In this document: positions 1-64,000 of the stretch, in pieces
Layout of the letters: every line of letters begins with the position of its first letter
Position numbering within the stretch: the first letter of the stretch is position 1
Source of the DNA: Bugula neritina
Taxonomy: Eukaryota; Animalia; Bryozoa
Direction: 5' to 3'
DNA length: 64,000 nucleotides
Assembly (NCBI GenBank): GCA_964035545.1
Contig: OZ037769.1
Location: 4,321,929-4,385,928, forward strand
Notes under the pieces: generated by a model
Databases searched by the model: none
Seen by the model: only the letters and a program-made list of their open reading frames with translations
What the model was told of the DNA's origin: nothing
Made by a program: the position numbers and the translations under genes

Positions 1-64
1 ATGGATGTTAATGATATAGATAGATAGTTGCAAATTAAAACTGTACATGTTTATCTTTTTTTAG

Positions 65-245
65 TCACAGAAAAAGAAAGGCTGACGAATGTTTCAAGAA
101 AGCTGAGAAAGGATGCACATATGCTGCCGGAGTTAGAGATCTGTTTATCAATCAAGCTCTTCCTAAAGTTTGCAAATATAATTGGTTCTTCATTTACAAG
201 AGACCTGTTTTACCATTCAGGTGTTCTGCTCGTTTAGTATACTGA
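65..245 (+). CDS. Gene A0: last coding exon of a secreted Cys-rich protein paralogue (rest of gene lies upstream of the window)
   Basis: Acceptor tttttag at 61-64. The phase-2 frame reads (C)HRKRKADECFKKAEKGCTYAAGVRDLFINQALPKVCKYNWFFIYKRPVLPFRCSARLVY* (TGA 243-245). It is clearly homologous to the last exons at 4099-4276 (+) and 19938-20115 (-). The supplied ORF 28..237 is in the wrong frame. Confidence 0.85.
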
Positions 246-705
246 ATACTTATACACTATCTCATATAATCAATGCACTTTGAACTAACATTGAAATATC
301 TCTTTATACTAGACTATAACAGCATCTTATATTGAGAGATTTTCTAACTTAAACCTTGTTAAAACACACCTATTCCAACAAGTTTCAACAGTTTCAATTA
401 TATTTTTGCTATAGCTTATGTAAATAAACCCAAATATAGTTCTATATATACACCTAACACTCCTTTGTAGTTGATGTTAACAACTATATAATTAAAGCAA
501 TAGTTTAGTAACCTGGCATATTTAGTTTACTATAAGCATGATACATACTATATGTTGATAATCAGATAATTTTCAGTACAGAAACAAATTGCATTCATGC
601 AGAGCCAGTTTGTAAATTTATAATACAATAAATAATTATAATAAGACAAAACAATTACCTATAATAAGGTTCCTTATTATACTAGGATAAATGGACAACT
701 GCATA

Positions 706-1230
<525 letters not shown>

Positions 1231-1752
1231 GTTTTGCTGTAATTCTGAGAATAAAAAAGTAGCATAGAAATGCAAAACTGTAAGTATTATATAGTCCTTA
1301 TTATTCACGTTTAGTTGAGAGCTTATAATGAAAACAAAGCTAATATCAACAAGATAAAAACGGTGACTTGCGTATTTGAAATCAGTAGTATGTTGACTTT
1401 GCAGTGATAAACACAATAACAATAAAGGTTAGTAATGAAGTATACTCGTATTTGACATGTTGACTGCTCAGCACGCATCAGGAAGTATGAGTTTGTTATT
1501 CTTATTATAAGAATGAAATGATTATAATCTCAAGTGGTAGCAGAAACTATATGTCATAACTGATTATGTATTATCTTAAATGTCGCAACTTAATCATGTT
1601 TCAATGACTTTGCTTTATTTTTGATTGGTTGATATTTATAGTTGGCAAAGAAAAGTCTAAGTAACAAGGAAAAGTATGTTGTCATACAGGGGCTAAAAAC
1701 ATGCTATCTTTTACATTGCTAAATGTCGGAAGCTGAGTGATATCTGATATGC

Positions 1753-1911
1753 CAGCTGTATATTCTCAAAGAATAAGGAAGTTTTACTTTATTATTGTTT
1801 TGCAAAGTCATGGAAATTAATCATTTTGTTTGACTAGCTACGCAGACTGATAATGGTTCCATGACAACAATAATGAATGCATTTCATGACTGCACAATCT
1901 CCATATATAAA
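1753..1911 (+). promoter_or_regulatory. Putative promoter of gene A: E-box CAGCTG (1753-1758) and TATA box TATATAAA (1904-1911)
   Basis: The TATA lies ~90 nt upstream of ATG 2001. Paralogues B and C have a TATA at an equivalent distance and upstream CAGCTG motifs. Confidence 0.55.
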
Positions 1912-2000
1912 GAGAAAATCTCAACATAAATTTCACAGTATTACTTTATTCCACTTGCAACATACACCTCAAAAAGAAAGATCATCTTAAAAATTCTAAA

Positions 2001-4276
2001 ATGAGTAAGTACTTATCATTTTTTCTTTCTAAATAAAGATATTTTAAACAAGCAAAGCGGGATGCTGTAACAGCAGCAATAATAGCATATATCACTATAC
2101 TATATATTATATTTATTTTCAGTGTCTGTGAAAGAGATCGTAGCATTTTGCGCTGTTGCCTTTTTTATTGGTAAGTTATATCGCTATGTGTTTTATATAT
2201 TTATAATATTTTTAAAAATACTAGATGCAGTGAATATAATATTAAACAATGCATCATGAAGTGTATTATATTAAAACATTTTCAGTGTTGATAAAATGAT
2301 AATATTGTTTGCTCATATATTATAGGGACAGTTGAAGCTGCAGGGGGAAATAGCACAACAGATGTCAGTAAGTATACATACAGTTGTGAAAACTTATCAC
2401 GATAATATTTTAGTTCTATTTATTTCCTCATAACATTATAACTATATGTGCATAATAACTATAAAAATTTTGACAAATATGATTGTATTAAATCAAAATG
2501 TACATATAATATTATAGCGCTTGAAAAATAATTTTCGGACAAAAAATATTTTTAATAACTTTAATGTATTTGTTGCAGGTTGTGAAGATAAACTTTTTGA
2601 CTCATTTTGCAAGTACAAACAACTAGTCTTGACACAGGAGAGGGAAAAATGCTTAGAGTGAGTATATAAAGCATAAGATAATAATGTCCCACTTTGTAAA
2701 ATAGCTTAATAATTTCATATCCTTCAATTCTATGTTTGAGTAAATTTTCGCAAAGCACTAAAACAGTTATAGCAATTACATGTTATGCTTATTCAATTCA
2801 GAGCCAGAGATGTCCTGAACGAAGCTGTCAGTAATTGTGTTGCGGAAGATCCTGTCAAAAGAATGGTACAATCTGTTCATTATGTAAGACTCTTTGCTCC
2901 AAATTGCCCAAACATTGAGCTTCCACAAGATGGTGAGAAACAATTGCTACATCTTTAATTCACATTGTGCTGCTGATTCATAAATTGCTTGAGTATATAA
3001 AGAAAGTGTTAATAAAAGAACAATATGTGATCTTATTTGCCACTTTTTAGGATGTGGTCAGCTTCCAACATGCCTTCAGAAGTTGTTTAACAGATCTGGA
3101 CAGAGAATCCTTTGGTAAGTCATTTGCTTATTTTTAACCTAATGCTAAATAATGCCACTTGATTGAGAATATAATTAATATTATAGTTGGATTTATACCA
3201 TCTTTGAAAAATATTTTAACAAATTGGACTAAGTAATTCTAACACATTCAAAAACTTATTTTCCTTATTGTAACACCAAACAGTAGTTTTGAAGCAGCTA
3301 TGAAATAACAAATTCTAAGCGCTATAACAGCAATACTTGTACTCTAGATTTTTAGTTAAAGATGTTATTGCAAAGTTATTTTTAGAGATATTTTTGATAA
3401 ATTCTACAGGCTTTTTCAAAAGTTTGTGGTTGACAGCCTGAATCGGTAGATTTTCCAGATGTAACATATATGTGTATATCTGTCATCTGATATATGCATG
3501 TCCCTCAAATCTTTATTGCATTTACAATAAAGATATTAAGTTCTCCACTAACAAAAAACTTTGATACGACGTTTTTTAAACATTGGAAATAAAATTTATT
3601 AAGTGTTTAAATGTGGACACCTCTTTGAACTCATACAACGTTTAGGAAAAGTTTATTTCCCAAAATATTTCACCAACGTTTCATAAACAAATTATAAGAA
3701 TTTTTTTTCCAACGTTCATAAAATGTCATATCAAAGATTTTTGTTAGTGGAGAACTTAATATATCTATATTGTAAATGCAATAATGATTTGAGTGAAATG
3801 CATATATCAGATGACAGATATAGATATATGCTATACATCTAGAATATATACAGATTTTGACTGTCAACCACAAATTATGTTTAGGCATTTTATTTATAAA
3901 CTTAGATTGTATATTATATTGAAAAAAAACTATATAATCAATTTAGTATATAATAAATGTTCAGGAAAACAAAGTTCAACAGAGTAAAATCTTTGGCCGT
4001 CCAAAACTTTTTTTCAAACCTATAACATAACATTCATCTGCAGTGGGTATGTATTATTATTGCTAAATTTAATTTATATTTATTTATTTTATATTTAGCT
4101 GCAATAAACAAGCAGCTGACAGATGTTTCGCCAGAGCTGAGAATGGATGTACATATGCTGCCGGGGTCAGGGACCTGTTTATCAACCAAGCTCTTCCTAC
4201 AATCTGCAACCGTAATCAATACTATAATTATAGGGAAACTGTTATACCATCCAGCTGTCCTGCTTCTCAATACTAA
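2001..4276 (+). CDS. Gene A: secreted Cys-rich protein, ~181 aa, 7 coding exons (2001-2004, 2123-2170, 2326-2367, 2579-2657, 2802-2932, 3051-3114, 4099-4276)
   Basis: All introns are GT..AG and the spliced frame is open: MMSVKEIVAFCAVAFFIGTVEAAGGNSTTDVSCEDKLFDSFCKYKQLVLTQEREKCLEARDVLNEAVSNCVAEDPVKRMVQSVHYVRLFAPNCPNIELPQDGCGQLPTCLQKLFNRSGQRILCCNKQAADRCFARAENGCTYAAGVRDLFINQALPTICNRNQYYNYRETVIPSSCPASQY*. Exon sizes 4/48/79/131/64/178 are identical to the matching exons of gene B. The N-terminus is hydrophobic and signal-peptide-like. Confidence 0.88.
3423..3874. mobile_element. MITE/foldback-like element with long imperfect inverted repeats, in the last intron of gene A
   Basis: tttgtggttgacag...ctgtcatctgatatatgcat...attaagttctccactaacaaaaa (3423-~3590) is mirrored by tttttgttagtggagaacttaat...atgcatatatcagatgacag...ctgtcaaccacaaa (~3700-3874). 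Confidence 0.8.
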
Positions 4277-4758
4277 TTTGTGTATATATAAAGACTGTTT
4301 ACACTATCTCCTACAATCAATGCTCTATGAACTGACATTTTAAATATATTTTATACTAGACTATAACAGCATCTTATATTGAATGATTTTTTAATTTTAA
4401 TCTTTTTAAAACACATTTGTTCCTACCAAGTCTCATTAGTTTCAAGTATTTTCGCTATAGCTTACATACATAAATAAACCCAAATATAGTTTTATATATA
4501 CACAAACACTCCTTATGCAGTTGTTGATTCTATGATAACTATATGATTAAAGCAGTAATTTGGTGATGTTGCATATTTAATTTACTAAGCATGATGCTGC
4601 TATTTTTATAAATACACACAGTTTTCTGAACAAAACAAACTGTATCCACGAAAAGCCAGTTTGTATTTATAATACAATATATAATATAATTGTTTTATAA
4701 AAATCTTCTGTAATAACCTTTTCTATTATACATTATGCATACGTGTATAACTACATGA

Positions 4759-4870
<112 letters not shown>

Positions 4871-5839
4871 TTATATCTTTACTGATTTAGCAAAAACAAA
4901 TCATCAGTAAAAAATGGCATAAATAGCATAAAAATTCAAAGCTGTAAGCATGGCGTAAGCAGATTTGTTCACATTTGGTTGAAAACTTTTAACAAATCAA
5001 AGCTAATATACAAAAAAGATAAAAAATAGTGACTTGCATATTTAAAATCAGTAGAATGTTGGCTTTGCAGTGACAGATAAAAAAGCAACAATGGCTATAG
5101 TTAGGCAGAAAAAAGCCAATTTTTACCTAAGTTTGAAATCCCAGATAAAATTCTTTTCTCTTCCGATTATTCAAATATAGGGTCTAGGTAAATGTTTTCA
5201 GGTGGGTGTGGAACTTTTTACCCTTGAGCATTTTGAGAAATTCAAGATGGCCTCCTGGTGCCAGATGATTTATATAATTCAAGAATACCTAAATTTAAGG
5301 TTCCAATGCTTTGAAATATTTAGAAATTAATATAATAAAGGTGAATCTGCCTTCATCACGTGTATTGTTGAGTAATAGGTATATAATAGCCAACAGTAAC
5401 TAAGCAAAGCTTTAATCATGCAGTTTTTTCAACTTTAACCTAGCCTTGCCGTGTTTATAATCTCTGCATCAGTTTCTTCTAAACTCATGAAAATTCATTC
5501 TATGAGATAATTCTTTGTGCTGATTACAAATATGTCTATCAAAAAAAACTGGAGTTGGTTTTGCAATACTAAAATGCAATGTCATTGTCATATGAGCTAA
5601 ATAGCAATTTATATCAAATTGGCACGCTTATCCAAAAGTTTAGTTGAGCTGCCAATTTAAAATTTGTTTTTAGTTTTAAATGTTTACCCATGTTTTATAA
5701 CTAGGTAAAAGGGGGGGGGTCATTTCTTAAAATAATTTAATTGCTTTATTATTAACACCTCATTTATCTAAAAACACAATGAATTTAAACTCTCTGTTTT
5801 CTAATTTTAAATAATAATAAGTCTTAGTTGATATAAAGG

Positions 5840-6012
5840 AGCAGCCGTGGTCTAGGGGTTAGAGTGTTTACCTAGTAAACACAAGGCTCTGGGTTAGAGC
5901 CCAGAAAAAGGCCATTGGTGATGTTAGGAAGAGCATCCGGTCATAATTTCTCCTGTGCCTCATATTAGAGGTTTCTCACAGGGATAGTGACTATAAACTT
6001 GCGCGAGTTTTT
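5840..6012 (+). mobile_element. tRNA-derived SINE copy (internally deleted)
   Basis: Head agcagccgtggtctaggggttag (A-box-like), body cattggtgatgttaggaagagcatcc and tail tctcacagggatagtgactata are shared with copies at 21241, 39734 and 47657. Confidence 0.8.
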
Positions 6013-6892
6013 TAGTTTATATAAGATATATAAGTTTTCAATTTAATAGTATCTTATTTTACATAGTATATTATGGCATCACCTATAGAAAAAAAAAGCA
6101 ATTATGAAATACTTTAGCTCATGAAACTTGAACAAATAAAAGCCAAAGAATGAAAGTGCAGCTTTGAGAAGGCACATGGCATAATAGTCAGCCAAGTTGG
6201 AACAGTGAATTTTATACTAGCTGCCAACTAGATACACTAACTTAGATATATACTAGCTTAGATATACTAGCTTAGATATACTCTCTTAGATATACTATAT
6301 AGCTAGTATACTAGCTTATACTAGAAGCCTAAATGTACTAAAATTTTGTTAAATTAATATCTTAATGCACAAACTGTGGGAAACACTTTTCATCTACAAA
6401 TTGTAGAAAAATACTTCAGAAATGTTATGATTAAAGCCGTATAGGCAATATATGTAGTTTCATTTTGTGAATTCAAAACAACCAAACACAACTATAAACT
6501 TTTACTTCCTATAGGGTTCTTGGTAAGAGACTCAACACTAAAAAATGTTTTTACCGATGGCCTCTTTGGCCCAGGCTTCACAGGGCTAATCTAATTATCA
6601 AAAATGCCTTTTTGTGATGCTTTTCAAATTGATTATTCCAAAAGACTAAACTATTACTTTTCTGTAGAGCATAGCCATCAAAAGGTTTAGTGCACAGCGC
6701 ATTAAATTATTCACGTTTGATGTGAGTAAATATATTTAAAACTGCAGACATATCAATCTACATTTCAGGACATTGACCGTGATTAGTGTCATAACAATAC
6801 TTGTAATCATCAGGAACTCCTGTTTTTTATTGCCTCATACAGCCCAGAGCTATATTTAATATAAGATCACAGCAAATTTATTACGAAACTCT

Positions 6893-6910
6893 TATATATA
6901 TATATATATA

Positions 6911-6980
<70 letters not shown>
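6893..6980. repeat. (TA)n microsatellite flanking the hammerhead-bearing element
   Basis: Directly visible. Confidence 0.95.
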
Positions 6981-6984
<4 letters not shown>

Positions 6985-7262
6985 AATCTGTGGACAGCAG
7001 CTGTTTCGGGATTTGTCCCCTCATCAGCACAGAACAGAGTACCATGGCCCACACCTTTGCAATAGTAAAACTTATAGTTTTACTGAAGCATATTCAAAAG
7101 GTGTGTAAACCCAAGCCAGAGTGCTCAAGTGACTCTAGGGGTCACCTAGGAGTCACGAGCAGTGCTAAATGCTAGCAGCTTGAGTTTGTGACCATGGTGA
7201 GAGTGCTCAATCATTTAATGTCATTGCTGAGCATTAAATGAGAGCGTAATATCTAGTAGCTA
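6981..7262 (-). mobile_element. ~280-bp hammerhead-containing element embedded between (TA)n tracts; probable Penelope-like/retrozyme terminal-repeat remnant
   Basis: GC-richer island bounded by (TA)n on both sides (6893-6980 and 7264-7283) that carries the ribozyme. The family assignment is inferred from the known association of minimal hammerheads with Penelope-like elements. Confidence 0.55.
6987..7033 (-). ncRNA. Type I hammerhead ribozyme (minimal, Penelope-associated style)
   Basis: The minus strand reads UCUGUG-CUGAUGA-GGGGACAAAUCCC-GAAA-CAG-CUG-CUG-UC^CACAGA. It has the conserved core CUGAUGA and GAAA, stem I UCUGUG/CACAGA, stem II GGGA/UCCC, stem III ACAG/CUGU and cleavage triplet GUC (cut between 6993 and 6992). 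Confidence 0.88.
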
Positions 7263-8109
7263 GTATATATATATATATATATAAGTGACTCCCGAAGCTG
7301 AAAATCTTCACAAAGGTGATTGCTTTCATAAAAGTAATTACCTGGTGCTCCCATACAGCTATTTTTATAGGTCAAGACAACAGATTCGCATCATAAGTAT
7401 TCAACAAGTTAAGGGCTAAATATTGTAAATTGAGCAAATGCATAAATTTGAATGAGTAGCTGCAACGAAGATTGATTTCTTGCTACAGCTTCATGAGAGA
7501 ACTGCTGAATGTTCTTGTTGGACGGAAACATTACTTGCTTATTCATTTTGATTGCTAGCTCTGAAAATTAATATTTGAAACTATAAGGTTGGAAAATTGT
7601 TATTATTGTTCATCATTTTCATCATTGCTATCTTCGTTGGTTTTAATTTACAACTATAATGCAATAGTTTTTGTTTGTAATTATTATTTTTAGTTAATAA
7701 TTATTGATGTTTTTCCTATCATCATTTATTTGTTTATTTGTTGCCTATACTAGTAGAGAAGTAAAGTGTATAACCAGTCTCATTCTTTTACCAGTTTGTG
7801 GAGCTAAATTGTGTTTAATATAGAATATACTGCTATATGTAACTATTTCGTAGTGTTACATACATAATACTAATACAGCTATTCAAACCAAAGCATCTCT
7901 ATAGCCTTGTGTAATCAACAAGCCAATAGTTTTGATGCAAAGAAGTTCAGTTTTAATTGTTTCAAACACAAAAATGTCAAAAGAGTTGTTTTAAAAATGT
8001 AATAAGCATTGCTTTGTGCGAGAATCAAAAATTTAAATTGTTTCAATATGTTAAGATTTACCGGGTCAGTCTGAATAAATGTAGCCTAAAACATAAAACC
8101 GAAAGTTGT

Positions 8110-8425
8110 GAACTATTTTTTCTTTTTGTTTTGTCAAACAAAATCTGGAAGCATCTTGAGAGTTTATCACGTCCTACAAATAATAAACAAATATCAGTGT
8201 CCCAATCTAAGTTAATGTTCTATGTATAAAATAGTTTCAAACTTGCAAGGTAACAGCTTACAGCTCAAGTATATACGTGTTTTAATATTTTGGTGAAACT
8301 CAATGCTTTTGCAGTTTGAAAAATAACTCATCTATACTGAATTTGTTGGGGCACCCTTTTAACAAAATTTTTATTAGCAAAATGACCACTGATGAGTGAT
8401 AGCTACCTGCAAAATTTTTGGGCTC
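8110..8425 (-). pseudogene. Decayed Cys-domain exons downstream of the gene C stop codon
   Basis: caaacaaaatctggaagcatcttgagagtttatcacgtcctaca (~8135-8178) matches the 64-nt exon of gene B (caaacagattccggaggcaacttgagagttttccacatcctaca). tgcagtttgaaaaataactcatctatactgaattt (~8310-8345) matches its 131-nt exon (tgcagtttgaggcaaacagatctacatactgaattt). Both are diverged. Confidence 0.7.
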
Positions 8426-8640
8426 TAAATAAAATAAACTAAGACACACCTTGTAAAGATGATTAGCTATATAAATTATTGCATTTGGAGAAAAAAGTGC
8501 AGGTACTAGTGGCAAAAATGAGTTTTACAAAGTGCATGGTGAAATATTATATTGACACAGGAAAAAGCAGTATTATCATAATAATGAATGTGTATAATTA
8601 AAAAAATGATAAGGTTTTTGTATGAATGTGTTTACAAACC

Positions 8641-11600
8641 TTAGATATCACGAAGTTTTCCTCTCAAAATCATTTGAAATAATTTCATCAAAATAGATTC
8701 AGAATCTGTAAAAAAAACAAGAAATTATGTTAACAAAATTTTGAAAGGTTTCTAAATATGTTAATAGTTATATATTGCATGCATTTGAACATTATAGTTA
8801 TACTTTTTGCATACGTGTTTTCCAATTATTTGAATGTAATAACATTAGATAAAAATTAGCAAAAGTTTTTTTATTATATGTAATATTTCAGATTGATAGC
8901 AAGTAGCAAATATGCATGATAAAATTTGTCAGTAACCGCACACAAAAAATGTTTTGACTAAACATCAAAAATGGCTGCATGTAAATTCAATACCAAAAAC
9001 AAATGTACATATTGATATGTGAGTAGAATATATTTACCTTGTATTCCACGGTCATATTCTTCTTCAGATTCTTCAGATTCTTCACCTCTTCCTGTATTGA
9101 AATAATTAAATTATTAAAGGTAAAACTTACAAATTAAGTACTCAGTGTACATGCAATAATAGTTATATTTTTATGTTTTTGATTCAGTGACTTTTAAAAA
9201 AAATTTTGTATTCCATCTCAACTTTATATGATGATTTTGTTTAAAAACTTTTTTTGAAGCCACAATTAGAGTAAAAAACTTATGTTACCTTAAAAAAATC
9301 TCTGCACTGTGTAAATATACAATTTTGAGAAACTAGCTATTGATATGTAATTTCAATGTAACTACTATATGTATTACGTATAGCAACAATTTCTTTCAGG
9401 ACCTATATATACCTCTTCCTGCATTCAAACAAAAATAATCTTTTATCAGAAACTACAGAGGAGCTATTCAAATAATTCATACATTTTATTACTTTCAATA
9501 AACCTTTTGTTTTAACAAACCTATGAATATGATGTATAGGCTGTAAGCTAATTTCAGCAATATATACATAATATAATAATATAACATATTTACCAGGATA
9601 TCTACGCCTATTTCTTCTAGGTCCTTCGCCTCGTCCTACATTAACAAACAATAATAATAAACTACCAAAGTCTGGCAAATATTAGGTACCCAAATGTTTA
9701 ATTCATAAATATAATATATTTTGAAAATATAATATAATATATATAAATATAATAATTATAGCTATATGTATTATTGTACATAAATTAACAATTATTTAAC
9801 AAATATACCTAAATGATTTTTCAACAAGCAAAAGCATTATAGAGATTTTGAGAATGACAAATTTATGTATAGTATAGAACCGTATTTAAATATCTTTGTA
9901 AATAAAAAATTCAATAAAATCCCACATTGAAATGTATAAAGTATACCGCATATATACTTACCATGCATTCTGCGGTCAAAATATCCCTCATTTTCTTCAC
10001 TTCTTCCTACATTTAGTCAGAAATAATATATTAGGCTTTCAAAATAGATAATATTATAGATAATTAACTAATTTACATGGTAATAAATTTGCTATTGTAT
10101 ATTATTAATTCAATAAATATTTAAGGAAAAACCTAAATTTATATTAAATATATTGATTTCTGCCATGTAAATATTAATGTTTTTGTGCATAATATCCATC
10201 AAGATGTTAGTGTTTATTTTTTATAAATACCTCTTAATTTTGGTTTTCAACAGCAATTAAATTTTACCAATTTACAAACTTACGAATTATTTTATAAAGC
10301 AGTTTATACAACTGCATATAACTATATTACATTGTAATATTATTAGGATCAATTATGTAAAAAATTTTCAAAATATTATCATTATGTAACAAATTACACT
10401 GCTTTCTGTATAAACAATGAACAAGAAATTTTAGGTCAACATTTTTTTCTTGTCACTTTTAGGTACTAAAGGTAAAAGTATATATACTCAGTGTAAATAT
10501 TGATAATTAGGTAAACACATATAAATTACCTAATAGTATTTGACGAATACTTGTTGCTGGGCTTTCATCTCTCTCTGCAATAATAAACAATAATATAGTT
10601 ACCATAAATGTTTAGTTAAGTGCTGACAAAATTTGCACATAGATGATGTAAAAACAGATCAGTATGTTTTCAATTTTATGTTAATTTGAATTAAATTCTG
10701 CCTTACTCACGCAAGAAATTAAGGCTTCTATATTAGTAATGAATTTATACTCAATTAATAAAATCTGTGTAAATATGTAAGTATAGAAAGGCTAACACAC
10801 ATTGAAATATAAATATACAATATCCTTATCTTGCATTCGGTGGCCTTCATTTTCATCACTTCTTTCACCTCTTCCTACATTTTAGCAATAAGAATATTAT
10901 ACGAAAAACAAAAACATAATTACTCAAGAATCCGTGAATACTGCTGATTGTTTAAGAGTTTTATTTTAAAAAACTTGAAATAAATAAAAGCTAATTCCAC
11001 CTCAAAATTAAATTTATTAACTCTAGCAACAATTTACTATATAGTTAGTATTTCTGTACAGCGTACTTACCAGAATATCTGCGTCTATTGCCTCTATGCT
11101 CTTCACCTCTACCTATATAATACATGTTTTAAAATTTCGGAATGAAAAACTACCAAATCAAGAAAAAATATATAAAATATATAAGCAGATCTCAAAATAA
11201 TGTGTAAATATAAAATACCAAGAAATGAATTTATTGAAATGTAGTTATTATATAATACTCACCTCGCATTTCACGGTCATATTCTTCTTCAGATTCTTCT
11301 CTTCTTCCTACATTTGAACAACAATGATAATTATCCAAATTTGATAATTCAAGTTATCAAATAATTTATATGTTAATAAATATGCTACTGTATATTAACA
11401 ATTTGATAAAATATGTAATACATCATAGAGTGTTTCTATTTCATATAACTGAATATATTTGATTGAGCATTGAAAAAAGTACATATTATTTGCTGTTTCT
11501 ATACAACATATGCCTACCAAAATACGGGAGTCTATCTTCTCCAGACTCTTCCCCTCTTCCTGTGTTTCAACAGCAAGCAGGTTTTACCAGTACTTACAAA

Positions 11601-14600
11601 TTAGGTATAAAATGTTTCACTCATTTAAATTTTTATGATAGTATAACATGGACTCAGAATAAAAATCAGTTACCCAAGTAATTTATACATCTTATTACTT
11701 CAATAGAAATTTTATTTTAGCATAGAACTATTATGGATATATATTATGAGCTAATTTCAACAATATTTATAATATAATAATATAACATATTTACCAGGAT
11801 ATCTATGTCTAGTTTCTCTAAGGCCTTCACCTCTTCCTGTAACATTCAAGCAATAATCATACATTGCAAAATTTGGCAAATTATGTACCCAAATACTTAG
11901 TTAATAAAATAATATATATAACATAGCTATGTATTATTGTACATAATTATATTAACAATTATTTAATGAATATAACTAAATAATTTTTCAACAAACAAAA
12001 AGCATTAAAGAGATTTTGAGAATGATAAATTTATATATAGTATATAGAACCGTATTTAAATATTTGTGTAAATATATAGCTGTTGTATTGTATGTTGACT
12101 GTTATTTTATAATTGAAATAATTAAATTATTTTGTAACAAACATAACATATTATAGATGCTTTAAGATAATATTATCATTTTGATATTATATAATACTGT
12201 TTGCTATTTATAGTAATAGATTTTTCTTGTATACTAGTAAATCTCAACACTTGGTGCAAGTACATGATTCTAACAAATGCACACATTAATACATCAACAA
12301 ATACATAATTACCAATAATTATTCGGTGAATATTCCTCTCAGGTTCACCTTCATCTTCTCTTCCTGCATTCAAACAATATGTTTTTTACAACCAAATCCA
12401 AGCTCTGCTCTTATAAAATAATTATTTCGAGAAATTTACATATTGAAATGTACATATACAATATATACCTACATTTGTTGATATATTATAAGTACAATTC
12501 ACTTACCTCGCATGCGGCGGTCAACAATTTCTTCACTCTCTTCACCTCTTCCTAAATTTAAACAATATTAATATCATTTTCAACAAAATCGACAAACTAT
12601 GTATTCAAATAGTGCTTACATTAAAAATTGAAAAATTTTATTTCATCAACTCAATAGTTCTTGCAAAAACTTAAGATTTTGGAATGAGAAACTACCAAAT
12701 CAAAAAAATATATATAAAATATATCATCAGATCTCAAAATGGTGTGTAACTATAAAATACTAAGAAATGTATCTATTGAAATATAGTTATTATATAATAC
12801 TTACCTTGCATTTCATGGTCATATTCTTTCTCAGATTCTTCTCTTCTTCCTATATTTGAACAACAATGATAATTATCCAAATTTGATAATTCAAGTAATC
12901 AAATAATTTGTATATATTATGTTAATAAATACGCTACTGTATATTATCAATTCAATAAAATATTTAATACATTATAGAATGTTTCTATTTCATATAATTA
13001 AATATATTTGATTGAGCATTGAAAAAAGGACATATTACTGCTGTTTCTATACAACATAGTTACGGGGATAAGGGCGTCTATCTTCTTTAGATTCTTTCCC
13101 TCTTCCTGGGTTTCAACAGCAAGCAAATTTTATCAGTACTTACAACTTAAGGTATAAAATATTTTACACATTTATAGTTTCATGGTAGTATAATATTAAT
13201 TTAAAATAAAAAAATAGTTACCCAAGTAATTTTTACATCTTATTACTTCAAAAACAATTTCATTTTACTTAAACTATTATGGGTATATATTATGAGCTAA
13301 TTTCAACAATATTTATAATATAATAATATAGCATATTTACCAGGATATCTATGTCTAGTTTCTCTAAGGCCTTCACCTCTTCCTGTAACATTCAAGCAAT
13401 AATAATAAATCACAAAAGCTGGCAATTTATGTACCTAAATATTTATTTCATAAATATGCGGTTGTAACATTGTGTAGCATAATTTAACAATTTTTTTATT
13501 GATATGACTAAATGCTTTTGTAATAAACATAACATATTATAAATACTTTAAGATAATATTATCATTTTGATATTATATAACACTGCTTGTTATTTATAGT
13601 AATACATTTTTCTTGTATATTATTAAATCTCAACACTTGGTGCAAGTACATGATTCTAACAAATGCAACCATTAATACGTCAACAAATACATAATTACCA
13701 ATAATAATTCGGTGAATATTCCTCTCAGGTTCACCTTCATCTTCTCTTTCTGCATTCAAACAATATTTAAATGTTTAAAAAAATAACACATTGATTGCTC
13801 ACACACTCAATTCGTTAATAACTGCATTGTTTTATTTCAACAATTCATCAGCTTTTCAAAACACTTATATCTTGTCTACACTACTGAGCAAATGAATAAT
13901 TCACAATTCAAGACCATTTTTAACAATAAGTCAAGACGTTTAGAGTGGCAAATTGCTCTTGTGTATAGGCAAGTCTCTACACTCTGTGTAAATATATGAA
14001 TCTGAGAAATGCTGATATTATTATGCATGTAAGTATTTTAGTATATGATATTTACCTCGCATTATGGGCTCATTATTTGCTTCAGAGTCGTCACCTCTTT
14101 CTACATTTAAACAAAAGCAACGTCTTATCAAAATTGACAAGGTAGTCAACCAAATATTTATACAATAATGAATACATAGTACTGAATACTACAAAAAAAA
14201 TGAAGTAAAGTGTTATATATAGTGTGCTTTTTAAATAATGTCATAATAAGTTTATATCAAAAATCTTTGTTGCCATGCTTTAAAAAACACAATAAACTAA
14301 AGCTTGTATATTAAAAGATGCATAATATGTTGTATAGAGCTTAGCCTAAATACTGTTTATGTATAAACAGTCTAGTGACTGCTTATAAGTGATGATGGGT
14401 AGCCAATATAAATGATACAACCTGTCAGTGACTACATATACCAACAGATTATGAACTGAATACCAAAACTATCTGTGAATTTAATACCACAAAACAAACT
14501 CACACACCAATATGTAAGTGGAAAATACTTACCTCTCATGCGGCGGCCATAATTTTCTTCATTTCTTTCACCTCTTCCTAAATTTGACCAAAAATATCAA

Positions 14601-16058
14601 AACTTGCAAAACTTAACTTTGAGAATTTCACAATTGATTTTCAAAAACCTCATGCATTGATGATTTTATTATTCTATTTCATTGATTTAATAACAATTTT
14701 AACTTCACAAACCTGTACTGAACATAAGCTAATGCAGGTAAATTATTGATTTAAAAAATTGTAGATTTTGGTGTTTCTATTTAACACACTTACCAGGATA
14801 AGGGTATCCATTTTCTCCAGATGCTTCACCAGTTTCTGTAAAATGAATTTACCAGAATTTACAAATCAGGTCATGAAATAGCTGATACATTTTGAGTTAT
14901 GTAATGGTATTTTTTCAATGTACTACAATATATTTTTAGCTATTATATGAATTATATAGCTAGAGCTGCTATTGTTATAATCTGAAAATTAAATAATGGA
15001 ATATTTAACAAATTTAAGCGTTTTCAATTCAAGAGTTGCCACAGAATTGTTTAGTATTATATGCATGATCATCTATATAATAAATATTATCATAATTATT
15101 AAAAAAAATTCCTATTAAAAATTTCATCCAAAATTTAAGCAAATCCCAACACTCTGTGTAAATTATATATAATTTTGACAGAAGCACATATTCAAAGGTA
15201 AGTACCATGTATTATTTACATGTAAGTACAACTTACCTCGCATTCTGCCGTAAACACCTCTTTCTTCTGCTTCACCACTTCCTATATTTAAAAGATACTC
15301 AAGAATTATCACAACTTTAAAACAGTTCATACATGTAAAAATTCTTTACTCTACATTGAGAGATAGGTAAAGTAGTGAAGAAATTAAGAAAAGCCTGTGT
15401 TGTTGATAAAAAATTTAGCAAAAGAAATTATATTCTTGCAAATATTTTAACCAACGCCCCAAAGCAAAATTTCATAAAATAATTAAATAACTTAGGCTAT
15501 GTAAATTTCTTTTCTACTGCTCTTTAATGCATTTTAATAGTATTTTTGACATACTATTGCCATATTTATTTTTTGTAGTTGGCAATAAGTAATACTGCAT
15601 CACATTTAAAGAAATATCATTCATATGTACTTTTGTATAACAAAATATAATAACAAAAAAATATATAACAAAATATAATTTTATAATGCATTTCTAATTA
15701 CAATATATATTAATAACAAATACCAAATTATTAAAACTTACCGGCAAACAAGGCAACTGCACATAATGCTATGATCAGTCTTACAGACACTGAAAATAGA
15801 TATCACAGTTATTAAAATTTATTGCGTATGCTGAGGAAACCAAATAAGAAGCGTTTTAACTTATAGCTTGTTATCTAATTGTTGAAAACAAAATGCTTTC
15901 TTTCTGATGAAGCCCATGCAAAATAGTTTTTTCAAAAGTTTCAAGTGTGAAGATATTAAAGGAAATTCTAGATAGATCAACAATAATTTTGAACTAAATA
16001 TATTTACTCCAGTTAAACAGCAAGATATATATATAGTGAAGAATATATACTTACACAT
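8641..16058 (-). CDS. Gene C: secreted Gly/Arg/Glu-rich repeat protein built from ~18 intact symmetric mini-exons, ~308 aa; Cys domain truncated
   Basis: Exons (5'->3'): 16055-16058, 15742-15789 (MLSVRLIIALCAVALFAG), 15237-15281, 14794-14835, 14533-14577, 14056-14100, 13699-13749, 13341-13382, 13064-13105, 12805-12849, 12507-12551, 12313-12363, 11795-11836, 11518-11559, 11263-11307, 11071-11112, [10830-10874 donor AT], 10530-10574, 9962-10006, 9594-9635, [9413-9418 degenerate], 9038-9091, 8641-8705 (DSESILMKLFQMILRGKLRDI*). All intact cassette exons are phase 1-1, 42-54 nt, multiples of 3, stop-free and AG/GT-bounded. Examples: GRGERNEENYGRRMR, GRGEGLRETRHRYP, GRREESEEEYDREMR. Confidence 0.82.
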
Positions 16059-16143
16059 TCTGATTTTTAAACTCTTTGTCTTCTAAGATTTGAGAAACAC
16101 TCCTCTTTCTGAAGAAGTATGAAACATTCAACGAATCCATTCA

Positions 16144-16545
16144 CTTATATACAAAAACTTGAAAAAAATTATTTTTAGCCATCTGATGAAATTTCTATGA
16201 TCTCAGATTATTGATAAATAATTTGGAGGACAAAATACAGACCAGCTGCTAAATACTAATTATTTTATGATAAATCACAGACAATAGTACGTATTTTATT
16301 TTATATGGAATATTAGATACTGTGCTGTATATTAAATAATGCAACTGTTATATATTCATAATACTAGTATCATTGTTTGCCAGCTGTGTATCTTTGTTTG
16401 CCTACAATGTCTTAGAGCCTAGACTATAAGTATAACAGCACATGTTTCATAGCCAGCTGTCTACTTTTTATTTGTCTGCATGATAAAATTGTGGAAGTTG
16501 ATAATTAGTTCAGCGATACTAGAAGCTTGAACTAATACCATTTGA
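16144..16545 (-). promoter_or_regulatory. Putative promoter of gene C: TATA (TATATAAG, 16144-16151) and three CAGCTG E-boxes (16243, 16381, 16454)
   Basis: The 5'UTR and upstream blocks align with the region upstream of gene B (33735-34290). Confidence 0.6.
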
Positions 16546-17175
16546 TAATAGGATTATACTTTAGACTATTGTTATTATAGCTGTTATGTAATAACTACTG
16601 TGGCATTATACTGCCAGCACAAAAAAAAATTTGCAAACTTTTTCCCCTATATAGACTCGAACTACGAAAAGATAAAAGAAGTTTTAAAACTCGATGTGGT
16701 TTATAGAAACAACAGAGGTACCAGTACGAATCATTCAAAGTAGCTTATAGTTTGAAGTACATTGAGACAGACTGCTAGAAGAGTTAATGGGGACACAGAA
16801 TTGCTATGCTTCAGCATTCGACTATGGTATCTGGACAAATAAAAAATGATAAATCTCAAGTTGCATCAATCGCATGATATGCCTTTGGTAGGTTAAGACA
16901 TTATGTCTACATTTATTAGACGGGAAATAAAATAAACTAATCATGTTTGTTTGTCCAAGTTAAGAACTGCATAGTATGTTCCTTTATCAAGATTTAGGGG
17001 GGGCAGAAAAAGTACTGCTTCTTTACCGTGGGTGTACCAGTCCAACCTTGCCATCCTTTATAACGCAACAAATTGCTAAAGCCCTGTGAAGCCTATTAAA
17101 AGTTGCTTCACATTAGCTGGTGAAAAAAGCATCAAATCATATATCATAGAAATTAATTTTAAACTTAGAATTGCC

Positions 17176-17245
17176 CCCACCCAGATTCAGGCCACAGACC
17201 TTTGGTTTACTGCAAGCAGTCGCGCTAACCAATTACACCACAGGG
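17176..17245 (-). mobile_element. Degenerate tRNA-like SINE head
   Basis: The minus strand shows gtggtgtaattggttagcgcg (A-box-like) followed by a degenerate T-arm (ggcctgaatctggg). It is not a clean cloverleaf. Confidence 0.45.
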
Positions 17246-18380
17246 ACTACTGGGTAAACTCAAAACTATATCCCACCCAGCTCTCTAAACTCTATTGACT
17301 CTTCTACTACTCCTTCAGTCTTTAGGCTTTTCTGGCTTCTCAACTCTCAAAGAGTACTACTATTTTACTAAAAGCCAAAGTAGCTTGTAAAATATTTGCC
17401 CCTACTTGGATTTGAACTGCAAATTTTTGGCATGCTATCTCACAACAAATGCTATTTGGTAATCTCCACACTACCATACTGTTTACACCTAATTATTTCT
17501 GGTTCCAGACTAAAACAACTATAACTACTAGTTTTTCTCAACTTACTCTAGCACTTTTACTGCCGTGTAGATTATCTCAAATGCCTCCCTATAAAAAAGA
17601 TACAAAATGAGGTTCTGTTAAAATGAACAGGTACCCATTCCTTGCAAATTTTCAGGCCAAGTATTTACTATCCTCATTTTAGACACCCTACGTAATGGTA
17701 TGTATTATTTGCTCCACAAAGTTGCGAACAAGCACCTCTAGAATCTAAAATCTATGCGAATGGAGTGATCATTGTGAGTGCACTGTACAATCAGTATAGC
17801 TAAGAATTTATGTACACTTGCTAAATTATAGGGCAAAACCTTTACCTATCCCTATAATCAAAGAATCAGTTGGAAATGAGGCTTTAACTGTTTATTATGG
17901 TAAATATATTTCATTTTGTGCGGAACATTTAAGCTGGTTAAATAGTACAAAGTAGGTGAAAAACAACATACATAAAATATAGCTTTAGAATATATAGCTG
18001 AAAGCTTTTTATGGCTTTTCCATTAATAGCTGATATAGCTACATTAATACAATACAATATATCACATCAGCTATCATTTCCAAAAGGCTGCACATGAGAG
18101 TCCTAGATTCAAAAACTCTTAACAAATAAATTAATTTGTTAATCTTGGTGAAATTATTTTAGATTATTACTAAACAACTTAAATCAGTATAGTTTTTCTG
18201 CAAGCCATGCAAACCAGTTTCATTTCAGATAGCCAACTTTCAATTAGACGACCATCAATATTTCACTTAGACGCCCCCAACTGGACTATACTTCTATTTA
18301 AATGACTTCTTTAAAAACATTTGGAATTAAAAATTAATTATATTTGATACTAATAAGTTGCATTTATTTTGATTTTATGT

Positions 18381-18450
18381 GCATAGGTGTTTAACTGAAG
18401 CCATGCATAGGTGTTTAACTGAAGCCATGCATGGTGTTTAACTGAAGCCA
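18381..18450. repeat. Short minisatellite, 3 copies of ~24-nt gcataggtgtttaactgaagccat
   Basis: Directly visible tandem copies. Confidence 0.85.
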
Positions 18451-19097
18451 TATGCATAACATGACTCATTGAAGCCATTGCTCTAACAGTTTACTGAAGT
18501 CATGTTATCCATAAGATGTCTATTTTCTTAAATGATATAATATAATAGAATTTTATTAACTATTTTTCTACATTACATACATTCAATTTAAAATTTTGAA
18601 GTAGTCAAAGGTATTTTAATATATATATCATCTGCACACATATTTGATAGCAATATCTAGGGTCATCTCACTGGAAATATAGCCTATCTAGATTGACATC
18701 TGCAAAGCATTCCAAAAACTTGAATTATATTGATAGCTATTTTTATTCTGAAAACTGCTAAAAGTAAAATTGCGTCATAAAAAATTAAAGATTTCATTAT
18801 TTTACTCTTTTTTAGATTTTTAAAAAGTCCCACTCAAAGTTTTCATATTCAATAAATTTAATTTAGACAAAAAGCATGCAAATGCAATGCCAGTTGTATA
18901 GAGTTATGATTTGAAGTAAACATTGAATCAGTATTGGTCATGTATGTTTGTTTACGTTATATTTCAGCAACACGCAAACTTAAAGAGCTAAAAAATTTGA
19001 AGTGATAACTATTAAGGATAACATAACTTTATATAGAATGTTATTGTGTTTCTGTTAACATATATATTTCTGGTATATATATGTAATTATGCATGTA

Positions 19098-19510
<413 letters not shown>

Positions 19511-19937
19511 GATATTACCAGAAAGCAACAGTTTGCATTACTTATGTGTTATACATTGCTTTTGCATTTTGCTAAAATATACTGTTAGGTAGTTGTTTGG
19601 TATATAGTGCTACATGTATACAATACTGATCAAACTATTTAAACCAATGCAGTTTCATATAACCTACGTGATCAACAAGTCAACAGTGTTAATGCAATGA
19701 AATTTATTTGAAATAAGTTCAAATTAGTAACATGACAAAAATTTTAATAAAAGAGTTGTTTTAAATATGTAATTGATATTTTCAAGTCTATTAGATTTAA
19801 GTTAAAATAAGAGAGTTTAATCTCAACTATTTTGTTTGCAATTAAAAATATGGTTTTGAAGGGGGTTTGGGGTGATTTAATAACAATATTTTAGTCAAGC
19901 TGCCACAATTAGCCTACAGGTATATTAATAAGAATTA

Positions 19938-22900
19938 TTATTTTTTGTAAATGGAGCAGTGGGAAGGTAAAACAAGTTTCTCATTGACATAATACTGATT
20001 ATAATGACAGACACTTGGGAATACTTTTTCCATAACCAACTCCCGCATCTCCTCAGCCAATGAACATCCTCTCTCAGCTTTGAGAAAGCATCTATTTGCC
20101 AAGTACTTTTTTTCACTAAAATAAAAGATTTAATAGAAAAGATTAGAATTAATTAAACATAATATTAACAACAGTCTATATTCATGGTATATGGCATATG
20201 CACCCAATAGCACATTCTTTATGAAAGCATTTCACAGGATGTTACAATTAGGCCGAAACCTTTTTGATATATATAGTGTGTTAAACAATCTCCGTAAGAT
20301 TGCACTCATTTCATTGCAAAATCCTATGTAATAAATTAATGAAAATTAAAATCAAACCTACAATGAAATGGGTGTAATATTATAGATTTACATGTACATA
20401 AAACTTAGATCATGTGAGAAGGTTATATTGTAAACTTCTATTGCAAAAAATATGTATCAAAGCACACAATGCTTTTCTGATAATTTATTACTTTAAAGTT
20501 AAAATCTTAAGAAGAATAAACACTTTTTTTAACTACAGCCAAAGCATTGTTTGATAAGAGAATGAAAGATATCAATTATTTTAAAATGTTGAGGTTTTTA
20601 GCCAAGTTGATTGGATGTGAAAAATGTTAAAGGTTAAGACAAAATCTATGTACTAATTAATTAGGTAGATAACATCGTAAGAGACATTATAGTCAGCATA
20701 TAACTACACATCTACAATAAAGATCAGGTAACTAGAAACTCTTACCACATAAGTGTAGTTCCACTTTTGTCAAACAGATTCCGGAGGCAACTTGAGAGTT
20801 TTCCACATCCTACAATGCGCAAATAAACAGTCCAGATCTTTCGAATTATGTTGACTTCAATTTTTTTTCAGAACAAGTTTTAAAAATCAACATAATATCG
20901 AAAAGCTGTTGCTTACCATATTGAGGGAATTCGATGCCTCTGCAGTTTGAGGCAAACAGATCTACATACTGAATTTCTTGAAACATTTTTTGGACAGGAT
21001 CTTTAACAACACAGTCACTAAGAGCTTCTTGCACAAGTTTTCTGGCACTGAAAAAATTAATACAATATACATGGATGCTACAAAGAATCTGAAAAGTCAA
21101 TTATATCATTTTAAAAAGATGAAAACAAGATTGAATCTTAGATACTTAACAAAAGTTGGTCTTGTTAAGTGTTCTTTGCTATATATCAACATAAAGTACA
21201 TTGGAATTTAGATAATAAGATTTATACAGTATAATAGAAAGCAGCCGTGGTCTAGGGGTTAAAGCGTTTACGGGGGCATGGATTCGAGCCCGGACAAAGG
21301 CCATTGGTATTGTTAGGAAAGGCATTCAGACATAAATTACTCCCGTGCCTCATTTAAAAAACTCCTTTGCCCGTTTTAACAAAAAACCTTCCATCAGGGG
21401 TTTCTCACAGGGATAGCGACTATAATAAATTTGCATGAGTTTTTATAATAGAAAACATGTTAAAAAACAGAGGAATACATGTTTTACTTACAAACCTTAG
21501 ACAATCATAATGACTTCTTGTCAGAACCAATTGTCTAAATCGGCAGAACGTGTTGGCCAGGTTGCTTTCACAAACTACAAAACATTACCATACATTAAAA
21601 ATACTATAAAAAATGTAGAGTTAACCAAATAAATTTTGTTAGAAAAGCTATAGATTTATTGCATGCAGTCATAAATAATAGCTGCATGAATATTGCATGT
21701 ATATTATTTAATAAGTATGATTGTTAGCTAAATTACATAAAAAAATGTATTTATATTCATATTTTAGATTGATACTGGTATAATAACTGCACATGATAAT
21801 ATTACTTAGTAACTGAATATATAAAAATTATTTAATGAAAATTAATGTTACCTGTTAATTCAAGTACAAGAAACAAATACATATTATATTGAAATGTATA
21901 AATACAACATATTTACCAGAAGTCCCATAACTGTATTCATCAATTTCAACACTTCCTGCAAACAAACAATAACGAACTTTTAAAGATGCAAGTAAATAAC
22001 TATTCCATACAGTCATAGAAACGTTGTTAAAAATCAATTATATATAACCTTGATAGAATTGTATAGCTTTTTATCAATTTTTCAATTAATGTAGTTTAAT
22101 TCTGCTTTAAAGTAGAAAATTTTAGTAGAAACTCTGTTAATGAAAAACTTATATGACATAATTAGATGCTGTATATAGCGACATATGAGCAACTCTGAAA
22201 ATTGCATATAATATTGATATGTAAGTTTGATGTACTTACTACGTTTTCTGCTATAAGTTTCTTTACTTTCTTTACTTTTTCCTACAATCAAACAATGATG
22301 AATCATTTATATTAATATGGGAAGACAATGTTTTATTATATAAAATAGGATCTACATATTATGTTTGAACTAGTTTCAATTCTAATAAAAGCACAAACTT
22401 ATTCCAAAGTAGATTTCATACATACCCTGTTTTTTGCTTTTATTTTTTCTATTTCCTTTGCCTTTTCCTGCATTTTAAAAGCAACAAAATTTTACAGAAA
22501 TTCACAAATCAAACACTCAACTCGATCATCTAATATATAAAAATATTTTTGTGGTAAGATATTGCTTTAATAAATTTTAAAAAATATAGCATATGAGCAA
22601 TATTAGAAAAATTATGGATTTATGCTGCTTTAAAAAGCCACAATAAAATATTTGAATAAATAGCAGCTTTATGCTGTGTATATGTGCACGTACCATGGCT
22701 TTTGCCCATGTGTTTTCTTTTCCCTTTACCTTTACCTTTTCCTTTTCCTGCATTCAAGCAATAATACAATTTTACCCAAACTCACAAATTAAGTGCCCCA
22801 TGAAAATAGCTCATGCATTTCTTGATCTGATTACTTTATGTTACCGATTAAACAATATTTATAGTATTTGATCAAGTTTATAATAAATATTATAATTTTA

Positions 22901-25900
22901 TTTAAATTTTCTTTAACAAACACAATGAAAATTAAGCACTAACAAAAGCATGCAAGATTATGTTATCAGATTTTAATATTGTGTGTTAATTCATCACTCT
23001 GTCAAGCACACAAATTTTTATACAAACCTAAACTACTCACCATGTTTTTTCTTATTATCTTCTTCACTTTTTTCAACACTTCCTGTAATTAAATAACAAT
23101 AATATTTTACTAAAACTGGCTCATCAAGTAATAAATATAATATACACACAAATTCATAGGTATGGTATATTATTAGGTCAATATACTCTAAACGATGTGG
23201 TTACTGTATCAGCTGATAATTGTTGCTGCGTCAGCACGGGTGCTGTTTGGCACGGATGCCTATGTATTGTGATTCACTTAATGAAGGATGAATAGATGGA
23301 GGACACAGAAGCAGGCCACAACTCTATTTTTGTCTATTGCCAACAGTATATTTTATAAGACAGACTTAGACTTGAGCTCACATTCATATTTAGACTCACA
23401 CTCATACTTAAACTGTAACCTATAATTGTGAAAATTACAAACATATTGTTAACTTAACATTAATTACATAACTGACAAAACATTTAGTCAATGAAGTTTA
23501 AAACAAAAGATAATATAACACTTGATACTTACAATTATTTTGACAATTAGGAATAGATTGCCTGCATCTTTAGCAGGAGGAAAATTGAGCTACACTGACT
23601 CATCGAACAAAAACTGTCAGTAAATAGCTATCGCGAAAGCTTTCACATATAGCTTTTGTTACACAATGGTTTTTGGAAAGCTGCCAAAAAGCTACTGCAA
23701 CAATGTGTATAGTATATCTGATCATGTCTATATTATTCAATTTACTTAAATTGGTTGCTTGAAAAACCAAAATTAACTAATTACTATAATTTATATTAAG
23801 TTTGATGAACTTACTACGTTTTCTGTTATAAGTTTCTTCTTTGCTTTCTTCTTCACTTTCTTCATTTTTTCCTACAATCATGCAAGCAATAAAGTTATTT
23901 ACCAAAACTTATAAATTAAGTACAAGAATAGCTCAATAAAATTAAATAGCTACATTGCAAGTATATTATCAAGTAAAATATTATTATATAAAAATTATAG
24001 CTCAGTACCACATTTATAAGAATTAATATCATTGAATTAAAGACATTATTAGAAACAAGTTTATATGGTATATTAATATATATATGGCTAGATCTATTTA
24101 TAAATACTATACGTTTAAAGTTCCAAATTAAAAAAAAACACATAATGATATGTAAGTACAGTTTATACTTACCCTGCTTTTTGCCAACATGACTTCCTTT
24201 ACCTTTTCCTGCATTCAAGCAACAATAAAACTTACCCTAACTAACATATTAAGTATATCCATGCATGCAAATAGGTATCATCATTATATATAGTAACTAT
24301 CAAAATTTTTTATCATCATTTGAACAAAATCTATCAAATTTTGTAATGGGTTATTAAATTTGTTATAAATATAACTAAATGTCACAATTAAGAATTAATA
24401 AAATCAGACTAATATGATATATAAGGACATCACCATAAATATGACAAATGCACATGTTGATTTATATCTAGAACATTCCTACCAGGCTTTTTGTCCATCT
24501 TGTTATTGTCTCCTTTACCCTTCCCTAAATTCAAATAACAATACATTTTTCACCAACTCAAACACCAAATAAGTCATCATGCATTTAAACAGATTGCTAT
24601 GGTATATAATTTGTTAAAGTATCAATAGCACATAACATAAACATAAACTTGAATAATATTTTTTAACAAATAGACTACAATAAATAAAGACTTTAATACA
24701 AAAGCAACTTTTTATCTTATGTTAAGAAAATATCTCAATATTATATGTATGAAGCCCTCAGTTTGACAAAAACTACATACAATTGATATGAGAGTACAGT
24801 TCATGCTCACCATGCTTTTTGTTCATGTTCTTTTTATTTCCTTTACCTTTTCCTGCATTCAAGGAATAATAAAGTTTTACCAAAACTAACAAATTGAATA
24901 CTCATGCGCATAATTCGAGCATTATTCGATATAATAATATTGCATATTATCAACTCAAAAATGTGTAAAAGTGACAATATAAGTTATACAGTAATTATAC
25001 ACTGCTTTAACAACTACAAAAAATCTTCAATAGAAAAAAAATTATACAAGAAAATCTTAATATTCTGTGTAAATATCAATTCTGCCAAGTGTACATATTG
25101 ATAAATAAGTAATATATACTCACCATGCTTTTTGTGGTGGTTCTTTCTATTTCCTTTGCTTTTTCCTGTGATCAAACAATGGCAGAAGATATTAGAGATA
25201 AAAGAGAATTAAAACCAGAAAAACTATTTCTCATTTAGGCATTATATAATTGATTTTTGCTGACTTTCATTGCATGCTTGTTATTCTTCACTTTTGTAGC
25301 AAATTATTATTATTGACACTACTCACTAAAATCGTTTAAATGTTTAAAACTCGAACACTAAGTAAACTGCTATAAGTAAACAATGTCTATATAATTACCA
25401 TGCTTTTTGCCCACATTTTTCCTATCTGCTTTGCCTTTTCCTATAACATTCAAACAATCATAAAAATTTACTAGATTTAACAAACCAAGTAGCCTACTTG
25501 TGCAAATAGTTCATACATTATTAGATAAATAAATTCTTTAATATTATATATTTATTGAAATATATAAAATCTTTACTATATTATCAAGCTTATAAAAAGT
25601 ATAATTGGATATTGATTAGACAACCACAATTAAAAAGAATAAATTTAATAAAAGCAAATTATTAGTGTATTATATAAGCAAATCTCAATACTTTGTGCAA
25701 ATGCATAATTTTAACAAATGTACGTACTAATTAGTAAGTGTAACATACTTACCATGTTTTTGGGGATGATTTCTTTTAGCTGCTCCACCTTTTTCTGCAA
25801 TCAGCCAATAGGAAAAATAAAATAGTTCAATAATCAAGGCAGATAACTACATGAATTTTAGCAAGTTTATAACAACAGGTCTTAATATATATTCTCAATC

Positions 25901-28900
25901 AGATAAAATCAACACTGTGTGTAGATCCACAGTTTTAACCATTGAACACATTCTTAAGTCAGTTCAATAAACTTACCAGAGCTTTCAGAACTATTATCAG
26001 TTTCCTTTTCATCATCTGCAGTCAACGAATAATGAAATTATATCAGAACTGACAAATTAGCTAGGAAATAATTCATATATTTATCAATATACCAAAATTA
26101 TGTTAATTGAAAGATGTTTCAACAACTGCAATAAATACTTTATTATAAAGAAATATAATTTATATATAATCACGATAGGCAGATGTTATTATTTTATGTG
26201 AATCCATCATTTTGACAAGTCCACATATTTCTAAGCAGGCATAATTTATTTACCCATATTTTCAAGACTACTATCTTCTGTTTCTTCATCGTCCCCTGGA
26301 TTAAAACAAAAGTAAAATTTTATCAGAACTGAAAAGGTAACTATACAGGCACAAATATAGTTCCTATATTTATTTCAGTATTATTATGTGTTAGTGAGGC
26401 TACACCTTTAGCAAAAACAATAAATAGGTATATATGATTATTGTCAAATTGACATTTTATAATATGATTCATTGTTTAAAAATTATAATGATCTGACTAG
26501 AACGAATTTGATGAGCAAATATAAAATTCTCACCAGAATCTCTGTAGTTATTTTCAGCTCCTTTAACACTTCCTTTATTTAACAAATATGAAATTAAATT
26601 ATTAAATATTTTATGCATGCAAGTTATTGTATATTATCTACTCAATAAATTGCTGTGAAATCTTTAGTTTACATTACTATTTATATGCTAAGAACACATA
26701 CGTGCATACATATCATTTTGAGTGCTGCAATTTAATATTATTTAAGTCTTAAGAGATATCAATAACTATTGAGTGTAAAGTCATATTTTTGACAAATGCA
26801 CATATTGATATGGAAACATAATTTCTCCAATTGGGATTCGAACCAGAGGCCTCTGGCGTGCAAGCAAGTGCGCTAACCACGAGTAATCATAACACCACGT
26901 ACAGATATGTGAGTACAATGCACTTACTAGTCATTCTGGGGTAAGTATGCTCTTCAATGGTCTCACCTGCATTTAAAGAATATAAACTTTCAGAACAGAC
27001 AAATAGGCTACTTCAATAGCACATTAATAATTATGTAATATTAAATAGATAACGCTATAAAAGCACAGCATATATTCATGATAAATTTTGCTATAAATAT
27101 ATTTGCATCAATGCTGCTTTTTCCACTATAACAGCAAATTAGGATTTTTAAAAATAACCCATTCAGATTGCATAAATACATAATTTTGAAAAATTCACAT
27201 ATCGAAATATGTAAGTATGCCATATACTTACTGTTTCTTGTTATATAAGTATGTTTTACTGGTCCTTTACCTGCATTTAAAAGATATACAAATTTTTTTG
27301 AGTTGACATATCAAAACTCTTGCATATAGATAGAGCTATAAAATTGTTCTGTACTATCAGACTGTTTGAACTCTATAAAAATCTTGAACGAATACGGCCA
27401 ATTTGATAATTTATCTAATAATTGAATGTCGCTTTAACTGACACCATAGATATAAATGCTTCATTAAAAAAGAAATTTATCGTCTACAAATCGTGCGTAA
27501 ATGCACAAGTCTGACAACTGCAAATATATTTATATGTAAACACTGTATACTTACCATGCATTTGGTAGTCTTCATATCCCTTATGGCCTTCCCTTTTTCC
27601 TACAACAACATAACATTTTACTAAAAGGGTAAATTAGGTACTTCAAAATTCACACATCAAAAATTATAATAATGTAAGTTTGTCATCAAACTTATAATAA
27701 ATATATTTGATTGCTGTTTATAAAAAAAGAAAATGAAATACGACTTCTATGCTAGCAATTCTGTATTGAATACAAGCGCATATTTAAATATTGTGAGTAA
27801 CTGCTTAAGTCTGACAAACTCAAATGTTGATAAATATGCCTACCATGATTTCTTTCAGAGCTTTCTCTACCTTTACCTTTACCATGACCTTCACCATGAC
27901 CTTTGCCGTTACCTTTGCCGTTACCTTTTCCAAGACCTTTACCTTCACCATGACCTGTACCATGACCTTTGCTGTTACCTTTTCCATGACCTTTATCTTT
28001 ACCTTTGCCATGACCTTTACCATGACCTTCACCATGACCTTTTCCTCCTCCTGTGAGTAAACAATAATGATACTTTATCAAAACTAACAAATTAAGCACT
28101 GATGCAAATTTTTCACACACAAACAGATATTATTATTGCATAATATTGTTAGGCCAATCAAGTCTATGCAAATATATAGTGTACGTTATCTTTTTTATAA
28201 TACATATAAGTAAATGCTGCTTTAGCAATAAAAATAAGTACTTTAACAATAACAAATGTGAATAATATATGAGCAAATAACAGATTCATGGGTGAATTTA
28301 GAAGTCTGAAAAGTTTACATGTTAATAAGTACGTATAATTCGCACTTACCATGATGTTTGTGAGTATTTTCTTTACTTCCTCTACCTTTTCCGGCTATAA
28401 AAAAGTCAAATTTCAAAAGAACTAACCATTAAGCACCTATGAAAATATCTAGTCAAAACCTTATGAAGATAGACAACATATAGTATTATTATTACACATT
28501 GTTATATAATATTATACAATATTAATGACTCAAACAAATCTGTGAAAATATATTGTAGTTATCAAATTTACAATAACTAATAAGTAAACGCTGCTTTAGC
28601 AAATAATAAACAAATAGCAACAAATGTGAATTGTGTGTAGATAAATTTCAGTTTCGTTGATGAATTTATATAGTTGCAAAATACTCATGTTGGTAAGTAA
28701 GCAAAACAGGATTATACCTTGTTTTTTGTGATCATCTTTTCCAGTTCCTTTATTTTTTCCTGTAACCAAGCACAAGTAAATTTTGCTAAGACTAACAACT
28801 ATTACACGCCCACAAAAATGTACTATACATTTATACACCTTATTGCATATATTAACTACTTAAGCATATCTATAACAAAATATATAAGTAAATGCTACAT

Positions 28901-31900
28901 TAGCAACAAGAATTATAAATACACTTTGATAGAAAAATATATTCAAATATTAGGCGCATCTGAATATTATATTGTAAGTAAAGTTATAAGCTTAACATGC
29001 TGGCATATAATTATTAAATGAGAACCACCTGGATATACATACTTACCATGCTTTCTGGGAGTATGTTTTCTAGTTCCTTTTCCTCGCCCTGTAATCAAAA
29101 TAAACTCGTCATACAGCTATCTATATTTTTTGTAAAATTGTTATTATATTCTATTATATTAAATTATATTGTATTAAGTTATATTTTACGTTATAATATA
29201 GCATTCAGGTCGTATTATATTATATTGCACCATGTATATTATATTTGATTGCTATTTTAACTATTAATTATTGTCTAACAACCATCACAACAGATAAGGA
29301 GTTTAATACAAGTATAAACAAATGTATTGTTTATATAAGTAAATCTCAATATCGCATGCAAATTTAACACTCTAACAAATGCACATGCAGATAAGTAGGT
29401 ACAACATGCTTACCATGCTTTTTGTGATTGTCCTTTTTAGTTGCTTTGCCTTCTCCTGCTTTAAAATTAGTATAATTTTACCAAAATTGACAAATTAAAC
29501 ACCCAAGTAGGTTACACATGCATGTACAGCTATATTATTGCATATTATCAATTCACTATATTATATTTAAATCTATAGGACATAAACATTATATTTATTA
29601 TAACTGAATGCTGATTCAACTTTTAACCCTACTCACTCAAGAATCTTAATAAAAAAGCTGCAATAGAAACAAGCTCATGTTGCATTTCAGAAGACTTCAA
29701 TATCGTGTGTAAATTCATATAATTCTGCACCAAATTCACATATTGAGTACAAAATACCAACCTTCTTCATTGCCAGTACTTTTTTCAGTTGTTTCATTGT
29801 TGTCTGCTGGGTTCAAAAAAAATGCAGTATAGTACCAAGCAGTTCACAAATTCAAAGCTATAGATCAACATTATTATAGGTGGATGTCGCATATTTCCAT
29901 GTATGTAGGACATACTTAATAGAAATCGTGTAACTAATATTATATGTTGTGTAAATTTCTAATTCTAATTATTGCACACATGTTTAAGTAAGTACAGTAT
30001 ACTTACCAGTGCTTTCAGAACTATTTTCATCAGTTTCTTCCCTATCATCTACATCTAAAGGAAAGTTAACTAACAAGTTACCTACCCAAGTATTTCGTAT
30101 ACTAAACGCTGTTTTAACAACCAAAATAAATATTTTTATAAAAGCAAATATGCATTGAATATAAGCAAATAGTGATAATTTTAGTAAATTTATTATTTTG
30201 AAATATTAATATATTTTCAAGCAAGCAAAATATTATATCTACCCGTCATTCCAGTACTACTCTCTTCAGTTTCTTCACTGTCGCCTAGATTAACAAAATG
30301 TGAAGTTTTATCAGAACTGACAAATTAGGTACACAAATAGTTCTAATATTTATACTAATTTAATTGTGTGTTAGTAATGCTTCACCTATTGTATTTGAAT
30401 GCTGCTTTATCAAAAACAATAAATAAATATATTATAATTTTTAACAAGTTGACATTTTATATAATGCTGAATAAAAGTTTATAGTTCTAACAAGAATGCA
30501 TATTGATAAGGAAGAAAAAGTTTCTCACCAGAATTTCCGTAAGTATTTTGTTCAGTCTCATCAACACTTCCTTCATTTAAAAAATTGATAAAATACAACA
30601 GAACTGGTAAGTTATATATTAAAATAGTACTAATGCATTGGTAGATCTATAAAAACTCGATCTTTTGCAAAATTATTATAATATCAATTTAGAAAACTCA
30701 ATTGAATGCTGATTTAACAATCATGATAACATAAAGAGTTTTACAATAACAAATATATGTTACACATATTCTTCACTTTTGTTTGTAAATTCATAACCTT
30801 GGAAACTTTACATAATATTAATATGTAAGTTATACACGATTTACTTACTTGGTAGTCTAATATAAGTATGCTCTTCAATAATCTCACCTGCATTCAAAGA
30901 ACAATATAATCTTTCAGAACTGACTAATTGATTAATCAATTAGCTTTAAATACAGTGATACGTACATTAGTGTATAATATCAAAGTTAAAAGATTCCATA
31001 AAACTATAACACATATAATCCAATTTATAGAAGTCTATTTAAATATAGCATCACCGACTACAGTAAATTAAAAGTTTTTTAAAAAAATTTTATATTGCAT
31101 TGATATTGGTATTGCTTTTGATTTTGTATTGATAATAATTTGGTATTGGTATTGTAAATTTAGATTCCAGAAAAACACAGATATTATTATTTGAATACAA
31201 AATACTTACCAAGATTTCTGCGGTAAGCATTACCTTCAGATCGCTCCTCTCCTCCTGTATTCAAACAAAATGTTACCAAAAATGACAAATTTAAATAGAA
31301 TATTATAATATTTAAACTTTGTAAGTAAATATAAAATACCAGGAAATTCATTAATTTATATGCAAGTACAACATTTTTACCTTGCATTTGGTGACCATAA
31401 CTGTCTTTACTCCCTTCACCACTTTCTACATTCAAACAACAAGAATTTTTTACAAGAACAGGTAAGGTAATTATTAATCAAATAATCTGTAAACATATTA
31501 TAACCATGTTATTGTATCTTACCAACTTTCTATTTGATATAACTCAATCACTGTTTTAAATCTATGATATATATATATATAGAATTTGTAACTACGTAAC
31601 ATATAGGAACATATTTCAATTACTGTGTATAAATACTGCATACAGAATTCTGACAAACACACAAATATTTATGTGTTTACTATAAGTTTACCTTGCATTC
31701 CATAGTCAGTTCTTTCGCTTCTTCCTACATTTACCAATAATAATACTCGGTTAAAACTGACAAATTAAGTAATTGAATAAACCATAAAAGTCTAGCCTGA
31801 AATTAATATAACTAAATGTACTTTTTGAATTTCAATTTAAAATATTTATGACAAAATCATAGATTTTTATAAAAATAACCAAACCGAATAATTGCATTTG

Positions 31901-33734
31901 CCTTCCAACATTAAACAATATTATTTTCTACTAAGGTTGACAACTTAAATGCTCAAATAGTTTAGATACATTTACAAAAAAGCTACTGTATATCACTAAT
32001 TTAATAAATTTTACAAGAATATCACTGTAGCCTATGCTTTAAATTTTATGTTGAAGATATTTGTTGCATTTTTGATGAAATGAACTAAAGTAAATATAAT
32101 TTATATAGCAATACATTAATACTATATATATATATAGGCAGTTTTCAATATCTTTTGTTATTACATAACTATAGAAAAATTTATACACACACTGTTTATA
32201 TTTGGTGATTTATTTACCTTGATTTCTGTAGCCATAATATCCTTCATTTCTTTCACCTCGTCCTACATTCAAACAAGAATAATACTTTATCAAAAATAGC
32301 AAGTTGAGCACTAAAATAGCTCATTGAGCAACGATCTCTGTTTTATAGTGTTTTACTATTTAGATTTATAAATTAAAGATGCTATATATATAACAAAGCA
32401 AACTTTTAATCTTTTATTCAACATATTTAATTGATGCTTTAAAAAGCACAAAAAGCAACAAATTATGTTGGTAACAAACTTATATTATAAATAACCACAT
32501 TTGTTTATTGCGTGTAAATATATAGGCTAATTAGAAAATTGCTCATCAAAATTGATATGCAAGTACAATATACGTACCTAGCATTCGGTTGCCATAATAT
32601 AATCTTTCAGGTCTTTCATTGTTTTCTAAATTTAAATAATACAATCGTATAACTATTTTATTAAAATTGACAAACTATATGTGTGCTCAAACAGTGCTTG
32701 TCGACTCAAGATTTGTTTTAAATTTAGTCTAAAATTAATATTTTTTTTAAATTTCAAGTTATAATATTTATAAACAGGTCACAACTTTGTGTGCAAATAA
32801 ATTAATCTAGATATTGCGTGTAAGTTTGATTTGCCTACCTTCCATTCTGTATCCATAATATCCTTCATTTCCTTCACCCCTTGCTAAATTTAAACAGCAG
32901 CAATGTTTTACAATGGCTGACAAATCAAGTACTTAAATATATTTTCATGCATCTATAAATATACTACTGTATATTATCGATTCAACAAGTTTAGCAAAAT
33001 TGCAGTATGCTTTGAATTTTATATTAACTATATTTATTGCTTCTTTATTGAAACACAATAAAGCAATACATTTACAGCAACAAAGTTATAATATATATAA
33101 ACATGCTTCAATATTGTTTGTTAATACACAATTCTGAGAAATTCCCATACCTAGATATCCATAGTAGTTAGGTCTTTCTGCTCCTTTGCCCCTTCCTACA
33201 TTTACATCATAATGAGATTTTATATAATTTTTTTTTATACAATTTTGTTTTGCTACAGCTTTTATATTCTTATTTGTAGCAAGCAATATTCATTATTGCT
33301 AAATATGAAATGATATAGTATATAAAATATTACAACAATATTTTCTAAAATATGATGTTTTGAATTTTTATAGATAATTTACAAATGTTAGATAGCTAGT
33401 TCATCGGAGCTTACCAGCAAATAAAGCAAAGGCACACAGCGCTATAGTAACTCTCACAGATACTGAAAATAAACATAGAGTCCAATGCAATTTCTGATTC
33501 AAAATAACTTTTTGTCAATTAAAAGAAAAACACAAAAGCATATAAAAATGAAATACTTTTACAAAGTGTGGTGGGCAACAATGATACGCATTGTTTGTGT
33601 GAGACTAAATAAGAATTACTTTTACCAAATTATTCTGTCTACAACAGAACCTTGTAAAATTTTGCATAATAAAACTACAAATTAATACATCTGGATTTAA
33701 CCATTGTAAATAATATAAATATATACTTACACAT
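19938..33734 (-). CDS. Gene B: secreted block-copolymer-like protein, ~719 aa; signal peptide + 35 symmetric cassette exons + C-terminal 12-Cys domain (41 coding exons)
   Basis: Exons 33731-33734 and 33415-33462 give MLSVRVTIALCAFALFAG. Cassettes: 33151-33195, 32839-32883, 32578-32625, 32218-32262, 31692-31724, 31381-31425, 31210-31254, 30849-30887, 30529-30570, 30243-30284, 30007-30048, 29762-29803, 29414-29455, 29047-29088, 28718-28759, 28350-28394, 27844-28050, 27555-27599, 27232-27270, 26928-26966, 26534-26572, 26254-26295, 25977-26015, 25753-25794, 25399-25440, 25124-25165, 24811-24852, 24483-24524, 24173-24208, 23815-23871, 23041-23082, 22694-22747, 22426-22467, 22240-22281, 21917-21955 (all phase 1-1, length divisible by 3, stop-free). 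Cys-domain exons: 21496-21574, 20917-21047, 20746-20809, 19938-20115 (79/131/64/178 nt, the same as gene A). Total 2160 nt, open frame. Confidence 0.88.
21241..21443 (+). mobile_element. tRNA-derived SINE with 11-bp target-site duplication, in an intron of gene B
   Basis: Same family as 5840, 39734 and 47657. B-box-like gattcgagccc. TATAATAGAAA occurs at 21230-21240 and 21444-21454. Confidence 0.88.
26813..26903 (-). mobile_element. tRNA-like (TGC anticodon-loop) SINE fragment inserted in a gene B intron
   Basis: The minus strand reads gtggttagcgcacttgcttgcacgccagaggcctctggttcgaatccc (B-box GGTTCGAATCC). It interrupts the conserved intron motif catattgatatgtgagtac, with gatatg duplicated at 26807-26812 and 26904-26909. 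Confidence 0.65.
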
Positions 33735-33820
33735 TCTGTATTTTTAAACTATTTGTCTTCTAAGAGTTGAGAAACACTTCTCTCTGTAAAGAAGTTCGAA
33801 ACCCTCAAAAAATCCATTCA

Positions 33821-34371
33821 CTTATATACTCAAAAAAGGTGGAAAAGTAGCTTAATTTAACTGCATCATAAAATTGACATAATCTTACAGGAAAGATATA
33901 TAAGCCTCGATTATATAACTAATTATTTTATGCTTAGCTTATGTTACGTTAGATACTGCGCTGCATATAATTTTAAATAAAGTGATTGTTGCATACTTAT
34001 AATCATTGTTTACCAGCTGTGTATATTATATCTGCAGTCTGTAACTACAATCGTAAGAGCCAGTAATTAGTTCTGCAATACAAAAGCCTGAGTTAATAGC
34101 ATTTAATTTTTATCAATGAGTGAATAACAATGCTATCGGATTGTGTGAAATATTAGTCATGTACTGTAAACTGTAATGCATGTTTCATGGCTCGCCAGCT
34201 GTTTATGTTTTATTTGTCTGCAGGAGAAAATTGTGGAAGTTGATGATTAGTTCAGTGATACTAGAAGCTTGAATTGGTAGCATTTGATTTACATTAGTGT
34301 TGCTCTTGTACCATAGACTAAAACTATAACAACTGTTTCGCAATACCAAGTGTTTCAAAACCCACCAGCTG
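33821..34371 (-). promoter_or_regulatory. Putative promoter of gene B: TATA (TATATAAG, 33821-33828) and CAGCTG E-boxes (34014, 34196, 34366)
   Basis: Conserved with the gene C upstream region, including the block tttgtctgca..aaaattgtggaagttgat.attagttcag.gatactagaagcttgaa (34213-34272 vs 16471-16531). Confidence 0.6.
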
Positions 34372-34522
34372 TGTCAGCTTTAGTCTCAGTTGTTTACAAG
34401 ATGAAATTTCGGGGTCAATGATACCAAAAGCTTTACTTAAAAATGTTACCAGACTGACATTAGCCAGTGATTATAATATATATACCTATATATACAATAT
34501 ATATAGGTATATATACAATATG

Positions 34523-34947
<425 letters not shown>

Positions 34948-35189
34948 GAAATAAAATGATATTTGATTAATATAATGGCATTTATTACTAGTAGTTTCGT
35001 ACACAAAAACGATGTGCACTCGTCAGATAAATTTGCCACTATGATTGCTTACAACTATAAATAATGTAATATGTAAATATACACAGAATAAAGCTAGAAG
35101 ATCAAAATATAACAAAGAGGTAGCATTGGAAGTAATTGCATGGCTATGTTACAGCATTCTTGAGTAGGAATTTACTACTATGTCTGCAT

Positions 35190-35290
35190 ATGGATAAAGT
35201 CATCTGGTACAACCCACCTTATAGCCGCAATGTAAAGACGAAAATCGGCTCCATATTCCTCAAGCTGATAAAAGATATATTCCCCACCAA
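35190..35290 (+). mobile_element. Penelope-like retroelement ORF fragment
   Basis: The translation KVIWYNPPYSRNVKTKIGSIFLKLIKDIFP matches the W[FY]NPP[YF]S..VKT.IG..FL.LI...FP motif I recognise from the region between the RT and GIY-YIG domains of Penelope-like elements. Only a short fragment is present. Confidence 0.7.
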
Positions 35291-37189
35291 AATATTCAGG
35301 CAGTGCTTTTTATTGATGGAAAAATATATAAATAGCTCATGACTAGGTTGCTAGAGTAAAACATATTTATGGAATACCAACACCATGAGTAACCCTTTAA
35401 TATATTATCATATATTAGCTACAATTTAGTAAAAGCAATACAAACTAAAATATAGCCTAATATGTTATTTAACACTTTTTCATCTAATTAAAAATGACAG
35501 AAAGAATATTTCTATAGCAATTTTTGAACCCTGTAAATCAACATTTTAGATGAACTTGACACAAATAATTTATCTAGTCAACAAGTAACTTCTATAATAA
35601 GCTACTATCTATCCACCTAGCTTTATATGGCACATTACTTTAATAATGTTAACACACTACTTATAAATCCAAAGTATTTTAATTATATTATAGGCAGCAG
35701 CAAACTACTATACGTCTTCACAAAAAAAAATTTTCTTTTTCAATTTTATATCTACTTTTTTGCATTTTGCATAAGCAGTGATCCTTTTTTAAATAGGCCA
35801 CAGTGCAATATGTTATTATTCATAAAAAAACATAAAATTTTGTTGACTTTGCAAAATTATGAAAAACTATGCAATACTTTGCAAGTCTTATTGAATGTTA
35901 GTTTTTCTATCTTAATATACTTTACCCTAATTAAATGACAAAATTATCCGCTATAAATTAAAGCTGTGAAAAAACTGGGAAAATAAATGATATAATTCTT
36001 TGATTGTGGTATAGTGATTCCCTCGTAGCTCCACACTGTAATGAGTTGTAACAGGTTGGCTGGCAAATTAGAGGTCTGTAGCAAACAAACTATAAGCTAT
36101 AGACTTGTAATCATTACCAACTCCTACATAGATTGCTTATTTGCTCGTTTCATTCAGAGCTTTTTTCATAACACCTATTATATATTGTGGTTTAAAATCT
36201 AAGAACTAATATTTAATAAGACACACGAAAAACTGTTTGTCCCTGAAGATCACTCTAAAGTCCAACGCAATAATATTTCTTCATAATTCGAAATCATCAA
36301 GGTTTATATTTGTATTTTCCTACACTCAATAATTTACTATTGATATCGGATTCTATCAATTTCATTACACAAATCAAAAACATATTTTAGATTTTAAGCA
36401 GACAATTTTGTTAGATCATATTTTTACAAATCTTATAAATCACATATATAAAAATTCTTAAATTAGTTATTCATGTTGCTTGTTTTGTACTGCGCAGTTC
36501 ATAAATATAGAATAATGAATTTTATCGAATAATCCTGTTGATAATATCTTGTCAGGTTTTAATATTATAGGCCTATACGTAATGATGTGACATCCCCCAT
36601 ATATCATAGCTTATTATATTATAGTTACTGACCTGTTCAGGAATAAAACCTTGAAACGATATTATCTGAGCTTCATCACCCATCAGCCAAAAAAAGTATT
36701 GTATAATGACATTTTATAGTCAATGTTATGCGACAGGGCAGGGGGTTACGATGTTAATATTGTGTAGTATCAAAGTTGCTTGGTTATTTTAGAAAGACAT
36801 GCAGAATAAACCAGTGCATACCGTTTGATTGTTCGCAGCAGTAATCCTAATCCATAGAGTTGTCCTCCACAACAAACGCTACAGTACTTTAATGATAAAC
36901 TTCCGTCATAATAATCGGTATAACCAATCGCTTATACCGATGAACAGGACGTTTGTGATACAGGCAGTAAAAGTGAAAAGAGGGTAACATTTTCTATCCA
37001 GTACTTGTGATGTCATGAATTGTGATGAAAATGATGCAATCAGTTTAATTATATTAAGCATTTAACTTATAACGATAAACTTGAAGATCAAAAACATTTT
37101 ATTTCGTTTAATATATCAACCAATGGTGATAAAGTTAACCTAAAGTTTTTAAAAAGATTGATATTCAGTTTAAGACTTCAGTGATACTC

Positions 37190-37612
37190 AATGAATGATG
37201 AATGATAATATGATTATGATTATGATATATCATATAATAATAATGACACTGATACTCATACTCATAGTCATAGTGATAGTCATACTCATACTGATAGTCA
37301 TAGTGATACTGATACTCGTACTCATACTCATTCTCATACTCATAGTAACAGAGTCATAGTCATACTCATACTGATGGACGATGGTGATACTGATAGTCAT
37401 ACTCATACTCATAGTGATGCTCATACTAATAGTGATAGTGATACTGATAGCGATACTCATTAATGAGTGATACTGATAGTGATACTTATAGTGATAATCA
37501 ATAGCATACCTGTGACATACACTCATACAGTCATGAGTCATACTGATACTGGGTTTAACTTAAACTCTACTACTAGTACTAGTACTACTACTACTACTAG
37601 TACTAGTACTAT
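37190..37612. repeat. Degenerate hexamer satellite (ATACTC/ATAGTC/ATAGTG/ATACTG) followed by (ACT)n
   Basis: Directly visible. It explains the MSIT-rich ORF 37230-37541. Confidence 0.85.
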
Positions 37613-38107
37613 TTGTAGTTGAAATATTTTTATTTTATTATTCTGAACTATATCTATAATTATTTATGCCATTAGTATTAGTATTATCAGATTAAACATA
37701 ATATTTAGCAAATAAAGCCAATAGCAATATAATTCAAATTCAATTATTCGATACATGAATTGAAATTCAATAATGATAATTTCAGTTTTTTTTAATACAA
37801 TATTGGTAATGATTATCGTTATGTAATCGACAAATTAATATCATTAGGACAGTTAGGTATATATATATATATTAATTTGTAAATTCTCTTGGTGCAGCTT
37901 GAACACTTTTGGACAACTTAACTTTACAATGATACCTGGTTTCTTTTAAACTCTCAGACAGTGGTTAACTATTGAGTGCCATAAAGTTTTATCTACTACT
38001 AGTTTTCTAACACAAATAATGTTTGTTTATAATTTAACTATGTTATATATTTCTGTATAATTAGCTATTTCTAATGCATTATAGAAAAGTCTGAAGACGT
38101 TTTCGCC

Positions 38108-40839
38108 ATGGATGCACCACCGCCATACCCAGGTTTGTGTTTTTTCTTTCAAGGCTATTGTACAGTACTAGCAATTTGTACTGGTAATATTTAAGCCAAT
38201 TTTGGCGGGTTGTAAGTTAATCTCGGAGCACAAGTATTGCCACACCTAAAGAGCAATTACCACTTCGTGAAGGTGCATTTATACCTCTTTCAAGATAATG
38301 TGCGTAGTTTTAATTAACAAAACTCAGCAACCTTTTTTTTCAAAATAAATTTTCAATGAAACTTGTTGGAGTCACATTGATGGGAAAGATTACCTTCTAG
38401 TAATAATACATGGCACACCGAATCTTCACTTAATCCTTGTGAAAAGTCACTACATCAAGAAATTCAATTGTAACATTAACTACCACAATTTACTGCTTTT
38501 ACTAAAATAGTTCAAGCTAAGCGGGCTCTAGATTAGTCATTTAATAAAAGTAATAGCTACCAGCATGAAGTTTTGTTAAGTGATCTCATGACATAATTAA
38601 AAAAATCCTATGCTTTAATAATGCAACTGAAATCCTAAAGGTGTTACTTAATATGTAGATGAAAAAGGAGACCATGCAAGTGCTCCCCCACGTCCTGTAG
38701 ATGAAATGCATGACAATCCTCCTGAATGTTCCCATCACCAGCAGTATCCATCACATCAAGGTGATTCTCCACAGCAAGGGTATCCCCCACAACAAGGGTA
38801 TCCCCCACAGCAAGGCAATCTCCCACAGCAAGGACATCCATTACAGGAAGGCAATCCTCCACAGCAAGGGCACCCCTCTCAGCAAGGGTATCCCCCACAA
38901 CAAGAATACCCTTCGAAACAAGGATATCCCCCACAGCCAGGATATCCCCCACAGCCAGGGTATCCCCCACAGCCAGGATATCCCCCACAGCAAGGGTATC
39001 CCCCACAACAAGGGTATCCTCCACAGCAAGGGTATCCCCCACAACAAGGATATCCTCCTAATCAGCCATATGTTCCTGCTTCAGGTAGGCACAACTGAAT
39101 TTATTTAAATAGTCTTGTATCGTATTTACCTAATAGTATTCCATTTTCCATGTTTTTGTGTATGTATAAAGGCGTTTGATATTAGATAGTGAATTCATTT
39201 ACCAACACAGGTTTAAAAAATCATCAGCTCATCCCCACTTCATACGCAGTGATTTAGACATCACTCCTTTACATATGGATTTCTCACAGCGAAACAATCT
39301 AAAGGTTTCTGGCACTGAACCATTTTTTAAAATAATTATGACACTTGAATTAAACTTTATGGATCTCACCTGAGATTTCCTAGTCATTTGAAATCAGTTT
39401 TTTCTCAGCGCATCTTTAGCTTCAAGTAAAAATCATCTATGTTGGGCGCGTGCCTTTATACTAGATAAAGGTTTTCAAAGTCATTTTGTTGCACTAGGTG
39501 TCAGGAGAAGTTTAGCATATAATAAAGTATTGCTATGCATTTTGGTCACATTTGCTACAGTTGTTTCTTATTTTAGGGCAACAGCAACAGATGTATGTGC
39601 CTCAACCTGGAGTATCGCAAGGTGGTCACCAGCAGATGGTGATGGTGGTGTCTGGCCAGGTATGATAGAACTCTAGAATTAGTCTATCTAGATTGTGATT
39701 AGATTCTAGAAATATAAAATGGCTATGTTTGTTGGGCGAACCGCACTGTAGTGGTTAGAGCGCTGGCTTAGTGAAACATGAGGTCAGTTGTTTGAGCCCA
39801 GACACTATTGGTGATGTTAGGAAGAACATCCAGTCATGATTGCTTCTGTGGCACATATGAATGACACCTTAGCCCACTTAAAAAAGCCCTTTTCCATCAG
39901 GGGTTCTCACAGGGATAGTGACTATGAGCTCAGTTGAGGTTTTATGTTTTTTTACTAAAATTACGCTCACAAAATATTTTTTCTAAATGCCGACTCTGTA
40001 TAACTGACTATTGCAGAGAGCAAACGATTACATGGGATTCTCCATCTTCAACCTGGTATGCTGCTGCTGTCTGATTGGAATATTTGCTTTGGTGAAGTCG
40101 CTAGCTGTGAGAAGTGCCAACACCAGAGGAGACTATGAAACAGCAAAGAGAGAGTCTAGAGCAGCTCTGAGACTCAACAAAGTTGCTCTAGGTAAGTAGT
40201 GACAACTCCAAGTCTGTTGTAACCTATAGGAATGCAAGTCAACTCATAGTAATTTACTAAACGTTGACTGGCAATTGGTGTATGTGCGTATTTCTAGTGT
40301 GCCACTTGACATTTAACATTGCACTGCTTGCAAGTGAAAGGCATTGTTAAGATTAATAGTGAAGTTAAAATTAAACATTAGTAGTAATACTTGAAAATAT
40401 TTGTACAAAAAGTTGTATTAGTTGTGGAAATAGCCATTAATTGATGTTGCTAACACTATAATTTTATTGATTCAAATGGTGTTCAATAAAGTAATAATAT
40501 TATATTTCTTTCCAATTCCTGAAGTTGTGATGCGCTTTAAGTTTTTTCAATACATTTTATTTCTCTTGCAAAAAATAGTTTTGCGAATCTCTATAAGTCT
40601 TTGGCACCTTTATTAAGCTAGAAGCTTGATTTTCCGCAATTTTACTTTTTCAGAGATATTTTCATGATATCCCAGGGTTTTCTTCAACATTTTATAAATT
40701 GATTCTATCACATCAAGCATGCAGTAAACTGTTGCATTGCATTGTTGCAGGTGTTGGCATAGGCTGCATAGCTATCTACATTGGGCTCAGTGTAGTGTAC
40801 ACATTGTTTGGTACTTCAGCATACTACACCTACTACTAG
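38108..40839 (+). CDS. CD225/dispanin-family (PRRT1/TMEM233-like) membrane protein with long Pro/Gln/Gly/Tyr-repeat N-terminus, ~265 aa
   Basis: Exons 38108-38132 (MDAPPPYP), 38659-39084 (GYPPQQ repeats), 39577-39659, 40017-40191 ([51 protein letters not shown], typical CD225 signature) and 40751-40839 (hydrophobic helix, TAG). Total 798 nt, open frame. AATAAA at 41094. Confidence 0.9.
39734..39945 (+). mobile_element. tRNA-derived SINE copy in CD225 gene intron
   Basis: Shares ctattggtgatgttaggaagaacatccagtcat and ttctcacagggatagtgactat with the other copies. Confidence 0.8.
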
Positions 40840-41984
40840 CCAAACATCTATTTAGTACTGTCAATATTTTAATGAACTATTTTTAGGTTTGTATGTTGTC
40901 AAACTGTTTATATTTATATTCTTATAGTATTAGCTTTTATGTGCTTTTTCTTTTTCTTCTAAATTTATATACCTTCACAATGAATCTCTGCACTAAAATT
41001 GTTTTAAATTTTTTCAAAGGAGTAAATATATTTTTGTTATTTCCTCAAATTGTGATATATTCAAAGTATTTTTACCAGACTTAGTTTGACAAAAATAAAG
41101 ATCTGAAAAACTAGAATTGCTTCATTTTGTTTAGAATGGCTATTAACATGTAGTTAGATTTATAACAAGTAATATAAGTCTTGAAGGTGATTTGTGGGGA
41201 AATATGAGTTGCTTTTATTTCCATATCACCTCCTTGTGCATTTGTTTTTGTAGTAGAATAATACAATGTAAATTAATACTATTCATTATTCAGTATTGGT
41301 ACACTATAACTGTACAAGTTTATAGTAATTCTGGTTTACATTCAGCTACAATTATTAGTAAATATTTGTGACTTCATTCAGCATAATATCTGCTTTACTA
41401 TGAGTTCCTAAGCTTTGTAGAAAGCCACACCCGTGACAAAATCTATGTAATTAAATAATGTATCCCAAGTTTTATTTTCTAAAAACAATGCTGGATATAC
41501 ATGGGCAAATAAGTTAAAAATAATAAAACAAAATTACTAAATTTCAATATTACAAGAAAACGATAGTCTATGAAAATGGCAGAATTGATGGTCATGCAAA
41601 CTCTGCTTCGTTTCTTGACACAAACTGCTTGAAAAGGGCCGGAGAAATGAAGGTGAATACAGAGAAGGGCAAACTGAGTAAATTATGCTAAAAAATACAA
41701 GTCAAGGTAATCTGCTTAAGGACGTTAAATTAGTAAGAGTATTTCAACCAAGAATAAAAATAAACAATCGCAAAGCGTAAACATGTGTACTAGTGAAATA
41801 TTGAAAACAATAAAAAATATCAACGATTGTTGCCTATATGTGCATTGGAATTGTGTTTTCCTACGACTAGCTATACTAAAAACTAATACCAAATCATCTC
41901 ATCTTCGAATCTATAGCAGTTAGTTGCATATGATCCATATCATAACAACAGCTAATTGGTGTGTGTTACATACTCTAGCGTCTT

Positions 41985-44900
41985 CTAGTTCACAGAGACC
42001 CGTATGTTATATTGAACTTCCAACTTCCTGAAAAGTAACAGTTACAGAATCTGTTACGCTGTATCAGTAAATGCTACAAGAATCATTGACACAGTCTATT
42101 ATGTCAAGGACTAGGTACTCGCTAAGTAACAACAGACTTTCAGTTATTTCATCAGTTGACAGACATAAGGTGTGTGTAAATCTATTTATAATCTAGAATT
42201 TGCTACCTGAACCTTCATTCCCTTTGCACACTCAGTTAAGATATAAACTGAACACGCAACTGCCCAAGTAAAAATATCAAGACGATGTACACGAATAGTA
42301 TTTATGTGAAATAGGAATTTTTACCTGTCTAGTTTATTGATGAAAGAAAATATGTAGAGTCCACTGTTATGACTAATCATCTCCCCTTGAACTTCCTGTC
42401 TGTGTGACCTACACTTGCACTCGGGAATAAGATGTTCACTAGCGTCACTGAAACTCGTCTCGTAAGGCTTATGTGTCAGCTGGAAGAACGCTGCCTGTGG
42501 AATACAGAACAAAATGACAGCATATATGTCACATGGTACTAGAGTACATGACATAAAGTGATAGTGTATGACACAAAAAGAAAATGCTGGGCACAAAAGG
42601 ACAAACTATAGCACAAAATGGCGGCCTACAAAGGATATGAAGATTGCTAATGACTCAAACTTGAAGAAATGAGTGAAATTTTAATTGAATTTACAGAATT
42701 AAAAAGTTATACTGCAAAAGCTGCAGAAGACAAGTAGAGAAAGAGAAAATAAATAAGTTGGATAAAACTCATTAATGGGCAGAATGAGAGGAGAGTTGAA
42801 TTTTTATAAAAACTAAACTCGCCATAACAAAGAGGAGGCAGAAATTCAAACGTTAATAATTTTTAGTTTTTCTTAGAGAGATACCATATTAAACTAAAAG
42901 TTACTGTAGAAAGCAATCTATACTAGAATAAAGGTTAGTATTGAACTGCATTGTAAAAGGTGTAGACTCATTATCATCAAGACGGATTCAAGTAGCTAAT
43001 CCATTTAATTCCTTCACGCAATAATTACCTTTGGCTGTGAAGAAAATTTCCAGCCTAGAGTTGTCTCTTCTTTGTCAACAACCACGCAGACGGTATAAAC
43101 AGACATCTTGTCTATTGAGATTTCAATGAGCTCGTCTGATTGGATAGATTCTGCACTAATGACTGAGTCATATTCGGCCTTCAACTGCTCCAGTAGTCTG
43201 CAATAAAATACTTGCCTTTACTTGAGGCACATTTTAAATCACTGTAGGGTACACATTACATTACTGTAGGGTACACCTTACATTACTGTAGGGTACACTT
43301 TTCTGTATTGCAGGTACACCTCACTCACAATAAGTTATGCAATGCCCTTATTTATTAAATAGGGAACTACACGTTTCATATCACAATTGCCATGGCTTGA
43401 ACTGATAATTTAGCAGAGTTTTTTCAAGAAAATATAACGTTTAACCCATAGACACCAGTGGTCCGTGCATCAGAAAACATTTTCTCAAAGAGCTAGCAAC
43501 GAGTATATTTATGTAATTCAGTACCATACAACAACAAAACATTGCTGGCTGCAATAACTATGAAAAATAATAAGCTCATTGGTGATATCATACTGAAACA
43601 TGTGCAAGTTTCAATATAATCCTAAGCTGTACGATTTAAATAAAAATGCTTAAAATAATAAAACAACTTTCTCAATGCGACAGAATTCCTAGAAGCATTA
43701 AGTCATGCTATAACAATTGCTACACACAACACATTCGCATCAAATCAGATTATTTTTAGACAACATTATAGTATGAGAACATGATCACGATAACAGTTGG
43801 TTAAACAATGCAATACCTCTTAGCTGAAGGCACTGGTGTTGTTGATACTGCATCAGCAACTTTTTCTTCAACTCCAAAGTCATTGAAACCATTAGACACT
43901 ATGTTATCAGCGAGTTGGTTATTCACACTATCCGGCTCTGAGGTTATCCTTGTAGCCTGTGACACCACCCCACCTGGTTCTGAGACTATCTGTGTAGCCT
44001 GTGACACCACCTCGTCTGTATCTGAGGCTACCTGTGTGATCTCGGCTTCAACTCTTTCAGTGACATCATCACTCTAATAATTATGAAAAAGATGTAAATA
44101 TATAGAGCTTCAAAGTATCTAATACTACCAAGCAATGTATTTCATATATAGGTAAAGTATCAAGGGCAATATGAAAATAATATGCTGCTTCTAAAAATTA
44201 GTTATCTAACTTTTGTACTAAATTTAAACAGAAAATGATTTGGTAAAAGTCAGTTACGCACTAATGACAGGGCATATTTTCGTATCAATAACATTACCAT
44301 TAGCAGATATCACTTCATTACTTTAGTCAGTTATATATGATAATATCAATGATTTACATTATTCTACTACGTGCTTCCTCCATATCTCACAGATCCATTT
44401 CTCATGAAATTCCATAGGCTACAAGAAGGGCTGGGACCCATGTTTTGTACCTTATGTATGTGTGAAGGGACAAAATAGCCGAATTTACAGATCTGCAAGC
44501 TAAATCTGATGTTACGAATTGAGGTTTCAGGACCCGCAGCTTAGTGAGATATGTAGGGAGCACTGTAATTTAGTCAGTTATAAAACCCTCTGGGAAAAGC
44601 AAGTTTAAAAACTCATACTATATTGGATAAACATTTTGACAACATACAACAGGTGCTTGCAGTGCTGTGTCAGTGTTGGCAGGTGTCATGTCACTCGTAG
44701 AGCTGACATCTAAAGTCAAGCTGTCCGTACTCTGTGAAGTGTCACCAGTTGCCGTAGAAGATAAATTGGATCTGTTAGCACCTAAACCATCATCAGAGTT
44801 GTATGGATAACAAATATTGTAGCATAGTATAATGTCCATGCAGAGCACCAAGTGGAGATAACTGTAAACGAATCATTAAAGAGATGACTCCCTGTGCAAG

Positions 44901-47900
44901 ATGCATTATGTAAACTAGAAGTGATATTTCTAAGGATTTTGGGGAAAATATTTAAATACAAAAGTTCTTCAACTGCTACAAAATTGATTCACTTGAACAC
45001 TATATTGCGGCAAATATCCAACAGGACTTTTAAAGAACCATCAAAAATAGGAGAAATGAACAAACAAGATGATGAAAAACTGCATTTGAGAACTATAGGA
45101 AAAAAAGACAATTTTGGCTAATGATTTGTTACAAGGTTTCAGAAACAAGATAAAAACTTCTCGCTGTTATTAAGCTGTGCATACAGTAACAATTACGATG
45201 ATTGTTCAGCAACTGCTGACATTACAAATTCTTGAGTGTCAGAAGGCCTTGGTTACAAACAGCAGCTTCACACATCACACATAGACCCACCACTAGGGGG
45301 TGAATGTTTTCCACCACTGTCTCTACTCCAGCTTGTATCATGCAGAGTGACGGGAAGAGTAATGGAGTCCACAGAGTTGGTGTCTGTTATGTTAGACGAG
45401 TTGAGAGCAGCTGGTAGGTCGGAGTTCGTGTGTTCAATGTAGCAGAGATTGCAAACTCTTGACTTCTTACCACTAGCCGCTGTATTCACCCAGTTATCTG
45501 AGCACTGGTAACAGTAGACCTGCCCACACAGCCTGCAGTGGTGCTACAATACCAATCCAACATTATGCGTTACATGCATACTTATATGTATTCTTATGTA
45601 CACTGCTTGACCTACGGACAAACATACTATATAGTGTAAATTGTTCTAGCAAAACCTCTTACAATTATATCAATAATTGTGGCTATACTTGTCAATTAGG
45701 CCGATTCACATGAGAGTTACGTTTAATGGTTGTTAGTAGCATCAAGTGCAGTTACTAGCAAATATCAGCTGTACAATGTAAATTTTCATCCTTTAATTAT
45801 TTCAGCTAATTTTTTGTGTTGACATGGCAGGTTAATGTCACACGTTGCTATAAAAATGAAGTAAAGCAAATTACTTTTATTTCCTAATGAGTTTGCATAA
45901 ACTAAAATCCAGAAACAGATTCTTTAGTGTCCACGATCTTTTAAAATTCCAATGAATTTACCACTCAATGCATGTAAGTTATACTAGAATAAATGTAAGT
46001 CATGCTAACTAAAATACACGCCAGCCGTACTAGATTAAATAAAAAGTCAGCGAATAAATAAGGTAGAACCTTTCTAAGTAGAAGAGAGAAGGTAGCACGG
46101 CAGCCCATACAGTTGTCTATCTTTGAACTGTCCAACCATTTGACTTCACTGAGCTTCTTCTGACGGAATATGAGTGCATCAGTAGCTTGCCACAGACTGT
46201 CCTTGTCTCTATAATCACAGTTGGAGACTTGTATGACTACATACTTGAGTATACAACTACTTGAGTATACAGCTACTTGAGTATAAAACTACTTGAGTAT
46301 ACAACTACTTGAGTATACAACTACTTGAGTATAGAACTACTTGAGTATACAGTTACTTGAGTATACAACTACTTGACTATACAACTACTTGAGTTAACTT
46401 AACTACTTGAGTATATAACTACTTGACTATACGACTACTTGAGTATACAAATATATCATAACCAGAGTATGAAAAACTAGTATTACAGCATTCTCTTTTT
46501 GGTAAATCACCACATGAACTACAAACCAGTAACATTGTACCAAGTGATTAAATAGTTCAACCTTAGTTCCACCAATAGTTACTGATATACATCAACTACC
46601 CTCCCCCCCCCTCCGTAACATAAGCATAAAACACAACTAGTATGACATACTTGATTAGCTTTATTAAGCGCTTTTTCAGTATAACATTTTCATCTCTCAG
46701 CTGATGCAGTTCATTCTCGGCCTCTGCGAGTCTTTCTCCTTTACCTAGCTTCAGTTCTATCACTTTCTGATTCAGAGTCTCGTGGGACTCAGTCAACTCA
46801 CTGCACCTCTTCTTATACTAAGAACCACAACTAGGTCAATTGAATCCCTTGTTAAAAAACATTGACCGTTTGTACACAATATGCATATATGCAGCAAGTA
46901 TATAACTAGCAATATCTATTCATACACTTGCGTTATTAAAAGTCATCGCACAACTTTTCTCGTCCATATAATTTACAATGTCATACATTCATTACTTTAA
47001 ATCATAAAATTAGCAAAATTCCAATTAGTATAACATTAATATCCATCAAGCACAGATCTTTCAAGGTCTAGTAGATATAGAAACATATGAAGGTGACTGT
47101 TATCAAATTTTCAGTATACAGTTACAGGAAATGACTAATTCTTTCATTTATCAGTATTTCTCTATTAAACAACTTTCATCGAGGGTGTTAAATAAAACTA
47201 TAAGATTTTCAATGAGTTTCAATAAAACTATAAAAGAGATGAATTAACTGTTGTCAGAAAAGGTATAAGGAGAGGGCGATACTTACTGCCTCGATCTCTT
47301 CACAAAGAGAAACTAAGTCTAATTCTTTGTCATCCAGCAAAGATATCAGTTCCTCCACCTGAAAGACATAAACTAATCAGTAGAATTAGGGGCACCTGCT
47401 AGTAGCCCATTATGTAAACTACTGTAGGAGCAGTAGGGGCACCTGTTGCTGGTGTCTGTCAGTGTCAAGTGATTTCTCCGTCTGCAGAGCATCTAGTTGC
47501 ATCTCAATAGTAGCTACAGTCTTTTCCTGACTGGAAATAGTCTGAGACATCTTTTGCAGGTCTTCCTGTTGCTGTCTGTAGCCCTAAAATATTACCTGCA
47601 GCGTCTAATTTGTGTACACTTACATTCAACATATGTATTTTATTTGTTTTACAGAGAGCAGTCATGGTCTAGGGGTTGAAAGGTTTGGCTTAGTAAACAC
47701 GAAAGTTATGGGTTCGAATCCCAGTAAATGCTATTGGTGATGTTAGGAAGAGCATCCAGTCATAATTACTCCTGTGCCACATATGAATAAGTCCTTAGCC
47801 CGATTTAACAAAAAGGGTTTTTTCACGGGTATAGTGACTACTGACTATACACTTGCGTGAGGTTTCATTTCTTTTACTTACATTACGTCTACTTACAGTA

Positions 47901-50900
47901 CATAAGCTAACCATAAATGCGCCTACTGTACATATATAACTGTTTTGTGCATACACTTCCCATCTGTTAAGAAAGTGAAACCAATTCTGTGTACAAAAAC
48001 AAACTGTATATTATACACTTACCAAGCCTCTACTTACAGTGTAGATTTAGTGTAAGTGTTACATTAACTAGCTACTTACATCCATGGCCAGATCCGCCTC
48101 CATCTGATGAGAACTTAGCTGGAATCTTAAGGCTCCGATTTGCTGCTCCATTATCGTCTGCTTATTCGCAAACTCCAACTTTGTCGACTCGAGACAGCTC
48201 TGTAACTCGCTCAACTCCTTGCTCTTCTGAACTTCCTGTGTTTTTAGTGACCTCAGGTTCGACCTCAAGCTTTCAATCTCGACATTCACCTGTATAACCA
48301 CCCAATCACAGGTGACAAAACATTCAACTAATTTATAGGATAGAAGATGGTATGCATGCTAAAACACCAATCCGTGACACCATGCAGGTTTCTGTAGTAA
48401 ACATATAATAAGGATAACCTAACAACAATAATTAAAACAGTAAGCAAACATTCAATCTTTTCTTTCATCACCCAAGACACAGCAACTGAGGTACAGTAGC
48501 CTATGTCAAATTTACCTGCAGTAATAGCAAAATATATGCTTCAATTGTTTTATCTGCAAATTTTATTGCGCAATTTACCTGCAATAACGAGTCAGAATAT
48601 TTAACATTAGCTGCCTGTTCCTCTTTATACTTTGCTGAGAGTACTTCTTTCTCATCGGCTAGTGAAGACAACTCCTTCTTGAGTGCCAGCAGCGCCACTT
48701 CTAGCTGAGTATTCCTGCCTTCAACTGCATTCAGTTTTTCAAATGCCTACAACAGAGTAAATTATCTAGAATCATGACACAACTCATGAACACCACCTAA
48801 TAGAATGGACATCATATCTCATTGGGTGCAGTTGCTGGTGTTAAAAAGCAATTATTTAACCTGAAACAAAATCCCCATTAGATTTTTCAAACAAAAATAT
48901 GAATAAATGTTTTTTCCAATATCCTTTAGTATTCTCCTGCTTTAAGAAAACTGTCAGCTACTTAATGTGTGTCACCAGACTAATAAATAACAAATACATC
49001 AACAAATTTGTTTCTTTTCGTCATCAAAACATGAAATTTCACACCTAATATGTGTATAAACAAGCTAGACAGGAAAACTGGGTAAATTCAAATAACCAAG
49101 TGTAGATAACTTTATCACCTCAGCCAGTAAAGAAAACAATAAATATTCACCTGCTGTTGGTGATTGTCCAAGTCTATGTTTGCTCTACTTTGTAAACTAG
49201 TGTTCTGCTGGGACAGTTCAGTCAATTGAGAAGTTGTCGCCTCGTGCTCTTGCATCAACGCATCGTACTTTGTCTGCAATTCCTGGAGAGCACAGTCTAC
49301 TGCCTGATAATCCGTCTGCAACTTATTATGATCTTGCTCTAATGTGGTATGCGCCGTGTGAATGTTCACCAGCTGCTGCTCCATTTCCTGTCCTTGCTTT
49401 TCTAATAACTCGTGTCGGCGTTTCAAGTCGCCATAATCTCTTTCTGAAACTTCAAGAGCGGACTTTAGGTCTTGAGTACCACTCTGATTAGCTTCAAGCT
49501 GGACGGTGGCATCACTCAACTGCTGCTTAAGTAGATTCTGCTCAATTAGGTGACTGTCATTTACCTGCTCTAGTGAGACTTGCTTCGCTACGAGTGATTG
49601 ATTCTCCGTTTTCAGCAAACTTAATTCCCTTTCTATGGAATCAAAACTTTGTGATTTTGATTCCTGCTCCGATTTTATTAAATTTAAGTTCTCTTCTAGT
49701 TTTCCACTTCTAGAAGTTTCTTGATCAAACAAAACCTGAATCTCTGTATGTTCCTTTTGGAGGGAAGACAACTCTAAAGTCAATCGATCATTTTCATTAG
49801 TTAAAGAGTCTTGTTTAGTAGTAAGGAGGGCAGTTGCCTTTTCATTGTCTGATAATTTACCTGCTAATGCCATATTTTCTTGTTTTAAAGCTAAAAATTT
49901 ATCTTCCCACTGAGAAGACTGTTTCTTTACATTCTCATGTTCTACTTGTAGACTGCTCGCAGACGCCTGCAACTGGCCATGCTGATTCAGCAGATCATCA
50001 TATTGCAGACGTTGATTGTTCTCTTTCTGTGAGAGCTCTGTATGTTGTCTATGCAACTGTATCAGTTCATTCTGTAGCCTGTAAACCTCTTCTTGAGACG
50101 ACTTATAGTTAGACTGGGTATCCATCAGTTGCTCTTTCAGGCTCTCAGTATAATCACTGGCCCCTGTCTGCGAAAGTTCCAGCTGTTTATGTGACGTCTG
50201 CAATGCATTGAGGTCTATCGTTGCTGAATTTAATTTGCTTCGTAAATCAGAATGGTTTGTAGAGAGATCATTATATTCGGCCTGAAGACTTTCTAATTGT
50301 TTATTTAAAGATGCATTTTTATCTTTTAGATGTGAAGCCTCATTAGTATTTGCTAGAGTTATCTTCTCTATGAGTGAACTCTTTTCCATTAGAGAGTTGG
50401 CTACAGTAGCCAGGTGTTCTTCTACAAAATAATACAAATAATTCCAATAAAAGTAATACAATACATGGGAGTTGCATACATCAGCTTAATGGCTTTTAAA
50501 AAAACTTTTACAGATAAAATTCAACAAGTAATAAATAACTTAAATACTCTATCTCAAATTTAGAAAAAAATGAGTTTATTGTCCTGAGAAAGTCCAAATT
50601 GTTTTAATAGAAACTATCGTAACAGCGACTTTTAAAAAAATTGCAACTGAAAAGGTGGAGTACTAAAATATAAAAATATAATGTTTTTTCAGTTTTCAAC
50701 AACCACCAACTATATAGTTTTGAGTACTAGATAGTCTTGAATACTAGTTAGTCTTGAGTACTAGGCAGTCTTTTAAACTAATATAAAACTATACAAAATC
50801 AAAAAGTCTTGTCATGCTGAAAATAATATTTAGACTTACAAAGTATCAATAAAAGTAAATATTATTTAATTATTAATTTAGTTCACTAAACTATGAAAGT

Positions 50901-53900
50901 GCGTAAACGGCAAAAATCGATCTTTATCTCTTTTAAATATCACCATGCATTTATTGTAGCATTATTTCACAATAAAAAACCTGTAGTGGATTTGAGCTAC
51001 ATGTATACTATGACTATCCCTTAGTCACACTCTAAAAATGCCTACAAGTGTACTGACTATAATCACAGTGATAAACACACTCAGAAAGAAAGTGAAACGG
51101 AAAACATTACATCCAGGCATCTCCTAAGATAATACAAATATAAAAAGTAGAAACGTTACAATAAGTCACCTAAGTTGCGTTTATCTTCAGTCACTTGTCT
51201 TACAACTTCCTGTACGTCTGCGAGTTGCTGAGTCGTATCAGAGAGTTTAGACTGTAGAGCTGAGCTGGTAGATTTCATCTCTTCCAAATCTCGACTGCTG
51301 GACATATTGGTTGCCTCTAACTCACTGCATCTACGCAGGGCCTCCTGATACTAGCAAGTAACCAATAGTCATGCTAGACAAAGGATGCATGTTGCTATGG
51401 CGATTCATAAACAATCTTAAGAAGGACTATTACTATATAGAAATTGAAACCACTGAGAAGCGATAACAAAGCACTTGTAGAGTGAAGCTTAACATAATTG
51501 CTGAAAATAACCCAACACCAGCACCTAAACCAAGTATTCCCGGTCATCAGTCAACCTATGAGAAAATAACTCCTACAAAGCTTGTTCTTTAAGAATTGTA
51601 TTACAATATCCCCAAGTCTGCATATTCTTATAAAAACTAGTTGTTATGTGCAGAAATTCAAAACGCCATAACAGGAAAACATGGCTAAAACAAAACAAGG
51701 TCTGGTATTAACTCAAAGACAATACTTAATTCTCTCCCCCCCTCGCCAGCTGACCTTTTGACCGGCAGCAAGACTTACTCTTGTCATCTGCTCCACTTGA
51801 TTGGCAGCGGAGCTGTTACTCTCCAGTGCTAGCTGATTAAGATTATCTACGAGCTGATTATTTCTCTGCTCTGACTCGCTCACTCTCTGCTCCAGTGAGT
51901 CTATCAGTGTCTGTTTAGTCAGATCAGATGATCTCATATCATTCAGCTCTGCTTTCAACTCTCCGACTTCAGCTGATAGGACGTCTTTCTCAGTCTGGAA
52001 TTGCAACACAAGTTAAGCACAAAAATCCTTTGGTATAATCTTACTCTTGGGTTGAAATGAAATGAAATTGATTCGCTTAATTTAATAAATCACAAGTTTA
52101 TTAGTTTAATACATCAAATTTCAAAAATTTTAAAATTCAATTTTAGTAAAATATCAGATTTATACTATGATTTTGATAGATTTTATATAAATCTGCAATA
52201 ATTTCATTTAATAACTTTTATAAAAAAAATTAAAATGAAACTTTTGAAGAGTTTTCTTTTCCAAAAAGCCATTTATACAATTTTGGATTAGATAAAATGT
52301 TGAAATTGGAGATGAAACTTATTTGCATGGGGGTTGAGAAAAAGAAACCAAAATATACAACACATTTATATTGAAGTGAAAACTAGAATTGGGAGTTGTC
52401 ATACTAAAGCCATTGAGTTGCACCTACTTTAGCCTCAGCTAGTTGAGCATTCAAAGCAGCTATAGTTTCTTCATAGTGCACACTGTTTGTGTGATCCTCA
52501 TCCAGCATAGACTGAGTATCCAAGTTACTAACCAGGGAGGGGGAGTATCTCCTCCCCATAACTTCGTCCGACTCTCGAATTTCTGAGTCCACAAATGATG
52601 AGCTCATGTGAGACGAGTTCTAAAAACAGGAAATAGTAACTTTACTAACTGATTGTTGATTGGACGGAATCACTATAAAGAGCAATTTCTAGTGCTCTAA
52701 AGTTACAAAGGATGGAAAAAATATTCTTTAATAAATGATTAATATAAGTGGAGAAGGTCAAGTAGACTAAAAATACTGATTGGTTTACGAGTCAGCAACA
52801 AACATGGCTGACATACTTCCTCTTCTGGAACTCAAAGAAAGATTTTACACTGTTTACAAAACGGTGACCAGTGAAAAGTTTAAACTCTACTTGAGGTAAC
52901 GAGTAATTCACTCACCTGCACTGATCTCTAAAGACTAAACAATAACATGATTCACTCACCAGCATTGATGTCTGAAGACTAGACAAACTGGAAGTGCGAC
53001 TGAAAGAAATGTTCCACTTTTGACCTCCGCCACTAGCAAGGTCAGATCTGCAGGAAGAGACAACTTTTATTAATTTATTTCCAAAATATTGACAATCTAC
53101 CGTCATTTTATTAGTTAAACTTTTAGCAATGAAGGTTCACACACCGACCACTTTAGTTGATAGCTTAAAATTGTGAAATTAGAATACAGGAACAAGTTAA
53201 AAGTTATCTCCCGCAAAACAAAAACCCAGTTCTTGTACAAAAAGCATAGATGAAGTAAAAATCTTCAAATAACAGATGGATAAACTCAACTGTGAACAAC
53301 TACACATTGTTATATATAGCTACACAGTTCTTTATATAACTATACATAGCTATATATAACTACATAGTTCTTTCTATATATAGCTATATATTGCTACAGA
53401 AAGCTACACATTGCTGAGGCAATTTAGCTGCTATTTGCAAGAAAAAAAACTAATTCACAAAAAGAAACAAGTTCGCACATTATGGTCATCTCACATCAAC
53501 TATCACATTAGGAGTTAGACTAGAGCAGGGGTGGCCGACTTCTTTTGCATGAGGGCCAAGTTTAGAAATCAGTCAAAACGAAGGCCACATGATTGTACAC
53601 ATATCAAGTTTCATTACAATAAAGTGTTTGTCACCAAATCTATACTGTGCTAATCAGAATAACAATAAGTTTTTACTTATTTCAAGCATCAAAGGGCCAC
53701 AAATGAAAATATTACTTCTTGCGCTACATTTTTAATCTAGAATACAGACCGTTCTCAATTTCTCCATTACTGCACCCCCCCCCCCCCTCCTAGACTAGTA
53801 TTCTAATCACTAAAACACTGCTGATAGTTTCAAAACAAGCCTTTCACACATACAGCATACTATAGATTTGAGACACACCTAGTAGTGATGTAATGATGTT

Positions 53901-56900
53901 AACATATGCGTCCAAACAATGACAACAATTAGGAAAGATAACTGAAGTATAGATTACACTACACTGCTATAGTATATCTTTCACATGCCTACAATAGTCA
54001 TAGGTACATATGCATAGGGAATGCCAGTGTATTCTAAATAGCTGTCCGTATATTATAAATGTACTTCCTTGAATTAACTACATACAACTCTGCACAGTTA
54101 CACACTAAGTGTTGATTAGATCTGCTAACACTTCAACTAAAGTAATGCCACTCTTAGTGCAATATATTGAATAGCATTTAATTTCATTGGGGCAAAATTT
54201 TAAATGGTCAGTTAATCTCAAGTTCATTTGGGGCAACATTTTGAATGGCCTGTAAGCTCATTATAAAATGTGCTACATGCATTAATTTATCTCTTAGCAT
54301 ACAATTCTCCAAAACATACATTATAAAGTGTTCAACTCAAATTAAACTATGAAATACAAGGGTTTTCTTACAAGCAAATTAATTTTATTTAATAAAACCT
54401 AATTTTAGTTTGGAATTAATAACTTTAGAAATTGTGTGACCTTTGTAGAATGTCAATAGCAGTAGAAGTATACTTATATTAAGCTCTCCCCCAGTATACA
54501 TGTAACAGCCTGTACTCTTTAACTATTAGTGTCTTGCAGTTGATTGACTAACTTACTGATGATGTCATGAGGGCAGCCAGCAACAAAATATTAAGTAACA
54601 CAAAGGTTGCGCAATCTATTAAAATGCTGAAATTGTTCACTAGAATTATTGTAGACTATAGAAAACATGCAAGTTTTCCACTAATATAAAACGATTCTTT
54701 AAAAAGAATAAACTGTTCCTGTGCCATTTTTTCAATTCAAAATTTAAATTAAACATAATATGTTTTTCCAACTAAAGTTGAAAAATAATTTAGATTTCAA
54801 ATAAAGCCTCAAGTTTTGCTCTACGTCTCAAGAGACAAGAGATTACTATTAATATTATACCCACCTGGAGAATGTAGGCCAACCATTATCAAGGTCGTAA
54901 CCATGAGCACCAAGGTCAAACACAACATCATTAAGGTCATACAATATGCTGACGAGGTAGGCAGTCTGAGATGGATTTCTCCACACCGACCCAGGCTTAT
55001 AAGACTGGCTGAAACAACAGATTCGTTATCAAATGCAATGCACATAACAGCAGCAATATTAGAGCTTGAGACAACGTTTATTTCAAAAAGTATAAACTTT
55101 TAGCAATAAAACAAAATGGCTTCCATCAGAGAAAATCTAACGGCTCGCTTTATTCAAAGTCTACCATGACAGTCTTGTTTTAAAACTAAAAGTTAGGTCT
55201 TTTTAATAGAAATTTAAAAGGCTTTTGGTAATAAATGTTAATGGAAAACTTTTTGTTTGTCCACATACTTTCACACAATTTAGAAATACATAGTTCAATG
55301 TATCAAATTCTCACAAACAACACTTAAAATATAATAAAGCTCACGACTACATCAAAGCAAAGATAATGATCAGGCAAGCAAGTATGGAGTGAGCAGCTTC
55401 ATTTCATAGCAACAAATATATATAACTGACACATCACTTCACCTGTTCCCCTCCGTGCTCAATAATTCGCTGCAATTCAAAGTTTTGAGTTTATCGGAAC
55501 ACTTGTACTTGTAGGTAAATAGTCCTGAGTGTAACCATTCAATAGTATACTTAGATAACTTATACCACAAATAAACAGGGAATTATCTCACCTTACTAGC
55601 TTAGTGTTAGAAGTGCAGTGTTGGAGACAATCAGCTAGTCTTTGATAAACTAAACAAAATCTGATGAACCCTCTACCACGGCCCGTATTTGTCTTCAACT
55701 ATAAACACAGAACTTAGTATATATAATATGTTTGGCCTAAAATATAGTTTAAAATAATAAAGCCCACATCTAAAATAGACAAAAACATTATTTAGCTTTT
55801 ATAAACAGAAATATATTTGAATTATACTGCTTTATTTTTTACACCAGTTGTTGACACTAAAAACAAAACAAAATAAAAGTAGACTAACATTTTAAATGAA
55901 CTTGTTTTTGAATGCAATTATGCAAAATATAGTTACAAAATTGTGTGCATAAGCATTAGCATAACATATTATCTACCTCACTTTGTGATTTGACAAATTT
56001 TATACCATCACTGATCTTCTTCATAGAACTCAAACCTTCAATGAAAAAGTTCCAATAGTCTTTCCGCCCTCCAAGGAAGCTCGACCGTTCTAAAAATAGC
56101 ATCATAGCTGACGTCAACAAAACTAAATAACTATAGACCAACACCAGATATATAATAATGTCAATTACTAAAAAATAATGAGAGTTAATGTCTGTATGCA
56201 ACTGATACTTCAGCAAAGTTTTATGCAAATTTCGAAAAAACACGAAAATTTCAGTCAATTTCCGTTAAATGTTGACATGTTTAACGCCTTTTTGGTCTTG
56301 AATATAGTAAAATTCAATATTTTTTTCCAAAATAAAGCACAGCTGAAAGTAGATAAGTTAAAAAATCCGTAATATTCACCAAATAACTCACCTAGTTGTT
56401 CATGACGTAGTAAGAACTCAAGTTTGACGCAAAACCTTTGCAACACTTTGCTATCATCAGTTAGAGGTCTGTGGAAGTCATTGTACTCCGTTTTCAGCTG
56501 GTCAACACATTCTGATACAAAACATACAAAAATGGAGTTGATGAAAATTCACCTTCTGACATAACCATATTCATCCACTGAGTGTATTTGTACAAATACA
56601 TTAGTCATAATTTATCTTTTGACATTGCTGTATCTATCCACTGAGTATATTTGTGCAAATACATGAAGACTGTGTGTTGGTTTGTGTTATACCAGGTTCA
56701 TTGACTGCTCTAAACAAAAGTACCATTTTATATAAATATAATGCATGAGTTTTCAATAAATTTAGGCTACACCAAGGAATGCACTTCCATCTTTTTGTCA
56801 ACAGCGAACAAACAATAACCCTGATCTATGCTCTAAATACGTACCTTTAACGTCTTCAATAATCTTCTGTACACTTGGGAGTTTAGACAATGTGGAAGCC

Positions 56901-56908
56901 GACATCAT
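41985..56908 (-). CDS. FYCO1: FYVE and coiled-coil domain autophagy adaptor 1-like (RUN - coiled coil - FYVE - GOLD), multi-exon
   Basis: RUN exons: 56845-56908 ([21 protein letters not shown]), 56392-56511 ([19 protein letters not shown]), 55977-56089 ([23 protein letters not shown]), 55592-55698 ([28 protein letters not shown]), 54865-55008 ([24 protein letters not shown]). Coiled-coil exons include ~49151-50421. FYVE: [23 protein letters not shown]|[21 protein letters not shown] (~46070-46208, ~45300-45543). GOLD exons: ~43029-43197, ~42325-42494, 41985-42027 (stop TAG). Some internal exon boundaries were not resolved. Confidence 0.92.
43241..43320. repeat. Short minisatellite (~22-nt actgtagggtacac...acatt, 3-4 copies)
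   Basis: Directly visible. Confidence 0.75.
44368..44567. mobile_element. ~200-bp MITE, Tc1/mariner-pogo-like termini
   Basis: The left end tac-gtgcttcctccatatctcac and right end gtgagatatgtagggagcactgta are imperfect inverted repeats ending in CACTG|TA. Confidence 0.6.
46242..46450. repeat. 16-nt minisatellite (tacttgagtatacaac), ~13 copies, intronic in FYCO1
   Basis: Directly visible head-to-tail copies with no spacers. Confidence 0.93.
47657..47870 (+). mobile_element. tRNA-derived SINE copy (best preserved Pol III boxes)
   Basis: A-box tggtctaggggtt, B-box ggttcgaatccc, and the family body and tail. Confidence 0.85.
53526..53792. mobile_element. Possible hAT-like non-autonomous element
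   Basis: Begins tagag|CAGGGGTGGCC..gagggcca and ends in a degenerate C-rich terminus followed by tagac. The right TIR is poorly preserved. Confidence 0.4.
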
Positions 56909-57887
56909 CAAAAATGTCAATGAATTTCACATACTTCCAACACTACAATGTAGTTTAGACTAATTTGAGCCTTTCATCAAGTTTCTGGTATATAATTGCT
57001 TTAACAGAATAGTTTGCATTACATGTGCAGACTGCCACAAATAACAAATACAGCTAGTGAGTGCCCAGCCAAACAACACAACGTTGTTTTACATGTAATG
57101 TCGAAAATTTGAAAGAAAATGCTTTTGAAAGTTATGTTCTCTGCATAAACACATTTTGATAATAAACTGAATTTACGATAGTATTTATATATATTTCATA
57201 AAGCACCTCCATACTGAAATAATCCCTAAGACTGAGTTTTGTATCACTTAGAATCATACTGTTACAACCCAACTATTACATCCAATTACTCAGTGTAAAT
57301 ACGCCATCAATATGAATATATGAGTTACGGCTATTGGTTTATAACTAGCAGGTCTCGCAACGGTGGTTACACTCATAGAGATAATTAACTTAACATGTAT
57401 CATCTTCATTAAAAATATTACTATAGGCATAGCATCTCAGTGCCAACTGCTGCAGTTGTCAGAATGATTGTTACTAAAACTATTGCCATAAGCATAGCAG
57501 TCATGTAGTGCATGTCATTGTGATCAACTATGAGTTAGAATATGATATTCGTGAGCTCACTGATAGTAAACATAATACTCACTAGTCACATGTCACAATC
57601 AGTATGACTATGAGTATTATAGTGAATATTAGCATGATTATAAGTATCAAAATATTTATACTTCATAATTATTTGTATTACTATTAGTATCAGCTATTAC
57701 TTGTATTACTAGCTGTGCTATGTAGTGATTTATTAAATTAAATCAATATGCATCTGTTTCAATATCAATATTAGTTATTACACTATCACAATAGACTAAC
57801 ATAGTATTGACATTTTTTTAGTTTGTCAATATCACAATCAGTATAATTATGACCAATTTATTATTATGAGTATAATTACCAGTGTCC

Positions 57888-58148
57888 GGTAAAAATGGCA
57901 CTGGTAAAATGGCACAGTTAAAAATGGCACAAGTAATAATGGCACAAGTAGCAAAGTAGGTAAAAATAGCACATTTTCAATAATAGGGTTTAGGGTGGGG
58001 TTGAGTGTTTGGGATGGAGGTTTGGGGTTTAAGGGTTGAGGGTTTAAGTTTAGGGCTTGGGAAAATTTAACATCAGTGTGCCATTTCTTCATATTTTTCC
58101 ATTTGTGCCATTATTACCGGTGCCACTTTTACCTGTGCCATTTTTATC
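57888..58148. mobile_element. MITE-like element: inverted arrays of GGTAAAAATGGCAC sub-repeats around a telomere-like G-rich core
   Basis: About 5 direct copies of ggtaaaaatggcac-like units on the left, 4 inverted copies (gtgccattttt..) on the right, and a core with tagggtttagggtggggttgag...gggtttaagggttgagggttt. Confidence 0.7.
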
Positions 58149-58329
58149 TAAAACCATAATTACCATTACGAATATGGTAATACAATCCATTGTAATGACC
58201 ATCATTATCATTATGATTTTTTATCTGTCTATCAATATCAATGTCACTATCACCAACAGCAAAACTGAGCGTGCTACATCACTATCGCTGCAAGCAAAAG
58301 TACAAGTTAATATTTGCTGGTAAGTGGTA

Positions 58330-58955
58330 TGAGTCTCATTATCATAGCCTATTATGAGTATTGATTAGTTTATACTCATAGGTTCTATGACCTTTACTAC
58401 CACTACCACTCCGTGACTATCAGTATTATACTGATAGTCAGTAAGTACAAATACCATTATGACACCAGTATGAGTATCATACTCATTGAGTCATACTGAT
58501 ACGCATACTCAGTATGCGTATCAGTATGACTCAATGAGTATGAGTATCACTATCACTATGATACTATCACTATCACTATGAGCATGAATATGAGAGTGAC
58601 TATGAGTATGACATAAGTCTAAGATTAAGATATTGACTTTGAGTTTGACTATCACTATCAATATCACTATCACTCAGTATGAGTATGAGTATCAATCTCA
58701 GATTCATTGATACTGTTTCAGAATGAGAATGAGTATCACCATGATAGTTACTATCACTATGACAGCATCATCACTCATCATGATCATCATTCGTGTGATG
58801 TATGAGAATCAGCATGAGAATCAGAATGAGAATAATATGAGCATCATTATCATGATCATATTCATAATAATAATCATAATGATAATCATTATCATTTACA
58901 ATTTCATAAATTACATTAACATTATCATTATGAGTTTATCATAATCATTATGATT
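58330..58955. repeat. Degenerate hexamer/trimer satellite (ATGAGT/ATCACT/ATC) containing a 33-bp perfect palindrome at 58477-58543
   Basis: Directly visible. Same repeat class as 37190-37550. Confidence 0.85.
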
Positions 58956-60373
58956 AACTCAGTCATTAAGCAGACTAGGATGCTAGTTTATTATTTAAAT
59001 CTAATTTTTGAGTTAATTTTAGCTTTCTATCTATGATCTGTTAACTTCAGGTATAATTATACGTTCTATACCTTGTTGAGTTGCTTTTTTATGTTTTGGT
59101 AAGTTCAGATCACTAACACAAGCGAAGGAGGTGGGCATAAATATTTGAAGGTCATCTGTAGGTTACATATGATCACTGTAGTGGACACTGAACTGAAACT
59201 ATATAGTTCAATGGTAGTGGACTTCAGTCGCGTCCAATTTAATACATAGAGTTTTCTTCTCCCAAAAAATGTTGCTAGTGTGGAGCGGGCAAATCCCTGA
59301 AAAGCATAAACTTTATTCCATGACATATCGATCACCTGCATAATTATTGTATACGTATACAGTATATTTCTTAGCTAGCCAGCTAGCTGACTTTTGCAAA
59401 ATCAACCATCTGCATAGTACTAAAAGAAACACAAAGAATGTCATAATCCTAGATCATACAGTATAATTATTAGTAATACTGGTTTCCATGATTATGCAGT
59501 TTTAAAAAATGACCTGCATGGGATTTAGAACTGTGTATACAAGAATTTGCTCACTTGGCATTAGTTAGGGGTCAGCTAGTTTCAATTAGGCAAATATTTA
59601 ATGAACAGTTTTCTAATTTATTTGGCTTTCTGTTAAATATAAATTGGTTTATCATTTTTATGACAGCATGTTCAACAGCACTTTCATAACTTTAAGCAAC
59701 TTTATAACTTCATAGCAATTAATTCATGTAATTAATCATACCATGCAAAGAAATCAAACTAAAAAATCAAAGATTTTAGAACTATTATGTTGCAATTTTA
59801 TTACAAAATTCTGTTGAAACTATTTAAAAAAATTTAAATACATAATATACATTTACTAATTTAGATTATTACAACCCTACATTATAATTATACATACATA
59901 TATAAGTAGCTGTAGGAAATAATCTTAAGGTATTAGGTTGTGACTGTACATGTATTAGTATATGCAAACTCTATGAGTAAACTATACTATTATATATAAA
60001 ATATCATTACTACCTATACAACAACTCTTCAATGTACAGCGTGTAAATAATAAATAAATAGTGCGCAGTGTCTAAATTTAAGCTTATAATTCTATTAAAT
60101 TATAAACATTTTACTGTACTATGACCATAAAATTGATCTTTACGGTGTCATGCAGTCTTCTTATATAATACTTTAAATAATTACATAAGTAAAAATCAAA
60201 CGCCTAAACTTCAGAACACTTGTTATATAAGAATGTGGTAGCACATACTAACAGAAGAAGAAAACTCCATATAAAAAATACCTCTTATAAATAAGGCTTC
60301 TAAAGTTAGAGTTATAAAGAATAGAGTTATGTAACATGTCAATATATGTTTTATATTAATTTGGCATGTTGGT

Positions 60374-63300
60374 TTACATAAAAATTGAAGCATCGTTAAT
60401 TTGCAGTGGTTTCTTGGCCTGGCAGGATGAGCCATTTAGCAGAGGTTCTTCAAACTCGTTTTCGACTCTAGCTATGACGCTGTTGACACTTGTCCCACTA
60501 GAAGAGGATTGTCTCCCATTCACGTGTGCTGCTTTACCATTGATTATTGAATCATACAGGTCACCCGTCTCAAGCTTTTCCACGGAATTCCCAGACTCCG
60601 AGGAACTTTTGTGAGAGCCGGCCGTGCCTAGCGTACTGTGTCCAGAATTCAATCCATTCCTTAATCTGTTGCCTCTGTTTCTATAATGTTTTACAATAGC
60701 CGCCACTTGCGGGCCTTCTTCTACAACCCCGTTGTTAGGGTTGAGTTTAACTTCTTCTGAATTAAGCTTTCTGGAGCCATTGCTCTTGATGGTGCCAGTT
60801 GAAGGCTTTTTCAGTTTGTCCAACTGAATTTTTTCATTGTTGTTTTGTGCTGCCTTTTTCTTTTCTGATGATCTAAAAATTACAAAGTATAAGTATAAAA
60901 TACATATATGGCTTCTTTTCCTTTACTAATTTAGGGACTGTCACATCATAAATTTCATGCTTGCTTATTGTGTGATTGTTATAGAATTATAAATAAATTT
61001 TGCTGGTACAACAAATGGGTTTTATAATTTATGTGACTATTTTGCAATCTACTTTCACCTAATTTCTTAAAAGTTAGTTTTGAATTGGTATGCAAAACGT
61101 AAAGCAGAAACATGGTATGGTCTTAGTATGTAACATAAAACATTAATACTTTAGATATCCTATTCCACACGAACACTTACATAAATAATGTGTTATTACT
61201 ACAAGTGTCGGTGTACAGAGGTTGCTATGACCTACCAGAACATAAATGGTGTGTGTGCTCTAAAAACTGTACCAACTGTATCATTCAATCAATTCAATTA
61301 AAACTAAATTTTTACATTAATCAATTCTAGAAAGGTATTTGTTAGAAATGAATATTCAACAGGCTTATAAAATGTGAGTCATCATGTAAGAAACACAAAC
61401 TTTAAGTTATATGCTGCTAAAATGTAAGGTTCAGGTAAACGCAGGGTATGAGGACAATAATTAGAATAAATATATGCTATGATAACAGTGCCTATTTCAT
61501 TTGTATCAAACTAAAGATGTGTAGTTCCCCCCCCCCCCCCACTACTACTTGGATATTCACTCTGCAAACTACAACTAACAGAAATTCTAATGTGCTAATC
61601 TGAAACAATCTTAAGTTATAATCACATGTAAGTTTGAGGGTGAACTCAAACGCATTGTATCTTACTCGAGTAGATCTATGTGACTCAGTCTAAAATAGTA
61701 TAGTAAAAACAGAACATTAAATTATGTCATGCAACATATTTTTACTATGTTACTGCTGACAGAAAATCTCTAATGTATTATGTAATATATGACTCACGGA
61801 TTTTTCTATTATTATTGCTTTCTTACTATATGTAGTGTAATCTATGGTTTTAATATTAAATAAAATGAATTAAATTCAAGCTTGTTAATGATACAAAAAT
61901 TTAATGAAAGCATTATTTTTAACCAAAAAAATGTGTTTTAATTAAAGTTAAAGTATAAAAACATATATGAATATTTTCCTTACTTTCTAACAAAGATGCA
62001 GGCAAGAATTATGACTACCACAGCAAATACTATTCCAGCTACAATTCCTCCAATGATACCAGCTCTATTTATGAGTACTGGCTTGTTGCTTGTAAGTGAC
62101 TCCTCTTTTATCCTTTCTACATAATAAACACAAAGCAATATTAGTCATAAACACTATTACTAATAATCTGAACAATAAAATATTTTCAAACTGCACATCA
62201 TGCATGCTTACAGCATGAATATGTTTACAAACCTACCCTGAGTCTGCAATGTAAAAAAATTAGTCACATGCAGTGGGAGATTATTCCTAAAGTCTACAAG
62301 TATTTTGAGCTAGAAATATCATATTAAGTAAAAAAGGGAACATAAATTAATTAAGATATAAAGATTAGCTGTACATGACATAATGGGATAAATTGATATA
62401 GTTTATATAGAAGATAGCGAGATTAAATATATTAATCATTATAATAAAAACTGGGTGTTTTGGTATTAAATGCAATAAAACTGGAGATGTTGCCACCCAC
62501 GGCTCTTAAATACAACAGAAAACATTAGTTTTGTTGGTGATTCCATAAACTTAGCCTACTGACCAATAGGAGGTGGTGGAGGGGGTTGGGTGCAGGCCCG
62601 TATAGCAGTCCAAGCTGGCTCCGAGTTGTTCCGCTGATTGAACTTGCATTCAGTTGCGATAATCGTGTTGTCGTATTGGCAGATTATGGATAGTGAAGTG
62701 CCCACAGTAAGCAAAGATGGAAGGGTGCTCAGTGGCATCCACCCGTCCCCGATCACAGGTTCAGGGCAGAACAGAACTAAGGTAAAAAAAATTAAATTTT
62801 TATTAAAAAAAAGTTTAAAAAACTTAATATTTTGCTTTACACAATTAATAACTGCTTTAGTTTTTAACTTAGTCTGAAAAAAAATTGTTGGCCACTAAAT
62901 TATTTCATTGAGAAATAATAACTTATGACCATCTATTTGGCAAACATACATCAAATGGTGTTGCTGTCTTTGGTCTTTAACTATTAGCCTGTAAACCCAT
63001 TCAATTTCTCAATTCCTTATGTTTTGACTCATTTTATTTCGTTAATTGTCATGGAGCTGAGGCCATTAACAACCTTTGTTACCATTAATTACTCTTATGC
63101 TTACAACCCAAACTAAATTTTTAGATTAGATCATGAAAAGTAAACACAACATTCCAACATCAATAAGTAAGGTGAATACAGATTTGGCAGTTACATCTCA
63201 GTGTTAGTGACAACATGTGCATAACAGATGTTAACTGATGAATAGAACAAATATATGAATAAAACCTATATTGCTAATCAATAGATAGCAAACAATAAAC

Positions 63301-63568
63301 AAACAATAACATAAGCAACTTTTAAACTTAGAGTAGACTAGTTAGCTTAGCTTATAATACTACTTCATTCCATTCTCTTAGAGACAGAAACGGTATAACT
63401 TTAGTTTACCTTTGCATTCAGTCAACTCCCATTGGCCTTTAGAGTTGCAAACAGCTGTTCCATTGAAAGGTTTTGTGCCTGGGCCACATGAATACTGAAA
63501 AGTGGTCTGGTAAGTTCGTACAGCAGGTATAGTATATGCAGCATTGGTTATATTTGGCATACCACATT
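60374..63568 (-). CDS. 3' part of a Sushi/CCP-domain single-pass type I membrane protein (5' end beyond the window)
   Basis: Exon 63410-63568 (phase 1-1) ECGMPNITNA..TFQYSCGPGTKPFNGTAVCNSKGQWELTECK has the 4-Cys + Trp CCP pattern. Exon 61984-62116 has the TM helix AGIIGGIVAGIVFAVVVIILACIFVRK. The last exon 60374-60872 encodes a cytoplasmic tail (ORF 60374..60823 frame). Phases are compatible. Confidence 0.85.
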
Positions 63569-64000
63569 CTACAACTAAAACACAATTAAAGTTGTTAATA
63601 AGTAGATCATTACCAAGTGGATACTTCATATATAGTATATACCATATATCAGCAAACTACAATATATTATAGTGGCGTGATTAGGGGCAAAAAGGTGAAT
63701 CTTATGTTTATAATAAGATGTTTTGTAGAAATCTGAAAGCTGATGAGGGAAAAGAATTGTTTTATATAAATGAAGTTGAGACAGGTTAGCCTAGCTGTCA
63801 AAAGTGGCTGACAACTCGATTGGCTAATTGCTGGTACTAATGTACTCACTGAATATGAATTTCAGTGACTGTTCTATTGTCATGCATAGTGTTAATTTGT
63901 AGAAGTTACTTACTTTTACAGTTGGGGAGGGTACCATCCCAAAAGCCACCCACCCCATCTTTTATGTTACATTTATATGTGGAACTACCACCCTCTAATC

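Follow-up and report, generated by a model that had tools for sequence, protein, structure and literature searches.

The arrays of small exons in two neighbouring genes of Bugula neritina, referred to as B and C, are real, and all of their cassettes descend from one exon (exon 3) of a small Cys-domain gene family. Exon 3 was duplicated in tandem along with its intron, both singly and as 4-exon blocks; expansion of the array predates the split between B and C, and gene B lost its Cys domain afterwards. The cassettes are held in frame by moderate purifying selection and are individually dispensable over evolutionary time. We give a little better than even chances to B and C encoding secreted matrix or adhesive proteins that are intrinsically disordered and patterned in charge. 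Combinatorial skipping in the manner of micro-exon genes (MEGs) is, judging from the sequence, possible. Positions refer to the window, the whole stretch of 64,000 nucleotides that was analysed.

Gene family and layout of the arrays

Genes A, B and C are members of a family with about 23 genes in Bugula, and every family match is a Bugula record. Gene A features a single cassette-type exon, as the first-pass annotation had reported.

65-230, plus strand: last exon of the next upstream paralogue
2001-4276, plus strand: gene A, single-cassette paralogue; its orthologue, NCBI KAF6035548.1, has the same joined exons
2001-2004, 2123-2170, 2326-2367 (exon 3), 2579-2657, 2802-2932, 3051-3114 and 4099-4276, plus strand: exons of gene A

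The earlier view that no known family could be assigned gives way to this placement, with a DUF19/CPG4-like domain as a lead. The nearest ESM Atlas clusters by features are DUF19 (PF01579) / CPG4 (PF15481), with values of 0.90 and 195 shared features (P0004) and of 0.85 (P0011); one paralogue is named DUF19 in UniRef, and the AlphaFold model is mostly helical. The likeness would lie in a secreted, helical, Cys-rich domain with similar ESM features. The difference lies in Pfam, where no family member has a match (PF01579 and PF15481 included) and a PF01579 search of the gene cluster gave none. Searches of PDB, VIA-align and Atlas structures revealed no solved or other relative, and no DUF19/CPG4 row. 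Single-exon paralogues are annotated, and no database protein links cassettes to the Cys domain. No spliced or additional copy of C exon 5 turned up in a metagenome scan, and a homologue search with C exon 7, which sees only 0.55-1.75x lengths, was also negative; Rfam has no match in 8000-35000. Database queries were single exons or protein identifiers, and joined exons were used in local scripts only (gene A for tblastn against the window, B and C for composition).

The reported counts of 35 and about 20 cassettes stand, except that two of those in gene B are dead. Gene C carries exactly 35 on the minus strand (33195-21917), while gene B carries 20 (15281-9038), 18 of them intact. The size range of 33-57 nt given for all exons applies to 34 of the 35 cassettes of gene C; the other measures 207 nt (28050-27844). 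Only 2/54 cassettes are 36 nt or shorter, the majority being 39-45 nt long with a mode of 42 nt. Introns between cassettes range from 126 to 732 nt (typically about 280 nt). Small symmetric exons make up 77% of the C coding sequence and over 85% of that of B. As had been proposed, all 35 C and 18 B cassettes have AG/GT borders, a length that is a multiple of 3 and no stop in phase 1. No other phase is fully open: 54/54 cassettes contain stops when read in phase 2, and 10/54 do so in phase 0. All array introns are phase 1:1. Any cassette subset is in frame, and none of the skip junctions of gene C creates a stop. The gene C array is not an assembly artefact at 27600-33500, because contigs from a DNA run of the same organism span the introns there; a search of sequencing runs for the locus gave this run and no RNA run. 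The proposed position of the array, between a signal peptide and a Cys-rich domain, holds for gene C, the Cys domain of which is intact, but not for gene B, in which the Cys exons have decayed. Signal peptides of both genes were judged by inspection (hydrophobic exon 2) and are conserved in a second lineage.

about 33828-33821: TATA-like box of gene C; promoter and 5' UTR also conserved in the second lineage
33731-33734, minus strand: coding exon 1 (ATG plus 1 nt), conserved in the second lineage
33415-33462, minus strand: exon 2, hydrophobic signal-peptide core, 48 nt, phase 1-1; identical peptide in L027
31210-33195, minus strand: cassettes 1-7, Tyr/Arg/Glu/Gly type (starts 33195, 32883, 32625, 32262, 31724, 31425, 31254), placed by orthologues in L027 and by the tree
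29762-30887, minus strand: cassettes 8-12, acidic Glu/Asp/Ser/Thr block (starts 30887, 30570, 30284, 30048, 29803)
27232-29455, minus strand: cassettes 13-19, mostly Lys/His/Gly basic block (starts 29455, 29088, 28759, 28394, 28050, 27599, 27270)
27844-28050, minus strand: 207-nt Gly-Lys-Gly-His repeat cassette; two such exons, of 240 and 117 nt, in the second lineage
25977-26966, minus strand: cassettes 20-23, second acidic block, a 4-exon duplicate of 30887-30007 (tree pairs)
21917-25794, minus strand: cassettes 24-35, Lys-rich block
21496-21574, minus strand: exon 4, Cys domain, 79 nt
20917-21047, minus strand: exon 5, Cys domain, 131 nt
20746-20809, minus strand: exon 6, Cys domain, 64 nt
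19941-20115, minus strand: exon 7 to the stop; AATAAA at 19708

Cassettes of gene C are composed of Gly (18.5%), Lys (16%), Glu (12%), His (6%), Tyr (4.5%), Ala (1.6%) and Pro (1.5%), with 5.6% hydrophobic residues and no Cys. Charge is arranged in blocks (lag-1 autocorrelation 0.48, p 0.0004), the order of which is kept in the second lineage. Ser-x-Glu sites are in excess in both C (14 vs 6.6 expected) and B (9 vs 3.1 expected), and genes of the Fam20C family are present in the genome. Charge blocks and the Ser-x-Glu excess are partly by-products of duplication between neighbours, and p-values therefore overstate independence.

Descent of the cassettes from exon 3, selection and the fate of gene B

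Exon 3 codes for the last part of the signal peptide and the residues that open the mature protein. In each of the 16 tandem paralogues in which it could be placed, it is a single phase 1-1 exon, a count that leaves out two paralogues with no placed exon 3 and the members at C5:4.09-4.12 Mb and 10.33 Mb. All 54 cassettes have intron flanks in common, and the acceptors are of the same style as those of exon 3 in the 16 single-exon paralogues. In the tree, B and C cassettes are intermixed and pairs produced by block duplication are marked. The Tyr/Arg/Glu/Gly type of C cassettes 1-7 is common to gene B, and the last C cassette (21955-21917) belongs to the GSV type, which is ancestral. A purine-rich gap in the acceptors is real (p 1e-14); we rejected it as an array-specific mark, as it is already found at exon 3 of single-exon paralogues. 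Only symmetric exons can be duplicated in tandem without a frameshift. Symmetry had been taken as a hint of combinatorial splicing. Exon 3, however, is already phase 1-1 in all single-exon paralogues examined; symmetry is therefore inherited and is no evidence of skipping.

The second lineage is 75-85% identical. In the comparison of gene C cassettes, one frameshift was seen where about 27 were expected, the 8 length changes are all multiples of 3, and splice dinucleotides are intact in 27/28. The dN/dS ratio is 0.43 (0.30-0.61) in these cassettes vs 0.16 (0.07-0.33) in the Cys exons. Within the array, it is 0.27 in acidic cassettes, and the Tyr/Arg and Lys/His blocks score 0.72 and 0.61, with intervals that reach 1. 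Whole cassettes have been gained and lost between lineages; in the second, one cassette has lost its donor and one exon is 44 nt long. These data support the claim that the cassettes are real exons of secreted proteins, translated and under selection.

Gene B retains the array without the domain.

16055-16058, minus strand: coding exon 1 (ATG plus 1 nt), TATA-like promoter upstream; conserved in L022
15742-15789, minus strand: exon 2, signal-peptide core, intact in L022
9038-15281, minus strand: array, intact cassettes of 42-54 nt, Glu/Arg/Gly/Tyr-rich
8640-8705, minus strand: exon-4 remnant, a Cys-free terminal exon with its stop at 8643-8641; earlier stop in the second lineage
8110-8437, minus strand: decayed remnants of exons 5 and 6

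Exons 4-6 are frameshifted remnants devoid of the cysteines, the donor of exon 5 is lost, and a search for exon 7 gave no signal above shuffles. A 4-exon block was recently duplicated (11263-12363 / 12805-13749). The dead cassettes are 10874-10830, which has an AT donor, and the degenerate 9418. Along with the dead Cys exons and the very weak donor of cassette 13105, these might mark gene B as a decaying pseudogene copy, C alone being at work. The dN/dS of 0.49 (0.18-1.64) fits that reading, as its interval takes in 1. We consider it unlikely, as the Cys exons are decayed in both lineages and were dead before these split, yet promoter and signal peptide have been kept, and 7/7 orthologous intact cassettes hold frame and splice sites, one +6 change included. 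Activity of gene B nevertheless has only moderate support, given that dN/dS interval and a region that is more conserved overall (flanks 86%). Because gene B has retained its promoter, signal peptide and cassettes after losing the domain, its function probably resides in the array.

Predicted proteins and the question of skipping

As secreted matrix or adhesive proteins, B and C would have most cassettes spliced in, giving a C protein of 718 aa (the model with every cassette) and a B protein of 308 aa. The C protein would consist of a Tyr/Arg block and alternating acidic and Lys/His/Gly blocks, followed by a disulfide helical domain. Both proteins would self-associate electrostatically; their Ser-x-Glu sites could be phosphorylated, and Tyr, Lys and His residues could form cross-links or bind metal. 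If cassettes are skipped, the effect would be to adjust length and charge, as happens in tropoelastin, and not to build a recognition repertoire. A structural or adhesive role, also suggested by the first-pass annotation, is plausible; the likeness of the cassettes to adhesives in composition we take as an analogy only.

Among the signals examined, none marks alternative splicing. Donors are as strong in cassettes (-7.90 kcal/mol) as in constitutive exons of the family (-7.83 kcal/mol, p 0.88), and SRRM4-type TGC in acceptors is not distinctive (24% vs 17%). A search for conserved blocks in array introns found none. Duplex energies of candidate docking sites lie within about 1 kcal/mol of shuffles, although the test is coarse and would overlook a weak site. 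In many cassettes the donor is followed 5-20 nt further on by its reverse complement, but a hairpin over the donors was rejected as a general mechanism, with pairing of 0.57 vs 0.55 in shuffles.

These signals bear on three other readings. In one, extensive combinatorial skipping yields a pool of secreted variants for defence, recognition or symbiont interaction. It gains from every subset being open, from the toleration of dead cassettes (10874 and 9418, and the lost donor and 44-nt exon of the second lineage), from cassette content that varies between lineages, from the fast-evolving Tyr/Arg and Lys/His blocks and from gene B, where a signal peptide, cassettes and a short tail reproduce the MEG layout. 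We hold it to be improbable, given inherited symmetry, donors that are not weak and introns hardly more conserved near cassettes (0.76-0.80) than farther out (0.63-0.79). Moreover, overall dN/dS is below 1, whereas it exceeds 1 in some mature MEG regions (PMC4350168). A polyprotein precursor releasing one antimicrobial or signalling peptide per exon at Gly-Arg/Gly-Lys, with C-terminal amidation, seems quite improbable. Gly-Arg or Gly-Lys starts are found in 12/18 B and 16/35 C cassettes, B cassettes combine an acidic first half with endings that recur (RMR, RMH and RYP among them), and a strong positive charge is common among C cassettes. The cassette start, however, goes back to the stretch of ancestral exon 3 that encodes the end of the signal peptide, frequent internal RR/KK pairs would cut within units, and acidic blocks lack such sites. 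Dscam-like, mutually exclusive choice of one cassette at the exon 3 position would vary the N-terminus of the Cys domain, in keeping with paralogues that use exactly one exon here and with most cassettes retaining a start that resembles it. We regard it as very improbable, as docking signal, conserved intronic block and donor hairpin all failed, gene B has no domain to vary, and introns of 126-732 nt permit neighbours to be joined.

Under the matrix or adhesive reading, the B and C proteins are candidate components of the adhesive or skeletal matrix in a major fouling animal. To our knowledge, the origin of micro-exon-array genes is usually untraceable. Here, one can follow directly how an ordinary domain gene turned into one with a MEG-like layout, because ancestral exon, expanded gene and domainless derivative adjoin and a second lineage is available. 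The locus shows stepwise how a gene of tiny interchangeable exons can arise. That the cluster is a complete birth series of a MEG-type gene outside flatworms (about 20 paralogues with one exon 3, C with 35 copies and the domain, B with 20 copies but not the domain), with B and C also making combinatorial isoform pools, is doubtful; if true, a bryozoan would have evolved a system for diversifying proteins independently. Genes of the B/C type escape ORF-based annotation.

Comparison with known systems

A literature search found no paper pairing 'Bugula neritina' with 'micro-exon'. Schistosome MEGs (MEG-1 to 25) share with B and C a signal peptide and tiny symmetric exons that form most of the coding sequence, and VAL-6 joins a micro-exon array to a folded domain (PMC4350168). 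MEG exons, however, are mostly about 15 bp long (range 6-81) with long introns, compared with 39-45 nt and introns of about 280 nt here, and Bugula cassettes are set apart as recognizable paralogues of one ancestral exon; in size, the small cassettes do lie within the MEG range. MEGs are apparently restricted to flatworms, their skipping is documented, and some have dN/dS above 1, against 0.43 in gene C. Genes B and C are not schistosome MEG members, and the proposal that they evolved independently is borne out by the derivation of the cassettes from a Bugula exon.

By analogy, the array layout has closer precedents. The Xenopus integumentary mucins FIM-C.1 and FIM-B.1, polymorphic through alternative splicing (PMC7177656), are likewise secreted repetitive proteins with Cys-rich modules. 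Their repeats are Thr-rich and glycosylated, their modules are trefoil or vWF, and they have no homology to the Bugula genes. SCPP genes have lost ancestral Cys-rich domains and feature Ser-x-Glu sites and phase-0 introns. They (caseins, acidic SCPPs) form a tandem secreted cluster without conserved modules, related to the domain-bearing SPARCL1, and are prone to exon duplication and deletion (PMC13367325). Domain loss and Ser-x-Glu parallel gene B, but SCPPs are vertebrate genes and the domain is unrelated.

The most notable precedent is tropoelastin, which has about 34 exons and a Cys-bearing C-terminus. Tropoelastin (ELN) is secreted and of low complexity, with many short exons, all phase 1:1, of alternating types, for which cassette-like splicing is possible (PMC12554196). 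Bugula shares the secreted low-complexity product, the many short phase 1:1 exons and the alternation of exon types. There is no homology: hydrophobic Gly/Val/Pro and Lys/Ala segments do not alternate in the cassettes, which are charged and hydrophilic, stem from one source exon and precede a 147-aa helical disulfide domain. Exon skipping has been shown for elastin, while the Bugula arrays are known from sequence. Although not members of that group, the B and C arrays may work as tropoelastin does.

Organization of the cassette arrays

Scanning the minus strand for splice sites, we counted 35 cassettes at 33195-21917 (gene C) and 20 at 15281-9038 (gene B), matching the numbers (35 and ~20) proposed in the first-pass annotation. 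As had been stated there for the intact phase 1-1 exons, all 35 C cassettes and 18 B cassettes have AG/GT borders, a length that is a multiple of 3 and an open phase 1. Phase 2 contains a stop in 54/54 scored cassettes, and phase 0 in 10/54. The reported length range of 33-57 nt is exceeded by a single C cassette of 207 nt. In gene B, cassette 10874 (cassettes are named by start coordinate) has an AT donor, and cassette 9418 is degenerate. None of the skip junctions in gene C creates a stop, in line with the claim that any subset can be skipped in frame. DNA contigs of X1, a run of the same organism, span 27600-33500; their differences to the window are allelic only, and the listed indels are intronic. 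The run search yielded the locus in no RNA run. Introns of gene C also host a MITE-like repeat insertion of ~500 bp (23198-23704) and a short tRNA-like piece (~26820-26890). The former has 420 candidate copies in the genome, of which ~40 were scored, at 82-93% identity.

The gene C model featuring all cassettes encodes 718 aa, and the array makes up 77% of the CDS. The array product (551 aa) is Cys-free, 5.6% hydrophobic and rich in Gly, Lys, Glu, Asn, Ser, Arg and His, with net charge arranged in runs; that of gene B is rich in Glu, Arg and Gly. Ser-x-Glu sites reach ~2-3x the shuffled expectation, an excess inflated by the shared descent of the cassettes. Fam20C-family genes are present in the genome.

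Gene family and origin of the arrays

Approximately 23 paralogues are clustered at 4.09-4.35 Mb of C5, the contig carrying the window (at 4321929-4385928), and one more maps at 10.33 Mb. In the 16 paralogues where it was placed, exon 3 is single, phase 1-1 and 27-75 nt long; preceded by the signal-peptide exon and followed by the domain, it codes for the signal peptide end and the first mature residues. In the nearest paralogues, its unusual acceptor is identical in style to that of the cassettes. Genome-wide, the cassette-acceptor pattern matches B and C only, and no further array emerged when the 200 kb upstream were scanned with a cassette model. Introns around all 54 cassettes can still be aligned to one consensus, which indicates that exon 3 and its intron formed the duplication unit. 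The cassette tree, rooted at the midpoint, with the deeper forks mostly unresolved and the 207-nt and degenerate cassettes left out, supports 4-exon block duplications in gene C (30887-30007 and 26966-25977) and gene B (11263-12363 and 12805-13749). Because B and C cassettes are mixed on a starred branch, the tree indicates that the array had undergone expansion before the split of B and C.

The Cys domain is predicted to fold as a helical bundle (pLDDT 75.7) and has no match in Pfam or among solved structures. The first-pass annotation assigned the locus to no known family; the genes can be placed in a clustered Bugula family, and the resemblance of its domain to DUF19/CPG4 is a lead only. 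With exon 5 as query, the sole matches were Bugula neritina proteins and, from two JGI samples, contigs bearing the same locus. Since the matched records, hereafter the second lineage, are only 75-85% identical to the window, the latter probably comes from a close congener or from a different lineage within the B. neritina complex. Beside gene A, the NCBI Bugula assembly (stretches L025:17528-18608 and L023) has one additional tandem copy of this gene that is absent from the window; family copy number therefore varies between lineages. The last intron of gene A contains a 114-nt inverted repeat (3423-3536 and 3761-3874, 85%). In a gap of the paralogue cluster (stretch L003, G000:C5:4293574, minus strand), an exon-like sequence codes for a YGGGG-type Gly/Tyr repeat and possibly represents another structural protein gene.

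Additional features of the window
38090-40850, plus strand, CD225/dispanin gene (Pfam PF04505, E 7.8e-19)
49115-50461 and 51713-52009, minus strand, large exons of a long coiled-coil protein (Pfam coiled-coil matches all sub-threshold)
63378-63629, minus strand, Sushi/CCP domain exon (Pfam PF00084, at cut-off)

The dispanin exon 38640-39084 encodes a long PQQGY-type proline/glutamine repeat. A dispersed SINE-like repeat occurs at ~5840-6020, 21240-21445, 39740-39925 and 47650-47865. Two degenerate hexamer-repeat islands (ACTCAT-like) map at 37230-37610, also found in the second lineage, and 58500-58960.

Selection between lineages

In the second lineage, gene C carries 34 cassettes in unchanged block order. 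Cassettes have been both gained and lost, and Gly/Lys/His exons are two instead of one. The comparison shows that cassettes are modular in evolution, as individual ones die, arise and vanish while the gene persists. Among 28 orthologous C cassettes, one frameshift was seen vs ~27 expected from the flanking-intron indel rate, which alignment probably overestimates somewhat; this frameshift, caused by the loss of one nucleotide from a run of A, is possibly a sequencing error. All 8 length changes are multiples of 3, and both splice dinucleotides are kept in 27/28. The dN/dS ratio is 0.43 (0.30-0.61) in C cassettes, ranging by type from 0.27 (acidic) to 0.61 (Lys/His) and 0.72 (Tyr/Arg), vs 0.16 in Cys exons. 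Preserved frame and splice sites, together with these ratios, indicate that C cassettes are translated and constrained, though loosely.

The arrays had been described as preceding a Cys-rich domain. This is true of gene C, the array of which runs on into four intact domain exons, but not of gene B. In the latter, exon 4 has lost its cysteines and terminates in a stop codon (8643-8641), exon 5 has a frameshift and no donor, only a remnant of exon 6 persists, and exon 7 gave no signal above shuffles. These exons are dead in both lineages, and the exon 4 stop positions differ. Despite a difference in reading frame, the exon 4 remnant (8640-8705) shows ~90% identity between the two lineages and has retained both of its splice sites. 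A separate question is whether gene B is a pseudogene, which we regard as improbable. Its promoter and signal peptide, like the seven cassettes with orthologues in the second lineage, are intact and favour function; this is not proven, because the dN/dS of 0.49 has an interval of 0.18-1.64.

Possible role and known systems

By analogy, we lean slightly towards a matrix role. The array protein would be a disordered block polyampholyte, condensing via charge pairing and then hardening by Tyr/Lys/His chemistry, or binding mineral, in an adhesive, cuticle or skeletal matrix. The genes could instead supply a MEG-like pool of variant proteins, which seems unlikely, and combinatorial skipping in B and C is itself doubtful. 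Cassette symmetry, formerly read as a sign of such splicing, is no evidence for skipping, since phase 1-1 is ancestral and a prerequisite of tandem duplication. The U1 pairing of cassette donors equals that of 63 constitutive family donors (p 0.88), and introns are only slightly more conserved beside cassettes than farther out. Under the matrix reading, too, some low-level skipping is likely. A precursor releasing one peptide per exon is quite unlikely, and mutually exclusive choice of cassettes highly improbable. Neither the donor-hairpin nor the docking-site model performed better than shuffles.

A literature search found no paper on micro-exon genes in B. neritina. Comparable layouts occur in tropoelastin, in which every splice site is phase 1:1 (PMC12554196), in the frog mucin FIM-C.1 (PMC7177656), in SCPP genes (PMC13367325), and in schistosome MEGs and VAL-6 (PMC4350168), but Bugula genes B and C are members of none of these groups. 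Independence from schistosome MEGs, already suggested in the first-pass annotation, is borne out by the derivation of the cassettes from exon 3 of a Bugula family. Two aspects are new, namely the animal group in which the cassette-array layout occurs, and the visible series in which a single exon gives way to 35 copies in the presence of the domain and to 20 in its absence.
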